DNA of 64,000 nucleotides from positions 90,653 to 154,652 of the IMG/VR virus record IMGVR_UViG_3300032232_001415, one strand, 5' to 3'. Below are positions 1-64,000 of this stretch, piece after piece. The stretch comes from a virus (Duplodnaviria > Caudoviricetes). Both the position numbers and the translations under genes were made by a program. The notes beneath the pieces are model-generated. The model was not told the origin of the DNA, ran no database searches, and worked only from the letters and a program-made list of their open reading frames with translations. How positions within the stretch are numbered: the stretch's first letter is position 1; each line of letters starts with the position of its first letter.

Positions 1-3000
1 ATCAAAATCTGTAGATGAATCATCTTGTGTTGATACTATATTACTATTAGTTCCTATAGTTAATAAATTATAGTTATTATTAAATCTTAATTTACTATTA
101 CCACTTAATGATGCACTGTTATTATTAAAAGCTATAGAGTTAGGACCAATTTGCCTATTAATAAATTGTCCATTATTATCTATTGATAAAATACCACCAG
201 TTAATGATACCGGGCCTCTCAATGATTCTGTAATATTAAATCCTTCTGTGGTTCCACTATATGAAACTATATTATAGAAATTGACTTTTTCATTTTCTGG
301 AGTAACATCAGCATGCATCACTCTTATCGCTTGTGCTCCTCCTGATCCCCAAATAGTAAAGGGCATTGTGGCAGCATCTGTTCCTTTTGAAGCATTTATT
401 GTAAAACCAAAATCATTATCTGTAGGATCTTGTATAATAAAAATATTATCATATAAATTAAGTCCATCATTATTTGGCATATATTTAATAGAGTTTATGC
501 CACTACCAGCTTTATTATTAATTTTTACTAGTATTCCATTATTTGTGCCAGATAATTTAACAGGCAGCTGCCATGTGCCTTCTCCGTCAGATCCTGCTGT
601 TAATACATGGTCAGCAGTTGTTGATGATCCGAGTCTTATGCGAGATGTTGTTGTTAATCCATTAATATCTAGTGTTGAATCTGGTGATGTTTTATTAATT
701 CCGACTCTACTATTTGTTAGATCATGATGCTCCATAATATTACCAGCAGTATTCATAACAAATAATGCTGTTTGAGCAGTGCCGCTGTTAATAACCACCT
801 TAGTATTATCTATAACTAATTTGTGTAGATTAGATGGTCCTATAACAACAGAATAGTCATTGTTATTGGGTATAGAGATATTATTTCCAATAATTACCGA
901 TCCTATACCAGATGATATATTATTATTTCCAATAATAATTCCACTATTATATAATACAGAATTAGAATTACCCAAAGCAATATTGTCTAATCCATAAATT
1001 TTACTATCTCTACTAATAGGATATATAACCCCACTATATACATTATTACCTAGAATATTATCATCAAAAGTACTGTTAATAGCTAATGGTTTTCCTGATG
1101 GTATAGATCCAAAAGTAACATCTGATAGATCTAATAGGGTATAATCTCCATCATTAGAGTATTCTTGAACATTAGTTATTGTGGTAATAAATGTGGCATT
1201 TTTATTTGTTGGACTTCTTAATTGTACTAAAGCCGTATCGCTAACAATATAATTTAGATTATGAGAATTAACTCTTATTCTGCTTTGAGCCAAGTCTGGT
1301 ACTGTGAAATTATTAATCTTCGATCCTAGTTTATTATTTCGCCCAAATACTAAACCAGATTGTCCATATACGCTATTAGAATTACCAACAACTATTCCAT
1401 TGATAACATAAGAATTATTTCCAACAACAATAGATCCGCTACCAAAAATTTCTGATGATTGAGAAGAATTATTTATACCTATAGAATTTGTTCCTAAAAC
1501 AACTGTTTTTTGACCAATGGCGACAGAATTATCAGATTCTATATAGTTAGAATTTCCAAGTACTGAAGATTTATCAGTATTAATAATTTTATTATAAGAA
1601 CCAACAACATTAATATTAGAACCAGAAATAGTATTCTTGTTTCCAATAAACAAATTAGAATTACTATATTTTGATAAATTATTGGTACCAATAGATATAG
1701 TATTTGTATTTATAGCATCATATGCTACAGGATTTCCAACAGCACTACCATAAGAGTCTATATAAACTCCTGTTTGATTATTTAGTGCGCCTATAATAAC
1801 ATTATTATTACTAGCATTTATTAATGAATTTCCGCTGCCCAATATGATATTATTATTAAGAGTTCCACTAGCATTATTAGAATTGCCAATAATTAATAAT
1901 ATAGAACCATCCTGAGTTTTATTATTTTGTCCTATTAATAAAAGATCAGTTAATGATCCATTACTAAGTTCATTCCTGGCTCCTAATATAACTGTATTAT
2001 CTAATCCATCCGATGTGGCATTATCAAACCCGATTAATATAACATTAGAAGTATCTGCTAAACTAATATCATTACTAATTAAAACTCCATTAGAAATATT
2101 ATTAATATCATTCATTGATCCTATAGATATTAGACTATTTCCACTAGCATTTACAAAATTACCATATATTAAATTTTCATTCCCTGATGATGTAACACTA
2201 GAACCAAAAACTGCATTATTATGTCCTTTTAAATTAGTATTATTTCCTATATGTATATTATGATTACCAGAACTATCAGAATTAGATCCTATGAATATGC
2301 CGGATAATCCTCTGATAGTACTATTTTTAGAAAGTCCAAAAGAATCTGATGTACTTAGAGTGGTATTGTCTATTAGAAAAATATTATTGATACCAGTAAC
2401 ATAGGAATTAGTTCCATATAATAAATTATTATTTCCAGTTACAGCATTTGAGAAACCTATAACTGCTAATCCACTACCATTTAATAAAGAATCATTAGAA
2501 ATTGAGATTATTTTTGGTCCAGTTAATCTATTATTATTACCAACAGAAATACTATTATTTATAGATACTCCAGTATTATTAGATCCTACTAGAGAAAATA
2601 ATACTCCGGTAGCAGTATTTTTTTGACCAACTATAGAGTATTGAACGCTTCCTGATGATTTATTATCTCCTCCTAAAATAATATTAGATAGATTACCAAC
2701 AAATATTTCTTTGCTTATTCCAGTATTATCAACCAAGAATTGAATTTCTCCACTAGTTTGTCCACCTTTCCAGTCTAAAATTCTTGATCTAATTTGAGCA
2801 TAAGGTATTTCTCTATAACTATTGTCTCTTCCAGCAAGAGTTATAATTGCCGGATAACTTCCTGATACTGGAGTTGTTTGTGGATTATGAACTAATAATA
2901 AAGTAACTCCTGTTGGACAATTAGTTATACTTTCCACAATCATACCATCTTTTGCACAGGGGGCGACAACATGAAGAACAGCGTCTGGAACACCTGTTCC

Positions 3001-3192
3001 TATTCCTAATCTACCATAAGCGGAATCAAAGTATACTTGGGCGCGATTTCCTGTTCCATAAATACCAAATGAGCCGCTAAGTGAAATTTCTCCACCAGAT
3101 AATGGATTAATAATATTAGTTCTAATTCCACTATTAAAAGTTATGATTCCACTAATAGTTTGATCACCACTTGTATAAACGATATCAGGCAT
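1..3192 (-). CDS. Fibre/adhesin protein with YadA-head-like beta-roll repeats (3' end runs off the window, at least 1064 aa)
   Basis: Not in the ORF track, consistent with no stop inside the window; spot-checked codons at both ends are open. ATG at 3190-3192 with AAGAGG upstream. Reads MPDIVYTSGDQTISGIITF...RLGIGTGVPDAVLHV, then many xxIGxxN repeats and RVGINKTSPDSTLDING, all typical of phage fibres. Confidence 0.8.
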   Translation of the reverse strand, partial: MPDIVYTSGDQTISGIITFNSGIRTNIINPLSGGEISLSGSFGIYGTGNRAQVYFDSAYGRLGIGTGVPDAVLHVVAPCAKDGMIVESITNCPTGVTLLLVHNPQTTPVSGSYPAIITLAGRDNSYREIPYAQIRSRILDWKGGQTSGEIQFLVDNTGISKEIFVGNLSNIILGGDNKSSGSVQYSIVGQKNTATGVLFSLVGSNNTGVSINNSISVGNNNRLTGPKIISISNDSLLNGSGLAVIGFSNAVTGNNNLLYGTNSYVTGINNIFLIDNTTLSTSDSFGLSKNSTIRGLSGIFIGSNSDSSGNHNIHIGNNTNLKGHNNAVFGSSVTSSGNENLIYGNFVNASGNSLISIGSMNDINNISNGVLISNDISLADTSNVILIGFDNATSDGLDNTVILGARNELSNGSLTDLLLIGQNNKTQDGSILLIIGNSNNASGTLNNNIILGSGNSLINASNNNVIIGALNNQTGVYIDSYGSAVGNPVAYDAINTNTISIGTNNLSKYSNSNLFIGNKNTISGSNINVVGSYNKIINTDKSSVLGNSNYIESDNSVAIGQKTVVLGTNSIGINNSSQSSEIFGSGSIVVGNNSYVINGIVVGNSNSVYGQSGLVFGRNNKLGSKINNFTVPDLAQSRIRVNSHNLNYIVSDTALVQLRSPTNKNATFITTITNVQEYSNDGDYTLLDLSDVTFGSIPSGKPLAINSTFDDNILGNNVYSGVIYPISRDSKIYGLDNIALGNSNSVLYNSGIIIGNNNISSGIGSVIIGNNISIPNNNDYSVVIGPSNLHKLVIDNTKVVINSGTAQTALFVMNTAGNIMEHHDLTNSRVGINKTSPDSTLDINGLTTTSRIRLGSSTTADHVLTAGSDGEGTWQLPVKLSGTNNGILVKINNKAGSGINSIKYMPNNDGLNLYDNIFIIQDPTDNDFGFTINASKGTDAATMPFTIWGSGGAQAIRVMHADVTPENEKVNFYNIVSYSGTTEGFNITESLRGPVSLTGGILSIDNNGQFINRQIGPNSIAFNNNSASLSGNSKLRFNNNYNLLTIGTNSNIVSTQDDSSTDFD

Positions 3193-3225
3193 TATTAACC
3201 TCTTTTATAAAAAAATGTATATTAT

Positions 3226-6200
3226 TTAATTAATACTAATACCACCCTCAGTACTTGCTCTTAATTTATCAAACGCATTTTTAACACTATCTCTGACTAA
3301 ATCTCCTATCGGTCCCTGTAATATATTCTGTAATGCTGATGCTCCATTAATAACTACTTCTACTTTATGAGTACCTTCTACATTAATTATTGGTGGTAAA
3401 TTAATTTTTTGTAATTCTGATACAAAATTATTAAATTTATCAGTAAATTGGCTCAATCCATCTAGTCCAATATTATTTGGTGCTCCATTATTAGATACAC
3501 TATTTCCAGTAGTCGCACCACCAGAAACTATCTGTCTTTGATAGTCTTGTAACGCTTTAGTTGCTACTGTTATAGCATTATTAAAATCTCTAGAAGATTG
3601 TGTTAATGTTGTCAATATTTGACCAAATTCAGGAGAATCATTCTTTGTGGTATTCTGACTATTAGTTAAAGAAGGTGCCATATAACCAAGGTTAGCGTTA
3701 TAATTTCTCATAGTGTTATATGTTAGTGGATCTCTATCCTGAATAGAACTTAGTCTGCTTTGAAGACCACTTGGAAGAGAACGTCCGCTATCTTCATATT
3801 TTCTAGCAGAGACAAGGGATCTCATATCTTTATCTTCTCGATATGATCGTCTTCTTCTTTCCATTTCGTCTTGATATGCTTTTCTCTTTCTTTCTGCTTC
3901 TTCTTTGTATACTTCTCCGCCAGTAGCATACGCCCCAGCATTGATGCTCTTTAATAATGGTAGGTGTTTCTGAGTAGATTCTCTGTTTACTACAAATTCG
4001 CCCGGAGTTAACATGGCCGGAACAGTATCTGTGCCTTTTGGTTGATATGGAACTAACGTTCCAGCAGAAGCATATACTATGCCTCCTCTCTTATATCCCA
4101 TAGATTTCATTATTAGTTTTAAGGTATTATCATATAAATTATTAAAATCATTAATATTTACTGTGTCGGCATCATTATACATTGCTCTGTCTATATCTTG
4201 TTGACTAGATCCTTTAATCAAATCCATAAATTGAACCATATTGGTAAATACTTCCATACCGGGCATTTGTGTTTGATATAAGGTGTCGTGGCCAGTACGG
4301 CCTCTATGTAATTTTTGAACTAATGACCAACCAGCTTTGTTAGTTAAATAATTATTCACATCAGCAGAAATATCAGTTTTCTTGCCGTATCCATCACTAA
4401 TTTTTCCTTCATACATATCTTGCGTATATCCCATTCCTCCTCTAGTGCTAATGTCTTGTAGGGCGTGTGCCATTTCATGTTGAACTACTCCTTTTTGTAT
4501 CTGTTCTTTGTTGAACATCATCCCATTATCTGTTTCTGGCAGACCCCTTTTTTCAGCACCAGCTCTGCCCATAAATCTTCCACGACCCCACTCAGACTCA
4601 GGAAATTCTTTTAAATCAACCCCATAATTTAATGATCCTCCAAAACCAATACGGTTTTTATGCTTATTTTCTCCACTTTTAGACTTACTAATCAATTTTT
4701 TTGCACCCTCTGGGCTACTAGTATATGGTAGTAGCTTTTGAATGAATTCTTCTCTCGCAGCTATCATCGTATCAAAATCCGTTACGTTTATTTTAGCATA
4801 TTGTCCTGCTCCCGCGAAGGTTGATTCCTGTCGATTCGGTCTAGGAGGCGGAGTATTAACAGCAGGATCACGAGGCCCCATTGTTTCGTGGGGCAAGCTC
4901 TCTGTTTTTGGATTTAATCTTTTTACGCCAGCTTCAGGATCCAGAGATCCAATTTCTGGATCCAATATATTTTGTTTAGGTCTTAGTGACTTATTTAGTA
5001 TGTCTGGTAGTTTTCTATTTTGCGGATCTAACTCATTTGCTTGTAATAGTCCATCTTTGTTGATATCCCAAAATTTAAAAATAACAGAAAGTTCATCTTT
5101 GGTTAAATATCCATCTTTTAAGCGAGTTAGATTAGTATCACTATCAATCATGAATCCCATAATAAAGTCGGTTTTATCATATCCTTTGAATTCCTCCTTC
5201 CTTCTTTGGGTCTGTGTTTGGGCAGACCTGAACACGTTATCAAAAGATGCTTGAGTCTTTGACATCCCCTCAGGAGTATATAATTTTTCATCTCTTATTC
5301 TTTTTAATGCTTCAATATTGTTTGGAAGTTTTGCATATTCTCCCTTCCATCTTCCATCATAACCGGATCCGCGGTCTTTGCCAAATAGGCCCTCGCCACC
5401 GCCATTTGGTTTTGGGCCCAAAATATTTACTTTTAACTCACTTATAGCTTCTCTTCTTTCAGCTATTTCTTTTTTTCTTAGCTCTTTCTCCATTCTTCGT
5501 TTTTCTATTCCTTCTCTTTTTGGTCTTTCTGCTTCCCATTTCGCGCGTTCTCTGATGTCTCTATCAATTTTTTCTCTAAGAGCCATATCATCAGACGAAA
5601 GTCCTCCATTTTGTAAATAATTAACCATTCCACCATATTGTTTTGACTGTGGTGTTAAATGAGGTAAAGGGGGAGGTAATTGTGGAGTATTTCTTCTTCT
5701 TGTTTTCTCGGCTTCGCTATCAAATTTATTATTTACCGGAATTTGACTATACTGAAAACGCTTGTATTCTTCTATCATATCTAGAGCAAATTTAATTTGC
5801 TCATATTCTTCTTTGTCTATCGCAGCATCTTTGCGCTGTTTTTTACCTTCCAAATAACCAGATGCTCGTAATCTTTGCTGTAGTTCGGACATTGCTCGAT
5901 TACCTGTAGGAGCTAATTCAGCATTTAATTGTTTTCTTAGTCTATCAAGCATTGCTGCTTTTTGTTTTTCTTCTTGTACTTTTTCTCCTTGTATTCTTCT
6001 GTCATTTAAAGCTTTAGCTCTGGGGCTTTTAAATGGAATATAAGATCCTTCTTGAGCATAAACAATACCACCCTTATATAATGACATATAATCTTCTGGA
6101 AGAGTTATTGGCTTTTCTAAAGTTTTCTGGACTCTTCTGGTAAGATCGAATTCTTCTTTATCTAAAGCTTCCATTCGTCGCTTCATATGAGGAGCATCTT

Positions 6201-9200
6201 TATCAACGTGTCCATTATCAATCATTCTTTGATACTCTGCTCTTCTAGCTTTATAAATTTCTCTTATTAAATCTAGTGGTCTATCATGAAATTTATCTTG
6301 TGAATCTCTGGTAGCAGCATATTCTCTACGTCCTGATGTCATTATGTCAGACAGTTGTCTACTAGCCAAACTAGTCTTTAAATCTGGAGTTAATTCATCA
6401 ACAGACAATGTCCTTGATTTTTCGGCAACTTCTGGCGGGAATAAAAATTCATGCTGTTTCATTCTGCTATGCTGGGCTAGTGGATCTTTTTTCATTGAAG
6501 CATGAGACAGTCTGTATCTTTCTGCTTCTTTTATGGGCATTTCTAACATTCTTAGTTGTAAACTCAGCTTGTCTAAATCTGTTAAATCATCTGAATCTTG
6601 GGTTTGTGATCTTGATTGAGCATAAAATCTTAATGCTTTTGGAGCTTCACTCTCATCCATTGGGAAGAACCATCTTCTTCTGTTCGCTAAAATACCTCCT
6701 GGTTGTTCTGATAATGTTTGACTGTACTCTGATGAGCCTTTTTTGTCGCTTGGATTAGACGCTTCAACTCTCAAGAATCTAACAACTTCATCCAGTTTTG
6801 TATGTTGACCAGCGTATGGATACATTTTTTCATATCCTGGCTTAACACGCATATTAAGAGATCTAATTTGATCAGCAGTAGAGTATTGTATTGATGGCTC
6901 GTCTATATTAGACTGTCTTCTATTTCTTCCTATGGGGGATCCTTTTTGTCTAAGATTTGATCCAACGGAGGCTAATTGAAGCATATCTTCAGCAACTTGT
7001 AATCTTCCATGAAAAGATCCTAATTGTTGACTTTCGTGGAATGGACTAAGAACCCTGTTTGGTCCTTTACCCTGAGCATGTATCGATGGTATTCCTTGTT
7101 TATCTACTACTGTCTTTGTCATAGCATCATACCAACCATTATATTTTCCACTATTTTTTCCACTATCTAACCATGTTGTATAGTTGGGTGCGAAAGGTCT
7201 CTGGTCTTGTTTATTTATAGATGGCGATTCGGTTCCTTCTGTAATCTTAACATTTTCACTATGATAATATGGTTTTCCGCCTTTTTGTAAATAATTAACC
7301 ATTCCGCCTTTCTTGAATCCATAAGCTTTCATAACTTTTTTTAACATTTCTTGAGCCAAAGCATTTTGTCCAAATTTTGGATGATCCATTTTTTCAATCA
7401 GGCTAGTAAATAATTCATTTGGCTTAGCCCAAATATCATCAGAACTATAATCTTTTTGACCAGAATAAAGATCTGGCCAACCTTTTGGATCATATAGAAA
7501 ATCTTTAATATCATTTTTTATGACGCCTAACTTTCCTGCTTTGTATTGTGTTAAAGAATCTGTGCTGCGAAAAGTATGAGCACCACTAGAATGTTGTATA
7601 GCATGACCCATCTCATGTTGAACCATAGCTTCTGTGCTATTTCTATCTTTAAAAGCAAGGTGTGTTCCCCTGGGATCTAAAGTATTTGTTGTAGCTTCAC
7701 CCATCGCTGTAGGATGACCAATAGCACCTGGACCCCAAGATGTTGATCTAATTCCAAAGTCTTGTTTTCTAAGAGCTAGTAATCTAGCTACTCCTTTCGG
7801 ACCACTAGTATATGGCATTAATCTTGAGACGAGATCATTAGCAGATGCATGCATTTGATCAGAATTACTAACATCAATTAATTTTCTATTGCCATAAGTT
7901 TCGGTATTTTGAGGATCCTGATCATATTTTTGTTCAGAAGGTTGCATATCGCCAGGAAGTTGCATACCGCCAGGAAGTTGCATACCGCCAGGAAGTTGAC
8001 TATTACGACTACCGCCACCAACAGGTCGGTAGTTACCATTGGCTCCTGGAAGAGTAAACCCTCCATCTTGTAGATAAGCAACTAATCCTCCCAAACTCTT
8101 ATTTTGCGGTTTCATACCAGCAGCAGCTCTGTCTTTATCATTTGCAAAACGACCAAAAGATTTCTTATCAAGAAGCAATGGTCTACCATCTGGTCTAATA
8201 ATTCTAATATCACCATCAGATGTTACACTATCAAAACGACCCATAATAGATTCTTCTTCCTTACCATCATTATTTAAGTCCCATTTTTTATCACCATACC
8301 AAACTCTTTCGCCAAAAGCCAAGTTCGGCATTTCTCCTCTTCCAACAGAGCCAGATAAATATGGATACTTTTCTGCTTGTTTTTGTTTCATATCTCTTCC
8401 AGCTTTGCCAGATAAATATGGATATTTATCATCAAAATTAGGAGCACTAACCGGTGGCTTCGGAGCAGGAGTTGGTGACGGTTTTGATGGAGCACTAACC
8501 GGTGGCTTCGGAGCAGGAGTTGGCGACGGTTTTGATGGAGCACTAACCGGTGGCTTCGGAGCAGGAGTTGGCGACGGTTTTGTGTTAGTGCCAGTTGTAG
8601 GCGTGGGCGACCCCCCAATACTGCCCCATTTTACAGTATCTCTGATCGTTAAATCATCCGGCCCTCTGCCAGTTTTGGATAAATCCACCGGCTGAGATCT
8701 TCTATCTTTATCTTGTTGTTCTTTGATAGGTTGCTCTTTTAAGAATTTATTTCTGGCTTCTATTTGCTGTTTGAGCAACATTAATCTTTGCTTCAAACTT
8801 AAGTTTTCTGGATCCGGATAGCGACCAGACAATATTTCATCTAGGGTGGGACGTCTTCCTTTTAAGAAATCTCCATCTTTATCTCTTGGCATATTATCAG
8901 CAGAAGATTCTCCAAAAAATCTTCTTTTTGCATTAATTCTATCTGTCTGTGCTTTTCTATCTTTTGTATTCCATGGATTATATTCTCCTGGACGCAATGG
9001 TCTGTCTTTACCGACACCCTGAACTTCATCAAGAAGTGACGTTACATTTTTACGAGCATAGGACTCATCATCTTGATGCATCATAGGTAGCCTATCCCAT
9101 GCTTGGGAATTCATTCTGTCTTTCATTATCTTAGCATATACTGTATCAACACCAATATTATTACCTTTTTTATCTGTTTTAAATAAATCTTGTCCTAAAA

Positions 9201-12200
9201 TAGAGCGGAATGTTTTTTCATACCATGTACTAACCACCGGTGCTGGGCCGTATGGTTTGGGACGAGGACCACCATACTTGTCCTCCAGATATCCTTGAGT
9301 AACAGTAGGCACCTTCAAACCCCATTGAGCATAAACTACTCCACCATTATTCAAATGTTTAACATCTCCTCCCTTACTACTATTAATAGCTTTTAATAAA
9401 GGAAGATGTTGAGAGGTAGATCGCGCATTAACAACAAATTCTCCGGGTGTAAGCATCGCGGGAACAGTATCCGTTCCCTTAGGTTCAAAATTAATTAATT
9501 TACCCGAACTAGCGTATACTACTCCGCCACTGCTAAAACCACTACTAGCAGCAACTTTATCTAATGTCTTTTTAGTATCAGATGTTGTTCCATTTATATT
9601 TTTTAATAATGGATTAGCATAGTTTTGGTTTTTAATATTATTATCATAAATTTTACTACTAGTATCTTTACTAGATATACTGTTTATTCTAGTATCAGAA
9701 ACTAGTTTCTTAACATCTTTTATTTCTTTCAAGGCATTTTGATTATTAATATTTTGAGAAAAATCTGATCTAATTTTAGATGATGCTAATCCTCCATCGG
9801 CCAAATAATTTACTGATCCACCTTTGTTTTTATTAATAGACTGCAATAGTGGAAGATTTTCTTTGGTTGCTCGTGCATTAACTACAAATTCTCCAGGAGT
9901 AAGCATAGCAGGAACAGTATCCGTGCCTTTTGGTTCAAAATTAATTAATCTACCAGAACTAGCATATATCACACCTCCATTACTAAAGTTACCAGCAACC
10001 ATTCCAGTAACAGTATTTGGAAATAAGAATTGAGCAGTTTGTTGGCTTACTCCAAGATTATTTAATCGGGCCGCTGAAGTATTTGCATCTTCTCCTCTTT
10101 TAATAAATCCTTTGTCAATCATTCTATTAATTAAATTCATTCTAAGATTAGCTTGTTGTGCTCTGGTAAGTGAACTTCCTCTGGCTGCGGCTTTTTCAAA
10201 ACTAGACATAGTAGCAAGAGACTTTACGGCCAATGCTTGTTGTTGTCTTTCTAATAATGGTCTTCTTTGAATAGCAATTGCTTTGTCTCTGGGATTAGCA
10301 AGCTGTGTTATTTCATCATTACTAAGTTTAAGTATCTTTTTATCTGTTGCGCTTATTGTTCCTTGCTGAGACATAACATCTGCCCAAGCGCTAAGCTGTC
10401 TATCATTAAATGGCATGAATATAGCTTGAGCAGTATCTGCACTCATATTGTAGTTTTTTACAAAATATTCAATATTATCCTTAGCCAAACCACCAATATT
10501 CCATTTATCCTGTAATCTTCTTAATACATTTTTTCTCCATCCTTCTGCTCTTCTCGGATCAGTTGGAGGATTCATCCCTGATATACCGGCCACTAATTTA
10601 AATCTTTGTAAACTTCTTCTTTCAGCTTGAGAAGCTTCTCTTCTGTCTCTCATTCTTCTGGCAGACTCTGCTCGCGCTTCATCTTTTTTATCTGCTTCTA
10701 TTTTAGCTTTTTCATCACTCTTAGCCTTATCATATTCGTCCCATTTTTGTTTTCTTTCTTCAGGACTAAGATCTTTAAATTTAGCATTAGTATCTACAAT
10801 CTGAGTATTTACTTCATTTATTTTTCTACCATAATATGTTTCTATCTCTTTGATTTTTTTTGCATGGTCTGCTCTTTTACGTTCTAATATGATAGCATTA
10901 TTTTCTTTAGAATATCTACCCTCAGGTTTAATATCTGATCCATATAATTCATAATCTGCCATAGTAAGAACGGAACCTTGATCATCCATCTTTCTTTGTA
11001 AGCTTGCTCTAGCTTCAGTCATTTGTTGTTGCAGATATGCTCTTTGTCTTGCAAGCTTATCTACTTCTTCTATTTTTTCTGGTATTATTGGTTTATTTAT
11101 ATATTGATCAGCTTGTTTTGCTACAGCGGATGGAATTCTAACATTATTATATGTAGAAACTAAAGAACTTCCCAGATTTAACAAATTTTGTCCAGCATTC
11201 TGTATTCCTTCAATTCCTTGATTAATATTTTGTTCTAATCCTGGTCTTTCATAAGTATTAAACATAAATGTTTCATTTGCTTTGTGAGCTCTTTCTTCTT
11301 CTTTTCTTTTTTGCTCACTTTTAATCTCTTGTTCTTTCTGAAGGACAATATAATCATTAGTTAGTCTTTCTAACTTAGCATCTTCATCAGTATATCCTGA
11401 TCCACCTAAATATGGATTTTGATGCACCGGTAATGATCCATTCATGAAAAGAGAATTTCTTTCTCCATTCTGATTATATATTTCTTCCTTAAAGTTTTTA
11501 TCAAGATATTTATCAACATAGCCGATTGGATTGTTACTACTTAATGCTTGATCTATTGTGGATTGAGATAATCCTTGTTCTTGAGCAAATCTTGTAAAGC
11601 GGATTTCAAAAGTTAAGGTGTCTGTATCATACTTGCCTATTTCATTTCTTGCTTTTTCAATATCTCTTTTTACTCTTGCTCGTCTACGTGCCCATCTAAT
11701 CGCGGTTGTTGTGAATCCTTGTGTCATTTGAAATTCGCGACCACTAGCTGTACCAATTTCAGCAGATGGTAGTCCATAATTTCTTCTTTCAGTTTCCTGT
11801 CTAAGTCTTTCGGCTTCCGCGCTAGCGGAGGCAGCGCCACCAATAGCTACTGATGTTCTTCCTACTGCTGCTGGTATTCCTCTTCCTGGTATCCATGTGC
11901 TAGGACGAGAAATGCTCATATCTGTACCAAAAACATTTCCAACAATATTGGTTCCAATATTTCCTTCTTCCATTTGTTGTCTGGTTTCTTCGTTTTTTGC
12001 TCTAATATATGCTGGAGTATCATATACTGCTGATCCTATTTCATAAGCTGACTGCACACCAATTTCCGTAAGAATCATAGCAGGACCTTGAGGGGCACGT
12101 AATGGTGCTGGAGCATTAGGCCATATCACAGATGGCCTAGTTACTGGCATATTAGCAGCTGGTATTGCTGCTCTAAGTCCTTGTCTTCCTCCGCTTCTAT

Positions 12201-15200
12201 AGGCAGTATTTGCCGCTTGTGCTGTTAAACCAGATGCTCTTGATGGTAAACCAGCTGACTGAGCTGCTGTGACACCAATATCAGAAATTGCACCAATTTC
12301 TTCAACAACAATTCCTGCGTTTTCACCAGCCACAGCAGATACTGCTGCACCTCCAGCTGTTCTCAAAACATTTCTAGCAACATTACCACTAACTCCTGAT
12401 GAAGTAGCAGCGCTAAAAGCAGCAGAACCAGCCCTTGCTGCTCTTTGTCTCGCTGTTGGTTTGGGTTTTCCTGGTTTTGGCTGAGCATCCATATCTGCAA
12501 GAGCATCAGCAGCAGCATCAGCTGCTGTTACTGGCTTACTGCTTCCTTTTTTCAGATAAACTGGTCCACCACTATTTTTATTAATAGCATTTAATAATGG
12601 AAGATTATTTTTTGTGGCTCTTGAATTAACAACAAATTCTCCGGGACTCAACATTGCGGGAACAGTATCAGTTCCTCGTGGTATAAATTTACCAGAACTA
12701 GCATATACCATACCGCCGCTAGCTTTATTCATTACATTTCCTGGTCTTTGTATTCCTAATCCAATTTCTCTTAATTGTTGAGTATTAAAATTAATAGTTG
12801 TTTCGCTAATAGCTTTGCGAATAGCCTCTCCAGCAGTTTGAATTAATGTTATTTGCTGCTCATTTAATGTTCCAGCCAGAGCCTGAGTAGCATCACTCAA
12901 TGCTGTTTGTTGAACATCTATTAAAGCATTAAGTTGCTTTACTATAGGATCTTCACCAGTATCTTTTTCTAAAAGACTCAATGCTTTTGTAACAAATGGA
13001 TCATTTTGTAATCCATTATTTCTAGCCATACCTCTAATCATATCTGCTCTTAATTGATTACTTTCCTTGCCCTCAAGACCCATCATCTGAAGCATTTCAT
13101 TAAATGTAGCAAAAGCTTGTTTATTTTCATTAGAATATGCTTCTTGAGCAGCAGTCATAGCTTCCTGTTGTGTTCCACCATCTTTAATAATCTTACTATA
13201 AGCTTCATTAGCAGCTGCTGATTGTTGAATAGTTCTTATTTGACCATTTAATGTATTAGTGACTAATTCATATGAATTCCTCATATCCATAAGTTCTTGA
13301 GGAGTTCCAGTAACCATTTTTTCCGCAAATCCGACACTAGCTTGTCTTACTGTTTCTATTTTTGCAACTCTTTTTTGTATTTCATTCATAGCATCTTCAA
13401 TACTAGATTGTATGTTAGATGCTATATTTTTTAATCCATCTTTTGTTTTAGTTATCTGATTATTTAAGTCAGCAATTTGTCTTATAAAAGATTGTAGTTG
13501 AGCTTGAACTCTAGGATCAGCTAAGTTTGCACCAGAAGATTCAAAGGATCTTTTTTGTTCGCTAACTCTATTTAATTCTTGAGAAGCTATTTTATATGCT
13601 GCCATTAAATCAGTTGTATTTAAAGATCCTGTTTTAACACCAGCTTTAATTTCTGCTGCCTGAACTCTTGCTGATCCCCTTTCGCTTACTCCTACTTCTT
13701 TACCTAGTAATTCTTTTTGACGAATATCTATATTTTTTTGATTGACTATATTCTCTGCATATAAATTATTAATTTCGCTTTGTAAAGCTATTGATTTTTC
13801 AATTGCGTTAGCATAAATATTTAATCCTTCTTCTACTGCTGTTATGATCTTAGTAGTAGATTCCATTAATTGTTTATTAGCTTCTGTTAAATCATTTAGT
13901 CCAGTTAACTCATTAATAAACGCATCTAAGTCGAATTCTCCGCCCTCTTGTTTTTTAGCTCGTTGAGCATCAATAGCTGATGCTATTTGTTTACGCAGAT
14001 TATCTGTTAATCTATTATCTCCAAAAGATTTAATAAGCTTATCAGTTAATGCTCTTTGAATATTTTCAGCAGCTAATTCTGGATCAGTTCCTGCCTGTTG
14101 GGCCTGAGCGGCCATACTAGACGCTATGGTTCTAGCATCTCCACCAAAGGATGCTAATTGTTCAACAAATTTAGCATCAGAACCAAAGAAGCCACTAACT
14201 TGACGCATAGCCCCAGATTGTTGATTAGAACTATATGCATTAGGATTGCTAATTATATTTTTAGCATTGAACGATGTTTTTAAAGAAACCGTTCCATTAG
14301 CGATATCTTCTAATCTTGAACTAACATTTTGCAAAGAAACAGAAGTTTTTGCAACAGCAGAGTCCATATTTGCAAATGTACGACTAATAGAAACGGTTGA
14401 CATATTAATAGCTTTTGCTAGCTTTGATGAAGCTTTAGCTCTTTCAGCATCTGCTGCTGCTATTTGTAGTCCCGCCGTTTCTTGCTTAAAGTATGTTTCT
14501 ATAAGTGCTTTTTGTTCATTTCTGATTTCTTCCTTTGTAGCATCATCAGTATATTTATCTGCTAATGCTCTTTCTAGTTTAGCATTTTTTGCCTGAAATT
14601 CAGCACTACCTTCTGCTATCTGTTTTTTAACCGCATCTTGATTTGGACCTAAAGAACCCATGGCTGCTCCAAACCCTTTTCCGCTATATGCTGTAACTTG
14701 GTTACTCAATAATTTAATTGCAGCATCTGCACCCGCCCTATTTGTTGCTGCTCTTTCTTGACCAAGTTCAGTATCATTTTGTTTTGTAGTATTAAACATA
14801 TATCCGGCAGTTATATAATTACCGAATTTTTGCAATACTCCTGGTTGTTTAAGTTGATCATTTTTAGTTTGAATTTTACCTTCTTCTTCTGATATTGTTT
14901 TTATTCCTTGTAATACAGAGTTAGTTGCTGCTGTATCTTTTGCATTTCTTGATAGTCTTTCAAAATTTTTGTCAATACCAGCACTAGTATTTTCTATTTT
15001 CTTTTCACTTAATTCTTTTTCTGCTTGAGCTACTCCTTTATTATATCCTTCAACAGCTAAAACTGTTCCTGCTATAGCTCCAACTAAAGCACCGTATGGA
15101 CCAAATTGAGAACCTATGGAAACTGCTGTACCAAAAGCTGTTCCGCCAGCAGCAACTCCGGCGCCCTTTGCTCCTCCTATTGATGATCCAATATTTTCAG

Positions 15201-18200
15201 CAGCCATCGGAATAGCAAATGCTGCTGCTAGTCCTTTATTTTGCCAACTTGAAGTACTGTTTCTTCTAGCTTCTATTTGATCTTCGGTTAAAACTTTACC
15301 AGTTAATGTTGTTTTGCCAGTTACAAATCCTTTAACATTCTTTAGCATTCCTCCTGTTGTGCTAGCGGTTACCGAAGCGGCCTTGGATATTTGTTGGAAA
15401 AATCCAGCAGACTGCTTAGCGCTATTAGTCATGCTATTCACTATTTGATCTAAACGCGCCTGAGACATAGTAGAAGAAGATCTATTAATAAAAGGCGGAG
15501 GAGCAGCAATCTGACTTCCCCTAACTCGTCCTTCTGCTGGACCAAACAATGATTCATATTGATAAGTATATCCTATACCCCTATTTGGAGCAGAGGCTTC
15601 AAAAGCTTCTTGGCTGCCTCTAGTACCAACTTTTGTTGTATCTGCTCCTGGTCCTGTGATTCTACGATTACCTTTTACTCTGCCTCGTTCGTCAACCTCA
15701 AATCCTCCAACAACATCTCCTCTGGAGGCTGCTCTTCTTTCTAGTCTTGCTTGTTCTATATCTGCTCTGTTTACAGGTATGGCAGTAGAAGCTTTTTGTT
15801 CATCAGTTAATCTACTACCGCTAGAAGTTTTCAATTGTTGAGGAACCATAGACGTTGGTCCCTTAGGAGGACCTTGTATACTATCTGTAACTTCTTTTCT
15901 AGCCTTATCCAAAGCTTCTCCAAGACTCATTCCTCCCTTAATTAATTGTGCCGCAAGTTTTTTAGCCTGTTGCTCAAGACCCATATCATCCAAACTTTTT
16001 GTAAGTCCTCCATCAACAAATTTTTGCACAGTACCGACACTTCCACCCTTATTAAATCCTAGTATTTTATCAGCACGATTTAATTTATTTAATCTTGGTA
16101 ATCCTATACTTTGTGCCGCTCTTTTATTAATAACAAATTCACCAGGAGTTAAAAGAGCAGCAACAGTATCTTCTGAATGTCCTCCACTAGCAAATTTTCT
16201 AAACATTCCAGAATAACCCACTTTGCCGCCAGTATGAAATTTTGCCACTTCTTTTGACTCTGGAATTCCATATTGTTGTCTAAAATATCTTTGAAATTCT
16301 TTTATGGCTTTTCCTCTGCTTCCACTATCAATGGTTCTTTTAACTTCTGTGGGGATATTAGGATCAATACCAAATATTTTTGCTGCTTTAGGCCCAATAC
16401 CCATTGGGAAGTCAATTGGGCGAGTTCTTAAAGCATCATCTAATATTGTAGCATCTGCTGATCCAAAAATTTGCTCTAATAAAGCACCCTCAATATTACC
16501 TTGTCCTAATGTTTCTCGTTGTTTTTTTGTTAATTTCTTGGGAGATATTCCCAGAAGTTTGGATGCTCCTCCTACAATTTCTTCTGTTTTTCCACTAAGA
16601 TAATCAATTACATTTTGATATTGATTTGGTAAGCCTCTTTGAACTATTGAAGCATCTATTGATCTTTCTTGTCCAGATGAATCGACTCCAAGATTCCAAG
16701 TTTCTGGCCCTAATAGTCCAGTATAACCCAACGGATTTAATCCAACTAGCCCCAACTGCTGAGACGATAACACCGCACTAGTAGTATCTGATAATGCTTG
16801 TGCTGATTTGGTTCCTTGAGATTCATTAAATTTTTGTATTAAGTAATCTCTAGTAGCAAAATAATATGCTTGTTTTTCGGGATTAGTTGCTGGAGGTAAG
16901 CTGGTTTGCCAATATTTTAATTTACCTCCATCAGCAGTGTCTCTTACTGTTTTTCCTCCGAATGGACCAAAACTTGGATCACTTGGTAGTCTTTCAGATC
17001 CAAATCTTTTTAATATCTCTGTTCCTTGTGTTGGTAATATTCCAGAGGATTTCTTGACCTGGGTGGCCTTTTCTACATTTTGTAGTATTGCCGCTTCTAG
17101 TCCAGAAGGCATCGCTGTTGAAACTCCTCCAAATTCACCACTCATCTGTTCTGATAATTGCGATGCTATAGCTTCCTTTGTTATATCTGATGGCTGTGCG
17201 GATACTGAGGATTTTCTTGACGGATCTATTCCATAAGTTTCTGGATATTTAGCAGATAATGCTCTGATTATATTATGCGCCCTATATCCAAATGCTCCTT
17301 TAGACACTCTGTCTCTTTTATCTCTTATCTGTTTAACTTGATCAGCTATTTCTGGATAATTCTTCTTTAAATCAGCACTAACATTACCATAAGGACCACC
17401 AGGAGCATTTGATAATATTTCTGTAACCTCAGTATTGGATCGTGCTTTATCTTGATCAACAAATTTTTGTATTTCTTCAATTAGCATAGGAACCATAGTG
17501 CTACGATTACGTAATTGTGCTCTATTGCCCATTAATACTGATGCTATATCAGGATGCAAGAGGCTAGTTAGTGTTTTATCATCGCCATGAAATAACGCAT
17601 CTCTAACTTTGGTAGCGCTAATATCTTCTATTCTAGGAATGTCTTTAACATCTATTCCTGCTCTTTGGTATTTACCTAATGTTTTATCATCTTTACCAGA
17701 AGTTATTGCCATAGCTCCTTTTAGTTTAGCGAATTTTCTTCTATCTCCACTACCAGCAACTTCCATAAATTTTGATAAACCGCCAGCAGGCTGACCTTGA
17801 GTGCTAATCATAGCATTTCCAAAATTAATTTGGCTGAATAAAGCTCTTAAATCTTCTTGAAAAATACCATATCGTGCAGCATGATCTATTCCTTCTTTAC
17901 CAACAACCATTGGAAGATCCGTGGCAACATTAACAACAATATCTTCTAAAGAAGCGTTTGGATTTTTAGCTAACATATTCTCTAATAAGGTATCTAATGC
18001 TCCTCTGTGTCCTCTGGTTGGAGGAGCAAAACCGCCCATATAAAATCCACCAGCCTGAACCATTTCCGGTAATTCACTATCTTTTTTACGTCTTAAACCA
18101 AAACTATCTTTTTTTCTTCCAAGAACAGTGGCTTTTTTACCCAATTCGTCTCGTAGTATAGTTTCTTCCAAAGCAAAATCAGCGTCAGCTCCTCTTGTGG

Positions 18201-21200
18201 TTCCTGGTTTACGACCATATAAGCCTTCTCCTGTAGTATCTCTACTATCTCTATTTAATCTAATCTGATCTTGCTCACCTCTATTATTAGAACTTAATAC
18301 ATATGCTCTATCAACATCTTTTAAATAAGCATCTAGCTTAGACTGACTAGCTGTGGAAGTTAATACAATGACTTCATTAACTTTTTCTATATCTTCGGGC
18401 GTTAATATTTGAGAGCGAACTGTTTTTCTTAAAGTCGCATCATCAGTTGCTCCTTTGCCAGTTGCCAAACTACTTTTTCCACTTCCAGCAGCTCCAGCAA
18501 TAGCTCTAAACTTAGATAATGATCCAGTTTTTCTGGCTTTAGCAGCTAACTCTCCAAGCTTTGTTGTATAATCACTAACATCTGTTATTCCAAGTTTTTC
18601 CATTGCTTTATCAACAATACTAGCATTTGCAGGATCTCTTAAAACATCAGTATCAACTATCCCGATATTTCTTAATACCTGTCCTCCAGCACCATAAGCT
18701 TGTCTTTTAATACCAGCATTACTGAATAATTCATTTAGCGTAGAATCTAAAATTCCCTGCATATTAGAGTCTAGTTTAGGAGCGTTCTGAATAAGAGTAG
18801 TTAAAAATTCTTCTTTACCATAATCTTCTACTTTTCCTATCGTATCTTGTCTCTGTCCACCTTTTAACAGTATCTCATTAATTTTTGGATTGATTGGTCG
18901 ATACTCTCTAGCATTTTTCTTTTGTCCAGACTCTACCCACATAGAGTATGCTTCTTTAGATAGTTCAGGATTTGCGCCTCTTCCCCCGAAGTTCATAGTT
19001 TCTTGTCTCAAATTTTGTAAAACAGTATCAAGTAAACCATTCTTATAAGAGCGTCCATAAACAACATCAGCACTATTATAACTTCCACCCAATGCATCAA
19101 ATGCGTCTGCAAGACCATCATTGTCTCCATTAAATAATTGAGACACTCTTTCTTTATATTTTGTAAAACTATCTTCTGATTGGGTTCGTAAAGAATTCAA
19201 TAATTGATGTGTTAATTCATGATATAAAACATTTTTTGGTTGATTACGATCAAAAGCATTACTAGCCATCGAAACAAATCCTCGACCTGTTGATTCTAAA
19301 ATGCCCTTCTTTTGCTCCATAAGACCTTTACGAGCAACTGCTTTTTTGCTCATTATATCTGATACTTTCTTACCCAATGCCATTTTTTCATCCATAGATT
19401 TATTAAAAGCCACAGTATCATAACTGAATGATCCATCTTCATATGTTGTTACTGGTGTTTTTAAGATTTTTTTGGTTTCTTTTGTTTTTTCATCTAGTAG
19501 TTTTTGGTATCCAAATAAATCTTGTTCATCAGCTTGTGTGAATCCAAAAGGTTCTAATCCTTTATCGTCATATCCCTGAGCCCCAAAAGGATCTCTACTA
19601 AATTTTCCACGATATCCATAAGTTTGTAATTTACCACCAAAATCTATAGTTTGTGGTAAAACTTTACTTAAGTCTTCTTCTGGTAATCCTATAAATTTAG
19701 CAAAATCTGATAGATTACCCAATAATTCATTACGGCTAATTTTGGTATTAAATAAACTTAAAAATCTTTTACGATCAAAAGGTTCGCTCTGGAATTTTTG
19801 TTGTACTTCTGCAGGATCGACCGTTATTCTTTCATTGGTAGGATAAGGATCGAAAGCATTATTTACTCTTTCTAGATCTAGTTTTTTCTGCAATTCTTTA
19901 GCATAAGCATTAGTAATACGCTTAGGAAATTTTGTCTCTCCTGTTCCAAAGGGTATAGCTTCTGCTTTTCCTCCAGCCATAAATTTTTGAATCATTCCTC
20001 CAATATTTTTCTTTTGTATTTTTGAAGATCCAGCTGGAGAAAAGTCTTTAATTGTCTCTTCAACAGTTTTTCCAGGAAATCTTTTTTTATATTCTTCTTT
20101 TGTCATTGAGCTAGCAGCGCCACTACCATATGGTACTGCTAATCCAGAACTCATTAATTTATTAGCTAATTCATTATCTTCTAATAAAATTCTACCATAT
20201 TTTTCATTTTTTTTATTTCCTGATGGTCTCAATAATTTTAATATATCTTGATTAGATTTTGTTTTATAATGATCTGTAGCAACTTCTTTAGCTTTTAAGC
20301 CCAATGTTTTTTGCCAACTATTTTTTCTTCCTCCTTTATTTGTTACTTCAAAAGCATCAACTCCTAAGAGTCTTGTTCCTGTATCAAAAGGATCATCTGT
20401 TGGAGTTACATTGATATTCAATGTATCTCCATCAGTAACTCTATTTAAGTTATTGACAGAAACTATTCCTCCAATAGCATATTTTTTTCTTTTTCTTGAT
20501 GCTCCAGACTTAATAGTGCCTCCAATTCCATATTTATTCATTCTATGTAAATTACTAGCCCCTATAGTCTGCACAGCCCTTTTGCGTATAACAAATTCTC
20601 CAGGCTCTAACATTGCTGGAACAGTATCTCCATCACCGCTACCAGGAACAACTCCTCCTCTGGCAAATTTATGTATCATTCCACCACTATTTTTTTTTGT
20701 TGTTCTTAAACCTCCTGCAAAACCGGTTGCAAATTGACCTAAAGCACTTACTCCTCTAATAGCAGTAATAGCAGTTAGTGCTGGAATAACACCCTTAGCA
20801 GCATCTGCTATTCTTATAAGTCCACTAGTTAAATCAAGAGACATTTTAATAAAGTTTTGGAATCCACTATCATTTCCAATTGATCTAATTAAAGCTGTAA
20901 ACTCTTCTCTTACTTTTGTAAGCTGAACAGCAAATGCTTGTTGTGCTGTGGTAGCATCTCTTGCCAATGAACCTTGTCCTCTTTGAGCAACTACCAATGC
21001 TTGTTGTGCTGTTGCAAATTCTTGAATAAGTGGTATAACTTTACCAATTTGTCGGAATCCACCAAGTTCTTCAACTATTCTACTAAATCTTAGATCTCTA
21101 GGATCTAATTGACTAAGACCAGCACTTAGTCTTTTAACAGCTTCATATGGCCCAACGAATTTTCCTTGTAAATCTGTTAAGTTAACTCCAAATTCTTTTA

Positions 21201-22248
21201 AGGCCTCTATAGTTCCGCCTCTTTGAACACGAGTAAAAATTGTTCTTAAACCAGTAGCAATAGTTTCTGCGCTTTCACGAGTTGTTGCTCTTACACTAGT
21301 AAATACTGCTAAAAATTCATTCAATGCGTCTTTACCTTCGCTAACTCCTCTGCTAGATGCGGCAAAAACACCACCGGTACGCTGAATAGCAGTAATTAAG
21401 TCGCTAGATTCAACGGCGAATTTAGCAGCAACAGCATTGACAGATCCTAGTGCTGATCCGAGATCTTTAGCACTAATACCGAACTGTCTCATAAGGGCGA
21501 TACTTCCTTCTACTGTCTCACTTAAATTATCGAAAGATGGAGCAAGAGCACTTTGGGCCAAAGCTTCTAGGGCCTTTTCTGTATCTCTTGCGCTCAAACC
21601 AGCCTGAGCTAGTGTGCTGGAAACACTGATTAATTCTCTAGATGAAACACCAAGGCTTGTGGATAGTCCAGTAATTTGATTAACAAGCTTGCTAAGATCT
21701 GATATGGAGGTATCTGTTACCTGAGAAACTCTAACTAACTCTCTATTAAAATCAATAAAATCTTTAGATGCTGATGATATTGCATTTCCAATTTTATATA
21801 CAGCCCCGGTAACAGTTGCAAATGCGGCAAATCTACGAATAGCAAGAGCGCCTTGTCTTCCAAATTCTTCAAATTCTGTTCTAGCCTGTTGTACAGCTTT
21901 TGCTGATTTATTAGCATTACTAGTCAATTGATTATTAGCACTAGCAGCACTTTGAATAGCTCTTGGTAAAGAACTAATATTAGATACTGTTTGTTGTGCA
22001 GTTCTTGATAACGTGGCTAAACTAGTATTAGCTTGTCTAGATAATGTGGAAGTATTTCTTAGACTATCATTAAGTCTATTAAATGCTTGAGAAAGATTAG
22101 AGACATTTCTTGCCACACTAGGATCTATTTTTACACTAACATTAGCATCAATTGTTCCTAGCTGTCTACGAATATCTGCAACTACTGTGCGAATATTTGA
22201 TGGACCACGAAGATTAATTTCTGCTGTTAAATTAAATCCTTTAGCCAT
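3226..22248 (-). CDS. Giant tail tape measure protein (6340 aa) with multiple embedded enzymatic cargo domains
   Basis: N-terminal TP901-type TMP core (FNRELVRVSQVT...RESAETIATGLRTIFTRVQ); Gly/Ala hydrophobic segment near 15030-15240 followed by long helical regions; six copies of the TMP-associated DTVPAMLxPGEFV motif; position right after the tail tube and chaperone genes; AGGA RBS. Confidence 0.93.
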   Translation of the reverse strand: MAKGFNLTAEINLRGPSNIRTVVADIRRQLGTIDANVSVKIDPSVARNVSNLSQAFNRLNDSLRNTSTLSRQANTSLATLSRTAQQTVSNISSLPRAIQSAASANNQLTSNANKSAKAVQQARTEFEEFGRQGALAIRRFAAFATVTGAVYKIGNAISSASKDFIDFNRELVRVSQVTDTSISDLSKLVNQITGLSTSLGVSSRELISVSSTLAQAGLSARDTEKALEALAQSALAPSFDNLSETVEGSIALMRQFGISAKDLGSALGSVNAVAAKFAVESSDLITAIQRTGGVFAASSRGVSEGKDALNEFLAVFTSVRATTRESAETIATGLRTIFTRVQRGGTIEALKEFGVNLTDLQGKFVGPYEAVKRLSAGLSQLDPRDLRFSRIVEELGGFRQIGKVIPLIQEFATAQQALVVAQRGQGSLARDATTAQQAFAVQLTKVREEFTALIRSIGNDSGFQNFIKMSLDLTSGLIRIADAAKGVIPALTAITAIRGVSALGQFATGFAGGLRTTKKNSGGMIHKFARGGVVPGSGDGDTVPAMLEPGEFVIRKRAVQTIGASNLHRMNKYGIGGTIKSGASRKRKKYAIGGIVSVNNLNRVTDGDTLNINVTPTDDPFDTGTRLLGVDAFEVTNKGGRKNSWQKTLGLKAKEVATDHYKTKSNQDILKLLRPSGNKKNEKYGRILLEDNELANKLMSSGLAVPYGSGAASSMTKEEYKKRFPGKTVEETIKDFSPAGSSKIQKKNIGGMIQKFMAGGKAEAIPFGTGETKFPKRITNAYAKELQKKLDLERVNNAFDPYPTNERITVDPAEVQQKFQSEPFDRKRFLSLFNTKISRNELLGNLSDFAKFIGLPEEDLSKVLPQTIDFGGKLQTYGYRGKFSRDPFGAQGYDDKGLEPFGFTQADEQDLFGYQKLLDEKTKETKKILKTPVTTYEDGSFSYDTVAFNKSMDEKMALGKKVSDIMSKKAVARKGLMEQKKGILESTGRGFVSMASNAFDRNQPKNVLYHELTHQLLNSLRTQSEDSFTKYKERVSQLFNGDNDGLADAFDALGGSYNSADVVYGRSYKNGLLDTVLQNLRQETMNFGGRGANPELSKEAYSMWVESGQKKNAREYRPINPKINEILLKGGQRQDTIGKVEDYGKEEFLTTLIQNAPKLDSNMQGILDSTLNELFSNAGIKRQAYGAGGQVLRNIGIVDTDVLRDPANASIVDKAMEKLGITDVSDYTTKLGELAAKARKTGSLSKFRAIAGAAGSGKSSLATGKGATDDATLRKTVRSQILTPEDIEKVNEVIVLTSTASQSKLDAYLKDVDRAYVLSSNNRGEQDQIRLNRDSRDTTGEGLYGRKPGTTRGADADFALEETILRDELGKKATVLGRKKDSFGLRRKKDSELPEMVQAGGFYMGGFAPPTRGHRGALDTLLENMLAKNPNASLEDIVVNVATDLPMVVGKEGIDHAARYGIFQEDLRALFSQINFGNAMISTQGQPAGGLSKFMEVAGSGDRRKFAKLKGAMAITSGKDDKTLGKYQRAGIDVKDIPRIEDISATKVRDALFHGDDKTLTSLLHPDIASVLMGNRAQLRNRSTMVPMLIEEIQKFVDQDKARSNTEVTEILSNAPGGPYGNVSADLKKNYPEIADQVKQIRDKRDRVSKGAFGYRAHNIIRALSAKYPETYGIDPSRKSSVSAQPSDITKEAIASQLSEQMSGEFGGVSTAMPSGLEAAILQNVEKATQVKKSSGILPTQGTEILKRFGSERLPSDPSFGPFGGKTVRDTADGGKLKYWQTSLPPATNPEKQAYYFATRDYLIQKFNESQGTKSAQALSDTTSAVLSSQQLGLVGLNPLGYTGLLGPETWNLGVDSSGQERSIDASIVQRGLPNQYQNVIDYLSGKTEEIVGGASKLLGISPKKLTKKQRETLGQGNIEGALLEQIFGSADATILDDALRTRPIDFPMGIGPKAAKIFGIDPNIPTEVKRTIDSGSRGKAIKEFQRYFRQQYGIPESKEVAKFHTGGKVGYSGMFRKFASGGHSEDTVAALLTPGEFVINKRAAQSIGLPRLNKLNRADKILGFNKGGSVGTVQKFVDGGLTKSLDDMGLEQQAKKLAAQLIKGGMSLGEALDKARKEVTDSIQGPPKGPTSMVPQQLKTSSGSRLTDEQKASTAIPVNRADIEQARLERRAASRGDVVGGFEVDERGRVKGNRRITGPGADTTKVGTRGSQEAFEASAPNRGIGYTYQYESLFGPAEGRVRGSQIAAPPPFINRSSSTMSQARLDQIVNSMTNSAKQSAGFFQQISKAASVTASTTGGMLKNVKGFVTGKTTLTGKVLTEDQIEARRNSTSSWQNKGLAAAFAIPMAAENIGSSIGGAKGAGVAAGGTAFGTAVSIGSQFGPYGALVGAIAGTVLAVEGYNKGVAQAEKELSEKKIENTSAGIDKNFERLSRNAKDTAATNSVLQGIKTISEEEGKIQTKNDQLKQPGVLQKFGNYITAGYMFNTTKQNDTELGQERAATNRAGADAAIKLLSNQVTAYSGKGFGAAMGSLGPNQDAVKKQIAEGSAEFQAKNAKLERALADKYTDDATKEEIRNEQKALIETYFKQETAGLQIAAADAERAKASSKLAKAINMSTVSISRTFANMDSAVAKTSVSLQNVSSRLEDIANGTVSLKTSFNAKNIISNPNAYSSNQQSGAMRQVSGFFGSDAKFVEQLASFGGDARTIASSMAAQAQQAGTDPELAAENIQRALTDKLIKSFGDNRLTDNLRKQIASAIDAQRAKKQEGGEFDLDAFINELTGLNDLTEANKQLMESTTKIITAVEEGLNIYANAIEKSIALQSEINNLYAENIVNQKNIDIRQKELLGKEVGVSERGSARVQAAEIKAGVKTGSLNTTDLMAAYKIASQELNRVSEQKRSFESSGANLADPRVQAQLQSFIRQIADLNNQITKTKDGLKNIASNIQSSIEDAMNEIQKRVAKIETVRQASVGFAEKMVTGTPQELMDMRNSYELVTNTLNGQIRTIQQSAAANEAYSKIIKDGGTQQEAMTAAQEAYSNENKQAFATFNEMLQMMGLEGKESNQLRADMIRGMARNNGLQNDPFVTKALSLLEKDTGEDPIVKQLNALIDVQQTALSDATQALAGTLNEQQITLIQTAGEAIRKAISETTINFNTQQLREIGLGIQRPGNVMNKASGGMVYASSGKFIPRGTDTVPAMLSPGEFVVNSRATKNNLPLLNAINKNSGGPVYLKKGSSKPVTAADAAADALADMDAQPKPGKPKPTARQRAARAGSAAFSAATSSGVSGNVARNVLRTAGGAAVSAVAGENAGIVVEEIGAISDIGVTAAQSAGLPSRASGLTAQAANTAYRSGGRQGLRAAIPAANMPVTRPSVIWPNAPAPLRAPQGPAMILTEIGVQSAYEIGSAVYDTPAYIRAKNEETRQQMEEGNIGTNIVGNVFGTDMSISRPSTWIPGRGIPAAVGRTSVAIGGAASASAEAERLRQETERRNYGLPSAEIGTASGREFQMTQGFTTTAIRWARRRARVKRDIEKARNEIGKYDTDTLTFEIRFTRFAQEQGLSQSTIDQALSSNNPIGYVDKYLDKNFKEEIYNQNGERNSLFMNGSLPVHQNPYLGGSGYTDEDAKLERLTNDYIVLQKEQEIKSEQKRKEEERAHKANETFMFNTYERPGLEQNINQGIEGIQNAGQNLLNLGSSLVSTYNNVRIPSAVAKQADQYINKPIIPEKIEEVDKLARQRAYLQQQMTEARASLQRKMDDQGSVLTMADYELYGSDIKPEGRYSKENNAIILERKRADHAKKIKEIETYYGRKINEVNTQIVDTNAKFKDLSPEERKQKWDEYDKAKSDEKAKIEADKKDEARAESARRMRDRREASQAERRSLQRFKLVAGISGMNPPTDPRRAEGWRKNVLRRLQDKWNIGGLAKDNIEYFVKNYNMSADTAQAIFMPFNDRQLSAWADVMSQQGTISATDKKILKLSNDEITQLANPRDKAIAIQRRPLLERQQQALAVKSLATMSSFEKAAARGSSLTRAQQANLRMNLINRMIDKGFIKRGEDANTSAARLNNLGVSQQTAQFLFPNTVTGMVAGNFSNGGVIYASSGRLINFEPKGTDTVPAMLTPGEFVVNARATKENLPLLQSINKNKGGSVNYLADGGLASSKIRSDFSQNINNQNALKEIKDVKKLVSDTRINSISSKDTSSKIYDNNIKNQNYANPLLKNINGTTSDTKKTLDKVAASSGFSSGGVVYASSGKLINFEPKGTDTVPAMLTPGEFVVNARSTSQHLPLLKAINSSKGGDVKHLNNGGVVYAQWGLKVPTVTQGYLEDKYGGPRPKPYGPAPVVSTWYEKTFRSILGQDLFKTDKKGNNIGVDTVYAKIMKDRMNSQAWDRLPMMHQDDESYARKNVTSLLDEVQGVGKDRPLRPGEYNPWNTKDRKAQTDRINAKRRFFGESSADNMPRDKDGDFLKGRRPTLDEILSGRYPDPENLSLKQRLMLLKQQIEARNKFLKEQPIKEQQDKDRRSQPVDLSKTGRGPDDLTIRDTVKWGSIGGSPTPTTGTNTKPSPTPAPKPPVSAPSKPSPTPAPKPPVSAPSKPSPTPAPKPPVSAPNFDDKYPYLSGKAGRDMKQKQAEKYPYLSGSVGRGEMPNLAFGERVWYGDKKWDLNNDGKEEESIMGRFDSVTSDGDIRIIRPDGRPLLLDKKSFGRFANDKDRAAAGMKPQNKSLGGLVAYLQDGGFTLPGANGNYRPVGGGSRNSQLPGGMQLPGGMQLPGDMQPSEQKYDQDPQNTETYGNRKLIDVSNSDQMHASANDLVSRLMPYTSGPKGVARLLALRKQDFGIRSTSWGPGAIGHPTAMGEATTNTLDPRGTHLAFKDRNSTEAMVQHEMGHAIQHSSGAHTFRSTDSLTQYKAGKLGVIKNDIKDFLYDPKGWPDLYSGQKDYSSDDIWAKPNELFTSLIEKMDHPKFGQNALAQEMLKKVMKAYGFKKGGMVNYLQKGGKPYYHSENVKITEGTESPSINKQDQRPFAPNYTTWLDSGKNSGKYNGWYDAMTKTVVDKQGIPSIHAQGKGPNRVLSPFHESQQLGSFHGRLQVAEDMLQLASVGSNLRQKGSPIGRNRRQSNIDEPSIQYSTADQIRSLNMRVKPGYEKMYPYAGQHTKLDEVVRFLRVEASNPSDKKGSSEYSQTLSEQPGGILANRRRWFFPMDESEAPKALRFYAQSRSQTQDSDDLTDLDKLSLQLRMLEMPIKEAERYRLSHASMKKDPLAQHSRMKQHEFLFPPEVAEKSRTLSVDELTPDLKTSLASRQLSDIMTSGRREYAATRDSQDKFHDRPLDLIREIYKARRAEYQRMIDNGHVDKDAPHMKRRMEALDKEEFDLTRRVQKTLEKPITLPEDYMSLYKGGIVYAQEGSYIPFKSPRAKALNDRRIQGEKVQEEKQKAAMLDRLRKQLNAELAPTGNRAMSELQQRLRASGYLEGKKQRKDAAIDKEEYEQIKFALDMIEEYKRFQYSQIPVNNKFDSEAEKTRRRNTPQLPPPLPHLTPQSKQYGGMVNYLQNGGLSSDDMALREKIDRDIRERAKWEAERPKREGIEKRRMEKELRKKEIAERREAISELKVNILGPKPNGGGEGLFGKDRGSGYDGRWKGEYAKLPNNIEALKRIRDEKLYTPEGMSKTQASFDNVFRSAQTQTQRRKEEFKGYDKTDFIMGFMIDSDTNLTRLKDGYLTKDELSVIFKFWDINKDGLLQANELDPQNRKLPDILNKSLRPKQNILDPEIGSLDPEAGVKRLNPKTESLPHETMGPRDPAVNTPPPRPNRQESTFAGAGQYAKINVTDFDTMIAAREEFIQKLLPYTSSPEGAKKLISKSKSGENKHKNRIGFGGSLNYGVDLKEFPESEWGRGRFMGRAGAEKRGLPETDNGMMFNKEQIQKGVVQHEMAHALQDISTRGGMGYTQDMYEGKISDGYGKKTDISADVNNYLTNKAGWSLVQKLHRGRTGHDTLYQTQMPGMEVFTNMVQFMDLIKGSSQQDIDRAMYNDADTVNINDFNNLYDNTLKLIMKSMGYKRGGIVYASAGTLVPYQPKGTDTVPAMLTPGEFVVNRESTQKHLPLLKSINAGAYATGGEVYKEEAERKRKAYQDEMERRRRSYREDKDMRSLVSARKYEDSGRSLPSGLQSRLSSIQDRDPLTYNTMRNYNANLGYMAPSLTNSQNTTKNDSPEFGQILTTLTQSSRDFNNAITVATKALQDYQRQIVSGGATTGNSVSNNGAPNNIGLDGLSQFTDKFNNFVSELQKINLPPIINVEGTHKVEVVINGASALQNILQGPIGDLVRDSVKNAFDKLRASTEGGISIN
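3907..4098 (-). repeat. TMP linker repeat copy 6 (YKRGGIVYASAG...PKGTDTVPAMLTPGEFVVN...LPLLKSIN...YATGG)
   Basis: Motif read from the translation; boundaries approximate. Confidence 0.9.
7941..7998. repeat. 18-bp tandem repeat, about 3.2 copies, encoding QLPGGM
   Basis: gttgcataccgccaggaa at 7941 (1 mismatch), 7959 and 7977. Confidence 0.95.
8441..8582. repeat. 48-bp tandem repeat, about 3 copies, encoding Pro-rich KPSPTPAPKPPVSAPS
   Basis: Units start at 8441, 8489 and 8537; near-identical with a single t/c difference. Confidence 0.97.
9320..9540 (-). repeat. TMP linker repeat copy 5 (FSSGGVVYASSG...PKGTDTVPAMLTPGEFVVN...LPLLKAIN)
   Basis: Motif read from the translation; boundaries approximate. 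Confidence 0.9.
9790..9990 (-). repeat. TMP linker repeat copy 4 (FSNGGVIYASSG...PKGTDTVPAMLTPGEFVVN...LPLLQSIN)
   Basis: Motif read from the translation; DNA similar to copy 5, differing mostly at third codon positions. Confidence 0.9.
12544..12730 (-). repeat. TMP linker repeat copy 3 (ASGGMVYASSG...GTDTVPAMLSPGEFVVN...LPLLNAIN)
   Basis: Motif read from the translation; boundaries approximate. Confidence 0.9.
16005..16245 (-). repeat. TMP linker repeat copy 2 (FHTGG...FASGGHSEDTVAALLTPGEFVINKRA...FNKGG...FVDGG)
   Basis: Motif read from the translation; boundaries approximate. Confidence 0.9.
20540..20700 (-). repeat. TMP linker repeat copy 1 (SGGMIHKFARGG...GDTVPAMLEPGEFVIRKRA)
   Basis: Motif read from the translation; boundaries approximate. 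Confidence 0.9.
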
Positions 22249-22263
22249 AATTATTTATTTCCT

Positions 22264-22306
22264 AAAAAATAACACCACACTGCATAGAATACAGTATGGT
22301 GCTATT
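22264..22306 (-). terminator. Long RNA hairpin plus U-tract just upstream of the TMP ribosome-binding site
   Basis: Minus-strand RNA AAUAGCACCAUACUG-UAUUCUAUG-CAGUGUGGUGUUAUU-UUU forms a stem of at least 15 bp with G-U pairs that exist only on this strand. Confidence 0.6.
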
Positions 22307-22331
22307 GGTATTATCTAATGAAAGAAAATTT

Positions 22332-23240
22332 TTAACTATTTGAAGCAGGCGATTCTGGACCATTTGTTGATTCGACGGAAGTTTTAGTCTCTTCTGAGTT
22401 TTTAACTTCTGCTGCTTCAACTGATGGTTGTGGTGTTGTTTCATTTTCTAGTACTACCGGATTTCCGTCGTCATCTAAAAATGGTTGTGAATCAACAATA
22501 TAATCTCCATCTTTATCTACCTTATTACCAAATTTATCCACAAAGTTACCAGCTTCGTCAATATATCTGCCACTCTCATCAACTAGTCTGCCTTCAATAT
22601 CAACCAGTCTGCCTTCTTTGTTAATGAGCCTTAGTTTATCATCAACGAACTTAAATTTTTGTAAAAATTTATTTTCTGGTAAACTCTTTTCAAAATTGTT
22701 ATCCAAACCATAAATCATGTTAGCCAATTTTTGAGCACCAACAAGAGCGACGGGGTCATCTGTTCTATTTAAATAGTCTTCTAAACTCTTAAAATAGCGC
22801 TCATTATTCTCTTTATACACCACACATGATGATACAAGATAGTTAAATCTCGCATTATCAGCTTGACCTTCTGCGCTATGATTATCCAAACTAGTTCTAA
22901 CACTAATTAAATCTCTTATTTCTTCTCTTGTTTTTTTCATTTCAAGAGCAAGATTTTTAGCCTCTTTAAGATTAAATCCTCCTTTAGCTAGTCTTTTTTC
23001 ACCATCAAGAATTTGCTGTTGTAGTTCAGTGAACTTAGCCTGTTTTTCTTGATTCCATAGCCCTTGCTCTTCCAAAAGATCATCAAGTTTTGCTCTAACA
23101 ACAGCCTTAGATTTTATAGCATCAGTAAATGCTTGATTATATGCTTTCTGAGCTTCTCTTTGATCATTCAAAGTAGGAGAACGAACGGTAAATTCTTTGT
23201 CTTTGCTATCAACGGTAACTTTAAAATTTTCAGTTTTCAT
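22332..23240 (-). CDS. Probable tail assembly chaperone
   Basis: Helical charged 302-aa protein directly upstream of the TMP, with C-terminal 7-aa (V/I)DxxGxx repeats. Function assigned from position. Confidence 0.55.
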   Translation of the reverse strand: MKTENFKVTVDSKDKEFTVRSPTLNDQREAQKAYNQAFTDAIKSKAVVRAKLDDLLEEQGLWNQEKQAKFTELQQQILDGEKRLAKGGFNLKEAKNLALEMKKTREEIRDLISVRTSLDNHSAEGQADNARFNYLVSSCVVYKENNERYFKSLEDYLNRTDDPVALVGAQKLANMIYGLDNNFEKSLPENKFLQKFKFVDDKLRLINKEGRLVDIEGRLVDESGRYIDEAGNFVDKFGNKVDKDGDYIVDSQPFLDDDGNPVVLENETTPQPSVEAAEVKNSEETKTSVESTNGPESPASNS

Positions 23241-23533
23241 AGATCTTCATCCTTTTTAATTGGAAAATTATATGTATAATTATTTTTAAATACTCCACCA
23301 TATTTATAAAAGTCATCATTCAACTGTCTAATCTGTCTATTTCCATAGTTCAGAATATCATTTCTTAAAAATTCCCATCTGTCTAAAAAATCTTCTTCCA
23401 ATGATGACAATTCGCCATCTTTATCTTGTCCCCATAGATGACCAAAATGTTGTTCTATTCGAGCTAGTGCTCCTATCATAGTAGTCTGAATTCTTTTTTG
23501 TAATGTAAATTTTAATCTTTCTGGATTATACAT
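23237..23533 (-). CDS. Hypothetical protein in tail assembly cluster
   Basis: 98-aa ORF with ATGA overlap with the downstream gene. Confidence 0.75.
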   Translation of the reverse strand: MYNPERLKFTLQKRIQTTMIGALARIEQHFGHLWGQDKDGELSSLEEDFLDRWEFLRNDILNYGNRQIRQLNDDFYKYGGVFKNNYTYNFPIKKDEDL

Positions 23534-23536
23534 ATA

Positions 23537-24568
23537 TTATATTCCTTTGATTTGTTCATGTATCTTTTGTCTAACATCCGGCAGATGAGAATCAGGCACT
23601 GCTTTATCTTGAGAAGTTACAACGCTCACCTTCTGCTTAAGATTATATAATGACTGATCAGTATTAAAATCCAAAATAGTATCCGCAGTTTCCTTATTAG
23701 AAGCCATGAGGAAAATTTCCGATGAATTCCTAATTTTATCCGTCAACATATTATCTACACCTTTTTCTTGTTTCTGCTTGATATTTTTCTTCTTTTGATC
23801 TATCATCCATCCGTCCAAAGCATCATCATCAGCTATAATTTCTTCTGGTGGAGCTTCAGGATGTTCATGAACTCTATCATACATTGTGGATATGTTCATT
23901 AATGTTTTTTGCTCATCTGACCACTGATCCACAGATTCTGTTAAAATATTAGATTTATTATTTGACCAATAATTTCTCCAATATTCATTTCTTGCTATTT
24001 CTTTATATGTTTCAACAGATATAATCTCATTAGAAATTTGAGATATAATCTCATTAAAAAAATTATATTCTATATAATTAGGGTCAAAGACTAATTTATT
24101 ACTTTGAAAATAATATAATGTATGTGTTATTAAAAATTCATTTTTAATTTTTTCACAATAGTGTTCCAAAGATAAATAATCTAAACAATGCAAATTATGA
24201 TACTGTATATTAAGTTGTTTTTTAATTTGTTCTAGATTAAATCTATTTTTCTTTTTTTTATTAATATCTAGATATTGTTGATATAGTATTAATTTACTAT
24301 TTTCTAATTTTTTTTCTATCCTTGATATTTGTTGGTTATAATCAAAAGACAATAATCCTAATTCTATAGCAAGATTTGGAATATCTTCTATTAACCAAAA
24401 ATCATCAAATAAACTAGATTCATAAATATCCTTATACAAAATATCTGATTCTAGCTTAAGATCCAAACTTGGCTTATGTAGACAATATATAATATCTTTA
24501 TATTTAAAGATTAATTTTCCAGATAATATCCTATGAACTAGCTGTTCTATGACTCTTGATTCTGCCAC
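23537..24568 (-). CDS. Probable tail assembly chaperone-like protein
   Basis: 343 aa, GTG start, helical, between tail tube and TMP. Function assigned from position. Confidence 0.5.
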   Translation of the reverse strand: MAESRVIEQLVHRILSGKLIFKYKDIIYCLHKPSLDLKLESDILYKDIYESSLFDDFWLIEDIPNLAIELGLLSFDYNQQISRIEKKLENSKLILYQQYLDINKKKKNRFNLEQIKKQLNIQYHNLHCLDYLSLEHYCEKIKNEFLITHTLYYFQSNKLVFDPNYIEYNFFNEIISQISNEIISVETYKEIARNEYWRNYWSNNKSNILTESVDQWSDEQKTLMNISTMYDRVHEHPEAPPEEIIADDDALDGWMIDQKKKNIKQKQEKGVDNMLTDKIRNSSEIFLMASNKETADTILDFNTDQSLYNLKQKVSVVTSQDKAVPDSHLPDVRQKIHEQIKGI

Positions 24569-24696
24569 TTAGGATCCCATTTATCCGAAGATAAATTTTC
24601 CTGATTTTTAAGTTGTTTTTGTAAACTATCTATGATCCCCTGAGATCTCAAGAGATCATAGTATAGCTTACCTATTACTAAAAATAGTTCATCCAT
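24547..24696 (-). CDS. Small 49-aa hypothetical protein (below ORF-track cutoff)
   Basis: MDELFLVIGKLYYDLLRSQGIIDSLQKQLKNQENLSSDKWDPKWQNQES, TAG stop, AGGA RBS upstream; fills the gap after the tail tube gene. Confidence 0.65.
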   Translation of the reverse strand: MDELFLVIGKLYYDLLRSQGIIDSLQKQLKNQENLSSDKWDPKWQNQES

Positions 24697-24767
24697 AATT
24701 ATATTCCTAATTTCTTATTAACTTTACATTAGATCTTAATTCTTATTAATTAACTATCACTAATTGC

Positions 24768-25790
24768 TCAGTCACCAGCCGACTCAGCATAGGTTAAGTA
24801 ACCAGTACTGCCTGTTGGAGGAGTATAGGTGAAGTTGTTATATGATATATAACTATATGTTATAGTAGCATTACCACCACCAGTATCTCCACCAGTATAG
24901 TTAACACTGGTGAGCTTATTCTTTTTACCAAGATCAATTTGCATTCCATCACATAGCTTGATAACAATCTCTTTGTCAGAAAGGGCTTTTGGATTATTGC
25001 AAGCAGTAGTGCTTGATCCACTAACTCCTACCATATCTCCAGTACTAGCAACAACTTGAATTTCTGTTGTTACTTGAACTGGGAAATTAACATAACGAAC
25101 AAATGGTGTTCTGCTTCCTAGTTCACGAATTTGTTCGCGGCCAAGATTCATACTAACACTAACTTGACTAATCTTACTACCTGTTGGAATACCTCCAGAA
25201 ACTGATTGAACAGTCATGTCACCAGCAGATCCTGTTGGAAGAACTGAGGCTGTGCTCCACATTCCTCTTCTAGCAATAGTTGTGGTACCACTATTTTCTG
25301 GAGCACCAGCTATAACTCCAACATTGGCTACCCAACTCTTGTCATTACTAACTATTGTTACTTCTTCAGTAAAATTACCTTCTGTTGGGAAAGTATAACT
25401 CACACTTGATAAGTATGCTGGCACACACTCAACAGCTGCTGTTGCTTGTCCAGTTGCTGCTATGTTAGTATCTGGATAAAGTATTAATTTTACTCCACAA
25501 CGATTATTCGCTGTTGCTGATAGTGTGCCCGAACCCATAGCCATACCATAGATGGTATTACTTCCGTCTAGCACTTTATTAAGAGTAATTTCAACTTCTG
25601 GAATTTCTTCATAATTATCATAAAGATCCAACTGACCGAGCTGATAGATTGGCTCAAGATTAAAGTTGGTGTTCATTCCAACACTCTGAAGACCCTGGAT
25701 TGTATCATACAATGGATTAGCAGTACTGTCTCCACTTGGTCCGTTAATTTGAACTGCTTGACAAGCATAAAAAATACGATTATTTGGCAT
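24768..25790 (-). CDS. Major tail tube protein with two tandem tube-fold repeats
   Basis: Beta-rich 340 aa with LQSVGMNTNFNLEPIYQLGQ and ISQVSVSMNLGREQIRELGS tube-like motifs; GGAG RBS; canonical position after the terminator and before chaperones and TMP. Confidence 0.75.
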   Translation of the reverse strand: MPNNRIFYACQAVQINGPSGDSTANPLYDTIQGLQSVGMNTNFNLEPIYQLGQLDLYDNYEEIPEVEITLNKVLDGSNTIYGMAMGSGTLSATANNRCGVKLILYPDTNIAATGQATAAVECVPAYLSSVSYTFPTEGNFTEEVTIVSNDKSWVANVGVIAGAPENSGTTTIARRGMWSTASVLPTGSAGDMTVQSVSGGIPTGSKISQVSVSMNLGREQIRELGSRTPFVRYVNFPVQVTTEIQVVASTGDMVGVSGSSTTACNNPKALSDKEIVIKLCDGMQIDLGKKNKLTSVNYTGGDTGGGNATITYSYISYNNFTYTPPTGSTGYLTYAESAGD

Positions 25791-25823
25791 GGTATAACTC
25801 CAGAATTGTATTGGTTTTTAAAA

Positions 25824-26786
25824 TTACATTATCACTTGAGCTGTCAAACGTATTGTACACCAAAAAAGACTGTTATTTGCTGTTTCCATATCCATAATAC
25901 TTACTTCTTTAAAAAAACATTTATTCCAACGATAATTTTCATTATTAACAATATCACAATATATTTTTCCATTAATATTTTTATTACCTTTATAATTTAA
26001 TCCATTTATACCACTATTGATTATTTTATTAATATCATAAAGCCATATTGTTTTATGTTTTTGCATTCTTATTATATCGGTCAAAATATTTTTATCCGAT
26101 GATCTTTCAGTAAAAATATGTAATAGCATATCTTGATCATATATAAAGTCTGTTGCCCCCAGTTGCCAAGGAGTAGAATTGCTTCTGGCCACAGATTCTA
26201 TAACAATACACGGCATTTGAACTCTATGGTTAGCCGTAATATTAAAATCTCCTTTATCACTCTGATTGAATTGTGTTGATGGATTTAACAGATCTCCTTG
26301 TAATTCTGCCCACCATGGTGAGGCATTTGCTTTATGCACTTGACACCACCTATAGGAGTGTGCCATATTAACCACAGAACCGGTTGCTAGACCACTATTA
26401 AAAATCACTCTACCAAGAGGATAGTTTATTTCATATTTATAACTACCGCTTCCTGTTGGCGCTGGATAGTATGTATTATTAACAGTAACTCCACTTATAT
26501 TAATTGGTGAAAATCCATTATATGATATTCCAGTTTCCCATACTAAATCTTTATGAATAGTTTGCCAAACCATACCATTAGAATATGCTGGATCATTAGT
26601 TTGTTTCAGAATGTGTGTGGGATTTTGGCTAATTCCAGATGTTGGGATATTAATATTTATAAATCCGCCAATATTCAAAAATCCCCAATCCAAAAAACTT
26701 TTTAAATTATCTTCTAGCTGATCTAATAAAGAATTTTGACCTAAATTAGTAACATTATTAAATTTTGTATAATCTTCACAACTCAT
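25824..26786 (-). CDS. Probable tail terminator / tail completion protein
   Basis: 320 aa; C-terminal MPCIVIE...DMLLHIF...IRLTAQV pattern resembles tail terminator folds; directly upstream of the tail tube gene. Confidence 0.55.
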   Translation of the reverse strand: MSCEDYTKFNNVTNLGQNSLLDQLEDNLKSFLDWGFLNIGGFININIPTSGISQNPTHILKQTNDPAYSNGMVWQTIHKDLVWETGISYNGFSPINISGVTVNNTYYPAPTGSGSYKYEINYPLGRVIFNSGLATGSVVNMAHSYRWCQVHKANASPWWAELQGDLLNPSTQFNQSDKGDFNITANHRVQMPCIVIESVARSNSTPWQLGATDFIYDQDMLLHIFTERSSDKNILTDIIRMQKHKTIWLYDINKIINSGINGLNYKGNKNINGKIYCDIVNNENYRWNKCFFKEVSIMDMETANNSLFWCTIRLTAQVIM

Positions 26787-27427
26787 ATAGACTTCTCCAA
26801 TTCTGATTCTAATATTGATATAATTTTATCATCTAGTTTATTTATAGCTCTAGTTACCCAATTATTTGTTAATATTCCAGCAAACTCTGGTGGAACTCTC
26901 CAATTATTACCCTCGGACTCAACCATAATAGCCATTCCTGTTCTAGAATTCCTGTTACTGCCCATTCTTACTTTATAATTTTTTACTATAATTTTACCAC
27001 CATATAATAATAACCACTCCAACCAAGGCAAAGTAATACCAGAAACAGAATCAACAACAATAGCTGATTCATTACCAAGAACATCATCAAAATTATCTCT
27101 AATCATACTTAATGAGAATCCACCGGATAATCCTCTATTAGTAATTTTTATTGGTTTATATTCTATATTAATATTGTTACTCCATATTTCAATAATATTA
27201 TTAACTTTATCAGATGTTGGAATACCAAATTCATATTTTAATTGTCCAGAAATTAATGATTGATATTCTGGCTCACTCATTAGTGCTTTTTTAACTTCTT
27301 CAATTATTCTGGTTCTTATGGGTTTTATACTTTTTTTAAAAATCGTATCTACTTCTAAAACTAAAGCATCCAGTATTCTTCTATTAATTTCAGCATCATT
27401 CTCTAGAAGTTTTAGTGAAATTTTCAT
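26783..27427 (-). CDS. Probable neck / tail completion protein
   Basis: The ORF track starts at 27442, but ATG at 27425-27427 forms a TAATG overlap with the upstream stop and is the likelier start. PWLEWLL...NWVTRAI motifs; position in the neck cluster. Confidence 0.5.
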   Translation of the reverse strand: MKISLKLLENDAEINRRILDALVLEVDTIFKKSIKPIRTRIIEEVKKALMSEPEYQSLISGQLKYEFGIPTSDKVNNIIEIWSNNINIEYKPIKITNRGLSGGFSLSMIRDNFDDVLGNESAIVVDSVSGITLPWLEWLLLYGGKIIVKNYKVRMGSNRNSRTGMAIMVESEGNNWRVPPEFAGILTNNWVTRAINKLDDKIISILESELEKSI

Positions 27428-27960
27428 TATGCTCTTTTCCATACTGTAAAAACATATCGTGTATCACCAAAACCGGCAAATTCTGGATCATTAGCTCTAA
27501 TATAATAATATGCTCCATATCCAGATCTAGAATTATCAATCATTATTTTATCTGCTGTTTTAATTTTTGGAAGTAAATCTGTTTTACATATTGTTTGCAC
27601 CATACCATCAACAACATGTATCGGATTAGATTTAGAATTCCAATTAAACCAATATTTACTATCAAATAATACTGCAAGATAAATTATTTCTTCTGAGCTT
27701 GTAGAATCAAATCCCAAACCATTGCAAACTGGACATATGCTATATTCAGCAAATGGTGATGTTCCACTACCATTGTATTTATTTAATGATCTACTATTTA
27801 TAGGATCAAATATACAATTAGAACATAATGTTGGATTATTATTTGAGTATAATAAAGTGCATGGTAAACTTAATCCATTTTGAGAAATCAAAGAGTCTAT
27901 AGCATCATTATAGACAGTTTTTAAACTACCATAATTAATATTATCAAATATATTTGTCAT
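27427..27960 (-). CDS. Probable head-closure / head-tail connector protein with CxxC...CPxCxG motifs
   Basis: 177 aa with LCSNCIFDP and ICPVCNGLG; beta-rich C-terminus; first gene of the neck-tail cluster. Confidence 0.5.
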   Translation of the reverse strand: MTNIFDNINYGSLKTVYNDAIDSLISQNGLSLPCTLLYSNNNPTLCSNCIFDPINSRSLNKYNGSGTSPFAEYSICPVCNGLGFDSTSSEEIIYLAVLFDSKYWFNWNSKSNPIHVVDGMVQTICKTDLLPKIKTADKIMIDNSRSGYGAYYYIRANDPEFAGFGDTRYVFTVWKRA

Positions 27961-27990
27961 ATAAGTCCTAATGTAAAAATAGGTATTCTA

Positions 27991-28004
27991 TTTTAGAATA
28001 CACC
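27991..28004 (-). promoter_or_regulatory. Candidate phage promoter motif GGTGTATTCTAAAA
   Basis: GTGTAT core about 38 nt upstream of the 27960 start; the same core occurs in two other intergenic gaps. Confidence 0.4.
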
Positions 28005-28014
28005 CCTACAAATT

Positions 28015-28353
28015 CTATGATGGATTACCACTTGGTGGAAGTATGGTTACTGTGCCATCTTCATTCATGGTAAATTGGCCAACAACCGATGATCCTTCAG
28101 CTATAGCAGCAGCATCTATTGTGGAAATTAATTGACCTAATTTATAATGAAGACTAAATAATTCTTTACCATTATTGCCCAAGGCTAAAGCTATTTGTTC
28201 AGGAGTAGCATTAGGATTGTCCCAAAACATTTTAGACCCTCTATTAAATACTCCAAGCATATTATTATATATATTTTTTGCTTGTAATTTTAGTGATTCT
28301 GCAATTTCAGTTGGTGTTTTTGGTGGCTCTTTTCTGCTTAAATCTAGTGGCAT
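28015..28353 (-). CDS. Hypothetical protein
   Basis: 112-aa ORF overlapping the upstream gene end, GGAG RBS. Confidence 0.7.
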   Translation of the reverse strand: MPLDLSRKEPPKTPTEIAESLKLQAKNIYNNMLGVFNRGSKMFWDNPNATPEQIALALGNNGKELFSLHYKLGQLISTIDAAAIAEGSSVVGQFTMNEDGTVTILPPSGNPS

Positions 28354-29075
28354 GATAGTTCTCCTTGTGGTAATATTAACTGACCGGGTTGATTAATACT
28401 ATTAAAAAGTTTTATATCTTTATTATAATAGTTTTCTACTAAGTTTCTTTGATCTTGTGATAATGTTGGTTTGGTTCTTTTTGCCTTGTTAGCTACTAAT
28501 GATTCATTTTCGTTTATTCCTATAAACTTCAAACAGTCACTTAAATTATCAGGAAAGTTAAAGACATAAGTTTCTCTTTGAATATATTTATGCTGGTGAA
28601 AAAAATGTACATCGTCTCTCAGATATCCAAATCGTTTGAAATCTCTTACTGGTAATCCTTGATCTATTCTGTTTTGTCTAGTTTCTAGCTTTTTAGCATT
28701 TATTTTTTCTAGATTAGCTAGTTGGTTTGATGCTTCAATATCTTCTCTTGTTCGAAGAAAAGCACTATCATCAACTAAAGAGTCTATTACTTTATCAATA
28801 TCTTCTGATTTGATGTTTATTTGCTGACAAGCAGTAATAAATCGATCAACTGGATTTCGTACCATCAGCACTATGGGCTTGTCTGGTGTTGTTGATCCTG
28901 GACACATCCAGTGCCATTGTTTTTGGTTTTCTGTTATTCCGTTGGGAAACCTAGCATAGCTAATTTTTTGATGTTCTTTTGGATAAAACTCTTTAATGAT
29001 CAATCGAGCCATAGTTGAAGAGCCAACTTTGGCATTGAGGGCGACACTATAATTTGGAGTATTATAATAGTACAT
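28344..29075 (-). CDS. Sulfotransferase family 2-like protein
   Basis: ALNAKVGSSTM (5'-PSB-like), IVLMVRNPVDRFITA (3'-PB-like) and DVHFFHQ motifs match the sulfotransferase_2 pattern. Confidence 0.7.
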   Translation of the reverse strand: MYYYNTPNYSVALNAKVGSSTMARLIIKEFYPKEHQKISYARFPNGITENQKQWHWMCPGSTTPDKPIVLMVRNPVDRFITACQQINIKSEDIDKVIDSLVDDSAFLRTREDIEASNQLANLEKINAKKLETRQNRIDQGLPVRDFKRFGYLRDDVHFFHQHKYIQRETYVFNFPDNLSDCLKFIGINENESLVANKAKRTKPTLSQDQRNLVENYYNKDIKLFNSINQPGQLILPQGELSCH

Positions 29076-31621
29076 TATGGATAAACTGCTAATTGTGAAG
29101 TTGGGGGGGTGAAATTAGTATTATATAACGAAGCTCCTCTTACTATTCTCAAATCGTCTATATATCCAAAAAATTCTTGGCCACCAGTAGCTCCACCAGC
29201 ACCTATAACAACATTATCTGTATTTGTACTAATAATAAAATCTTCTATAGTTTGAGAACCTTCTAGATTGCCATCTATAAATATTTTAAAGGTATCATAT
29301 AATCGAGTAACTGCAACGTGATACCAAGTATTGGTCGATAAAGTACTAGTAGAATCTAAATTAATTCCCCAGCTACTTCCATCGTTTGTTGCTATTATAT
29401 TTAGTTTGTTATCGTTACATTGAAAAATAAATCCTCCATAGGTTCCGGTATTTGCTCGTTTACTAAATATCACTCTTGCTCCAGTAACATTGCTAGGTCT
29501 TATCCAGCACTCTATTGTGAAATTACTATTAAGGAAATTAAAATTATCTTTTCCTGTGCTATAGCTAATATAGTCTCCTGTTCCGTCAAAATATATGCTT
29601 GCAGTACCATACTTATATTGTGTTGTACTAGTAATTGTGTTGCCATTTCGAGTTGCTGTTAATGCTTTATGCCCATCATCCGTAAATATGGTACCATTAT
29701 TTGTTCCGTTGCCCTTTAATAATAGTATTGTGGTTCCCTGAGTTGCTGCTGTTGTGCTCGTAGTGGCTTCTGCTGATGGTACAACGAAGTCTTGATAGTA
29801 AGCACATTTTCCTCTAACAAGTTTAAAATCATCAATATATGCTGAGGACGCACTACTTGCCCAAAATCCATATGATCTTCCTAATCTTAACTTATATGGT
29901 CCTGCTGGAGTTGGTTGTTCAGCAACTCCGACTAAAATTCCATTAAAATAAACTTTCTTATATTTAGAATCTTGAGCACAAACAACATGGTGCCATGTCC
30001 CGCTAGACACATTACAACTTGATGTTACAGCACCTGTTCCATTATTATTAAAATGAATATCATTACTAGTGTAAAGATGAATATTTACTCCACTATTATT
30101 ATCTACTCCTGTTGAGTTTGCAAGATAAACTATACCTTCATAAGCGGCAGTTGCTGTTGGCCTATATATCCAAAACTCTATGCTCCAATCCATATTAGAT
30201 AAATCTGGAATTATATAAGACTCATTTCCTATTGAGCCACTATTTATACTCAAAGAAGCACTGCCATATTTTTTAGTTGTGGTATTCAAACTAGGCGAAC
30301 CAGTTTGTAATGTTATGCTTCTGGAGTTGCTACTTGAATCTGTGAATGTTGTACTTCCATTCGATCCATTTAAATTTAATAATAGTTCTACTATTGGAGA
30401 TAATGATCCGAATACTGTATATCCTTTATTTGTTGCTATGGTGGGATCATCAGCGTCTCCACCAGTATTATCACTAACTTCTATACTTCCGTTTCCATTT
30501 AACAAATCGGTATATAGCTGATTTAAATCAGACGAGCTTAGATTATTAGAACTGATATTTAGTGAATATTTTATCTCTGGAGAGCCGACCACTGTCTGTC
30601 TCCACCAAAAACTGCTCGCAGTATAATAATAAGTGTAGCCCTGTGGAGCTACTGAGGGACTAGTTAAAAACTTTGAATAAAAAGGTCGTACTGAAGTTAA
30701 ATTATTATTTGAAACGTCAGTATTGTAAAAATATCCATCTAAAGATCCGTTTGATGACGATGGATAAATTGTTATACTTTGATTTCCTCCAATTGCTGCT
30801 TTAGCAAAATTAGCTCCACTAACATAAGTAGTTTTTGTTCCATCCCACCAGTTTACAGTATAGTATCCGCTACTGGTAGAAACATATCCAGTTATATCTC
30901 CACTACTTTTGGTGCTAGTCATAACAATATGATTATATAGTTTTGGTGCTATTGTGGCATTTTTACTAGGTGGACTACTTGGTATAACAAATGATTGCCC
31001 AGTATAAAGAGCAACCCCTTTAATTATTCTGAGACTATCTATATGTCCATTCAATCCCTCGGCAGTAGAATGGGACGATGCTCCAATAGTTACATTTCGA
31101 GTTGCCCCTAAATCGGCGTTGTTATAGCCTGACAAAATTTTAAATCCATTAACGTATATAGAAAAATTTCCATTTTCTCTAGTAATAGCAATATGATTCC
31201 ATTGTGATATTGGACAATTAGTAGAAGAATACCAATTATACGATGTCCCATTGATATAAAAAGAATTAGTAGACGCTTGATGTCTAAACAAAATACCATT
31301 AGTATAGTCTCCAATACTAATAATTCCTTGAGTACTTCCTTCACTTATCATATACAGCCAAAATTCTATTGTAAATGATCCTGTTCCAAATCCAAAAGCA
31401 GCGTTGGTAGAGTACTGAACATAGTCTCCAGACGAATCAAAGTATCCGCTGCTATTATCAAACTTACTTTGTGCTGTGCTTATTTTAGCAGTTCCATAAA
31501 CTGTTCCAGTATGATTATAAATACTACTATCAGTAAAAGTAGTACTGTTATTGGCCCCATCAAAATTTAATAATAAACTTGCTGGATAAGTTCGTGGTAT
31601 TGATGCTAATAAACTACTCAT
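29075..31621 (-). CDS. Virion protein with three LamG / concanavalin A-like lectin domains
   Basis: Three copies of LLLxxxGxNxSTTFTD...FTIExW...WxHxA...xIDxxRIxxG. Confidence 0.85.
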   Translation of the reverse strand: MSSLLASIPRTYPASLLLNFDGANNSTTFTDSSIYNHTGTVYGTAKISTAQSKFDNSSGYFDSSGDYVQYSTNAAFGFGTGSFTIEFWLYMISEGSTQGIISIGDYTNGILFRHQASTNSFYINGTSYNWYSSTNCPISQWNHIAITRENGNFSIYVNGFKILSGYNNADLGATRNVTIGASSHSTAEGLNGHIDSLRIIKGVALYTGQSFVIPSSPPSKNATIAPKLYNHIVMTSTKSSGDITGYVSTSSGYYTVNWWDGTKTTYVSGANFAKAAIGGNQSITIYPSSSNGSLDGYFYNTDVSNNNLTSVRPFYSKFLTSPSVAPQGYTYYYTASSFWWRQTVVGSPEIKYSLNISSNNLSSSDLNQLYTDLLNGNGSIEVSDNTGGDADDPTIATNKGYTVFGSLSPIVELLLNLNGSNGSTTFTDSSSNSRSITLQTGSPSLNTTTKKYGSASLSINSGSIGNESYIIPDLSNMDWSIEFWIYRPTATAAYEGIVYLANSTGVDNNSGVNIHLYTSNDIHFNNNGTGAVTSSCNVSSGTWHHVVCAQDSKYKKVYFNGILVGVAEQPTPAGPYKLRLGRSYGFWASSASSAYIDDFKLVRGKCAYYQDFVVPSAEATTSTTAATQGTTILLLKGNGTNNGTIFTDDGHKALTATRNGNTITSTTQYKYGTASIYFDGTGDYISYSTGKDNFNFLNSNFTIECWIRPSNVTGARVIFSKRANTGTYGGFIFQCNDNKLNIIATNDGSSWGINLDSTSTLSTNTWYHVAVTRLYDTFKIFIDGNLEGSQTIEDFIISTNTDNVVIGAGGATGGQEFFGYIDDLRIVRGASLYNTNFTPPTSQLAVYP

Positions 31622-31622
31622 G

Positions 31623-34600
31623 TTAGTTGGTCTTATTGCCTATATAGTGTCCTTGCATGGTTCCGCTTCCAACTGATCGTAACAGCACAATATGTCTGCC
31701 GCTTGGTAACGGAGAATCTGGTTGTCGGTACCAATCGTTAACTATGGTCCAAGTAATGCTAGTATTTCCACTAGAGAAAATATTAAGCGTGGTTTCTCTT
31801 GCTACAGAACTGCTTGAAGGCCAACCAGTTCCTGTTGTAAATGTTGTGGCAACACCATTTAGTGTTAAAGTCTGGATTTGACGATCTTGACCACAATTAA
31901 TAGCGTTACTTCCACTTATAGTTCCAAGATTAAATACTGAAGTATCATATAAACCAACGCCAGACCCATTCAGATTTAATGATCCGCTAACACTTAAACC
32001 ACTAGCTATTATTCCACTACCAATAACGTGAAGTTGAGATGTTGGAGATGTTGTTCCTATACCAACAGCCCCAGTATAACCATTAATTACTGTTCTTGGC
32101 GTCCATGTAGCCCCAGAGTGATATCCAAATTGAACAAACCTAAAGGTGCTACCGTCATTGGCGGTAGAGATTCCTAAATGATTACCTTCTTTACCAATAG
32201 TATAATCATTAGCGGTTCCTCCTCCTCTATTAAATTGTAATTTATTTCCTATACTTGTTGCTGTATCACTCAATCTTATATTTCCATCAACTGTTAATTT
32301 TTCTGGAGGAGTTGTTGCTTGAACTCCCGTACCAATACCAACATTCCCATTAGTTCTATCCATTGTCATTACAGATGACCAAGAAGATGCCCCACCTTTT
32401 CGTTGTATATTTAGAAAACCATCAGTTCCTCTGTCAAAAAATCCCCATCCGTATGTGGATGCTGAAATATCCCCATTAAGACTAGAGAAAAATGGAATAG
32501 TATCACTATTTCCAACACCTAAATAAGTTCTAGTCACTGTAGGCCCAGAAATCATTAATGAAGCATTATTTGTAACACTGCCACTAACATGTAATACTGA
32601 TAATGGAGATGTAACAGCTGATGTTGGACTAATACTTAGTCTTCCATCAACCAACCCTGTTCCAAGAACGTGTAGTCTACCACTTGGAGAAGCTGTTCCT
32701 ATGCCAACATTAGTACCATTATCAAAAATGATTCCACTACTAACACTATTAGATCCGCTCCATCGTGTTAAATATCCACTAGTTCCAATTCCAGTAATAG
32801 GATTAGTTAGAGCTAATTGATAAGGAGTTAACAGTCCACTGACACTACTATTAAAATTACTAATATCTGATGAAGTATGACTATGTCCGCTAATACTAAC
32901 ACCAGTACCATTAACTTGTAAAGATTGAGTAAAATTTCCACTATTGGCTGTTATCAGTCCGCTAACTTGTAACGTGCTAGATGGACTACTTGTTCCAATA
33001 CCTACTCTTCCAACACTATCTATTCGTAATCTTTCAACGCCGCTAGTGCTAATACCAAAAGTATTTGCTGATGGGCTAAACATTCCAGTATCAGGATCGT
33101 TAACAAACTCAAAAGAAGGTAAGGCGGCAGTTCCTGATCCACCGATGAACGATCCTGTTGCTAAAATGTCTCCAGCAACGTGAAGTTTACTAGACGGAGA
33201 ACTTGTTCCTATTCCTACATTACCAACGTCTGTTATTCTTACTCTTTCTTGTAAACTTGATCCACCGTTGGTATGAAAAGCCAACATGCCTTCAGTTGGA
33301 CTGCCCTCGGTAGAAACATCTATTTGTGCTATAACACTATTTATATCGTTAATAGTATTATACCATGTTATTGGTGCTATATTATTAGATGCATCAGGAA
33401 TAGCAAATGTATGCCTTATAGAACCATTAATATTTATATTTCCAACAACATCCAAAGCTTCTGATGGAGTTGCTGTTCCTATTCCAACGGTAGCATTACC
33501 ATTAGCATTACTATTAACTATTAAAGTATTCTCTATTATAGCGCCATAATCTCCTAATAGTTGACACGCACTACCTCCATTTCCTCCTCCGTTGTTAACA
33601 ACCAATCCATTGGTATCCATAACAACAGCATTGCCAGGAGTGTCTACTTTTTCTCCCACTCCAAGAGTATTAAATATAGCAGACCCATTATTGATCCATG
33701 TGTAATCAAATCCATTATCTATTGGACCAATTTGTAAAGCATTATGAATCCATGCTACTGAATTAATAGATAGATCAGCCTCACCACCAGCTGACAAATT
33801 ATTAAAAGCATAATTAGTGGTTCCTATTCCAACATTTCCAACATTATTTATTCGTAATCTTTCAACTCCGCTAGTACTAATACCTAAAGTATTTGCTGCT
33901 GGAGAGAATAAACCAGTATCTGGATCTCCAGTAAATTCAAAGGATGGATTACCAGCAGTACCAGATCCGGCTATGAAAGATCCTGTTGCCAAAACGTCTC
34001 CAGCAACATGAAGCTTAGATATTGGGTTGACTATACCTATTCCTATATTACTTCCACTCTGATAAATATTACTATTTATTAATCCACTAGTACTATTCCA
34101 TTGTGGTAAATATCCTGATGTTGAAGCTCCAGTACCAGTACCAGTAACAGGATTTGTTAATAAAGCTTGTTTATTATTAAAAGTACTCCAGTCGGTGCTG
34201 CTCAAGACTCCCCTATTAGAAGCTGATGCGGTTGGAATATTTAATGTAATAACTGGAGTCGTAGTATTTGTCGCTACTGTGCTAGTAATATCAGTTCCAG
34301 TAGTGCCGACAGTTAAAGCCGCTACACTAGTAACAGTCCCAACATTAGTTGTATATCCACTCGGATTACTAGAGGGATAACCTCTAATATCGCCCAATAA
34401 TTCAGCTGCTGTTCTTGAAGATATGGCCTGAGCGCTACCGCTAGGATTAGTTACCCATACTGGAAAATAAGTTCCAGAGACTAATCCATTAGGAGATCTT
34501 ACAGAAATTCTGTCAGTAATTCTTAAAATATCTGTAGTAGTATCGTTGTCATAGAAAGAGACATTTTCTCCACCCGCAGACCAATAATTAAATGATGTGT

Positions 34601-37274
34601 TGCTAGCAGAAAAGGATAGATTGTCACTTATGCCGATACTAGCACCATCAGTAGACGATATACTATTATGAGTTAAAGTTAGCAGTACATCTGGTAATCC
34701 GTCGCTAAGTGTGATGCCAGAGTTAAAGACTGGTCGATTATTAAATGTTTTGACTCCACCTACGCTTTGAGTTCCTGTTGTATAAACTAAATTAGATGGT
34801 AATAGTCCGCTCACGCCGCTACCAAAATTAGTAATATTAGAGACTGTGTGGGTATGCCCACTAATACTAACTCCAGTTCCATTGACAAACGGAAGGTCAC
34901 TAAAAGTTTTAACTCCACTAATAGTCTGATTACCACTTGTATAAACAATATTGTCTGGAAATAATGCTAGTGATCCATCACCCTTTAGGTATTGAGAAGA
35001 GGTTCCCCCTTGAGTAATGAACTTATCTGCATTAATATATTGAAAATAATCGATAGAATTAGTAGATCCACCAGTTGCAGACAACGCTACTAGTGTTGAA
35101 TTTGTTTTATCATATACGCAATTTAATATTGAATAAAATCCACTTAGTACAACTGGGGCGACATTACTTAATGCCGAAGTTAACATTTGACAGTTGGCTA
35201 AAGTAATGACACTTGAAGAGGCTGATGTGATAGCATTTGTCACAGCAGCAACTACTATAGAATCTACAAGACTTAAAGTTCCAGAAGTTAAAACTGGAGC
35301 CACAGTAACAGCGCTTTTAATAATTATATTTGCGCTAGCATTATTTACTGTTGTAAAATTTGGATTACCACCAAAAATAGCAACTAAACCTGCACCAGTA
35401 ATACTTGCGGAGCCATAGTCACATAAACGAAGAACAGTGTAGTCGGCGTTACTGCTTTTTGTAAGTGTGCCAGAAATCTCACAATTTAAAATATTTACAT
35501 TTCCTGCACCGGTTGGCGTAGCTATGGTCAGGTTTGTCATCTTTATTCCAGCAATTGTACAACCAGTATTTGTGCTTAATGTTCCAGAAATTACTATATT
35601 ACCGCCAATAAGCCCCGGACCAGTTATAGTTGTATATTGAACTGTTATTGATGGATTTTCAGTATAAGTACCGGGATGAACAATAATTGTTTTGCGTTGA
35701 GATCCTACTAAAGTTAAAGCCTTGGTAATACTAGCAACTGGATTTAATAAGTCACCATTACCAGTAGTATCATTTCCATCTATTTGGCTAACGTGGATTT
35801 CATAGTCATAACCACCATTAATTAATGGAATTCCACTAGCTGTTAATGAAGTAAAGTTACCGCTTGGTGCGCTAATGTTCCCTGTAAATATTGCTCCGCT
35901 TAAAGCGGCTTTTGATCCTAGTCCAGAAGCTACAGTTGTTGAAAAGTTAGCATCACTTCCTAGAGCTAATGCTAATTCATTTAATGTATCTAATGTGGCC
36001 GGTGCAGAATTAACTAAATTGCTAATCTCTGTTCTAACAAAAGATGTTGATGCTATTTGATTAGTGTTTGTCCCACTTGATGCAGTCGGAGTAAGTGGAA
36101 CACCGGTTAAAGTTGGGCTACTTAATGGAGCATATATACCATTAATTAACCCACTAACCGAAGTATTAAAATCTGTTATATTAGAACTAGTGTGAGTATG
36201 ACCGCTAATACTTACGCCAGTACCATTTACTTGTAAAGAATTTGTAAAATTACCACTATTACTTGTTATTAAACCAGTAACAGCAAGACCACTAGCAAAT
36301 AATCCGCTACCAATAACGTGTAATTGTCCGCTTGGTGTTGTTGTTCCAATACCAACATTTCCCTCAATAATTAAGCCATTTGTTGGAGGAGTTAAATTAT
36401 AGTTTGATCCTATTGATGCTCCGCCACTAATTGCTACTCGGCCGCTAGGAGATGGAAATCCTATCCCAAAATTTCCCCCACCATTACAAACATAAGAATA
36501 AGAATTACTATTAGCAGTACTACTCAGATTATAACGAATAGCTGCAAAATCTGTGCTTTGACCAACAATGCCTCCTCCAATATTCATTTGTCCTCTTAAA
36601 ACACTAGCGCCTTGAACATCTAATTTAAAACCATTTTGAGGAGAATTTCCTATTCCAACATTCCCAATATTATCTATTCTTACTCTTTCTACTCCGCTTG
36701 TGGATAATGCTATAGTGTTAGCGGCTGGACTAAACAATCCAGTATCAGCATCTCCAGTAAATTCAAAAGATGGATTACCAGCACTGCCAGATCCTGCTAT
36801 AAAAGATCCTGTTGAAGATACATCACCATTAAAAGTGCTAGTTCCTAATACATGGAATTTTGATGATGGAACGCCCGTTCCAATTCCAATATTTCCACCA
36901 CTAGTCATCGCAAAATCATTTTGACCAAAACGACCAGCAACTACTCGGTCATCACTAAAAACTTCAAATACCGGAAGTCCCGCATTATTATTAACACTCA
37001 TGAGTGTTCCACTCAGATTGTCTATAACGCTGAATAAACTACCGTTGGTCCCCTCAATATTTAAGAGTGTTGCACCAGAAGTAGCAGAGTACGCATGAAA
37101 GGTGGCATTGGGAGAAGATGAGTTAATAGATAGACCACTGCCACTGACAGCAACAAAGCCAGAAGGATTAACTATATTTATAGTATTACCAGATCCCTCA
37201 ATTCGGCCAACTCTCGTTGAAACCGGAAAGAAGTCTATGATTCCACTACTTGGCGTTATAATAATATCTGGCAT
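31623..37274 (-). CDS. Long fibre protein (1883 aa) with GNVGIGT and HxH repeats and a pectin-lyase-like beta-helix segment
   Basis: Many GNVGIGTxxP repeats and SGHTH repeats; three GSGxAxxPSFEFxxDxDTG units; HVSQIDGNDTTGNG...NPVASITKAL...VHPGTYTE beta-helix start. Confidence 0.85.
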   Translation of the reverse strand: MPDIIITPSSGIIDFFPVSTRVGRIEGSGNTINIVNPSGFVAVSGSGLSINSSSPNATFHAYSATSGATLLNIEGTNGSLFSVIDNLSGTLMSVNNNAGLPVFEVFSDDRVVAGRFGQNDFAMTSGGNIGIGTGVPSSKFHVLGTSTFNGDVSSTGSFIAGSGSAGNPSFEFTGDADTGLFSPAANTIALSTSGVERVRIDNIGNVGIGNSPQNGFKLDVQGASVLRGQMNIGGGIVGQSTDFAAIRYNLSSTANSNSYSYVCNGGGNFGIGFPSPSGRVAISGGASIGSNYNLTPPTNGLIIEGNVGIGTTTPSGQLHVIGSGLFASGLAVTGLITSNSGNFTNSLQVNGTGVSISGHTHTSSNITDFNTSVSGLINGIYAPLSSPTLTGVPLTPTASSGTNTNQIASTSFVRTEISNLVNSAPATLDTLNELALALGSDANFSTTVASGLGSKAALSGAIFTGNISAPSGNFTSLTASGIPLINGGYDYEIHVSQIDGNDTTGNGDLLNPVASITKALTLVGSQRKTIIVHPGTYTENPSITVQYTTITGPGLIGGNIVISGTLSTNTGCTIAGIKMTNLTIATPTGAGNVNILNCEISGTLTKSSNADYTVLRLCDYGSASITGAGLVAIFGGNPNFTTVNNASANIIIKSAVTVAPVLTSGTLSLVDSIVVAAVTNAITSASSSVITLANCQMLTSALSNVAPVVLSGFYSILNCVYDKTNSTLVALSATGGSTNSIDYFQYINADKFITQGGTSSQYLKGDGSLALFPDNIVYTSGNQTISGVKTFSDLPFVNGTGVSISGHTHTVSNITNFGSGVSGLLPSNLVYTTGTQSVGGVKTFNNRPVFNSGITLSDGLPDVLLTLTHNSISSTDGASIGISDNLSFSASNTSFNYWSAGGENVSFYDNDTTTDILRITDRISVRSPNGLVSGTYFPVWVTNPSGSAQAISSRTAAELLGDIRGYPSSNPSGYTTNVGTVTSVAALTVGTTGTDITSTVATNTTTPVITLNIPTASASNRGVLSSTDWSTFNNKQALLTNPVTGTGTGASTSGYLPQWNSTSGLINSNIYQSGSNIGIGIVNPISKLHVAGDVLATGSFIAGSGTAGNPSFEFTGDPDTGLFSPAANTLGISTSGVERLRINNVGNVGIGTTNYAFNNLSAGGEADLSINSVAWIHNALQIGPIDNGFDYTWINNGSAIFNTLGVGEKVDTPGNAVVMDTNGLVVNNGGGNGGSACQLLGDYGAIIENTLIVNSNANGNATVGIGTATPSEALDVVGNININGSIRHTFAIPDASNNIAPITWYNTINDINSVIAQIDVSTEGSPTEGMLAFHTNGGSSLQERVRITDVGNVGIGTSSPSSKLHVAGDILATGSFIGGSGTAALPSFEFVNDPDTGMFSPSANTFGISTSGVERLRIDSVGRVGIGTSSPSSTLQVSGLITANSGNFTQSLQVNGTGVSISGHSHTSSDISNFNSSVSGLLTPYQLALTNPITGIGTSGYLTRWSGSNSVSSGIIFDNGTNVGIGTASPSGRLHVLGTGLVDGRLSISPTSAVTSPLSVLHVSGSVTNNASLMISGPTVTRTYLGVGNSDTIPFFSSLNGDISASTYGWGFFDRGTDGFLNIQRKGGASSWSSVMTMDRTNGNVGIGTGVQATTPPEKLTVDGNIRLSDTATSIGNKLQFNRGGGTANDYTIGKEGNHLGISTANDGSTFRFVQFGYHSGATWTPRTVINGYTGAVGIGTTSPTSQLHVIGSGIIASGLSVSGSLNLNGSGVGLYDTSVFNLGTISGSNAINCGQDRQIQTLTLNGVATTFTTGTGWPSSSSVARETTLNIFSSGNTSITWTIVNDWYRQPDSPLPSGRHIVLLRSVGSGTMQGHYIGNKTN

Positions 37275-37297
37275 TTAGTTTTCTCCATTATTGATAT

Positions 37298-37310
37298 AGT
37301 ATTATACACC
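37298..37310 (-). promoter_or_regulatory. Candidate phage promoter motif GGTGTATAATACT
   Basis: GTGTAT core about 30 nt upstream of the 37274 start. Confidence 0.45.
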
Positions 37311-37981
37311 TATAGGTTAAAACGGCTTTTGAGAGCATTATAGTTTTGTAAAATCTCGGACGATGTCAAAACTCGATTATATATTTGTATTATTGATATT
37401 TTTCCTGACACAGGAGAGTGGTTGGTATTGGTGGAGACTGTACGATTTCCAATAATAGTTTCCTCTAAAGATCCACACCCCCCAGTATAAGTTTCTCCTG
37501 TTCCTCCACTATAAAAAAAACCATTATAAAACCAGGTTGCTGTTCTATCGAAAGCTAGTGTATGCGCAATAATCTTAATTCCAGAATTACTACTATAGGA
37601 TAAATCCACTCTGCTGCCAGAACCAGAAGGAAGATATTGATCCAAATATGCGCCAGTATTATTGGCTGAAAGATAATTTAATGTGCATCCACCACTATGT
37701 CCTTCTAAATAACTACATGATCCGCTAAAAACAACTATAATAGTTAAATTATTATCTTTATTTAATACTGTTCCAGATTTATATATACGAATGTTGGATC
37801 CCATAGATAATGATCCTCGATTTTGATTATCATAAATTGAATTGTTTAATGTAAAATTATTACTATTATTACTAAGATCATACCAAGTATTTCCAATGCC
37901 AGGATAGCTTTTAGAGTTACCAGCATCTAAGTAGCAAACTAATCCATCTGCAACTATTCTTGGACCATTACTATAACTCAT
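37310..37981 (-). CDS. LamG-like lectin virion protein
   Basis: GPRIVADGLVCYLDAGNSKSYPG...IYNRVLTSSEILQNYNALKSRF; paralogue of 39533..40228. Confidence 0.85.
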   Translation of the reverse strand: MSYSNGPRIVADGLVCYLDAGNSKSYPGIGNTWYDLSNNSNNFTLNNSIYDNQNRGSLSMGSNIRIYKSGTVLNKDNNLTIIVVFSGSCSYLEGHSGGCTLNYLSANNTGAYLDQYLPSGSGSRVDLSYSSNSGIKIIAHTLAFDRTATWFYNGFFYSGGTGETYTGGCGSLEETIIGNRTVSTNTNHSPVSGKISIIQIYNRVLTSSEILQNYNALKSRFNL

Positions 37982-38160
37982 AAAATTTCCTGTATAGATA
38001 TTATTTCTTTTAATTGATATGATGCTGATAATTGTTCTATTGCTGAGCTTAAATCTTCAGCCTGAATGATAGTAATTAAACTAATATCAACAATATCTTC
38101 TTGTATATTTGATGGATTTTCTTTATCATTTATTATACAATTAATTTCAAAAGTTTTCAT
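37978..38160 (-). CDS. Small hypothetical protein
   Basis: 60 aa, ATGA-coupled on both sides. Confidence 0.65.
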   Translation of the reverse strand: MKTFEINCIINDKENPSNIQEDIVDISLITIIQAEDLSSAIEQLSASYQLKEIISIQEIL

Positions 38161-39533
38161 AGCGTGGTTAACCTGATTAATTGGTTAGAATTAAAATATG
38201 TTGGAACGTAAAATAATTTTTTATAACAAGCAACTCCACCCAAATAGAAAGTATTAAATTTTTGAGGAACTAAGTTAGTAGCAGATGTTCCGGTGCTACC
38301 ATTCATAGCTGCCATAATTGGAGCATATTGTCTATTAGTAATGATCATTTTATTATTAGTTGCTGATACCTGCGCAGGAGATCCTATATTAAAGTCATAT
38401 GCACTTTGTGCTGGAGGTCTATACAGATATTGGACATATGCATAAGTATTTTGAAAAGTATTAATTCTCATACTAGCACTATTACTGGTGCTGTATTTTG
38501 ACGTTGCCCCAAGATTAATAATAGTACCTGCAATTGTTCCTATAAAAAAATACGGAGTAGTAAATTCAGCATATATTGAAAAAGAATCAGCACTATAGCC
38601 CGCTAACAAATTATTTTCTGTTGCGTCACTATTAGACACATAACACGTTTCAACCCCACAAGAAGCTGAACTTCCAGTAGTTTTGATATAATTAGCAAAA
38701 CAATAATGATAATTAAAACTAACTAATATGGTATCAACCATAGCTCCCCATATTAATATTCCATCATTAGTATTAGTTAAACTAATAGAGGACGCTGATG
38801 ATGAAGGAATAAAGCTAATAGTATAATTAGCAGAACTGACTGTGATACTATCTTCAACGCTTAAAATACATCTATACCATCCATTGCCCATATTGCAAAT
38901 ATGCTTATATAAAAACTGTAAACCATTTTGATTAACTGCTGATGGATAGTGTGATCCCAAACCATTAGTATTATTTCCTAGGGCTCCTGTTGATAAATTA
39001 TAATAACAATCAACGGTAGTGGTTCCATTATCAATTTTAATATTTAAGTGCTGGCATTCTGAAACTTTGGCCATAATGCTAACTGTTAGTTGTCTTTTGA
39101 GAGATGTACTAGCATTGCCAGCAGAAGTTAAAGAGTAATTGATATTTCCACCAGCAGCAGATAAACTTATTTTAGATCCATTAGTTACTCCATCAGGAGA
39201 AAGAGTAGATGTGGAACTTATACTAGAATTTGTTTTAGTCCAAACTGCTTGAGAAAAATCTTCACTATAATTAAAATAATTATAAGAAGTTCTTTGGGAA
39301 TCTACATATAATCCCCTATATTGTAAAACTCCGCTACTATCATATTCATATGTGAATCTTGGTTCGTTAGCTGCTGCTGTTTTAATATATCCATCGCTGC
39401 CAATGTATGTTCCAGATGTGCTTCGACTAAAAGCTATAGGTCCGCCAATACTTCCATTAGTAGGATTGAGACTTTTTTGAGTTACAAAATCTCTATAAAA
39501 AGTAGCTTTAGTATTTCCATAATGAGTAGCCAT
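38157..39533 (-). CDS. Virion spike/fibre-associated carbohydrate-binding protein
   Basis: FSRSTSGTYIGSDG...NEPRF...YSEDFSQAVW...GNGWYRC...IWGA motifs common in phage spike/fibre CBM-like proteins. Confidence 0.65.
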   Translation of the reverse strand: MATHYGNTKATFYRDFVTQKSLNPTNGSIGGPIAFSRSTSGTYIGSDGYIKTAAANEPRFTYEYDSSGVLQYRGLYVDSQRTSYNYFNYSEDFSQAVWTKTNSSISSTSTLSPDGVTNGSKISLSAAGGNINYSLTSAGNASTSLKRQLTVSIMAKVSECQHLNIKIDNGTTTVDCYYNLSTGALGNNTNGLGSHYPSAVNQNGLQFLYKHICNMGNGWYRCILSVEDSITVSSANYTISFIPSSSASSISLTNTNDGILIWGAMVDTILVSFNYHYCFANYIKTTGSSASCGVETCYVSNSDATENNLLAGYSADSFSIYAEFTTPYFFIGTIAGTIINLGATSKYSTSNSASMRINTFQNTYAYVQYLYRPPAQSAYDFNIGSPAQVSATNNKMIITNRQYAPIMAAMNGSTGTSATNLVPQKFNTFYLGGVACYKKLFYVPTYFNSNQLIRLTTL

Positions 39534-40228
39534 TATAATCCAAACCTTCCTTTAAGAGCATTATAATTAGTTAAATACTCAGCATCAGATAATCCTCTAT
39601 TATAAACAGCAAAATATGCTAATCTGCCACTCCAGCCATAACCTTCATCAGCTGGATTAATTAAAACTGGATTACTATCTAAATTGATGTTGGCGGCAGC
39701 AGTGCTTGTTGTAGTTCCTACAATTCCATTATACAGTATAGCTCTGGTAGCAACGGTGCTTCTTAAGCCTACCATATTCCATATATTACTATCGCTCACA
39801 TTAGAGTTTGTATATGATATTCTATGCTCTGCATTACAACATGCTCCTTGATCAAAATATATTGTGTCGTTGGTCCAACCGGGATGACAAAATATACCTC
39901 TTGTTGAGCCACCTGTCGAGCCTTTGAACTTAAACCCAGCATTACCACCAAGAGTAGTAGTCTGAAAGATAAAAAAAATAGTATATCCGCTAGTATTATT
40001 TATGCCAAAACTGTTCGAGGCCGGACCTGTTGCTCTTCTATATGTTGAACTAGTGAACATATTAAAATACCCATTAGTCCAATCAACACTATCCCATGTA
40101 AAATTCTTTTCATTACCACTAATATCAAACCATGATGTTCCTGATCCTGGGTAACTTTTACTATTGCCAGCATCAAGAAGACAAGTTAATCCATCAGTAA
40201 CTATATCTGGCCCACCATATATGCTCAT
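39533..40228 (-). CDS. LamG-like lectin virion protein
   Basis: GPDIVTDGLTCLLDAGNSKSYPGSG...VYNRGLSDAEYLTNYNALKGRFGL. Confidence 0.85.
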   Translation of the reverse strand: MSIYGGPDIVTDGLTCLLDAGNSKSYPGSGTSWFDISGNEKNFTWDSVDWTNGYFNMFTSSTYRRATGPASNSFGINNTSGYTIFFIFQTTTLGGNAGFKFKGSTGGSTRGIFCHPGWTNDTIYFDQGACCNAEHRISYTNSNVSDSNIWNMVGLRSTVATRAILYNGIVGTTTSTAAANINLDSNPVLINPADEGYGWSGRLAYFAVYNRGLSDAEYLTNYNALKGRFGL

Positions 40229-40231
40229 AAT

Positions 40232-41731
40232 CTAGTTCCTTTTTTCAACAACTAGATTGTCCACATCTTTGCGTACTCCACTTAATGTCCAGAAGAATTC
40301 TAACTCTCCAAGACTTTTTGATCGATCAGCTTTAACAATAAATCGGTCATTCTTCAAATCAATCTTATCAACATAAATAATTTTACCATGTTTAATATTG
40401 GTAATTTGAATATTTAAAGTAGTATCATCGTGGATCAGATCTTTTAAATAAACTGGCAGGGATACGATCCCAACGCCTTTAATCACCTTGTCTCGTCCTG
40501 TTAATCTTATTCCATGATACGGACTTTCTAAACTTCCATATTCTAGATTCCATCCTGATTTGCTAGGATGATCAATTCGGAAACTCTTGGTGGTAGCACC
40601 AAAACTACCGGCTACTTGCAGCTTATATCCTGGAGCTGCTGTACCTATTCCAACATTTCCGCTGGGATCTATTACTAATCTATCCGTAAAAGTATTGGCA
40701 GCTTCGATTGTGCTGATGTTTGATTGGGCAATAGCAAATGAGGACCCCGAACCATAAGTAAATTTGCCAGTAAAGCCAGTCTTCTTAGTCATTCCTATTC
40801 TTCTGGCGCCAGCATCAAAACTTAAATAACTATCATCACTATTGCCATTAAAAGATCCAGCAATATAAATAACGGTCGAAGATTCAGATAGTATGCTATC
40901 AGTTAATGCGCTAGCTGAACTCCATTTTGATATTTTACCACTTGTTCCAGTTCCAGTAACTGGATTAGTAAGCGTATTTTGCTTACTATTAATTTGTGTT
41001 TGAATAGAGCTAGTAACATCTTTAACATAACTTAATTCTATGAGGGATGGATAGGTTCCTATTGATAGAGATACTATATTTTTATTAGCATCAAAACTAG
41101 CTATTGTACTGGCTGTTTGATTACTTATATTTAATCCACTGGTAAATAATCCACTTCCTACTACATGGAGTTGACTGGATGGGATACTAGTTCCTATACC
41201 AACATTTCCACCCATAAAAACCGCAGCATAGTTTCCTAGGATTGTTCCAGTAACTAATGTGTTTGCATTAACATAAAGACCATAACTATTAGTAGTACCA
41301 TATTGACCACTACTAGATGGAGATATTAATAAACCGTATGTATTATTAAGATTACTACTATTAGTAAGAAAAGTTGGATTCACATATAATGATGTATGAT
41401 TTTGACCATTTGCGCTTTGAGAAGCATGAGAATTTGATACTATTATTCCAGTAGTACCAACAGTATTTCCTTGTAAAAGACCAGCAACATGCAACGCTCC
41501 ACTTGGAGTTGTTGTTCCTATCCCAATACTATTACTAAATAATCCACTAGATGGAGTTATACTAGTTCCACTAATACTAGTAATTCCAAGATTAATTATA
41601 GAGTTGCTACTATTTTTAGTATATAATTTACCATCACCTATATTTATTCCTAATTCACCTTGGGCTAATCCAGTTACTAATGGAACATTACCAGGAGTAC
41701 TACTCCTTTTATGCTGTATAATATTAGGCAT
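40232..41731 (-). CDS. Fibre protein with Mtd_N-like N-terminus and conserved C-terminal KxFxIxHP domain
   Basis: IQHKRS...LAQGELGINIGDGKLY N-terminus; GNVGIGT repeats; KSFRIDHP...YGSLESP C-terminus. Confidence 0.8.
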   Translation of the reverse strand: MPNIIQHKRSSTPGNVPLVTGLAQGELGINIGDGKLYTKNSSNSIINLGITSISGTSITPSSGLFSNSIGIGTTTPSGALHVAGLLQGNTVGTTGIIVSNSHASQSANGQNHTSLYVNPTFLTNSSNLNNTYGLLISPSSSGQYGTTNSYGLYVNANTLVTGTILGNYAAVFMGGNVGIGTSIPSSQLHVVGSGLFTSGLNISNQTASTIASFDANKNIVSLSIGTYPSLIELSYVKDVTSSIQTQINSKQNTLTNPVTGTGTSGKISKWSSASALTDSILSESSTVIYIAGSFNGNSDDSYLSFDAGARRIGMTKKTGFTGKFTYGSGSSFAIAQSNISTIEAANTFTDRLVIDPSGNVGIGTAAPGYKLQVAGSFGATTKSFRIDHPSKSGWNLEYGSLESPYHGIRLTGRDKVIKGVGIVSLPVYLKDLIHDDTTLNIQITNIKHGKIIYVDKIDLKNDRFIVKADRSKSLGELEFFWTLSGVRKDVDNLVVEKRN

Positions 41732-41751
41732 ATATTTATATTCCTATAAAA

Positions 41752-44217
41752 TCAAAAACTTCCACCATCCCACGTACAGTTACCAGCATCAGTACAAATA
41801 GTAGCTGCTGTAACAACCCTAGACCCATTATCATATAAATTAGTAGCATAAAAATAAGCACTAACATTGAGCCTGCCAGAACCGCTGGGATTATCACTAG
41901 TATTATAAAATCTAGGACTAGCACTAGCAGCTTGATTAGTAGCATACGGAGCATATGTTATCTGAGTACCGGTATTTGATCCGTCTAAAATATCATCAGC
42001 TGCTGTTGCAGTATTCGTATCAGTGGATGCTATAGTTATAGAACCATTACCATTAGTGATAGTAACATTACTACCTTGTGTCAATGTGGCTTTAGTTAAA
42101 GTATTACCAGTACTATTGCCTATTAATAATTGACCATCTGTAAATGAGGTCTGATTAGTTCCTCCATTAGCTACAGGTAGTGTTCCACTAACATGAGTTG
42201 TTAAACCAACCTTGCCCCATAAAGGAGCGGTTGTAACTCCACCGGCTAATAATACATTACCAGTAGCGACACTAGTTAATTTAGCTAAACTAGTTGTGGT
42301 ATCAGCATATAATATATCTCCAACAGCATATGAACTTTGGCCAGTTCCTCCTTTATTAGCAGCAATAGAAGTGCCACTCCATGACCCAGTTGATATTGTG
42401 CCAAGCGTAGTAATATTTGTACTTCCTGCCCATGTGCTAATAGCTGTATTTTCCACATTATTAATAGATAAATCGGTTCTTAATTCACCAGAGGAGCGAG
42501 TAGTTATAGTATTATCAGCATTTATTCTAGGAAAAGATATTGCGCTAGGATTTGTTAATGTAAAGAAATTACTTCCAACAGTAGTTGCTCCTAATGATGT
42601 TCTATAAGTAGAGGCACTTTCTGTGGATACTGTATTATCTGTATTTATTTTTGGAAAAGTAATCGCCGAAGGATTGGTTAGGTTAATAAGATTTCCACCA
42701 ACAGTTGTTGGCACAAAAGATGAATTTTGGATTAGTTTACCAGTAGTTCCATTAAATACCGCTAAAGCATTAGTTGTGGACGAAGCTGGCCCAACAACGG
42801 CCCCGTCAATATTAGTTTGAACAACGGTCCATGTGCTATTAACATTGCCAGCAGCATCAGTTACTGCTATAATTAAATCTCCAATTTCAGAAACAACACC
42901 AGCATAGATTCCAGTTGTAATTACGCGATATGACCAACCGGCACTAACAGTTCCTGTTGGTAATGCCGTTACTGTGCCTCCAGAACCAAGAGTACCTTTA
43001 AATACCATTGCGTCATTGGTTGAGAAACCACTAGTTATAGCACTATCAACATAGGTTTTAACAGCATCTGCTCTTGGTAACGCCCCAGCACCACCAGTTA
43101 ATGTTGTTTCAACGCTATAGCCTGTTCCAAGAGCGTCACCGGTCGTTACTGACCAAGTTGGTATGTTTCCGATAGTGGTAGAACTTGTTTTAGCTATTTT
43201 ATTATTAAGTTGTGTTTGTACTGCACTAGTAACTCCCTTGACATAACCAAGTTCTGTCAGTGATGGATAAGTACCGGTACTCAAACTAACAACATTTTTA
43301 TTAGCATCAAAACTAGCAATTGTACTAGCAGTTTGATTAGAAATTAATATATTACCACTAGATGTTACGTTGTCGTTTAAAACTATAGAACCACTTGAAA
43401 GTACTAATTGATTTTTATTAGTTTCATTATTCTTAACAATAAAAAAAGTTGAGAAACCGTCAGCTCCATAATTGTTAACTATATCAGTATAACTATTTAT
43501 TGTAAGGTAATCTGAGTTAGTTAAACTTAGAGAATTGCCATTAGAATTTAGCTCTAAATTAGTACCATTTTCGGATTGTATAAAATTTGTTGTAATACCA
43601 CTACTAAAAATTGGTCGATTGCTAAATGTTTTAACTCCATTAATACTTTGGTTACCAGTTGTATAAACACCATTAGTTACTGTGCCAGCATTTCCAGTAA
43701 CGCTTATATTCCATGTTCCAGTAGCATTAGTTCCACCCACAGATGGAGATCCAATACTATTGTATGAAATTGTTTTTGCTGAACTTCCATTAAATGTTGA
43801 TCCGCTACTATCTCCTGCCCCACCATTATTAATAGTTAAAGAGTTAGTAACACTACCAGCGCTTCCTGTTGTATTTTGATTAAGAGTAGGTACATCAGAA
43901 GCTATAATATTCCCCATTAGAACATTAGTTCCATTACCTCTCATAAAATACCCAGATGTAACAGTATTACTAGCTAAATTATTTCTTGCGGTTTGAAGAT
44001 TATTTAAATCTGATAAGTTATAAGTTTTAGCTAAATATGATCCACTTCCGGCGATAGGGATAACCTGGGTGGCTGTTCCTCCCGCACCGCCAGTACCATA
44101 TCCATAATAAAGAATATTATCTCCTTCGTTGTATGCTAATTCAGCATTTGCTAATCCTGATGGTGCTCCAGCACCAATACCAGATGCACGACGTTTAATT
44201 CTTATTGTATTAGCCAT
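41752..44217 (-). CDS. Fibre protein (821 aa)
   Basis: IRIKRR...LANAELAYNE N-terminus; GGTGQ/GGTNQ fibre repeats; C-terminal DGGSF. Confidence 0.8.
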   Translation of the reverse strand: MANTIRIKRRASGIGAGAPSGLANAELAYNEGDNILYYGYGTGGAGGTATQVIPIAGSGSYLAKTYNLSDLNNLQTARNNLASNTVTSGYFMRGNGTNVLMGNIIASDVPTLNQNTTGSAGSVTNSLTINNGGAGDSSGSTFNGSSAKTISYNSIGSPSVGGTNATGTWNISVTGNAGTVTNGVYTTGNQSINGVKTFSNRPIFSSGITTNFIQSENGTNLELNSNGNSLSLTNSDYLTINSYTDIVNNYGADGFSTFFIVKNNETNKNQLVLSSGSIVLNDNVTSSGNILISNQTASTIASFDANKNVVSLSTGTYPSLTELGYVKGVTSAVQTQLNNKIAKTSSTTIGNIPTWSVTTGDALGTGYSVETTLTGGAGALPRADAVKTYVDSAITSGFSTNDAMVFKGTLGSGGTVTALPTGTVSAGWSYRVITTGIYAGVVSEIGDLIIAVTDAAGNVNSTWTVVQTNIDGAVVGPASSTTNALAVFNGTTGKLIQNSSFVPTTVGGNLINLTNPSAITFPKINTDNTVSTESASTYRTSLGATTVGSNFFTLTNPSAISFPRINADNTITTRSSGELRTDLSINNVENTAISTWAGSTNITTLGTISTGSWSGTSIAANKGGTGQSSYAVGDILYADTTTSLAKLTSVATGNVLLAGGVTTAPLWGKVGLTTHVSGTLPVANGGTNQTSFTDGQLLIGNSTGNTLTKATLTQGSNVTITNGNGSITIASTDTNTATAADDILDGSNTGTQITYAPYATNQAASASPRFYNTSDNPSGSGRLNVSAYFYATNLYDNGSRVVTAATICTDAGNCTWDGGSF

Positions 44218-44252
44218 TATAAGTCTCTTTTAGTTAAATGAAGGAAGATATG

Positions 44253-44266
44253 AAATTATATACACT
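44253..44266 (-). promoter_or_regulatory. Candidate phage promoter motif AGTGTATATAATTT
   Basis: GTGTAT core about 43 nt upstream of the 44217 start. Confidence 0.45.
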
Positions 44267-44267
44267 T

Positions 44268-44534
44268 TTAGCAATTGCCCCCGTCAACGATATCTATATT
44301 ATCTAATACCTTATTATTTGATACGAATAAGGATCCGCTATTAGGCACAGAAACGGTTCCACTAGGATATATACGTAAAATACTACTATTTAAAGAACTT
44401 TTAAAGTTTAAACTATTATCATCCAAAGTTTCAATAGTTATAGGAATATTACCAGAACCGGTAAATTCTATTCTAGGATATCCAGAAGTGCCAGTTTCTG
44501 GAAAAATACCAATTTTTTTATCACTATTAGCCAT
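44268..44534 (-). CDS. Small fibre-associated adaptor-like protein
   Basis: 88 aa; N-terminus resembles fibre N-termini; ends VDGGNC. Confidence 0.65.
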   Translation of the reverse strand: MANSDKKIGIFPETGTSGYPRIEFTGSGNIPITIETLDDNSLNFKSSLNSSILRIYPSGTVSVPNSGSLFVSNNKVLDNIDIVDGGNC

Positions 44535-44535
44535 A

Positions 44536-47500
44536 TTATTGCTCCGGTATTAAATTGGGAACATCTTTACGAATTCCCGTGAAGCTCCAATAAAAGTTAA
44601 ATGGTCCACCGCTCTTACTTCTATACCCCTTAACTATAAACTTATTATTTTTTAAATCTATTTTATCCACATAAAGCATTTTATGATGACCATAATTAGT
44701 TAATTGAATACTAATATTTTCTTCATAAATTAAGTGTTTTAAATAATTTGGTAAGTAAACTTCACATATCCCTTTACTAAGCTTGTTCTTGCCCGTGAGC
44801 CTAACTCCATTATAAGGACTTTCTAATGATCCATACTGTAAATGAGAGTATCCAGACTCTGGATCTGGATGTTTAATTTTAAAGAATTTTTGCTCTGCAG
44901 TGATTACTTGGGAGGATACTCCTTCAGAAAATACTACATCTTTATTATCTAAGATATTCATCACAGACTGACCATCATCTACAGTAAATAATAAGCTGCT
45001 AGACCCTACCGTAGATGTTCCTGGTATATCTTTATTTAAAATAAATTTTTGACTATTCTTAGTAGCATAAATAGATATTCCATTAGTTAATACTGTTCCA
45101 TTAATAAATCCAGAAGCTCTAACAAATCGTATATTACCAAAATAGCCATCGCCAGTAGGAAGAGGTGTTTCTACTTTATATATTCCATTATAAATACTAC
45201 TATCAAAATTAGTAAATAATACCAAATCTCCTATAGCTATATTGGCCTGAGTCTCCCAAATAGAGAATAGTGTGCCTGCATTCCAACTAGTATTAGATAA
45301 TAAGTATGCAGGCAGAGAAATTGTGCTAACATGATTTACCGTAGTATTCGCTGCAGTATCAACAATATTAATACCACTAGAATTAATAGTCATATTAAAA
45401 GTATTTAAAAAACTGTTATTAACCCGAATCACACCTTCCTTGACTAATAAATCATTAACTGTTATCTTTGAGGAAGTAATATTATTATGATTATATAAGT
45501 TATAGGAATAAGAATTTTGTACAGCCAAGTCTCCGGATCCTAGAAGTGCCCAACCAGGCTTATATCCTGTGGGACTAAATGAGCTAGAATAAATTCCACC
45601 GACACCTCCTGGGCAATCACCCGGTGTCAGAGCTATAATGCCTCCATCACAGCAGTACCAGCCCTCTGGTCCGACTCCATTAGGGCATTCTGTAGTAAAA
45701 TTCTCTAATGCTACATAATATTGATTTTCAAACTTTACAACATCAGTTTTATTATAAAGAGCATTTTGATTCCATGTTGGTATATCATTCTTGCCTAATA
45801 TTGTAATATCTTTGAAGCTATTTAATCCATTAGTATTTAATCCACTAGTAAATAATCCACTGCCATTAACATGAAGATTTGCTGTTGGATTCGTTGTTCC
45901 TATACCAACTCTGCTATTAAAATATCCATATCCAGCATCAACATATAATCCATAATTATTTTTGCCATTATCTGCATATCCATAAAGACCAATATTGGTT
46001 CCAGATCCATTGCCACCAATAGTATAAGATGTAGCATTAAATCCAATATTAAGGCCTACTCCGGTTCTGGATATGAATGATTTTATAGCTTGGGGTTGAG
46101 AGTCATTATCATCAGCATAAACCCTTAATTTACCACCATTTGTCCATTCATTATATGATCCGATTATAGCGCCAATTCCAGTACTAACAACGTGTAATTG
46201 TCCGCTAGGGGTGGTGGTGCCTATGCCAACATTGGTTCCATTATCAAAAATTAAACTATTGTTTAATCCACTAGTATTGTTCCATCTAGATAAATATCCA
46301 CTTACTCCAGTTCCAGAAGCATATCCAAACGATCTATGATTCCCCCAATTATATGCAGAATTCCAATTAGAACTATTTCCACTTGTTGCTGTAATAATCC
46401 CACTAACATCAAGTTTTGATGCTGGAGTCTTTGATCCAGCATTTGGTCCTATATAAACTGAGTTATTAGTTCCAATCAGACTCAGTGTATCATATAAATT
46501 TATCACTCCATTAGTATGATCAATTAATAATCTATTATTATTTGTTATGCTATAGACATCAATGTCTAAACTAGGATCAGCCCCATAGGAATTGTTAATA
46601 GTAAGATTTTTTGTTAAAATCTCATTTGATTTGAAAACCCCATTAACAGTTAGGCGTTGATCAGGATTTTTTGTACCAATACCTATATTATCTCCGCTTT
46701 CATAAATAACGCTATTATTTAGTCCGTGTCCACCAGTTCCAAATTTTACTATATAATTTGCAGTTCCCGTTGGTAGCAATCCACTAACACTACTATTAAA
46801 ATCAGTAATATTTGATGAATTATGAGTATGGCCACTAATACTTACCCCAGTTCCCCCAACAGTTAATGCATTAGTAAAATTACCATCAAGTGCTGAAATA
46901 GAATTTTCAAATGTTGCAACACTTGGTCCAAAATTATACGCTTCACTACTTCCAAAATTTATACTTACTCCTCCACTATCATTTATTACATTAAGTGTTC
47001 CTTGATTATTAGTAAGATTAATACCATTAACAAAGTTATGAATTGCATTAACTGTTCTTGCATTATCCACATGTAAATATTGAGAGTGATCATCATCACC
47101 TAATCCGAATAAGCTGCCGTGATCATTCTGGCTAACTCCAGCAATAGTACTAATTACAGATACTCGTATATCAAGAATACTAAGCAAACTACATTTAGGA
47201 ACATTTGTATAATCGCTATCACCAGCAAATATTAGTCGATAAAGAGGTTTAACTTCGCTTAATGGAAGATTAGTAAGATTAACATCACTCCAAGAGTTAT
47301 TGCTCTCGGCCGATCCTTGATTGCTATCTACTCTCTGACCCATAATACTAATTATAGGATCATCAATCTGATTAGTTGCAAGAATCCATACTGCGAAGTA
47401 TCTTGTTGCTCCACCGGGACTAACATCTGGAGTTGTCCAAGTTCCACCGCTTAACAAGTTATATTGTGGTCCATTAGCACCATATTTAACAGGATAGTTT

Positions 47501-50172
47501 GTGGCGGTATTCTTAACCCATTGACCAGTGCTTCCTTGGTGATAGTAAACGGGAATTTGACCAGTTGGACTCAACTCTTGACAGAATGGATCAGTACTAG
47601 AACTATCAGTAATATTTATCTCAATATCTTCTTGATAAAGAGTACCATTACCAATTGATATAGTTGCATGAGTATTACTAGATCCATTACCACCTAATAC
47701 ATAATTATCAATACTCAAACCATCAACATATTGTGCGCCAAAAGTATTATGAATCCACTTATGGGTGCTGGTATCCATCACTATACCATGACGCTCTTCA
47801 GCAAAGAAAGACATTTGTCCACTAGGACCAACTCCACTATTCCAAGCTATATATGCAACAGGGATGTCGCTACTAAAATCAAAAGCTGTAGTTTTATTTG
47901 ATATTTGATTATTAACAGTATCAAAATGAATATAATTAATTTGAGTAAGATTAGGTATAGTTAAACTATCGCCACTAGTTTTAATAACTTTAATACCTTT
48001 ATTATAATAACTATATGAACTTCCTGTGGGTTCTATTCTAAATATATTTCCACTAACACTAATTCTACTATCAGTTCTATTTACAAATCCTTGAGGCTGT
48101 TTACTATCAACATGAACCAGATTAGTAGAAGCTATTGTATAAAGTCCACTATTATTAGTTATTGAAATATCATAACCAGCAGCTATTCCAGTAACTGGCA
48201 ATAATCCACTGACTCCACTAGCAAAATTACTAATATCAGATATAGTATGAGAATGGCCAGTAATACTAACGCCTGTCCCATTTAACTGTAAAACATTATT
48301 AAAATATCCACTATTACTATATAAATAAGAACTTTGTAATGTATTTAATCCGCTTGTGTAAGGATTTAATCCGATAATAGGATTACCACTTAATCCATTT
48401 CCACTACCAATTAATATATTGGATCCACTCGCAGAAATTATTCGAGTTGTTACTCCATTATTCCCTGTTGTTACTATAAATCCACTACTATTAATATTAC
48501 TTAAATTATATGCTAATCCTGTTAATCCAATAGTTAAATCATTAGTTAGATCTGATCCTCCGCCAAGACCGCTAGATGTGTTAATTTTTCTATTAGTTAA
48601 AACAACTCCAGTGCCATTAACACTAATTCCACTACTAAAAATACCACTGCTAGCTTTTAGATTTCCTGTAGATGTGATATTCTGAATCAAGTCCAAATTA
48701 CCACTTAAGCTTATAACTGGATTTCCAGACACTCCATCAGCATAACTAATATTTATATTATTTCCATTAGTTATATATCTAGTTACATAATTATTTATAC
48801 CAGTTTTAACAACAAATCCACTACTAGAACTAGAAATTTGAATTCCACTAGAATTGATATAAAGACCAGTACCATCCACATAAGATAGAGTGATTCCGGT
48901 TCCGGCAAGTAATGGAGTATTTACACACTCAGCAACACCAGTACAAAAATTATCTATAGTGCTATAAGACTGACGATGTCCACTTAATGATACTGGAGTC
49001 GCTGATCCTGTAGGACCAACAAAAAGACCACTAGTAAAATATCCAGTTAGAGCTACGATATTACCACTAACATTTACCTGATTCAAAAAAGTTTTAGTGC
49101 CAGATATATTTTGAAGTCCAGTTGTTCTTACAACACTACTATCTACAGCAATACTATCAGTACTAACAGATATACCATCGCCCTGGCCAATATCAAAAGT
49201 TTTATCAGAACTAAGACTTCCACCACCAACTAAACCGCTGCCAGCAGTAAATATAATTCCAGACAATGCCAAATTTTGAACATTATTTAATGATAGATCT
49301 AATTTAAAGTCACTAATACTTCTAGCTGATATTATTTCTCCTGAAACTGAAGGATTTCCACCAGTAAAAACAGGCACACTAGTAGCGACAACACCTGTTG
49401 ACGGAGCTTTATATTTTAGTTTTTTTCTCAAATCAAAAGTAGAATTTGTAACAGTACTATCAAATATCAGATCATGATTAGTTCCATCCCATTGCAAATA
49501 ACCGACATGAGTTCCATCAACAAAATAAAGTGACCCTGTGCCATTATTAAGTGTTTTAATTCTTAACTCACTGTTAGATCCATTATCAAATGTTTTAACT
49601 CCAGATATATTTTGATTGCCAGTACTATATACTAAATTAATAGGTAGTAATCCACTAACGCCACTTCCAAAATTTGTTATATCAGAAACAACATGACTAT
49701 GTCCACTTAAGGATACTGGTGTTGCGGCGTCTGGACTGCCAACATATAGTCCGCTAGTAAAATATCCTGTACCACTAACTACGTATTGATTACTTTGAAA
49801 AATTATCGGACCACTAGCAAGAATACTGGCAGCGGCACTTATATTCATTGTTCCATTAATAGTAAAATCTTTATCAGAAGTGATATAGTCAAATCGACCA
49901 CTAGGAGCAGATATTTGTCCACTAGAAATAACATTATCAAGAAATGTTTTAACTCCAGATATATTTTGATTGCCAGTACTATATACTAAGTTTATTGGTA
50001 ATAATCCACTAACTCCACTACCAAAATTAGTTATGTCAGCTACTAGATGGGTATGTCCACTCAAGCTAACTGGAACACTATTTACATATAATCCTGATGC
50101 AAAATTGCCACTATTATTAATAAATAGTGAGCCACTACCAGTTATGTTATTATTTTCGTAATTAATTGGCAT
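44536..50172 (-). CDS. Long fibre protein (1878 aa) with HxH repeats, a CBM5/12-like module and C-terminal KxFxIxHP domain
   Basis: SGHxH repeats, GNQxISGVKTF units, NVGIGT repeats, DHGSLFGLGDDDHSQY; C-terminal domain paralogous to that of 40232..41731. Confidence 0.85.
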   Translation of the reverse strand: MPINYENNNITGSGSLFINNSGNFASGLYVNSVPVSLSGHTHLVADITNFGSGVSGLLPINLVYSTGNQNISGVKTFLDNVISSGQISAPSGRFDYITSDKDFTINGTMNISAAASILASGPIIFQSNQYVVSGTGYFTSGLYVGSPDAATPVSLSGHSHVVSDITNFGSGVSGLLPINLVYSTGNQNISGVKTFDNGSNSELRIKTLNNGTGSLYFVDGTHVGYLQWDGTNHDLIFDSTVTNSTFDLRKKLKYKAPSTGVVATSVPVFTGGNPSVSGEIISARSISDFKLDLSLNNVQNLALSGIIFTAGSGLVGGGSLSSDKTFDIGQGDGISVSTDSIAVDSSVVRTTGLQNISGTKTFLNQVNVSGNIVALTGYFTSGLFVGPTGSATPVSLSGHRQSYSTIDNFCTGVAECVNTPLLAGTGITLSYVDGTGLYINSSGIQISSSSSGFVVKTGINNYVTRYITNGNNINISYADGVSGNPVISLSGNLDLIQNITSTGNLKASSGIFSSGISVNGTGVVLTNRKINTSSGLGGGSDLTNDLTIGLTGLAYNLSNINSSGFIVTTGNNGVTTRIISASGSNILIGSGNGLSGNPIIGLNPYTSGLNTLQSSYLYSNSGYFNNVLQLNGTGVSITGHSHTISDISNFASGVSGLLPVTGIAAGYDISITNNSGLYTIASTNLVHVDSKQPQGFVNRTDSRISVSGNIFRIEPTGSSYSYYNKGIKVIKTSGDSLTIPNLTQINYIHFDTVNNQISNKTTAFDFSSDIPVAYIAWNSGVGPSGQMSFFAEERHGIVMDTSTHKWIHNTFGAQYVDGLSIDNYVLGGNGSSNTHATISIGNGTLYQEDIEINITDSSSTDPFCQELSPTGQIPVYYHQGSTGQWVKNTATNYPVKYGANGPQYNLLSGGTWTTPDVSPGGATRYFAVWILATNQIDDPIISIMGQRVDSNQGSAESNNSWSDVNLTNLPLSEVKPLYRLIFAGDSDYTNVPKCSLLSILDIRVSVISTIAGVSQNDHGSLFGLGDDDHSQYLHVDNARTVNAIHNFVNGINLTNNQGTLNVINDSGGVSINFGSSEAYNFGPSVATFENSISALDGNFTNALTVGGTGVSISGHTHNSSNITDFNSSVSGLLPTGTANYIVKFGTGGHGLNNSVIYESGDNIGIGTKNPDQRLTVNGVFKSNEILTKNLTINNSYGADPSLDIDVYSITNNNRLLIDHTNGVINLYDTLSLIGTNNSVYIGPNAGSKTPASKLDVSGIITATSGNSSNWNSAYNWGNHRSFGYASGTGVSGYLSRWNNTSGLNNSLIFDNGTNVGIGTTTPSGQLHVVSTGIGAIIGSYNEWTNGGKLRVYADDNDSQPQAIKSFISRTGVGLNIGFNATSYTIGGNGSGTNIGLYGYADNGKNNYGLYVDAGYGYFNSRVGIGTTNPTANLHVNGSGLFTSGLNTNGLNSFKDITILGKNDIPTWNQNALYNKTDVVKFENQYYVALENFTTECPNGVGPEGWYCCDGGIIALTPGDCPGGVGGIYSSSFSPTGYKPGWALLGSGDLAVQNSYSYNLYNHNNITSSKITVNDLLVKEGVIRVNNSFLNTFNMTINSSGINIVDTAANTTVNHVSTISLPAYLLSNTSWNAGTLFSIWETQANIAIGDLVLFTNFDSSIYNGIYKVETPLPTGDGYFGNIRFVRASGFINGTVLTNGISIYATKNSQKFILNKDIPGTSTVGSSSLLFTVDDGQSVMNILDNKDVVFSEGVSSQVITAEQKFFKIKHPDPESGYSHLQYGSLESPYNGVRLTGKNKLSKGICEVYLPNYLKHLIYEENISIQLTNYGHHKMLYVDKIDLKNNKFIVKGYRSKSGGPFNFYWSFTGIRKDVPNLIPEQ
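49588..49989. repeat. Intragenic direct repeat with 48 bp identical at 49588-49635 and 49942-49989
   Basis: aaatgttttaactccagatatattttgattgccagtactatatactaa occurs twice, within a duplicated peptide of about 40 aa. Confidence 0.9.
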
Positions 50173-50177
50173 TATTT

Positions 50178-51176
50178 TTACTCTGGATAAAATTTATTAA
50201 ATGCTGATATGTCTGCTGTAGTAATTTGATATTCATTTCCCATTATTTCTATTGCTTTAGATATTACGGGTATAATACCATCTTGAAACACACCATCAGC
50301 AATACCGTCCCAATCAGGATTAGTCGTGCTCCCACTCCAAGATGACATATAAATTAAGTTATTATTTATGATAGTAAATACTGGATGACTAGAAGATCCA
50401 ACTCTAATTTCTCCAGAAAACATGGTATATATTTGCTTATCTTTAAAATAGGTGCTGCCAGCATAAAATTTTGCAAGAAAGAGGTCTTGTGACCCATTAA
50501 TACAAGCAGTATAAATAAATTTTCCTTTAGTTAATCTTTTATCTATTTTATGATAAAATTTAGGCATTAATGGATAATATTTAATATTATCATTTGCAGT
50601 AATAGGATTATTTAGTTTAATTATACTAAATTCATTATTTGGATATGGAGTTGATTGAGTATATATATAATTATTGTCATAATTACGTATCCCATTAGGA
50701 GTAATGCGTAGTCCAGTAACAACTGTTCTTTCAATAGTTTCATTATTTTTATTAATAAATTTAATTTTGCTATTTAATGGAGCAGCATAATGATTAACAC
50801 CAATAGCATACTGTGGATTGATTAGTGTACAGCATTGAGCTTCAATACCATAAGGATATCCTATGGGAAAAATTAATTTTGCACCATCATTATATGACAA
50901 TCCATATTTTACTTCTGTGTTTCTATTATATGCAGAATGATCAAGATTCAGAGATATTCCTGTCAAATCTAGTCCAGAATGAACAGAATTTAATCTCATT
51001 AGCCAATTCCCGGTATTTCTTATATATGTATCTGTTCCAGTATTTTTTACAGAATAAATACTTAATCTTACAGAAGCATCTCCGCTACTAATATTCAAGT
51101 GTTCAATAAAAGATTCATTTATATTTTTTTGTAAAGAATTTTCTTTAGTATTTTTTTCTAAATATAAATATGTCAT
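50178..51176 (-). CDS. Trypsin-like serine protease-fold protein with atypical triad
   Basis: CTLINPQYAIGVNHY (His motif), NEFSIIKL (Glu at the Asp position), VGSSSHPVF (GDSG-like). Confidence 0.6.
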   Translation of the reverse strand: MTYLYLEKNTKENSLQKNINESFIEHLNISSGDASVRLSIYSVKNTGTDTYIRNTGNWLMRLNSVHSGLDLTGISLNLDHSAYNRNTEVKYGLSYNDGAKLIFPIGYPYGIEAQCCTLINPQYAIGVNHYAAPLNSKIKFINKNNETIERTVVTGLRITPNGIRNYDNNYIYTQSTPYPNNEFSIIKLNNPITANDNIKYYPLMPKFYHKIDKRLTKGKFIYTACINGSQDLFLAKFYAGSTYFKDKQIYTMFSGEIRVGSSSHPVFTIINNNLIYMSSWSGSTTNPDWDGIADGVFQDGIIPVISKAIEIMGNEYQITTADISAFNKFYPE

Positions 51177-53885
51177 TTATAAAGTACCACTATTTGAGTT
51201 TTGTATAATATTAAGTTCACATGTCCATTTTATACTTGATCCATTTTTCCCAAAAGCCTCAAGCTGTAATGCATTATCAGAGTCATTTGCTGTTATTGAC
51301 ACATAAATATTTTCTATTTCAGGTTCTGTCCAACTTTCTTTAATAAAACTACCAATTAATTTAGTTTCATTAGAATGATTTCTTCTGATTCCACCTCTAA
51401 TATTAAAAGCAGCACCATATCCATTGATATAGTCATATGCACTAATTTGTCCATAAAATGCCCAAGTTGTTTCAGCTGGTACTAAAAATATATTATTGTT
51501 AGATACAGGATTTCCATCTAGTGTTAATATACACGAATTATCATCAATCGTAACTCCTCTAGCTAAATATGTTATTTTTTGCGAATCTCCATCGTATTGA
51601 AATTTCCCGTTACTATATGACATCTGACCGCTATTACTTATTAATGCATTATTACCTATAGCAATAGAATTATTTGATGATAAAGAAGATGAGTTATTTC
51701 CAATAATAAAAGATTCTGATGAATCTTTAAACTTGTTATTCGATCCAAAACAGAAAAAATTATATGATGAGAGGTAAGGATTCGCCTGTCCGAGCATTAC
51801 GAGCAGATCATATGTTCCATAACCATCATTAAAATTACCGATGATAACATTATTTAAACCAGTACCAATATTATTGGTGCTCATGTTACTAGGATCAAGT
51901 ATTATTCCAGGATGAGAATTTATTTCAAAAGCAATACCTCCAGTAGCATATATATGATTGCCATAAATATCTACAAGATGCGCATCTCTAGCAAATATAT
52001 CTCCTTGCATATTTCTTAATACCATAGTATCACCAACTGGCAATACGCTAGAATCTGCAGATATTTCTAAGATATTATCTTCTTCATGAAAAGTTAAAAA
52101 TATTCCTGTTCCAGCAGTTAAGAAAATTTTATTAGTATCTCCAATTAATCCTATAGAATTAGTAAATAAGTTTTCGAAAATACCTTCATTAGCTGTTATC
52201 CCACTGGTAAAAATACCACTAAAAGAATTTAAATTACTAATTTGTAAATTGCCATAAGTTCCAGCACTATAATTTCCACTATTATTTGTTGGAGTGCCAC
52301 TACTAAGCATCACAAATTGATTAGCACTAGTATCCCAGCCCATAAAAGCAGCTAATCCAGACCCTCTTATGAGAGCTAGTCCTCTATCAAAGGAATCTGT
52401 CGCTATAAGATTACCACTAGATAAACCTAGAGTAATAATTGGATCTTCTACTGTCATAGTATCTACATTATTGGTTACTGTCGTGCCATTAACAGTTAAG
52501 TTTCCATCAATCTTTAAGGATCCTCCAATATCAATATTAGATCCACTAACAACTAATTTATTATAGAAATTTGCATAATTAGTTTCAGTATTAATATGTA
52601 AATTATGACTATCAATATATATATATTCATCATCAGTAAAAACAGCTGAAGAAGTATCTAAACGACCGAACATACCAGAATCTGCAACAACACTTCCAGA
52701 TACTTGTAGTTCATAAACAGGATTTGTAAATCCAATACCAATATTATTATTTTTTTGATATATTATACTATTACTTAGTCCGCTACCATTAATCCATCTT
52801 GGTATAAATCCGGAATATATTGATCCTATACCTGTCCCTTTAATAAATCCGCTAATTCCACTACCAAAATCTTTAATATCAGATAGCATATGCGAATGTC
52901 CAATCAAACTAACTCCTGTATTACCAACTGTTAATGCGGTAAAAGAACCGCTATTTGAAGAAAAGTTAACATCAAAAGTTGCTAGTGTAGGACCTAGGGC
53001 ATAGTTTTCAGAGCCAACATCAATTCTTAAGGCTCCGTTATCATTCTGTAATGTAATATTTCCAAATCCATTATTAAATTGTAAATAATCATTAAAATTT
53101 TTATTACCAGAAATATTTTGATTACCAGAAGTATAAACAATATTAAAAGAATCCAAGTTTGTTATTGCACCAGCACCGCCACCAACGGAACTAATAGTTA
53201 TAGTGTTTGTGTTTTCGTCATATCCGATGAGTGTTCCAGTACCTCCAACGATATTTAGCGTATCGTTGGTAGAATAGTTGATATAAACATGCTTACCATC
53301 CCCTATTTTTAAAACATGATCATGCACCAATGGCGAATATGATCCTATCGGTTGTTTGCTAGCTAATTGATTGATTAATCCACTAATATCTGATATATTA
53401 TGCTTATGGCCAATAAGAGTATAATTACCAGTTGGTTGTTTTCCACTAAGAGCAGTTTGTAATCCAGAAATGTGCGATATGCTATGATAATGTAATCCTG
53501 ATGCATAGTTTCCCGTAGCTTGAGGAACGTATCCTAAACCACCAACAATTATAGGATAATTTAATGAGTTTGGATCAAGTGACGTGTCTATAGTTATCGT
53601 ATTAGTTGCATCATTAAATGATACTGTGGTATCACCAGATCCTACTATATTCAATCTTTCATCAAGAGTAAAAATTAAAGAAGTAACATATCCATCTCCT
53701 ATTGAAACTGGCAAGCCACTTAGATTACCAAATAAATATGGCAGATCTCTCCAGTTTGAAACTCCGTCTCCTATCTTAACTCTATTAGAATTAGACTCTA
53801 CTGCCGGTTCTCCTGTTCCTAGTACAGGATTATTAGCATACCATTGCTGATAAGAGTCTCTGCGTAATCTTATTCTTTCTTTCAT
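51177..53885 (-). CDS. Fibre protein with Mtd_N / hyaluronidase-type N-terminal domain and HxH repeats
   Basis: RIRLRRD...W...NPVLGTGEPAVE...KIGDGVSNWRDLPY; HYHSISHISGL and HKHNISDISGL repeats; short IGNN beta-roll near the C-terminus. Confidence 0.85.
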   Translation of the reverse strand: MKERIRLRRDSYQQWYANNPVLGTGEPAVESNSNRVKIGDGVSNWRDLPYLFGNLSGLPVSIGDGYVTSLIFTLDERLNIVGSGDTTVSFNDATNTITIDTSLDPNSLNYPIIVGGLGYVPQATGNYASGLHYHSISHISGLQTALSGKQPTGNYTLIGHKHNISDISGLINQLASKQPIGSYSPLVHDHVLKIGDGKHVYINYSTNDTLNIVGGTGTLIGYDENTNTITISSVGGGAGAITNLDSFNIVYTSGNQNISGNKNFNDYLQFNNGFGNITLQNDNGALRIDVGSENYALGPTLATFDVNFSSNSGSFTALTVGNTGVSLIGHSHMLSDIKDFGSGISGFIKGTGIGSIYSGFIPRWINGSGLSNSIIYQKNNNIGIGFTNPVYELQVSGSVVADSGMFGRLDTSSAVFTDDEYIYIDSHNLHINTETNYANFYNKLVVSGSNIDIGGSLKIDGNLTVNGTTVTNNVDTMTVEDPIITLGLSSGNLIATDSFDRGLALIRGSGLAAFMGWDTSANQFVMLSSGTPTNNSGNYSAGTYGNLQISNLNSFSGIFTSGITANEGIFENLFTNSIGLIGDTNKIFLTAGTGIFLTFHEEDNILEISADSSVLPVGDTMVLRNMQGDIFARDAHLVDIYGNHIYATGGIAFEINSHPGIILDPSNMSTNNIGTGLNNVIIGNFNDGYGTYDLLVMLGQANPYLSSYNFFCFGSNNKFKDSSESFIIGNNSSSLSSNNSIAIGNNALISNSGQMSYSNGKFQYDGDSQKITYLARGVTIDDNSCILTLDGNPVSNNNIFLVPAETTWAFYGQISAYDYINGYGAAFNIRGGIRRNHSNETKLIGSFIKESWTEPEIENIYVSITANDSDNALQLEAFGKNGSSIKWTCELNIIQNSNSGTL

Positions 53886-55261
53886 AATTTTTTAACTCCA
53901 AAAATACCACTTATGTTACCATCAGGAGTTAATAGATTACCCGTAGTCCAAACTTCATCAGTTATAGGATTTTTCATTATAAAATCAGTAATAATATTAT
54001 ATGAACTTTTATTGATAGTATGTCTTTCTCCTATTTCAAAATAGTCTTCTTTAATTAATCCTTCTCCACTCGAAAAGACATTAACAAAGTCAGTATCTAG
54101 ATATGTTTTTCTAATTTCATTACTAATTTTAATACCACCAATCATATTACCTGTCCATGCGACATATGGAGGGACATTATAAAAGGTTGGAAAAAATGCT
54201 GGTCTATATGAATTTATTGAACCTACTGTATTTGTGTATATATAATTTCCATCAGAATCTCTTGAAGATAAAGGATTCGCGCCTCCATAATGTTCCCATT
54301 CTTGTAGTACTCCTGATGCTACTGTTGCACCTAGGTAGTTATAAGGACTAGGACTGTCTGTATATAAATAAGGTAAAATTCTAGTATAATTACCTATCCA
54401 ATAATTAGGGTCTGATCCACTATTATTAATTAATGTTATATCGTCATAACAAACTGTTCCATAATTATATGTACTATTTGTTTGCAATGTTTCATTTATT
54501 TTTAAATTATAGAATTTAATATTATCAAAATAAAAATTATTAATTGGAAAATTATAGTCGCCAAAATTATTAATAATAATTTCTATTCCTTCTAATTTTA
54601 AAACTAAAAAACTATTATTTTTATTGGTCCTATCAATTAAAAATTCAAAATGATTAAATCTTTGAACACTAAATTGTTGTTGAGTTTGATAACATAGCGT
54701 TAAAGTACTATTATTTGCATTTGTTGGAGGAGTTATATAGTAGTTTCCTACATCAGACCTAAGATCAAAAGTGCCAAGGATATTTCCACTTTGTTTAATT
54801 CTTAATCCTAAACCATCATCTTCGGATGGCCATGACATATATGTCTCTCCAACAACTCTAACAATTTCAACTGTAAGTTCTTCTTTATTACCAGAACAAA
54901 AACTAATAATTTTATTCTCATAAGGAAATGAAGTTAATTCTATAGGAGCATGAGTGAATCCTCTTGCTCTAAATCCAAGATATATTTTATCACTATCTAA
55001 ATTACCAATTCCACTAAGCTGAATAGGGGTTTGTAATCTATTTTGATTACTATTAATATTAACTCCACTTAAAAGAATAAACCCTTGTGTCGCTTCATAT
55101 GGAAAATACTGATCAGCAATAGCATTATTTGTGACCATATATGGATTAAAAGAATATTTTGGACCAATATTACTCTGTGGTCTTGACCAATATTTTGGAT
55201 CAAGAAAAACATTTTTATTAGTATTACTAATATTAAATCCTTCAAAAAATAATGTACTCAT
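53882..55261 (-). CDS. Hypothetical beta-rich virion protein
   Basis: 459 aa, translationally coupled to both neighbours inside the structural block. Confidence 0.6.
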   Translation of the reverse strand: MSTLFFEGFNISNTNKNVFLDPKYWSRPQSNIGPKYSFNPYMVTNNAIADQYFPYEATQGFILLSGVNINSNQNRLQTPIQLSGIGNLDSDKIYLGFRARGFTHAPIELTSFPYENKIISFCSGNKEELTVEIVRVVGETYMSWPSEDDGLGLRIKQSGNILGTFDLRSDVGNYYITPPTNANNSTLTLCYQTQQQFSVQRFNHFEFLIDRTNKNNSFLVLKLEGIEIIINNFGDYNFPINNFYFDNIKFYNLKINETLQTNSTYNYGTVCYDDITLINNSGSDPNYWIGNYTRILPYLYTDSPSPYNYLGATVASGVLQEWEHYGGANPLSSRDSDGNYIYTNTVGSINSYRPAFFPTFYNVPPYVAWTGNMIGGIKISNEIRKTYLDTDFVNVFSSGEGLIKEDYFEIGERHTINKSSYNIITDFIMKNPITDEVWTTGNLLTPDGNISGIFGVKKL

Positions 55262-55551
55262 TATATATTCTCTCTATTATATGATAATATATCAATATAA
55301 GTGCTTGTAATATTCAGTTGATTATTAATTTTATTAAAACTTAAAATATCTAATAATCCAAAAGACATATTAAGATTAGTAGTATTTTTAGAATATGATG
55401 CTATATCTATTAAAGAATATGTATGATTAAGTTGATCTGTGGATTTTGAAAATGAAAAAATTTCTAAACTTGAGAATGTATGATTTAAATTTTCCCAAGT
55501 ATTTCCTGTTGTTCTGGATATTGGTCCAAAAAAAGTAGGTAAAAATGTCAT
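55261..55551 (-). CDS. Small protein of four tandem 19-aa repeats
   Basis: ENLNHTFSSLEIFSFSKST / DQLNHTYSLIDIASYSKNT / TNLNMSFGLLDILSFNKIN / NQLNITSTYIDILSYNREN. Confidence 0.65.
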   Translation of the reverse strand: MTFLPTFFGPISRTTGNTWENLNHTFSSLEIFSFSKSTDQLNHTYSLIDIASYSKNTTNLNMSFGLLDILSFNKINNQLNITSTYIDILSYNRENI

Positions 55552-56729
55552 GGAGCATCTCCTAATAGTAGGTTTGTTGTATCTCCACTTAATATCGTTA
55601 CATAATTAGTTGGCTTAAAAAGTGTTGCCATAGAATATTTTCCCACAAGATTAAAATGACTTGCCCTATTATATAGATTAACTCCTGTGCAAATAACTTG
55701 TCCTGATCCTAGTTGAACTATTAAACAATTAAAACCAACATTAATATTGCTATCTATTACTCCAACATTAATTACACTGTCACTTGTGAATAAAACAGTT
55801 TTACCATTATCTGACTGAACTATATTATAGCCGGTAGCAGATACTGTATTTGTTTGTGCTGAAAATCGACTTATCTTGCCATCTCCAAAATTTTGATCTC
55901 CAGTTAGACTATTTCCACCATTAGTTTTAGCATAGTCTCCGGAGTTATAAGAGACAATAGAGCCAAGACCTAAAAAATCTCTCTGATCTCCTATGGAATT
56001 TTTACTAACCAATAATCTTCCAGATGGAGAAATATATGATTTTCCAAATTTATTTGTTCCTGTGGCATAGATCATATCTCCAAAAGTAAAATTTAAAGAT
56101 GCTATACTAGATAGTGAATTGCTATATGATTGAATATCTTTTCCTGGAACTAATCCAGTAACACTTATAGTTAATCTATTAAATTGATCGTCTTCATATT
56201 GTATATTTATTCCTGAACCAGATTTTAATAATGCTTCAGTTTGATCTGTTCCTCCTATTCTATCATCTATAAATTCTGATAGCTGACTTATTTGAGAAGC
56301 GGTATGTCCATGAACTTCTGGAGCAAAATTTAGAGGTGGCGTTCCTATTGTTACTGTTTTAGAACCATTATTAGACCACACTATAGTTGATCCTGATCCT
56401 ACTATACTTAATGATGAAGAAATTCCACTTAATGATATATTATTTACTAGTAATTCATTTATTCCACTACCAGGTATACCTCTTTCTCCTTGCGTTCCTT
56501 GTAAACCTCTTTCTCCTTGTAAACCTATTTCTCCTTGATCTCCAGTATCTCCTTTAATTCCTTGAATTCCTGGTAAACCTCTATCTACAGCCACTAAATA
56601 TACCAAATGATTCAAGTTGTCTGTGATTCTTAAATTAGTTGTTATAACTCCGTACTCATCAGATTTATCCGTAGTCTGGTTAATAACTAAAACTCTTTCT
56701 GGAGCAGATTGTACTACAATATTGGCCAT
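55548..56729 (-). CDS. Collagen-like fibre protein
   Basis: About 12 Gly-X-Y triplets (GLPGIQGIKGDTGDQGEIG...), an HGH motif, and a C-terminal DNGK...GFNCLIVQLGSGQV fibre-tip-like domain. Confidence 0.8.
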   Translation of the reverse strand: MANIVVQSAPERVLVINQTTDKSDEYGVITTNLRITDNLNHLVYLVAVDRGLPGIQGIKGDTGDQGEIGLQGERGLQGTQGERGIPGSGINELLVNNISLSGISSSLSIVGSGSTIVWSNNGSKTVTIGTPPLNFAPEVHGHTASQISQLSEFIDDRIGGTDQTEALLKSGSGINIQYEDDQFNRLTISVTGLVPGKDIQSYSNSLSSIASLNFTFGDMIYATGTNKFGKSYISPSGRLLVSKNSIGDQRDFLGLGSIVSYNSGDYAKTNGGNSLTGDQNFGDGKISRFSAQTNTVSATGYNIVQSDNGKTVLFTSDSVINVGVIDSNINVGFNCLIVQLGSGQVICTGVNLYNRASHFNLVGKYSMATLFKPTNYVTILSGDTTNLLLGDAP

Positions 56730-56738
56730 AATCTATTC

Positions 56739-59700
56739 CTAAAGTTTATTTAAAGTTATTGAATCGCCACCAGACATGTCATACACTGTTAATACTGGTG
56801 AATGACCACCATTAAAAATTCCAGAATAAGAAGATGTTAAAGTAACTATTACTCCTGAGTCAGAAACCACATTTTCAGACTTATTGAATATGTGGACAAA
56901 TCCATCCAATTCAACTTCTAGTGGGTAAGAACTTCTGGGAATATTACCTCCGGTAACAGCAAAACTCATTGCCCAACCGGTTGCTCCTACTGCGACACTT
57001 CTTGGATTGCTTGATATAATTTTTGGTGGAATATTTATAGTTAAATTAAAATCTTTAGAATATATTTTTGCATCAACATTTCCATAATCATTATTTCTAT
57101 CTGGATTATTACTATTTTCACATGTTATAGTTTTGTAAATATATTGACCATATAAAGATAGTGGAATTCCAGTTATGGATGATATCCAGTGTCCTACTTT
57201 ATTAAAAGATACTCCGGTAGTTACAATTTCTGTATTTGTAATAATTTTCCTCATGTGGCAATAGCCACTGGAATCTGAAAGTAGATCTAGATACCAAGTA
57301 TTCTGAGCGTCCACAATTTGAGTTTTATCCTTAACTTTTGCATAAACACTATTACTATCCCCGGAAACTATAATAAGTCTATAGTCCTTAGTAATTTTAT
57401 TATCATCAAAATAAGACGAATCTGCTCTAAATAAATTATTTTGTGTAGATCTACTATTGTAGATATTTAATAAATCTATTTGAGTTCCAGAAACCGAAAT
57501 GGATGATAAAGAATCTTTTTTAACAAGTATTCTTAATTCAGAATTACTATTATTGTTTACTCCGGATATTAAGAAAGAATCTCTTATTTCTACTATTCCG
57601 GTTCTTAAATTATTTGAACTATCATTTTGAATAATTATATTATTAGAAGCATCTATTGAAGATAATAAAATTCCAGTTAGTGGAATATTGTCTATATATG
57701 GTAATGTTATCGATGGGTCATTCTTAAACGATAAGCTAATAGGATCTCCTGACTGGAAAGCAGCATCTGCTGGCAGATTAATGATTACATTTGAATCATT
57801 AGGAGATTGTACATATCCGGCATAATAAGTTTTACCAATATTTTTTTGTATTAAACCAGTAATATTGGGTGGATAATTAATGTATTCTTGATAAGGCGCT
57901 GTGTTGCTATATTCTTTAATATATCCTCCTACTATATTTAACGATTTATTTAGTACAGCACCACTATTAGTGATAATATCAAAATTATCAACAATAATAT
58001 GAGCAGGAAATGAATTGTATCCTATATTGGTATTACCTGTTGAATGCACCCAATAATAAACATTATGTAAATCTGGTATAGCTTGTTTATCATATGTAGG
58101 AAATGGTATACTAGAATAATAATTCATATATAAAGCCAAAACTGTAGATGAAGGAATAATATTAAGTCCAATATCTGAATTATTAATAAGAAATGACGTT
58201 TGTGAGGTGCTATTTTTTGGAGTTGTATATGAAGATATTGGTAAATTAGTAATAGCATCTTTAATAGTGTAATAAAAAGATTTATTTCTTTGGTTATCCT
58301 GTATAGCCCTATCATTAGAAGTTTCGCCATATGCTAATCTGGAAACAACAGAAAAACTTGAATTAGGATAAGAATAATTTTCGGCTCCAGGAGGATCGTC
58401 AGCTAAATCTAGAGTTGGTGTTGGTATAACTATGCCGCTAACTCTTAAGAATCCAGTTTCGTAACAAGTATTACTAAATTTAATAATATATGGTTCTGAT
58501 CTTTGTCCTGGTATTAATGACATTGTTATAGCATCATTCAAATCAAAATTACCTGAATATATCCTTGAACTTGTTGATTGATCCACTTTTATTCTCGAAG
58601 TAAAGGATGGTTTCATTTTTCCTAAAAAGCCATACTTATCTTGTTGATAAACATAAGATCCTCCACCAAGCAATCCCGTAGTTGTTAATAAAGAAGGTGA
58701 TATGACTTGAAAACCGTCACTTGAACCATTCTTATAGTCTATATCATCAATCTGTTTATTTTTAATAAGATTATTGTATATTTTTAATATTTTTACCCAT
58801 CCTGTAGTATTTTGTGAATAACTACCATTTGCGGTTATTCTTAATATGTCTGTTGGGCTGCCATTATCTGTTAATCTTATTGCTGTGTTTATTCCATTTT
58901 GAGCACTAAGTGTGTTATCGAATTCAAGATATATATCTTCTGAGCTGGTTATAATTTTATTTTCTGGCAATAAACTTGATTTTGTTCCATATCCACTAAA
59001 AGAAATATCATTTCCTCCAGTCTCTACTCTATAAATTCCAGTAGAATAAAAACAATTAGAATGAGGAAGTATACTCAAACACATCATCGATTGTGGTGAT
59101 ATTGATGGTCTTAAGATATCTTGTGAATTATCTCCACTTTGACCAATAATCTTGGAGCCTAAGGAACCAATTGCTCCATTATCAGATATTAATCTTGGAC
59201 TATAGCTATATCCACTATTAGCAAAATATATTGTCATATCTGTTGCTGATGTTTGCATAGCTCTAGAACCATCCGTGAAAGTTATCGTTTTTACACCAGA
59301 ATTACCCCTAGCGTCAACAACAGCTATCTTTAATTCATTAGGATAATTACTACCATTTGCAAATTCTGTAGGATATCCAGTTATTCTGAAATAACTAGGG
59401 TTAGTATTACTATATGGTAATGAATAATTTATTCTACCAGCATTTAATGGATTAAATTCAGGTACGAAAGCGGTTTCATGAATTAATTTCAATCCTTGTG
59501 GTAATGATCCCCAAATAATTAATCCAGAAAATCCAGTAGGACTAGGACACTTATCTCTATTAACGGTTTTATAGTACCATCTATCAGATGAATATGTTTG
59601 ACATTGTGGATAAAGTGTTGTTTCCGAATCTCCTGACCAAACTGGATTTGGAAACGCTTGATCTTTTTTGTACTTGATCATACTATATTTAATATCATAG

Positions 59701-62700
59701 TGACCATATCCAGTAATTATTTGATTATCTTTTTTATCTCTTGCAATTATAGTGATAGGGAACTCTGTATCTGCTATACATGATTGGATACCACTAAATT
59801 TGAATTCCCATGTTTTGCTTGATGCGTCCCATTTTTTCTCTCCAAAACATTGATTATTAGTATTTATATTGCCATTATCAAGAGAAGGGTCGTATCCTGT
59901 GCAGGGGGTTGGAAAACCCTGGAAAAATATTTGAGGAGGATAATTAAAGTCTTCCAATCCACCGGCCGTATTAAACGTTATTGCCCATGGATCACCTCCA
60001 GGTTCTGCTTCATAAGGATTGCTGATGGCTCGAACGTTATTAATTACTAATGGAGAAAAAACAGCATACGCACCCTCTGTTTCTACCATATTTAATTTAC
60101 CAGCAACAATAATTTTTTCATCAAGAATACCTTTACATGATATTTCAAAATCATTATTATTATTATTAATTCTTGTTCTAGCATCCCATTTATTCGTAAT
60201 TGGTTGACCGCTAAAATATGTTTCCCATACATTAGTATGTTTATCATATTTTTTGTGTATTACAACCGAATTAGCTATCGGATCTCCTTGCGTACCTCCA
60301 TCTTCTATCGAAATAGATGGACTTTCTGATGATGAATAAGGAGTATCTTTAATATCAACATTAAATTCTAAAGAATTATTAGGAGTAAGATATTTATCTA
60401 ATCTGATATTAGCCATATATGGTTTTTTACTAGTAATATAGTTTATATATCCGGAATACGATGAAGCATCATCCTCAATATAAATATACAAAGGATAAGA
60501 TCCTGTCACAGCAGCATAATTTCCGTAAAGATCTTGTGTTCCTGTTACTTTTATTTTCCACCAATTATTTGTAAAATCATATTCATAACCAGTATTATAC
60601 TCTATTAATTTTGTTTGTCCATCCATCAAATAATTACCGTTGTTTGGAATGTTGCCCAAATATACTTTGGGTGGATAATCATATCTTTTTGCAGATCCTC
60701 CGCCCTTGACATAAAAATCAACAGCCCATGGTTTAGTATCTATAAAATCAAGAGGCTGAACTAGTTCTGATGAATCAACATATATCGGATCGTAAATAGT
60801 TATATTTAATCCTGTTTCTTTAGTTGTTGTAATAAGTTGATCGCCAGACGGTTGTTGAATTGAACCAGATATGATCGGCTGATAAAATCCTATATTTCCA
60901 TTAATATTAGCCCTATATAATAGAGCTGGAAAATCTTGTTCTGGATAAGATATGGTAACGTTATTTATAGATAGATTACTCGAAACATTTTTAAAACTTA
61001 AATTAAACCAATTATCACTATCTATAAATTCATTGAATGGCACAATAAAAAATAGATCTGTGCTACTGTCTGAGCTATAGTTTATATTATAATTGCTTTT
61101 AAGAGCCCTAAATGAAATATCATATGGCTTTTGTTTTGAACTATCATCAAATATTTTGAGCACCCCTGTGATGGTAGCCGTTTGGTCTCCTTTGGTAGCA
61201 GTTATAACTGGGGCAAAAATTCCAGTTTGGCTAGATTGTCCATTGACACAATAAAGTTTCCAGTCTCCATTAATACCATTATCATTTATACCAGCTGATA
61301 GTGGCTCATAATATGAGTTACTTCCTATATTATCTATAGAAATACCTATTCCTTCTAGAGGATTTTGTCCATTATCATAGACTTCAAAGTATAATCTCCA
61401 ATTAGTACTAGAACTTGTTATGCCGTATATAGTATTCTCAATGTTTGTGATGGTTAATGGAGCTATAACTTCCAGATAATAATTCTTATTTTTACGATCA
61501 CTTTGATCAGCAACTCTGATAATTATTTGTTTTTGAGCATATTCTTTTGGTATTGCTTCACAATCAACTATTATTTCCCATTGTTTATTTATATCATCAT
61601 ATATTATATCATCAGTTCTTATAGAATAATTTTTAAGTCCCAATATATTTATATATGGAATATCTTTTCTTGGATTTTGACTCGGATCTGCCCAATTACC
61701 GGCGCCTCCGGTAGTAATGATTTTAAGTTGGTATGATTGATTAATATTGATTTCTATTTTATTATCAATAGTAGCAGTAAAGATATCATTAATACCATAC
61801 TCCACTTCAAAATCCAGCTCAATAGGTGTCAAAATTATAATATCTATAGACTCCTGAGAAGTATCTCCATTATATCCTATAGAAATTGATTCATTTTCTA
61901 ATACTTGCGGTTCTGTTTGGTTATCTATTTCAATCAAATGTTTCCATCTATTATTAAAACTATTAAATTGTGAAAATTTATTAGAGTAAATATTTGAAGA
62001 AGCTGTTGTTATCGATGGAAGTGTAAAAATATTATTATAATTAGGATTTTTATTGGTTTTTATATTATCAGTAGAGCTATCTATTAAATAAACTAATCCA
62101 TAACTATTGATATAGTCTGAATTATATGGCATATTAAAACTAATAAAATTATTTAATAGTTTATCATTAACTGTATACAATCCATTTAAGGCTGATCCAC
62201 CATCTATAAAATCTAGATAAACAGAATCCACAGGATCAAATCTATTTATATTCGATATGCCAGTGATATGCACACACATAGTTCCGCTTCTACATAATGA
62301 TGGTGCGTTATGTACGAAATATGTTCCAGTTAAAGGGTGGTCTATAAGTTTGCCGGTAGAGTCTCTTTTCCAGTATTCATCTTTTGTTCCATGAGAATGA
62401 AAGTATATATTATTTAATGGACTATAAACTGATCCGTCTTGATATCCAATATATTTAATATCATATCCAACGAGATTTTTTTGTAATGCTTTTATAGTCT
62501 TTAGTCTCAATGCAGGATCATCTTCTATTAGTTCTAGAGTATAAAATAGTCTTGGAACAGGAATTCTGGATCTATATGTCAAAGATCCCTGACCATATAA
62601 ATCTACTCCAGCATCATCATTTTCAAAATATGTTTGAACTCTTAATGATGGTCCAGATAGATTAAAATTAAATAATTGATCATCATTAAAAGTATACGGT

Positions 62701-63983
62701 ATATTCCAATTATTATCTGAGTAACCAAAAATTTCGTAAGAATAATCACTAAGATAAAACAATGTTGCCTCTACAACAGTATCTGCTGGGCCGACAAATG
62801 GTTCTCTCAGAGTTAACGAATCAGGATTTAATGTCTTATTTTCTATGAGTCCAGTAAAAAATATAAAATTATTTGTATCATTATTTTTATATAATCCGCT
62901 TATTGGCATATTTAAAAATGTTTTATGGTTACTTAATGATAAATTACTTATGGTATTTGAACCACTAGTCATAGTACCATAAAAATAATTATGAGGAAGA
63001 GTAGTATAATAGTTTGGACCGTAATCTTCGGTATAGAAATTTCCAATATTAGTACCTTGATTCAAAGATATTTCCTCAAGATCATTCGGATTAATACCTG
63101 TGGGTAAAGGTCTAAAAAATTTCCCTTCAAATCTAACGGCAGTGTCAACTCCAGTAGCTGCTAGTTTTCTATAAGCAAAATGAGCATCAATATAATCATA
63201 TTCTTCTCTATCTATATCATTTATTTTAAATTTCAATGGTTTATTATTAAGATTATTAGATAAATCGCTAAAATAAACTAATAGCTTATCATTAATGTTA
63301 AAATAGTCATGTAGTCCACTCATCCTGATTTTATAAATTCCGAAAGTATCTGTTGGAACCGTTGTCCAAGAATCTGCTGGTAACTCTCCATTCCAAAGTT
63401 TATCTTTATTTATTTCTTCTAATAGTTGATTTTTATCGTCATTTATTACTATTTTATGTCCAGTAACAGCTACTATATTGAATAATCCAGACTTTGGTGT
63501 TCTAGATAAATTATTTACTGAATATTGTTTTTCAATATATGTATAGTAACATATATCTCCAGTAATAACTGGAATATGAGGCTCATAATCATTATATGTA
63601 TCATTTTCTAAAACTATGATATTAGAATCATCAAACATAAATGAAGTATTTAAAGATATTATACCAGTAGTACTAATGCCGTCTGTTTCGTCTTTAATAT
63701 GAAGACCGGTAATTCTAGAGTATGGTATATTTAGCGTATCAGGAATACTTGATAATGTATATAATAATCTCCCTGATGGCTTCGTTTCTGCATCTTGTCT
63801 AAATTCTACAGAGAAATTGCCTGTTGTAAAATATCCATCAAAACTAGAATATTCACTTGGTAATAAAAATTTAAGTGGGATTTGTTTTAGAGAATTAGTT
63901 TCATAATTTATTGGTAAATATCCATGATCTTTATCTAGTGTGAATAATGCGTCTCCTCCTGTGGAAACTCCAGAGTCAGGCAT
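56739..63983 (-). CDS. Very large beta-rich virion protein with Ig-like repeats (at least 2414 aa; true start probably beyond the window)
   Basis: Putative Ig-like units (WGSLPQGLKL...ITGYPT...IAVVDARG; repeated W.I.F...GG). The frame stays open from 63983 to the window end and the listed ATG has no RBS. Confidence 0.7.
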   Translation of the reverse strand: MPDSGVSTGGDALFTLDKDHGYLPINYETNSLKQIPLKFLLPSEYSSFDGYFTTGNFSVEFRQDAETKPSGRLLYTLSSIPDTLNIPYSRITGLHIKDETDGISTTGIISLNTSFMFDDSNIIVLENDTYNDYEPHIPVITGDICYYTYIEKQYSVNNLSRTPKSGLFNIVAVTGHKIVINDDKNQLLEEINKDKLWNGELPADSWTTVPTDTFGIYKIRMSGLHDYFNINDKLLVYFSDLSNNLNNKPLKFKINDIDREEYDYIDAHFAYRKLAATGVDTAVRFEGKFFRPLPTGINPNDLEEISLNQGTNIGNFYTEDYGPNYYTTLPHNYFYGTMTSGSNTISNLSLSNHKTFLNMPISGLYKNNDTNNFIFFTGLIENKTLNPDSLTLREPFVGPADTVVEATLFYLSDYSYEIFGYSDNNWNIPYTFNDDQLFNFNLSGPSLRVQTYFENDDAGVDLYGQGSLTYRSRIPVPRLFYTLELIEDDPALRLKTIKALQKNLVGYDIKYIGYQDGSVYSPLNNIYFHSHGTKDEYWKRDSTGKLIDHPLTGTYFVHNAPSLCRSGTMCVHITGISNINRFDPVDSVYLDFIDGGSALNGLYTVNDKLLNNFISFNMPYNSDYINSYGLVYLIDSSTDNIKTNKNPNYNNIFTLPSITTASSNIYSNKFSQFNSFNNRWKHLIEIDNQTEPQVLENESISIGYNGDTSQESIDIIILTPIELDFEVEYGINDIFTATIDNKIEININQSYQLKIITTGGAGNWADPSQNPRKDIPYINILGLKNYSIRTDDIIYDDINKQWEIIVDCEAIPKEYAQKQIIIRVADQSDRKNKNYYLEVIAPLTITNIENTIYGITSSSTNWRLYFEVYDNGQNPLEGIGISIDNIGSNSYYEPLSAGINDNGINGDWKLYCVNGQSSQTGIFAPVITATKGDQTATITGVLKIFDDSSKQKPYDISFRALKSNYNINYSSDSSTDLFFIVPFNEFIDSDNWFNLSFKNVSSNLSINNVTISYPEQDFPALLYRANINGNIGFYQPIISGSIQQPSGDQLITTTKETGLNITIYDPIYVDSSELVQPLDFIDTKPWAVDFYVKGGGSAKRYDYPPKVYLGNIPNNGNYLMDGQTKLIEYNTGYEYDFTNNWWKIKVTGTQDLYGNYAAVTGSYPLYIYIEDDASSYSGYINYITSKKPYMANIRLDKYLTPNNSLEFNVDIKDTPYSSSESPSISIEDGGTQGDPIANSVVIHKKYDKHTNVWETYFSGQPITNKWDARTRINNNNNDFEISCKGILDEKIIVAGKLNMVETEGAYAVFSPLVINNVRAISNPYEAEPGGDPWAITFNTAGGLEDFNYPPQIFFQGFPTPCTGYDPSLDNGNINTNNQCFGEKKWDASSKTWEFKFSGIQSCIADTEFPITIIARDKKDNQIITGYGHYDIKYSMIKYKKDQAFPNPVWSGDSETTLYPQCQTYSSDRWYYKTVNRDKCPSPTGFSGLIIWGSLPQGLKLIHETAFVPEFNPLNAGRINYSLPYSNTNPSYFRITGYPTEFANGSNYPNELKIAVVDARGNSGVKTITFTDGSRAMQTSATDMTIYFANSGYSYSPRLISDNGAIGSLGSKIIGQSGDNSQDILRPSISPQSMMCLSILPHSNCFYSTGIYRVETGGNDISFSGYGTKSSLLPENKIITSSEDIYLEFDNTLSAQNGINTAIRLTDNGSPTDILRITANGSYSQNTTGWVKILKIYNNLIKNKQIDDIDYKNGSSDGFQVISPSLLTTTGLLGGGSYVYQQDKYGFLGKMKPSFTSRIKVDQSTSSRIYSGNFDLNDAITMSLIPGQRSEPYIIKFSNTCYETGFLRVSGIVIPTPTLDLADDPPGAENYSYPNSSFSVVSRLAYGETSNDRAIQDNQRNKSFYYTIKDAITNLPISSYTTPKNSTSQTSFLINNSDIGLNIIPSSTVLALYMNYYSSIPFPTYDKQAIPDLHNVYYWVHSTGNTNIGYNSFPAHIIVDNFDIITNSGAVLNKSLNIVGGYIKEYSNTAPYQEYINYPPNITGLIQKNIGKTYYAGYVQSPNDSNVIINLPADAAFQSGDPISLSFKNDPSITLPYIDNIPLTGILLSSIDASNNIIIQNDSSNNLRTGIVEIRDSFLISGVNNNSNSELRILVKKDSLSSISVSGTQIDLLNIYNSRSTQNNLFRADSSYFDDNKITKDYRLIIVSGDSNSVYAKVKDKTQIVDAQNTWYLDLLSDSSGYCHMRKIITNTEIVTTGVSFNKVGHWISSITGIPLSLYGQYIYKTITCENSNNPDRNNDYGNVDAKIYSKDFNLTINIPPKIISSNPRSVAVGATGWAMSFAVTGGNIPRSSYPLEVELDGFVHIFNKSENVVSDSGVIVTLTSSYSGIFNGGHSPVLTVYDMSGGDSITLNKL

Positions 63984-64000
63984 GAGATGGTAGGAGGTAA

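Follow-up and report, generated by a model that had tools for sequence, protein, structure and literature searches.

The window analysed here, a 64,000-nucleotide stretch of a viral genome (positions 90,653 to 154,652 of IMG/VR record IMGVR_UViG_3300032232_001415), raises the question of what a single protein of 6,340 residues does for its virus, and why so many unlike segments are strung along it. The gene is one unbroken frame of 6,340 codons plus stop. Its product matches PF10145 with 84.1 bits (cutoff 33.2; E 1.5e-23), and five PHROG tape-measure families match aa 33-532. A Pfam scan of the whole halves and of ten separate segments yielded nothing else above threshold. By these domain matches, and as the preliminary description of this DNA had claimed, the protein is a phage tail tape measure protein (TMP) of the PF10145/TP901 type. 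Tail fibre and baseplate genes are located upstream of it, as are small ORFs without chaperone annotation. The carrier is a large (about 150-240 kb) uncultured phage lineage, probably with a non-contractile tail. The sheath family PF04984 was not found in five complete relatives, which fits such a tail as negative evidence only.

The TMP contains no cysteine (0 of 6,340 residues). Across the family cysteine occurs 22 times in 555,067 residues, and in the neighbouring ORFs its share is 0.65%. Other TMPs are cysteine-free as well, namely those of a Nodularia phage (0/3,310) and a Bacillus phage (0/2,792) and lambda gpH (0/853). Cysteine avoidance is common to TMPs in general and indicates no more than that the segments described below obey the constraints of a TMP.

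The overall architecture consists of a backbone of three parts, the N-terminal domain, a central hydrophobic and helical region, and a short C-terminal region, between which the other segments are inserted as cassettes (Table 1). Hydrophobic segments are found at aa 486-504 and 2381-2400. The three backbone parts are the same that had been called ruler-like beforehand, and they turned out to be the segments conserved in relatives, aa 2374-3237 at 22-32% identity. Our cassette boundaries agree with the earlier coordinates within about 10 codons.

Table 1. Segments of the giant tape measure protein and their positions in the window
Feature	Residues (aa)	Position	Strand	Remarks
Whole TMP gene	1-6340	3226..22248	(-)	Open frame, 6,340 aa, cysteine-free
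N-terminal tape-measure domain	1-516	20701..22248	(-)	PF10145 at aa 191-384; 56-70% identity, all relatives
Long joint module 1	517-594	20467..20700	(-)	Copy closest to lambda gpH aa 747-790
SNase domain	595-745	20014..20466	(-)	phrog_452 E 1.4e-7; PDB thermonuclease profile E 1.2e-6
HExxH module zincin-1 (candidate)	762-1185	18694..19965	(-)	Short GG joint aa 746-761 before module
P-loop kinase domain	1190-1394	18067..18681	(-)	Walker A GAAGSGKS; zeta-toxin/PNK/adenylate-kinase-like
HIGH-superfamily nucleotidyltransferase	1395-1700	17149..18066	(-)	NMNAT/PPAT/NadR-like, with helical extension
Third domain of kinase/nucleotidyltransferase cassette	1701-2005	16234..17148	(-)	E...D...ExK invariant at aa 1925, 1946, 1968/1970
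Long joint module 2 and short GG repeat	2006-2095	15964..16233	(-)	Sharp recombination boundary
Central backbone	2096-3172	12733..15963	(-)	Glycine-zipper hydrophobic segment (~aa 2290-2400) and helical ruler; conserved
Long joint module 3	3173-3243	12520..12732	(-)	Third long copy
Helix-rich segment	3244-4086	9991..12519	(-)	Sequence barely conserved
Long joint modules 4 and 5 around 71-aa Asn/Ser-rich spacer	4087-4320	9289..9990	(-)	Copies at about aa 4087-4165 and 4237-4320; 202-nt repeat, 76%
Pro-rich 16-aa x3 repeats and ~60-aa module	4321-4718	8095..9288	(-)	RxWYGxKxWDLNNDG
HExxH module zincin-2 (candidate)	4733-4978	7315..8052	(-)	Short GG joint each side
Orphan segment	4994-5384	6097..7269	(-)	Called 'ART-like' earlier
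Charged coiled-coil-like spacer	5402-5537	5638..6045	(-)	Between partial joint and short GG joint
EF-hand loop (candidate), then HExxH module zincin-3 (candidate)	5552-6049	4102..5595	(-)	EF-hand families sub-cutoff
Long joint module 6	6050-6124	3877..4101	(-)	Precedes C-terminal piece, as in lambda gpH
C-terminal region	6125-6340	3229..3876	(-)	Last ~70 aa kept across family

The cassettes are bounded, as had been noticed from the sequence, by one family of GG linkers, which we refer to as joints. In this TMP the GG-flanked module is present in six long copies and in about six short ones. The long form is laid out as GG...DTVPAMLTPGEFV...GG, and its core DTVPAMLTPGEFV is nearly invariant over 381 copies in the family. 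The short form reads GGxVxYLxxGG and occurs at about aa 750, 4143, 4720, 4981, and 5539, with a partial copy at about aa 5385. The joints are also visible as DNA repeats with 62-78% identity over 132 nt, and two short copies are 91% identical over 33 nt. Joint module 1 is not confidently folded in an AF2 monomer model (pLDDT 37-73), and the predicted complex of three joint-module copies scored 0.01.

We then compared the TMP with its relatives. The family sample comprised 50 loci from IMG/VR plus another 81 giant proteins, some of them on complete genomes that have terminal repeats; one relative is classed as a provirus in IMG/VR. The backbone is common to at least 108 related TMPs of 2,328 to 7,733 aa, which differ in cassette content in a presence/absence matrix. 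Along the chain, identity to relatives jumps from 25-48% to 93-100% and down to 15-20% exactly at joints, with sharp steps at aa ~750, ~1190, and ~2000-2010. The joints make up 15% of the length, and 69% of the internal HSP ends fall within them. At the level of alignments, these breakpoints show that related phages exchange whole cassettes by recombination at joints, and the expectation that cassettes vary while linkers and backbone are conserved is borne out. The notion of an artefact, be it a chimera made in assembly or several genes read through as one, has a negligible probability, and nothing was found in its favour. The frame is unbroken, and the same backbone order is encoded by more than 100 independent contigs of many samples, several of them complete genomes with terminal repeats, so that misassembly is for practical purposes excluded.

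Among the relatives, each cassette family has its fixed bay. Every ATP-using enzyme lies on the N-terminal side of the central ruler, and every member of the zincin-2/3 family on the C-terminal side. Specifically, the N-terminal 44% of the protein hosts SNase (33/33), zincin-1 (61/61), kinase (83/83), and nucleotidyltransferase (83/83), and the C-terminal 36% hosts the zincin-2/3 family (21/21). The commonest cassette, present in 83 of 108 members, is the P-loop kinase joined to the NMNAT/PPAT-like adenylyltransferase. HExxH modules occur in 80 members. The remaining 28 have none, and embedded peptidases are therefore not a general release route.

The preliminary description had predicted enzyme folds in the segments between linkers. 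This holds for three domains of the N-terminal bay; the zincins, the EF-hand, and the PD-(D/E)xK domain are recognized by motif only. The staphylococcal-nuclease fold of aa 595-745 is confirmed by profile comparison, the PDB thermonuclease match extending across residues 16-126, and its activity is predicted. The residues D12, G13, D14, R32, D37, E40, G91, and R92 are invariant, and with them the catalytic positions DGD, R, D, E, and GR. For the kinase, the nucleotidyltransferase, and the third domain together (aa 1190-2005), an AF2 model has a pLDDT of 80. In this model the zeta-toxin/PNK-like P-loop kinase fold is confirmed, with predicted activity. Foldseek matches it to zeta toxin 6eph with probability 1.0, the scores by VIA are moderate (zeta toxin Z 6.7, adenylate kinases Z ~6), the GAAGSGKS motif is conserved, and the PDB profile search matches the Walker A only. 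The modelled aa 1395-1700 likewise adopt a confirmed NMNAT/PPAT-like adenylyltransferase fold of predicted activity. Its PxTRGH and ISxTxxR motifs (the latter reading ISATxxR) are invariant in 53 homologs, Foldseek assigns NadM/PPAT with probability 1.0, and VIA gives PPAT Z 11.0 (rmsd 2.6, 145 aa), NMNAT Z 10.9, and NadR Z 8.2; PPAT, NMNAT, NaMNAT, and TmcAL all lie within 1-2 Z units. A single-sequence phmmer search against PDB found nothing. Among proteins of 448-1,428 aa, the search for standalone homologs of the kinase/nucleotidyltransferase cassette returned one TMP fragment only.

The third domain is a candidate PD-(D/E)xK-like nuclease, supported by the E...D...ExK motif that is invariant in 44 homologs. 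Its part of the model has a pLDDT of 66-86, and the structure-search lists are filled by the neighbouring kinase and nucleotidyltransferase. It has no match in the PDB profile search, and its aa 1790-2005 have none in Protein Atlas. The three HExxH modules are motif-supported candidates for zincin-like metallopeptidases, and their Pfam matches (eCIS_core, M91, SprT-like, Zn_peptidase_2) are all sub-threshold. In zincin-1, YHExxHQ is invariant among 46 homologs and the AF2 model has a pLDDT >90. Its best structural match by VIA is the catalytic domain of anthrax lethal factor, with a Z of 7.4 that is tied with helical noise. Searches of Pfam and PDB sequences, including the PDB profile search, gave no match to zincin-1, and Foldseek against PDB and an ESM-Atlas shape search of its model gave no usable one. 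By features in Protein Atlas it is next to an LPD23-bearing cluster (cosine 0.88), which serves as a lead only. Zincin-2 and zincin-3 are paralogs (E 8e-15), and zincin-2 matches Zn_peptidase_2 with a sub-threshold E of 0.055. A comparison of zincin-1 with zincin-2 by hhalign gave a probability of 4%, which does not show kinship, and neither had a tblastn match in 50,697 phage records.

On the C-terminal side, most giant relatives have a segment of 850-1,130 aa after the ruler, similar in size to aa 3244-4086, and aa 3808-4303 are 39% identical to relative P0083. The ~60-aa RxWYGxKxWDLNNDG module is shared with seven TMPs. Its earlier label SHD1 (PF03983) was dropped, given that no Pfam match was obtained at E <= 5 or <= 1 with aa 4310-4720, aa 4630-4725, or the homologous stretches of relatives. 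The label 'ART-like' for aa 4994-5384 found no support in sequence searches, in which the segment has no Pfam match and two homologs in 1.84 billion representatives, both within giant TMP-like proteins. The loop DINKDGLLQANE is a candidate EF-hand supported by its motif. It is canonical by eye (DxNxDGxIxxxE), Pfam EF-hand_6 reaches 15.9 bits (cutoff 25; E 0.011), EF-hand families at aa 5552-6049 stay under cutoff (E 0.011-0.06), and precomputed EF-hand matches exist in some relatives. Muralytic families, such as lysozyme or M23, did not come up in Pfam scans of the TMP, and among the signature domains of polyvalent proteins (MPTase-PolyVal, LPD, MuF, ArdC-N) none was significant (LPD25, E 0.16). 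Pfam and PHROG scans found no RNA polymerase family either, and such scans also miss the known TMP-fused polymerase described below.

That TMPs usually carry only muralytic domains, as had been taken for established, overlooks Thermus phage P23-45. Its gp96 is a 5,002-aa TMP fused to a virion RNA polymerase (Chaban et al. 2024, PMC10770324), and the type is also found in P74-26, G20c, and TSP4 (PMC10770324). It is the published precedent, in a single-enzyme case, for a TMP-fused enzyme that acts in the cytoplasm. In architecture, both proteins are giant TMPs of long-tailed phages, gp96 of a siphophage, with a metallopeptidase (a candidate one here), hydrophobic segments, and, N-terminal of the membrane/ruler part, an enzyme that acts in the cytoplasm or, here, is predicted to do so; the enzyme of gp96 presumably accompanies the TMP into the host. 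The kinase and nucleotidyltransferase keep to this layout in 83 of 83 cases. However, gp96 is fixed for a single enzyme, its RNA polymerase, whereas the present TMP has about ten unrelated modules in which an RNA polymerase was not detected, two bays, repeated joint ends, and shuffling between close relatives.

Polyvalent proteins are another close comparison. Both kinds of protein place disparate enzymes on one polypeptide encoded among virion genes, with predicted delivery alongside DNA, and their repertoires overlap in a kinase of zeta-toxin type, in nucleases, and, as candidates here, in HExxH MPTases resembling lethal factor. The published repertoire lists the zeta-like kinase and the lethal-factor-like MPTase (Iyer et al. 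2017, PMC5512222); the carriers in that paper are head/MuF- or ArdC-type proteins, and tape measure proteins are not mentioned (PMC5512222). With SNase, kinase, nucleotidyltransferase, and HExxH modules, our TMP contains at least two disparate enzymatic domains in one polypeptide of predicted virion association, as polyvalent proteins do, and it differs from them in its regular joint module. The TMP-related effectors of actinobacterial contractile injection systems (CIS; Sle1 type; PMC11126660, PMC13277306) resemble it as well, since they build on a TMP-like platform whose functional domains are exchangeable and which is loaded into a tail-like tube for ejection, but they are bacterial CIS cargo with a single C-terminal functional domain, not a phage ruler with module arrays. 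Enzymatic motifs inside the ruler are also known from T5 pb2 and from mycobacteriophage TM4 and relatives. These are one or two small motifs directed at the cell wall, in contrast to the nucleotide-directed enzymes and nuclease here.

We favour, with a probability of roughly 0.6, the reading that the conserved backbone has been expanded by globular inserts in two bays, and that the enzymes are carried in the tail and ejected into the host. In this model, the backbone comprises the N-terminal PF10145 domain, the central hydrophobic and helical ruler, and the short C-terminal piece; each insert terminates in a joint copy or its short GG form, and the repeated joint serves as a homology patch for cassette swaps between phages. 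The whole cysteine-free chain would be extended in the lumen of a very long tail, and on ejection its C-terminus would come out first, before the DNA. The HExxH modules, EF-hand, and Pro-rich segment of the C-terminal bay would then face the envelope and periplasm. The N-terminal bay, with SNase, zincin-1, kinase, adenylyltransferase, and nuclease-like domain, would enter the cytoplasm with the DNA end, from the same place in the chain as the virion RNA polymerase in gp96. The ATP-dependent enzymes might there target the host's pools of nucleotides, NAD, or cell-wall precursors ahead of any phage gene expression. Regarding the tail, a length of ~0.9 µm fits better, by a volume estimate, than the 240 nm derived earlier from the helical parts, which is physically unlikely since the lumen would be about 85% protein-filled.

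Several observations count against delivery as cargo. Folded enzymes of 150-800 aa are too big for a ~4-nm lumen, which implies storage in an unfolded state and later refolding. The joint module is not confidently folded as a monomer, and several cassettes (aa 1701-2005, 3244-4086, and 4994-5384) have no assigned fold. SNase and EF-hand domains usually belong to Ca-rich surroundings outside the cell or in the periplasm, yet the SNase resides in the N-terminal bay. An alternative that takes up this last point sees the protein as a very long ruler with a penetration toolkit, whose domains act outside the cytoplasm, for example on extracellular DNA, sheath, S-layer, or peptidoglycan peptides, like the motifs of T5 pb2 and mycobacteriophage TMPs, with tails of ~0.35-1.2 µm and no host-takeover or anti-defence role. 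SNase, EF-hand, and HExxH peptidases would suit Ca-rich extracellular or periplasmic surroundings, zincin-2/3 modules invariably lie close to the C-terminus, which would exit first, and the volume estimate agrees with a tail of this kind. TMP length scales with tail length in studied phages, the TMP of P23-45 'defines' its extremely long tail (PMC10770324), and peptidoglycan hydrolases are known in TMPs (PMC12617516). We nevertheless consider this alternative rather unlikely, because the commonest cassette (83/108) needs ATP and hence a cytoplasmic site. This cassette also sits where P23-45 has its virion RNA polymerase, and the muralytic families that a toolkit might contain were not detected.

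A further alternative, which we regard as quite improbable, is a polyprotein that is processed at assembly. Cleavage at the joints would release the cassettes while still in the producing cell, and only backbone pieces would enter the tail, the enzymes acting late in infection or being packed elsewhere in the virion. Such processing would remove the lumen-volume problem and permit a shorter tail. Lambda gpH and T5 pb2 are indeed cleaved during or after tail assembly (PMC12617516), in lambda near the homologous module, and HExxH modules are present in 80 of 108 members. Yet 28 members lack HExxH, cysteine avoidance across every cassette (555,067 residues) would be difficult to account for if these were ordinary cytoplasmic enzymes, and the absence of standalone kinase/nucleotidyltransferase homologs among the 448-1,428-aa proteins also speaks against it. 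Moreover, that each bay keeps so strictly to its side of the ruler suggests that the topology of the ejected chain matters.

If the cassettes are delivered in this manner, the tail lumen would be a protein-injection route that is reloadable by recombination, standing alongside head-packaged polyvalent proteins and Dar-type proteins. The single case of P23-45, with its one RNA polymerase, would be joined by a large lineage from the environment whose payloads are of dozens of types. An NAD/CoA-type adenylyltransferase together with a kinase could counter nucleotide- or NAD-depleting defences before phage gene expression. For laboratory phage-host pairs, joints of this modular kind suggest a natural scaffold on which tail-delivered cargo might be engineered.

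The joint module provides a link to a well-studied phage. Lambda gpH, which is cleaved into gpH* and gpHC (PMC12617516), matches joint module 1 at aa ~747-790 (pairwise BLASTP, E 1e-6) in a single copy. This pairwise match is more informative than the canonical joint profile, which hits gpH weakly (E 0.015 by hmmsearch, 0.005 by hhalign). In the cysteine-free gpH, the module follows a glycine-rich stretch by the cleavage region and precedes a short tip-docking C-terminal piece, and the last joint and C-terminal unit of the giant TMP are laid out alike. Lambda gpH differs in having 853 aa, one module copy, and no enzyme inserts. As gpH has a copy, the joint module is, by homology, an ancient TMP element; the position of that copy beside the gpH*/gpHC junction gives, by analogy, indirect support to the idea that the joints may be cut. 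We raise, as a tentative idea of less than even odds, that the DTVPAMLTPGEFV module is a programmed processing or registration site that was derived from a lambda-like gpH*/gpHC junction and multiplied. The TMP would then be an injected polyprotein with a periplasm-facing C-terminal and a cytoplasm-facing N-terminal payload bay, its effectors being freed in the host and the phage re-armed by cassette swaps at the joints. The link to lambda gpH offers a tractable model for where and how TMPs are cut and for the role of the joint module. The module is found in 220 known phage records, annotated as TMP, and also in many mycobacteriophage TMPs.

The tape measure protein (TMP) in the window carries cassettes separated by joints, GG-flanked repeat modules at which the cassettes are exchanged. 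Its gene lies within a same-strand virion gene block whose tail-fibre and baseplate-like ORFs reach 2,414+ aa. Directly upstream of a TMP gene one expects the tail assembly chaperones; the three ORFs at this place have no Pfam or PHROG family match. A regular-expression and HMM scan of the TMP found six long copies of a module of ~65 aa, with the consensus GGxVYASxGxLINFxPKGTDTVPAMLTPGEFVVNRxATxxxLPLLxxINxG..GGxVxYLxxGG, plus some six GG copies that are short or partial. The joints, also detectable as DNA repeats, coincide with the cassette boundaries listed in the preliminary description. Together with the single open frame and the TMP family matches, they confirm the linker-bounded architecture proposed there.

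Features of the TMP, its gene neighbourhood and its relatives
Feature	Location	Details
TMP gene	window 3226-22248 (-)	single open frame, 6,340 codons
PHROG tape-measure matches	TMP aa 33-532	five families
PF10145 match	TMP aa 191-384	84 bits (cutoff 33)
SNase	TMP aa 595-745	
PHROG endonuclease match	TMP aa 598-720	only other direct family match
Zincin-1	TMP aa 762-1185	
P-loop domain	TMP aa 1193-1394	
Nucleotidyltransferase-like domain	TMP aa 1395-1585	
Helix-rich segment	TMP aa 3244-4086	position conserved, sequence fast-diverging
Overlapping 18-nt repeats (n=3)	window 7935-7998	encode QLPGGM x3; directly after short GG joint
Tandem repeats in TMP	window 8441-8584	three 48-nt units, 94-100% identity; encode PSKPSPTPAPKPPVSA x3
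RxWYGxKxWDLNNDG(K/I)E module	P0017 aa 5508-6034; P0001 aa 4645-4710 (family TMPs)	DxNxDG calcium-loop-like motif inside
Three ORFs upstream of TMP	window 22332-24568 (-)	302, 98, 343 aa
ORF inside tail gene block	window 28344-29075 (-)	243 aa; weak sulfotransferase similarity (Pfam Sulfotransfer_2 E 7.5e-4; PHROG galactose-3-O-sulfotransferase E 2e-5)
Row of very large tail-fibre/baseplate-like ORFs	window 29075-63998 (-)	848, 1,883, 821, 1,878, 902, 2,414+ aa; several have N-terminal fibre-anchor and C-terminal modules in common (phrog_24074, 17490, 28536)
Joints of Nodularia phage TMP	aa 912-947, 984-1014 of that TMP	TMP at NC_048757.1 130960-140892

A search with the N-terminal 540 aa of the TMP returned 50 IMG/VR loci (50-70% identity; longest contig 238 kb), and a region search returned 81 further giant proteins of 3,523-7,724 aa, almost all with PF10145. 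We assembled 23 full-length relatives (2,328-7,733 aa), several of them from complete genomes with terminal repeats. The N-terminal domain is present in 23/23, a central ruler of ~1,000-1,300 aa and the last ~70 aa are common to most, and each protein has two to nine long joints. Cassette content is highly variable, with SNase in three relatives, zincin-1 in four (at positions between aa 759 and 4475) and kinase in eight, and the Pro-rich, 'ART-like', EF-hand and short cassettes of the query TMP in 0/23. Identity between the query and its nearest relatives changes in steps. It is 50-85% over the N-terminal domain and 25-48% over SNase, rises to 93-100% between ~aa 750, at a short GG joint, and ~aa 1980-2010, at long joint 2, and drops to 15-20% past that point. 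With another relative, the step falls at ~aa 1190, where zincin-1 meets the kinase at a GAGG junction. For the ruler (40%), aa 3808-4303 (39%), and the C-terminus (46%), the best match is the relative P0083, which is distant from the query in the N-terminal bay. Of 702 internal HSP ends in the whole set of relatives, 69% lie inside the 15% of the protein made up of joints and the ±15 aa around them. Because the joints are themselves conserved, this measure is partly circular; the identity steps are free of that circularity. Cassette presence/absence among the 23 relatives and the identity steps thus bear out the earlier expectation of variable cassettes between conserved linkers and ruler. One locus (L001/G001, IMGVR_UViG_3300035670_013228; 177,880 bp, 6,196-aa TMP) is a provirus by IMG/VR class, through which a host and an inducible isolate might be found.

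The protein around the joints has drifted to 20-30% identity while the joint core is conserved. Over 381 copies anchored on PGE[FYW][VI], the conservation of flanking positions is D 99%, T 89%, V 93%, P 96%, A 100%, M 81%, L 100%, T 87%, F 98%, and V 100%. Judged from sequence, the joint appears to be more than a passive linker; modelled as a monomer, its fold was not confident. Copies are likewise present in the TMPs of 220 deposited phages, among them mycobacteriophages, phages of Burkholderia and Brevundimonas, and one Nodularia phage, vB_NspS-kac68v161 (L075). This cultured cyanophage, whose cysteine-free TMP of 3,310 aa has two copies, could serve as an experimental model. Lambda gpH has a single copy (aa ~747-790; E 1e-6 against joint 1) directly following the glycine-rich region within which gpH is cleaved to give gpH* and gpHC (PMC12617516). 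The last unit of the query, joint 6 and 216 aa, has the same layout.

The SNase assigned in the preliminary description is corroborated by invariant catalytic positions and by an 11-homolog profile matching staphylococcal nuclease over its full length (E 1.2e-6). The model of aa 1190-2005 (37 homologs; mean pLDDT 80) agrees with the kinase and nucleotidyltransferase read there, both as predicted folds. The P-loop domain is nearest to zeta toxin (Foldseek prob 1.0; Z 6.7), with adenylate and polynucleotide kinases also matched. The following domain matches PPAT (Z 11.0), NMNAT (10.9), and NadR (8.2), as well as NadM, NaMNAT, and TmcAL, and its PxTRGH and ISATxxR motifs are invariant across homologs. 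In the last ~300 aa, an E...D...ExK pattern is invariant, and neither the PDB profile search nor Protein Atlas gave a fold match. Zincin-1 was modelled with pLDDT >90 and has an invariant YHExxHQ. Structure searches gave only a tied top match, the lethal-factor catalytic domain (Z 7.4); Iyer et al. connected the polyvalent-protein MPTase to zincins by way of this fold class (PMC5512222). Zincin-2 and zincin-3 form a paralogous pair (E 8e-15), and zincin-1 has no demonstrable relationship with either.

The query TMP contains no cysteine, and the family contains 22 in 555,067 residues versus 0.65% in the window's other 24 ORFs. Control TMPs are likewise near cysteine-free (Nodularia 0/3,310, Bacillus 0/2,792, Mycobacterium 1/1,277, lambda 0/853); cysteine avoidance is therefore a general TMP trait. 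Every enzyme cassette follows it, which argues that the cassettes would share the fate of the ruler. Cassette position is also constrained. SNase (33/33), zincin-1 (61/61), kinase (83/83), and nucleotidyltransferase (83/83) start within the N-terminal 44% of the protein, and the zincin-2/3 family within the C-terminal 36% (21/21). The zincin-1-like stretch that BLAST places at aa 4475 of the relative G007 is the one exception. In siphophage tails, the TMP C-terminus is at the tail tip and exits first. The virion RNA polymerase of P23-45 is at the N-terminal end of its TMP (PMC10770324). Taken together, the order of exit, the polymerase position and the position rule suggest that the C-terminal bay may be envelope-facing and the N-terminal bay cytoplasm-facing.

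A tail of ~240 nm had been derived from the helical parts. By our own estimate, three TMP chains of 697 kDa take up ~2,570 nm³, which is 85% of a 4-nm lumen of that length (~3,020 nm³) and ~21% of the lumen of a 950-nm tail, similar to lambda; hence a 240-nm tail with folded cargo is not favoured. Six TMP copies, as now reported for lambda (PMC12617516), would make a still stronger case against it. The 5,002-aa TMP of P23-45 'defines' an extremely long tail (PMC10770324). This precedent and the lumen occupancy favour either a tail close to 0.9 µm or processing ahead of assembly. Five complete relatives gave no hit to a sheath family. HExxH is absent from 28/108 family members, including giants of 5,400-6,900 aa, which rules out embedded zincins as the general route of cassette release. 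If the joints are cut, the cutting activity would be elsewhere or intrinsic.

The closest published case, P23-45 gp96, is a known precedent with a single fused enzyme. No multi-cassette TMP array was described in the literature searched, and such an array appears new relative to the literature found. The closest concept is that of polyvalent proteins, which are not described on TMPs (PMC5512222); actinobacterial injection systems are known to use TMP-like effectors whose domains can be swapped. The sequence comparisons establish how the TMP is built and that its cassettes are exchanged; delivery of the cassettes and their function are what we infer.

Two labels of the preliminary description are not supported. 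For the 'ART-like' segment, 1.84 billion representatives include two homologs, each within a giant TMP-like protein, and the segment is treated as an orphan. The 'SHD1' stretch has no Pfam support and is instead a ~60-aa RxWYGxKxWDLNNDG module, itself matching no Pfam family, with one to three copies in each of seven family TMPs. The EF-hand loop is canonical by eye and scores below the Pfam cutoffs. The 48-nt tandem array is recent and could shift ruler length by small steps.

Follow-up and report, generated by a model that had tools for sequence, protein, structure and literature searches.

The locus examined here raises the question of why one phage protein carries the same double-glycine sequence many times over, and whether this sequence marks places where the protein is cut or places where its gene is recombined. 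Tape measure proteins (TMPs) are usually viewed as rulers that sometimes bear one cell-wall enzyme. The protein in question, encoded within the window (the whole stretch of 64,000 nucleotides of viral DNA that was analysed), is a much larger molecule of 6,340 aa, and its gene comes from an uncultured contig.

A giant tape measure protein and its junction modules

As judged from family profiles, this protein is a TP901-family TMP (PF10145/TIGR01760). Its N-terminal domain matched PF10145 (1.8e-23, 83.9 bits; cut-off 33.2) and TIGR01760 (3.8e-26, 91.9 bits; cut-off 28.8), and several tape-measure PHROGs also matched the protein, which contains no cysteine. Hydropathy analysis revealed that the N-terminal domain closes with a hydrophobic stretch (aa 476-506) and that the conserved helical body contains a hydrophobic segment (aa 2381-2401). 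Across relatives, the identity of this body tracks that of the N-terminal domain (rho 0.57). By its position, and by analogy with the lambda, T5 and Douge structures (PMC12617516, PMC10038345, PMC13033339), the C-terminal tail would be expected in the tail tip. All genes lie on one strand, with tail fibre and baseplate-like ORFs at 29075-63983; the immediate neighbours of the TMP gene gave no family match, so that none of them could be named as the chaperone, Dit or Tal.

The full junction module comprises ~70 aa and consists of a GG strand (aromatic-A/S-x-GG-h-V-Y-A-x-x-G), the core DTVPAMLxPGEFV, a short helix (..LPLL..IN) and a second GG strand, while the short form is one GG-x7-GG strand. 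The preliminary description had listed six long copies and seven short units. There were six matches to D[TS]V[AP]A[ML]LxPGEFV, and a profile made from the copies recovered exactly six modules in the TMP, with cores where they had been placed, and all seven short units were located as well (Table 1). Seven GG pairs in the TMP have a spacing of exactly 9 residues. The motif GGx[VI]x0-2[YF] has 15 matches, whereas 2,000 shuffles gave 0.8 on average and 6 at most, and its density of 2.4 per 1,000 aa is ~8-fold that in the other virion ORFs of the window (0.28; 14,349 aa), which makes the GG unit TMP-specific within the window. Across the family, 1,334 occurrences were observed versus ~85 by chance.

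Table 1 Features of the giant TMP gene. Coordinates are those of the window; the motif column gives the residue at which the long pattern matches and the position of its GEFV core, or the position(s) of a short unit.
Feature	Residues (aa)	Coordinates	Strand	Motif	Evidence or remark
Giant TMP gene	1-6340	3226..22248	-		single ORF, 6,340 aa, from ORF list and translation
N-terminal domain	1-516	20701..22248	-		56-74% identity in 207 relatives
Long module 1, with trailing YGIGG and YAIGG	517-600	20449..20700	-	aa 541; 20599; YAIGG 20472	pattern and profile
Cargo cassette, staphylococcal-nuclease-fold domain	601-737	20038..20448	-		phrog_452 at 1.5e-7
Short unit GGMIQKFMAGG	745-762	19963..20016	-	20001/19974	left edge of recently exchanged block
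Cargo cassette, HExxH (zincin-like) helical domain	763-1182	18703..19962	-		confident AF2 domain; HELTH at aa 1010
Degenerate unit YGAGG	1183-1192	18673..18702	-	18687	pattern
Cargo cassette, P-loop and HIGH-type nucleotidyltransferase-like region and further domain	1193-2001	16246..18672	-		weak Pfam hints
Long module 2	2002-2084	15997..16245	-	aa 2027; 16141	right edge of exchanged block
Conserved helical body	2085-3172	12733..15996	-		found in 138/150 relatives
Long module 3	3173-3236	12541..12732	-	aa 3194; 12640	pattern and profile
Long module 4	4086-4156	9781..9993	-	aa 4110; 9892	pattern and profile
Long module 5, with extra GGVVYAQWG unit	4236-4310	9319..9543	-	aa 4260; 9442	pattern and profile
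Short unit GGLVAYLQDGG	4715-4732	8053..8106	-	8091/8064	pattern
Short unit GGMVNYLQKGG	4976-4993	7270..7323	-	7308/7281	closes HEMGH cassette
Short unit GGIVYAQEG	5388-5402	6043..6087	-	6072	pattern
Short unit GGMVNYLQNGG	5534-5551	5596..5649	-	5634/5607	pattern
Long module 6	6050-6116	3901..4101	-	aa 6074; 4000	pattern and profile
C-terminal tail	6117-6340	3229..3900	-		conserved in 95/150 relatives

Searches of the modules against NCBIfam and Pfam gave no match at E up to 0.1; the module is an uncatalogued domain for which neither database has a dedicated model, and by sequence likeness it corresponds to the element present as a single copy in lambda gpH. A profile search found it in 16,830 cluster representatives, and the best 150 of these (935-7,872 aa, 3-10 copies each) were taken for copy statistics. 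In this set, the first copy directly follows the N-terminal domain, the median distance between the end of the last copy and the C-terminus is 144 aa and, in the count of copies per TMP that had been proposed earlier, copy number increases with TMP length (r = 0.68). The smallest relatives are nearly cargo-free (4 modules in 2,289 aa). Giant TMPs of uncultured phages with 3-11 copies of the module number in the hundreds. According to the preliminary description, the motif is usually single and close to the C-terminus; this agrees with most cultured-phage TMPs, such as those of lambda (gpH, 733-785 of 853 aa) and Pan1 (742-805 of 876 aa), and all 100 matched cultured-phage records had one place each.

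Enzyme cassettes and their exchange among relatives

The cassette behind module 1 was modelled as a confident domain for which Foldseek returned staphylococcal nucleases (TM 0.5-0.57 on the target), and it matched PF00565 below the cut-off (0.006). Homologues of the HExxH domain that follows occupy varying positions in 19-32 relatives, and the cassette aa 1193-2001 is present in 71 of the 150. In total, the TMP contains three HExxH domains (aa 1010, 4878 and 5924), although no Pfam peptidase model exceeded its threshold on the TMP despite these motifs and the confident helical domain. In the AlphaFold model of aa 590-1200 (mean pLDDT 85.9), values below 50 were obtained solely at aa 738-761 and 1187-1200. 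These gaps coincide with two GG units between the nuclease and HExxH domains, as expected if linkers match domain borders. Modelled alone as a monomer, the module gave a poor fold prediction apart from one helix. Structure prediction thus places the modules in disordered gaps between folded domains. The view that a linker stands at every cargo boundary is overstated, since multi-domain cassettes contain borders that lack a GG unit, as near aa 1675 inside the cassette aa 1192-2002.

Comparison with relatives bore out the claim that cassette breakpoints fall at the linkers, and endpoint, edge-unit and block-identity data agree in this respect. Homology endpoints fell within linker zones in 43% of cases, with these zones making up 8.5% of the length. 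A unit was found at the cassette edge in 11/12, 11/14, 22/29, 90/92 (module-3 edge of the body segment) and 15/15 (HEMGH-type homologous cassettes, which terminate in a unit) relatives, versus 2/12, 2/14, 4/29, 9/92 and 4/15 at random positions. At the site of the degenerate YGAGG, relatives carry a full GGxVQKFAxGG.

Individual exchanges were also visible. A block of ~1,240 aa, with a GG unit at its start and at its end, is 85-100% identical in one relative whose backbone is 22-61% identical. Identity to the relative P0170 rises from ~40% to ~100% at GGMIQKFMAGG, and the block that it has in common with the TMP is flanked by GG units on both sides. DNA matches to another relative (L007) have their boundaries at aa 1183 and 2001, with 84.9% identity across the cassette aa 1193-2001. 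Throughout the relatives, backbone identity co-varies with N-domain identity and cassette identity does not. The modules divide a vertically inherited backbone (N-terminal domain, ~1,100-aa helical body and C-terminal tail) from exchangeable enzyme cassettes, and these alignments indicate that they are the points at which related phages exchanged cassettes. The breakpoints, together with the linker-positioned gaps in the model, therefore support both the domain-boundary and the cassette-swap readings.

Function of the module: cleavage, docking or DNA repeats

Why do the exchange points coincide with the units? The suggestion that the units supply homology for swapping was weakened, as they offer little of it in the DNA: the longest identity is 23 bp, dS is near saturation and, within the unit at the mapped right junction, few bases are common to the two DNAs. 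The units mark the exchange points without necessarily causing the exchange. The 23 bp common to 5609-5631 and 7283-7305 are exact, as described earlier, with no further extension, and such an identity has P ~0.02 for that heptapeptide given the codon usage of the gene. Module copies are 62-78% identical to one another in DNA. The reported predominance of synonymous differences between copies 4 and 5 was confirmed (dN 0.18, dS 1.24, dN/dS 0.15), which places conservation at the protein level; the modules are under purifying selection as protein, and are conserved as such across lambda, cyanophages and mycobacteriophages. Exchange junctions at units and the single 23-bp repeat linking two of them are what one would expect if the repeats were mainly DNA-level recombination substrates with an incidental protein sequence, but with the DNA diverged and the protein kept we regard this as very improbable. 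The swap points are most simply explained by selection, because joints outside the linkers give no working protein, and short microhomology may have made a minor contribution.

The explanation that accounts best for these data overall, and which we consider fairly probable, is that of a conserved non-globular junction module of TMPs, which in this modular giant TMP is repeated and serves as the regular connector. A fuller version, drawn by analogy and falling somewhat short of an even chance, takes the module as an extended, flexible strand for docking or processing. Cuts would then fall immediately upstream of all the units or of some of them, in the manner of lambda gpH and T5 pb2 (before AEGGMMY), and would be made by a protease distinct from the HExxH domains within the TMP. 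The cysteine-free, probably unfolded chain would be threaded out of the tail, whereupon cutting would free the enzymes. Its strongest form remains tentative and is rather unlikely to hold entirely: the lambda-type module would be a portable "cut here" signal and the tail-delivered TMP of this widespread family of uncultured phages a true polyprotein, which would pass through the tail unfolded. A host or tail-associated protease would cut at every module and so release into the infected cell enzymes (nuclease, peptidases and nucleotide-modifying enzymes) that differ from phage to phage and can be exchanged horizontally.

Two other accounts of the protein element have to be weighed against cleavage by a separate protease. 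It is possible, if on balance unlikely, that the module is an uncut structural element whose strand and helix bind a partner (possibly a protein of the tail tip, the lumen of the tube or the tail assembly chaperone) or keep three TMP chains aligned with one another between bulky inserts. The lack of a fold in the isolated module is what would be expected of a segment that becomes ordered when bound, the module belongs to the invariant backbone even of the smallest relatives, its first copy invariably comes after the hydrophobic end of the N-terminal domain, as in lambda, and in TP901-1 a part in assembly and in recruiting the chaperone has been ascribed to C-terminal beta and hydrophobic regions (PMC5099701). 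However, the lambda and Douge maps show the module as disordered or do not resolve it (PMC12617516, PMC13033339), and docking leaves the cuts beside it in lambda and T5 unexplained. Processing in cis, with the units as cleavage sites for the TMP's own HExxH domains, was the route implied by the preliminary description, and for polyvalent phage proteins zincin-like peptidases have been put forward as the enzymes that process them (PMC5512222). The three such domains of the TMP, the regular ending of HEMGH-type cassettes in a GG unit and the occurrence of at least one HExxH in 51/151 relatives, versus none in shuffles, agree with it. Nevertheless, because 100/151 multi-module relatives have no HExxH, these domains cannot be the general protease; they act as swappable cargo rather than as backbone, and lambda and minimal family members have the module but no zincin, which makes cis processing improbable.

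Self-cleavage found no support, since no catalytic constellation is conserved between the lambda module and the TMP copies. Double-glycine leader (C39) processing does not fit: the strand between the GG pairs is internal and no leader, the TMP is cysteine-free, and searches of the TMP and of neighbouring ORFs gave no match to a C39 or other cysteine peptidase.

The giant TMP is thus a modular carrier, with a fixed backbone and enzyme cassettes exchanged by related phages at points marked by one conserved element. The same element adjoins the half-century-old cleavage site of lambda gpH (PMC12617516), and the family therefore offers a concrete, testable candidate for a TMP processing signal. 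If true, a "cut here" signal would also account for the cleavage of gpH to gpH* and would point to a route for loading foreign proteins into phage tails. A domain model of the module would improve the annotation of thousands of TMPs.

Comparison with known systems

The closest counterpart is lambda gpH, in which the module (FATGG..HRGEFVF..YATGGYVG) lies after a hydrophobic glycine-rich stretch and before the tip-binding C-terminal helix. In a one-sequence search the six-copy profile aligned to residues 733-785 (E 2.7e-6), and a 141-copy profile aligned over 751-784 (E 4.3e-7). Maturation of gpH to gpH* and gpHC proceeds by a cut near the upstream edge of the module, at about aa 690-730 (placed within ~20-40 residues), so that the module remains inside gpHC (PMC12617516). 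The lambda protein has one copy and no enzyme cargo in 853 aa, and its version lacks the DTVPAML part, whereas in the giant TMP cassettes are delimited by six full copies and by short ones, at least seven in number. The curated NCBIfam model of the lambda C-terminal region, TIGR01541, which matches lambda 686-853 at 5.7e-49, gave no score with the giant TMP copies. In T5, cleavage behind R1127 splits pb2 into pb2* and pb2C (PMC10038345), at a single site (PR/AEGGMMY, cut at the slash) that lies past a hydrophobic stretch and two residues ahead of GGMMY...GEHGTEVV, and that parts the TMP body from an enzyme-bearing C-terminal piece. This likeness is short and was seen by eye; the module profiles did not score on pb2 (-3.7 and -3.0 bits).

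Mycobacteriophage TMPs (TM4 gp17, PMC1796659; Douge gp16, PMC13033339) resemble the giant TMP in having an enzyme inserted in the TMP. In Douge gp16, modules at 964-1013 and 1412-1461 flank an NlpC/P60 match at 1295-1331, and two copies were found in 67/102 records of this kind. These proteins of ~1,700 aa contain a single enzyme and no more than two modules, and their cargo consists of cell-wall enzymes, unlike the nuclease, nucleotidyltransferase and zincin-like domains found here. No solved tail structure shows the module (PMC12617516, PMC13033339). The 5,002-aa TMP gp96 of Thermus phage P23-45 (PMC10770324) is a giant fused to a virion RNA polymerase that is delivered with the DNA; it has a single N-terminal cargo in place of a cassette array, and a scan revealed no module copy and one chance GG-unit match.

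Finally, the polyvalent proteins of phages and conjugative elements are very large, with unrelated enzyme domains in series, often including zincin-like peptidases. They are head-packaged or transferred by conjugation, and both delivery and processing have been proposed for them (Iyer et al. 2017, PMC5512222). That survey mentions no TMPs and describes no conserved junction module. The giant TMP shares with these proteins the presence of several unrelated enzymatic domains, namely the staphylococcal nuclease fold, three HExxH domains and weak hints of a P-loop and a HIGH-nucleotidyltransferase.

The tape measure gene and its repeats

Every gene in the window lies on one strand, including the giant gene of the tape measure protein (TMP), in which aa 36-532 match tape measure families (PF10145, 1.8e-23; TIGR01760, 3.8e-26; and several tape-measure PHROGs). 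No Pfam or PHROG match was obtained for the seven ORFs directly upstream of the TMP (22332-28353, -) or for its direct downstream neighbour (1-3192, -), an ORF with a length of 1,064 aa or more; the genes expected for the chaperone, distal tail and hub proteins can therefore not be recognised from sequence. A megablast search of the TMP gene against cultured phages gave no DNA match. A neighbouring protein occurs on metagenomic contigs, one of which measures 0.2-1 Mb. The tail fibre-like set is unusually large: its products include proteins of 1,883, 1,878 and at least 2,414 aa, as well as one of 848 aa that bears three laminin-G/ConA-like domains.

Features of the window and positions of the module in three reference tape measures
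Feature	Position	Strand	Basis
Giant TMP gene	3226-22248	-	single ORF, 6,340 residues
Cargo block shared with relative P0170 (zincin-like + P-loop/nucleotidyltransferase-like cassette), ~1,240 aa	~16260-19990 (aa ~750-1995)	-	identity
Commonest cargo cassette (71 of 150 relatives)	16246-18672 (aa 1193-2001)	-	Walker-A motif and GxFxPxxxGH-type (HIGH) nucleotidyltransferase-like motif; Pfam hints sub-threshold only (PF16581, PhoH)
EF-hand-like loop (DINKDGLLQANELD)	~5070-5130 (aa ~5715-5735)	-	sub-threshold EF-hand Pfam matches
In-frame tandem repeats: three 48-nt units (Pro/Thr/Ser-rich 16-mer) and three 18-nt units (LPGGMQ)	8441-8584 and 7935-7998		inside TMP
243-aa ORF among tail genes	28344-29075	-	weak sulfotransferase-family matches (PF03567, 7.5e-4; phrog_3347, 2.1e-5)
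Tail fibre/baseplate-like gene array	29075-63983 (upstream half of window)	-	similarity of encoded proteins
Lambda gpH module	733-785 of 853 aa		profile match
Cyanophage Pan1 TMP module	742-805 of 876 aa		profile match
Mycobacteriophage Unicorn TMP module	829-902 of 1,333 aa		profile match

A pattern search for the core D[TS]V[AP]A[ML]LxPGEFV located six occurrences in the TMP (aa 541, 2027, 3194, 4110, 4260 and 6074), at the window positions where the preliminary description had placed six long copies of a double-glycine linker. The aligned copies, referred to here as modules, span ~65-85 aa each: a 'GG-h-V-Y-A-x-x-G' strand is joined through a short spacer to the DTVPAMLxPGEFV core, which is followed by a helix (..LPLL..IN) and then by another GG strand. 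The seven short GG strands (units) that had been listed were also all found, and seven GG pairs are spaced by exactly nine residues, giving 'GG-x7-GG'. The motif GGx[VI]x0-2[YF] occurs 15 times in the TMP (shuffle mean 0.8, maximum 6) and 1,334 times across 151 family proteins, against ~85 in shuffles; it occurs 2.4 times per 1,000 aa of the TMP, versus 0.28 for the remaining ORFs of the window. The shuffles and the comparison with these ORFs rule out chance or low complexity as the source of the units. The 23-bp identity remarked upon between two short units is exact, but with codon usage taken into account it departs only mildly from expectation (P ~0.02). Protein-level conservation of copies 4 and 5, which had been proposed from their synonymous differences, was borne out (dS 1.24, dN 0.18, dN/dS 0.15) and, as DNA identity among the module copies is 62-78%, the repeats are therefore old and have been kept as protein.

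Distribution of the module

A profile built from the six copies matched 16,830 cluster representatives when searched against 1.84 billion proteins. The top 150 matches have lengths of 935-7,872 aa and contain 3-10 copies; the first copy directly follows the N-domain (aa ~515-625), and a median of 144 aa separates the end of the last one from the C-terminus. The number of modules increases with TMP length (r = 0.68), and the smallest full-length relatives (2,289 aa) retain four. The N-domain is common, at E <=1e-20, to at least 561 clusters of 3,487-11,095 aa, which lie on contigs reaching 235 kb; one is labelled as from a Sphingobacteriia MAG.

The module was present in 100 of 50,697 cultured-phage records, always under a TMP gene and in one place per record; the hosts are Mycobacterium, Gordonia, Nodularia, Burkholderia, Ralstonia, roseobacters and others. 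These records, together with the positions in lambda, Pan1 and Unicorn, confirm the earlier statement that tape measures usually have one copy of the motif, towards the C-terminus. Some mycobacteriophages carry two copies (67 of 102 records). Pfam and NCBIfam contain no model specific to the module (that of lambda falls within TIGR01541), and searches of the modules and most cassettes against them returned nothing or sub-threshold matches only. The sole match of the module profile in a PDB sequence search was the TMP of mycobacteriophage Douge, in whose structure the module is not visible. The element is a lambda-type TMP module that has been reused as the regular joint in a large family of modular tape measures carrying enzymes, a role of which no description was found in the literature searched; no paper containing both 'tape measure protein' and 'GEFV' was found either.

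Domain borders and cassette exchange at the units

With 40 relatives in the alignment, AlphaFold modelled aa 590-1200 at a mean pLDDT of 85.9 and with two confident domains, a staphylococcal-nuclease fold (aa 590-737) and a helical HExxH domain (aa 764-1186). Values of pLDDT below 50 were confined to aa 738-761 and 1187-1200, which are the GGMIQKFMAGG and YGAGG units. A monomer prediction of one module (141 aligned copies) reached a pLDDT of 59.8, with the helix alone confident; as an isolated monomer the module does not fold, and it is a linker-like element rather than a domain. A role of units and modules at domain borders is shown by these data. The claim that linkers mark every cargo boundary stands in part: two units coincide with the low-pLDDT gaps of the model, but no unit marks the border near aa 1675 inside the aa 1192-2002 cassette.

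In BLAST alignments of at least 150 aa between the TMP and 150 relatives, 713 internal ends were obtained, of which 43% fell inside linker zones covering 8.5% of the TMP and 60% lay within 15 aa of such a zone, versus 14% for random positions. In the relatives, a unit was found at the N-edge of the nuclease cassette in 11 of 12 cases (random positions, 2 of 12), of the zincin-like cassette in 11 of 14 (2 of 14) and of the aa 1192-2002 cassette in 22 of 29 (4 of 29), and at the C-edge of the helical body in 90 of 92 (9 of 92) and of the HEMGH cassette in all 15 (4 of 15). The sequence GGxVQKFAxGG precedes the cassette starting with QVLRNIGIxDTDVLRD regardless of the upstream content, aa 761-1183 are missing from one relative precisely from unit to unit, and the zincin-like cassette occupies widely differing positions among relatives.

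The helical body is present in 138 of the 150 relatives, the C-terminal tail in 95, the aa 1192-2002 cassette in 71 and the others in 1-19. Body identity follows N-domain identity (rho 0.57, p 2e-12), as does that of the C-terminal tail (rho 0.58); cassette identity shows no such relation (rho -0.01, -0.09 and -0.20). Identity between the TMP and P0170 amounts to 61% for the N-domain and 22% for the body, but to 85-100% across the shared cargo block; it rises inside the unit at aa 750-760 and drops at the first of the GG units in module 2. Because the block is so much more similar than the 22-61% identical backbone, it has the appearance of cassettes transferred horizontally, and recently, between divergent phages. 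The DNA of a JGI contig (L007) aligns with TMP nucleotides 3548-6002 (aa 1183-2001) at 84.9% identity, and the match stops directly after F-x-x-GG-x-V.

The endpoint clustering, the edge counts, P0170 and L007 all place the cassette breakpoints of relatives at units, as had been anticipated. Cassette exchange at units is thereby shown; this evidence locates the exchange and does not make the units its cause. The further proposal, that the linkers supply homology for swapping, is weakened by the mapped junction, at which the two DNAs have only a few bases in common.

Precomputed EF-hand (PF13202), ADP-ribosyltransferase (PF03496) and SHD1 (PF03983) domains are carried by TMPs of relatives. The 6,340-aa TMP contains no cysteine, 207 of 236 relatives are likewise Cys-free, and cysteine frequency is 0.056 per 1,000 aa across the family versus 6.6 for the remaining ORFs of the window. 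This near-absence fits a chain that needs threading and folding outside the producing cytoplasm.

Processing and comparison with characterised tape measures

Cleavage at the modules or units is plausible by analogy. Processing of TMPs has been reported as common (PMC1796659, PMC4205034). Lambda gpH is cut near its module to give gpH* and gpHC; the N-terminal part of gpHC (~690-817), which includes the module, is absent from the resolved structure (PMC12617516; PMC10721106), and T5 pb2 is cut after R1127 (PMC10038345), where the sequence reads FVPR before the cut and AEGGMMYPGVSYQMGEHGTEVV after it. To the eye, the T5 site looks like a compressed unit; the module profile gives it no score. Basic residues are enriched just ahead of GG in the family (31% at position -1). 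As for the agent, the suspected zincin-like domains are weakened as a protease acting at the units, as HExxH is absent from 100 of the 151 multi-module relatives and the HExxH domains behave as cargo. Self-cleavage was dropped, since no nucleophile or acid residue is common to the lambda module and the TMP copies (D33, T34 and N62 are missing in lambda). Natural gene splits at modules were rejected as a proxy for cleavage: the short module-bearing proteins resemble truncated gene calls, one of them beginning inside a module.

In P23-45 gp96, the only characterised giant cargo-bearing TMP (PMC10770324), no module was found; cleavage is not addressed in that paper, and tape measures are not mentioned in the polyvalent-protein paper. 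Douge gp16, encoded at 768-5864 of the phage record (L009), has two module copies (964-1013 and 1412-1461) flanking an NlpC/P60 match (1295-1331), and its published map shows neither the modules nor the enzyme. A hydrophobic stretch (aa 476-506) precedes the first module of the TMP, an arrangement also seen in lambda and T5.

Follow-up and report, generated by a model that had tools for sequence, protein, structure and literature searches.

Bifunctional enzymes that combine a P-loop kinase with a HIGH-superfamily nucleotidyltransferase (NTase) are known from NadR, CoA synthase and FAD synthetase. Phages also use this architecture: the NadR-like enzyme Bas30_86 of NARP3, a soluble early gene product, converts nicotinamide riboside (NR) to NAD (PMC13464706), and phage NadR and NadM have been surveyed (PMC9503650). 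CoA synthase joins its P-loop kinase to an NTase of the TxGH type, like that of CoaD. Zeta-family P-loop kinases, which carry an N-terminal helical extension, use nucleotide-linked metabolites such as NAD as substrates (PMC5087710, PMC5491322, PMC5923241); they include the zeta toxins, which are UDP-sugar kinases, and AvrRxo1, an injected effector that acts on NAD. HIGH NTases occur without a P-loop domain as well, as in Synechococcus phage S-PM2p139 (DUF6267 + PF01467), an uncharacterised protein with a GxFxPPTxGH motif whose gene lies in a replication and nucleotide-metabolism region and does not encode a virion protein. At the level of the whole polypeptide, the closest described systems are the phage polyvalent proteins. 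According to PMC5512222, these are very large, carry unrelated enzymatic domains, are predicted to be delivered together with DNA and shuffle their cassettes among relatives, features that they share with the giant protein described below. Our locus, in a 64,000-nucleotide window of a Caudoviricetes record from IMG/VR, pairs a kinase with an NTase in the reverse of the NadR and CoA synthase order, as the first-pass annotation had pointed out; this reversed order and the fusion to a virion protein set it apart from those enzymes.

The cassette lies within a giant tape measure protein

The cassette lies in one uninterrupted open reading frame (ORF) of 6,340 aa (3226–22248; minus strand, as are all features below), the tape measure protein (TMP)-position gene of the tail gene cluster, which encodes a tape-measure-anchored multi-domain (polyvalent) protein. 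Its N-terminal tape measure domain (aa 1–530; 20659–22248) matches PF10145 PhageMin_Tail (E 1.1e-24) and the tail length tape measure family phrog_28 (E 5e-28), and tblastn retrieved Bacillus, Streptomyces and Rhodococcus phage proteins that are annotated as TMPs and share 20–26% identity with it. The anchor is of the TP901 type, whereas the polyvalent proteins of PMC5512222 use MuF or similar anchors. A term search of that paper returned no tape measure anchor, ‘adenylyltransferase’ or HIGH-superfamily NTase; both mentions of ‘nucleotidyltransferase’ there refer to Pol-β NTases, and the P-loop passage returned concerns SMS/RadA.

The first-pass annotation had described a P-loop kinase fused to a HIGH-family NTase within a virion-type protein, based on three motifs. 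All three motifs recur where it had placed them, within aa 1189–1600 of the ORF, and the tape measure N-terminus and tail gene cluster bear out the virion-type assignment. It had further supposed that the module may be injected as virion cargo and may feed an ART-like cassette; Pfam and PHROGs detected no ART domain in the 6,340-aa protein. Nuclease and HExxH peptidase motifs are also present in this polypeptide, and the tail cluster includes a sulfotransferase-like ORF.

Folds and conserved motifs of the two domains

The two-domain AF2 model reached a pLDDT of 89.1 and a pTM of 0.83, suggesting a defined packing between kinase and NTase, and it places GxxGxGK[ST], TxGH and SxTxxR in their expected structural context. 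We aligned 73 homologous modules with MAFFT (30–87% identity to the window); the three motifs are invariant or nearly so across this set and are thus not chance matches. Both catalytic centres look intact, and dN/dS for the module was 0.13–0.19 against three IMG/VR relatives.

The P-loop kinase-fold domain, which is zeta-toxin/NMP-kinase-like (aa 1189–1391; 18076–18684), was modelled alone with a pLDDT of 90.6 and a pTM of 0.87. Its conserved first β-strand in the AF2 model, RNIGIVDTDVLRDPANA (18622–18672; family consensus GYIDxDVLxDPxNA), includes R1193, G1196, D1199, D1201 and V1202, each of which is conserved in 90% or more of the sequences in alignment A4. In the Walker A motif GAAGSGKSS (aa 1252–1260; 18469–18495), G1252, K1258 and [ST]1259 are found in 73/73 sequences, G1257 in 70/73 and G1255 in 68/73, the glycine pattern being degraded in a few homologues (e.g. 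P0043). D1286 (18391–18393), located just after strand β2 in the model and conserved in all 73 sequences, is a candidate catalytic base, and R1336 and R1346 of the LID region are invariant or nearly so in the same set.

VIA-align ranked the zeta_1 toxin (6epg/6eph) as the top kinase match and the only one with Z>8, spanning the whole domain (Z 8.1–8.2, 150 aa, rmsd 3.9, model residues 5–203), a level at which, the program warns, a match may reflect no more than a shared arrangement. Adenylate and UMP kinases followed (Z 6.4–6.8), then AvrRxo1 (Z 5.0–5.7). The N-terminal extension was aligned only by zeta-family chains, namely 6epg/6eph, AvrRxo1 and 1gvn. Unlike the zeta toxins and AvrRxo1, the module does not match PF06414, lacks an antitoxin, shares only ~11–14% identity with them and has a much smaller kinase domain (~200 aa). 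Searches of Pfam and of PDB sequences returned no family or match for this domain except the P-loop itself, and neither these nor NCBIfam favoured a particular kinase family.

The C-terminal domain (aa 1392–1614; 17407–18075) was assigned by VIA-align, Foldseek and profile comparison as a HIGH-superfamily (cytidylyltransferase/PPAT/NMNAT-like) NTase with a long C-terminal helix. The Rossmann-like fold on which the first-pass annotation had staked this assignment is predicted by the model, in which NMNAT and PPAT tie as nearest structural neighbours. Specifically, VIA-align gave Z 13.7 for archaeal NMNAT 1f9a (153 aa, rmsd 2.8), 13.6 for PPAT 4nah and 13.3 for NadM 2qjo, with lower scores for NaMNATs (~11.5–11.9), NadR (11.1), FAD synthetase (10.3) and TmcAL (10.0). 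Foldseek returned NadM (6e-5) and PPAT (4e-4) with a probability of 1.00, and the best sequence-profile match in the PDB was MJ0951/UPF0348 (3gmi; E 1e-5).

The (T/H)xGH signature, GGFAPPTRGH (aa 1405–1414; 18007–18036), sits where strand 1 of the NTase ends; G1413 and H1414 are present in 73/73 sequences, G1405 and P1409 in 72/73, and T1411 in 69/73. The ISxTxxR signature, ISATKVR (aa 1543–1549; 17602–17622), aligns with ISGTKIR in MJ0951 and with ISSTRIR in an FAD synthetase; S1544, R1549 and the upstream R1539 are invariant in the 73 modules, and T1546 is conserved in 72. S-PM2p139, from a T4-like cyanophage, is an instance of the stand-alone PPTxGH enzymes that the first-pass annotation ascribed to T4-like phages. 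A stand-alone family member, P0090, matches it (E 4e-3), and BFVD neighbours are mostly phage ‘cytidylyltransferase-like’ proteins; the similarity between S-PM2p139 and the window NTase is at motif level only.

The two domains are inherited together

Metagenomes yielded 520 giant homologues of the ORF’s N-terminus. Among the 120 nearest giant TMP relatives, 49 carry both domains, with a median gap of 2 aa between kinase and NTase, 71 carry neither and none carries one alone. In a search of 1.8 billion representatives, 72 of the 89 matches spanned both domains, nearly all module matches lying inside 3,000–7,000-aa proteins that start with a TMP domain. The module is therefore an accessory, swappable cassette whose halves are inherited strictly together. 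The adjoining 3′ region (aa 1601–1900; 16549–17448) travels with it: homologues of aa 1601–1735 and aa 1736–1900 occur in 19/49 and 21/49 module-bearing giants, respectively, and in 0/71 module-less ones. No Pfam, PHROG or PDB profile matches this region, and it has no recognisable fold.

Proposed function and alternatives

We propose, with a probability of about 60%, that aa 1189–1600 form a compact bifunctional enzyme cassette within the TMP that travels in the virion, works in the cytoplasm of the host and performs two-step chemistry on a nucleotide-type metabolite. The precedent of kinase–HIGH-NTase pairs, which work in this manner, points to a two-step cofactor enzyme. Most likely, both domains would be active and coupled in a single pathway, carrying out one ATP-dependent step after the other on a single small metabolite of the nucleotide type. 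The substrate might be phosphorylated and then adenylylated, following the logic of NadR and FAD synthetase, or it might be adenylylated first, with a hydroxyl of the dinucleotide product phosphorylated thereafter, as in CoA synthase and AvrRxo1. The cassette would act at or just after genome ejection. Against cytoplasmic delivery, the enzymes known to be embedded in TMPs target the cell wall, which lies beyond the cytoplasm where there is no ATP, and protein processing could keep the cassette out of the virion. As the first-pass annotation cautioned, the substrate cannot be read off the sequence; an NAD-type metabolite, rebuilt or modified, is our tentative first candidate, followed at some distance by a CoA-type one.

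NAD salvage specifically, as suggested earlier, was not supported. In this scenario, the kinase would phosphorylate NR and the NTase would adenylylate NMN, so that an enzyme made beforehand would replenish NAD in the face of NAD-depleting defences. Most top matches of the NTase are NMNAT, NadM, NaMNAT or NadR chains, ISGTxxR is the variant that archaeal NMNAT shows in profile alignments, and NAD rebuilding by phage NadR-like enzymes is experimentally established (PMC13464706; PMC9503650). However, PPAT matches the NTase as well as NMNAT does, the domain order is reversed, and NCBIfam and Pfam models of NadR or NMNAT were unmatched. The kinase is closer to zeta toxin and NMP kinases than to riboside kinases: human NRK1 scored only Z 4.4–4.6, and NadR was absent from the best 50 structural matches. 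Moreover, in two relatives 87% and 95% complete, we found no PnuC, the NR importer that NARP3 requires, no NadV and no second PF01467 gene. We consider this version doubtful, though the best of the alternatives.

A CoA-synthase-like route, in which a PPAT-like domain turns 4′-phosphopantetheine into dephospho-CoA and the kinase phosphorylates the adenosine 3′-OH, appears unlikely. The Thr form of the signature, TxGH, is that of bacterial PPAT, the joint best structural match of the NTase, and at least six dephospho-CoA kinase entries, including mouse CoA synthase, match the kinase (Z 4.7–5.8). Nevertheless, zeta toxin and NMP kinases outrank these entries, CoaD and CoaE models were unmatched by sequence, and the ISGTxxR motif and long C-terminal helix bring the NTase nearer to NMNAT, TmcAL and FAD synthetase types. 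To our knowledge, no phage–host conflict centres on CoA. The 3′-OH chemistry itself is that of AvrRxo1-type zeta kinases (PMC5087710).

An equally improbable option is a host-poisoning effector whose zeta/AvrRxo1-like kinase would turn a nucleotide metabolite essential to the host, a UDP-sugar or NAD/NaAD, into a dead-end phosphorylated product at entry, arresting metabolism, while the NTase supplies or binds the metabolite. The top rank of the zeta_1 toxin across the whole domain, the match to an injected effector and the shuffling of the cassette, as in conflict effectors, are consistent with it, as are ESM-Atlas neighbours in viral clusters annotated Zeta_toxin + CTP_transf_like (score 0.86–0.88), which we treat only as a lead. 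Yet a Z of ~8 is marginal, PF06414 is unmatched, a toxin would not need the strictly co-inherited NTase, and the producing cell must tolerate it during late expression.

Slightly less probable still is a role in the producing cell, where the cassette would work in late infection, for instance to make an activated precursor for virion modification, the TMP fusion ensuring only co-expression and not delivery. ATP and cytoplasmic substrates are certainly present before assembly, folded 45-kDa domains fit the tail lumen poorly, and the sulfotransferase-like ORF hints at virion modification chemistry. By contrast, ATP sulfurylase matched the NTase poorly (Z ≤9.2), APS kinase was absent among the kinase matches listed, and the polypeptide bears nuclease and peptidase motifs. 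Fusion to a virion protein is, according to PMC5512222, the hallmark of injected polyvalent effectors.

Nucleic-acid end processing, such as repair of defence-cleaved tRNA by a polynucleotide-kinase-like domain and an NTase, is very improbable: polynucleotide kinases (4gp6 Z 5.7, Pnkp1 Z 5.0, mammalian PNKP Z 4.8–4.9), the tRNA-modifying TmcAL and its relative MJ0951 do match, but the polynucleotide kinase and TmcAL matches rank below small-molecule enzymes, no partner ligase or phosphatase was identified, and we know of no HIGH NTase that seals nucleic acids.

Returning to the two-step cofactor enzyme, the gain and loss of the pair as a unit in related uncultured phages suggests that these phages probably deliver a metabolic enzyme pair.

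A kinase and nucleotidyltransferase module inside a giant tape measure protein

Translation of positions 3226-22248 (-) of the window yielded one open frame of 6,340 codons, in which HExxH motifs were seen. Its N-terminal 530 residues form a minus-strand tape measure domain (PF10145, E 1.1e-24; phrog_28, E 5e-28) sharing 20–26% identity with annotated tape measure proteins (TMPs) of cultured siphophages. The gene occupies the TMP position of the tail cluster, with tail-fibre-like and baseplate-wedge-like genes upstream in the direction of transcription, two small unassigned ORFs immediately upstream and a gene encoding >1,064 aa downstream. A staphylococcal-nuclease-like endonuclease domain (20089-20457 (-), aa ~598-720; phrog_452, E 3.6e-8) comes right after the first linker, and a P-loop kinase domain and a nucleotidyltransferase (NTase) of the HIGH superfamily occupy aa 1189-1600. 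Several unrelated enzymatic domains are combined with the TMP in a single phage polypeptide, as in polyvalent proteins.

The TMP N-terminus is common to at least 520 metagenome clusters (3,500-11,000 aa, on contigs of up to 238 kb). Some of these giant relatives have precomputed Pfam matches to ADP-ribosyltransferase exotoxin (PF03496, in the homologue P0146), EF-hands (PF13202) and SHD1 (PF03983), and the GG...DTVPAMLTPGEFV linker recurs in 120/120 of those listed. Elsewhere in the window, a run of very large proteins of 848 to >2,414 aa resembles tail, fibre or baseplate components (29075-31621, 31623-37274, 44536-50172, 51177-53885, 55548-56729 and 56739-63998, all (-)); they have lectin-like repeats common to cyanophages such as S-SKS1, together with BppL_N, Mtd_N, phage-tail-repeat and collagen-repeat matches. 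A 243-aa ORF of the tail cluster (28344-29075 (-)) is weakly sulfotransferase-like (phrog_3347 'Galactose-3-O-sulfotransferase', E 2e-5; PF03567, E 7.5e-4, narrowly short of the cut-off), a hint that glycans of the virion or the host might be sulfated.

The three motifs described in the first-pass annotation were all recovered in the translation at the coordinates it gave: GAAGSGKS (aa 1252-1259, 18472-18495 (-)) in the kinase, and GGFAPPTRGH (aa 1405-1414, 18007-18036 (-)) and ISATKVR (aa 1543-1549, 17602-17622 (-)) in the NTase. Within the second, PPTRGH (aa 1409-1414) represents the (H/T)xGH signature after strand 1; the third represents ISxTxxR, the second nucleotide-binding signature, and aligns with the matching motif in 3gmi, 3op1, 1coz and 1f9a. 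In a MAFFT alignment of 73 homologous modules, the P-loop was retained almost throughout (G1252, K1258 and [ST]1259, 73/73; G1257, 70/73; G1255, 68/73), as was D1313 (72/73). D1286 (73/73), located after strand 2, is a candidate catalytic aspartate, and R1336 (71/73) and R1346 (at least 90% conserved) are candidate LID arginines; R1239 and R1278 were invariant in the further module alignment A4, from which the value for R1346 also derives. In the NTase half, G1413, H1414, R1539, S1544 and R1549 were found in 73/73 sequences, G1405, P1409 and T1546 in 72/73 and T1411 in 69/73. The dN/dS of the module against three close relatives was 0.13-0.19. Judged by their conservation, these motifs are real, selected features.

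The kinase domain opens with a GYIDxDVLxDPxNA strand (18622-18672 (-), aa 1193-1209) that resembles the DxDxV motif of HAD-type enzymes; conservation reaches at least 90% at R1193, G1196, D1199, D1201 and V1202. A HAD-phosphatase reading of this strand is not supported by the predicted fold, in which it belongs to the sheet of the P-loop domain.

Folds and family placement of the two domains

An AlphaFold2 model of aa 1180-1620, built from a 34-row alignment, reached a pLDDT of 89.1 and a pTM of 0.83. Using VIA-align, we superposed model residues ~215-408 on HIGH-superfamily enzymes, the best matches covering 143-166 residues at rmsd 2.6-3.4. The highest score was obtained for the M. jannaschii NMNAT (1f9a, Z 13.7, 153 aa, rmsd 2.8), followed by PPAT (4nah, Z 13.6), NadM (2qjo, Z 13.3), several NaMNAT chains (Z 10.9-11.9), NadR (8x7f, Z 11.1), FAD synthetase (2x0k, Z 10.3), TmcAL (5y0r, Z 10.0), cytidylyltransferases (Z about 8-9.7) and ATP sulfurylases (Z 6.6-9.2). 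Foldseek likewise returned NadM (6e-5) and PPAT (4e-4) with a probability of 1.00. The domain adopts a Rossmann-like HIGH-superfamily fold, and the NTase call made from the sequence alone therefore stands. A seven-sequence profile searched against the PDB found MJ0951/UPF0348 (E 1e-5) and also touched FAD synthetase, NadR, PPAT and NMNAT, while a second profile aligned the whole NTase domain to TagD (1coz, E 0.017) and 1f9a. The window protein did not match PF01467 at the gathering score, and its relatives reached only E 0.014-0.018, below the cut-off. We assign the NTase at superfamily level: by fold and motif it belongs to the HIGH superfamily, outside the curated family PF01467.

The kinase domain modeled alone (aa 1189-1391) gave a pLDDT of 90.6, a pTM of 0.87 and a P-loop kinase fold. 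Its top match was the gonococcal zeta_1 toxin (Z 8.1-8.2 over 150-152 residues, rmsd 3.8-3.9, model residues 5-203), a Z of ~8 being borderline by the tool's own note. Lower scores were obtained for archaeal adenylate kinases and UMP/CMP kinases (Z 6.1-6.8), thymidylate kinase, dephospho-CoA kinase and polynucleotide kinase (Z 5.7-5.8), AvrRxo1 (Z 5.0-5.7), the zeta-family chain 1gvn (Z 4.8) and human NRK1, a riboside kinase (Z 4.4-4.6). A strand-helix-helix extension preceding the P-loop strand was aligned by zeta-family chains only, the other kinases aligning from about residue 50. The predicted structure is thus suggestive of a zeta-like kinase; the zeta toxin model PF06414 did not match the window protein or nine relatives. 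Since nothing beyond the P-loop itself was recognizable among kinases at the sequence level, the domain is, on present comparisons, a new sequence family. Both domains are new sequence families in well-known folds.

Pfam, PHROGs and NCBIfam scans of the module returned sub-threshold hits only (PF16581, E 0.023; PhoH, E 0.065; phrog_395, E 0.0016; ArfB, E 0.11), and single-sequence phmmer against the PDB gave no match. BFVD neighbors were mostly uncharacterized phage 'cytidyltransferase-like' proteins. The ESM-Atlas yielded viral clusters annotated Zeta_toxin/AAA_33/APS_kinase plus CTP_transf_like at scores of 0.83-0.88, below the tool's 0.9 level, which serve as leads only.

Distribution and co-inheritance of the two halves

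When aa 1180-1620 were compared exhaustively by phmmer with 1.84 billion representatives, 89 matches were obtained at E<=1e-3, 70 of them at <1e-30, and 72 of the 89 covered both halves. Almost without exception, they lie in the interior of 3,000-7,000-aa proteins that start with the same TMP domain, and copies at 83-86% identity occur on six IMG/VR contigs of 71-150 kb. No match to the module was found by tblastn against 50,697 phage records, and GTDB genomes yielded no relative that would give a clue to the host; one relative is labelled as a Sphingobacteriia MAG in NCBI, a weak hint at the host. Given that no copy was detectable in cultured phages or GTDB genomes, the carrier is, from these searches, an uncultured phage lineage.

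Stand-alone relatives were also sought with a word-indexed profile search, which recovered only two family members, both already among the phmmer matches. The homologue P0090 (L010, an ENA scaffold of 1,740 bp, gene 132-971) is a complete stand-alone ORF of 279 aa; of the kinase domain it has just the C-terminal half, which lacks the P-loop, and this is followed by the NTase. Outside the giant proteins, an NTase unaccompanied by a working kinase may thus occur as well. The phage protein S-PM2p139 was reached at E 4e-3 from a stand-alone family member. It carries GRFNPPTTGH, in agreement with the PPTxGH enzymes of T4-like phages noted in the first-pass annotation, but its NTase is paired with DUF6267. 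The S-PM2 'cytitidyltransferase' is accordingly no kinase–NTase fusion, its N-terminal half being DUF6267 and devoid of a P-loop.

We then scored each half with a separate HMM in the 120 best of 520 giant homologues of the TMP N-terminus, which are 57-73% identical there. Both halves were present in 49/120, neither in 71/120 and only one in 0/120. Where both occurred, they were separated by a median of 2 residues, and the kinase preceded the NTase in 49/49 giants and in ~72/72 homologues. Because the cassette is missing from the TMPs that most resemble the N-terminus of the window's protein, we conclude that close relatives gain and lose it as a single unit. The adjoining segment aa 1601-1900 (16549-17448 (-)) co-occurs only with the cassette (19-21/49 versus 0/71 giants); Pfam and a family profile identified no recognizable family or fold in it, and an OmpA-C-like similarity of aa ~1786-1876 (single-sequence E ~0.02) disappeared with the family profile. 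On the basis of this both-or-neither distribution, the swapping as a unit and the segment found only alongside it, the pair behaves, as far as sequences can tell, as an accessory effector cassette of two functionally dependent enzymes, unlike a structural part of the tail.

Candidate substrates, delivery and significance

In the established bifunctional enzymes NadR, CoA synthase and FAD synthetase, where a kinase is fused to a HIGH-superfamily NTase, a single cofactor precursor passes through two consecutive steps. In our best reading, the cassette would likewise carry out an ATP-dependent two-step conversion of a single nucleotide-type metabolite. By analogy, the nearest structural neighbors of its domains intersect at NAD/NaAD, which are made by NMNAT or NaMNAT and phosphorylated by AvrRxo1, an injected effector acting on the adenosine 3'-OH of both (PMC5087710, PMC5491322). 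They intersect a second time at dephospho-CoA, made by PPAT and 3'-phosphorylated by a P-loop kinase. The nucleotide-linked metabolites phosphorylated by zeta-family kinases include UDP-sugars (PMC5923241), besides the NAD and NaAD used by AvrRxo1. We regard NAD-centered chemistry in either direction, rebuilding or poisoning, as a serious contender that nevertheless falls short of even odds, and CoA as a rather improbable substrate; other or novel substrates take up the remaining probability.

The first-pass annotation is partly supported: the architecture and fold held, and its NAD salvage and injection stand as proposals. Phages are known to encode NadR, NadM and NadV (surveyed in PMC9503650), and in NARP3 a phage NadR-like enzyme rebuilds NAD together with the PnuC importer against Sir2-HerA (PMC13464706). 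However, NadR and NARP3 place the NMNAT before the ribosylnicotinamide kinase, whereas the kinase comes first in the window. Nor does this kinase appear to be of the riboside-kinase type, to judge by the low NRK1 score and by the lack of NadR chains among the 50 best matches. The NadR/NMNAT models of NCBIfam and Pfam did not match the module, and in the profile search of the PDB, NadR aligned over the first motif alone, at E 0.054. In two IMG/VR relatives (G001 and G002, estimated as 87% and 95% complete), we found no PnuC-like NR transporter (PF04973), no NadV and no further PF01467 gene. The evidence is thus against a copy of NadR/NARP3, and NadR membership was rejected on the reversed order, the missing NadR/NMNAT sequence match and the lack of PnuC in these relatives. 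A PAPS synthase (APS kinase plus ATP sulfurylase), an idea prompted by the adjoining sulfotransferase-like ORF, was dismissed: ATP sulfurylases scored well under NMNAT and PPAT, TxGH and ISxTxxR are not sulfurylase signatures, and no APS kinase appeared among the kinase matches. The cassette is instead a reversed-order, sequence-novel kinase/HIGH-NTase pair, accessory to giant tape measure proteins, the pairing of such enzymes being itself already known.

Fusion to the TMP and the polyvalent-protein paradigm (PMC5512222) suggest that the cassette would be delivered into the host with the DNA; a term search of that paper found neither tape measure anchors nor a HIGH-superfamily NTase. The cassette may instead act in the producing cell before assembly. 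TMP-embedded enzymes known to us act on the cell wall, and a cytoplasmic, ATP-requiring pair on a TMP would for that reason be unusual. We give about three chances in ten to the full reading, in which a pre-made, ATP-dependent pair carried on the TMP is freed into the host cytoplasm at ejection, before phage expression, where it rebuilds or chemically diverts a nucleotide cofactor, NAD being the most plausible one and CoA the alternative.

If this reading is true, the cassette would be the first cofactor-metabolism cargo for the cytoplasm to travel by way of a phage tail, and neither of its two enzyme families can be tied by sequence to NadR, CoaD/E or zeta toxins. To our knowledge, phages have so far rebuilt NAD as a counter-defense (NARP1-3) through genes whose expression follows entry; a kinase/NTase pair that arrives ready-made on an ejected virion protein would be at work before any of these. 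The strict both-or-neither distribution among the best 120 of 520 giants makes the cassette a clean, testable unit of ~420 aa. Its delivery would add cytoplasmic metabolism to the cell-wall activities that tape measure proteins carry, and its substrate would reveal a host metabolite contested at the first moment of infection.
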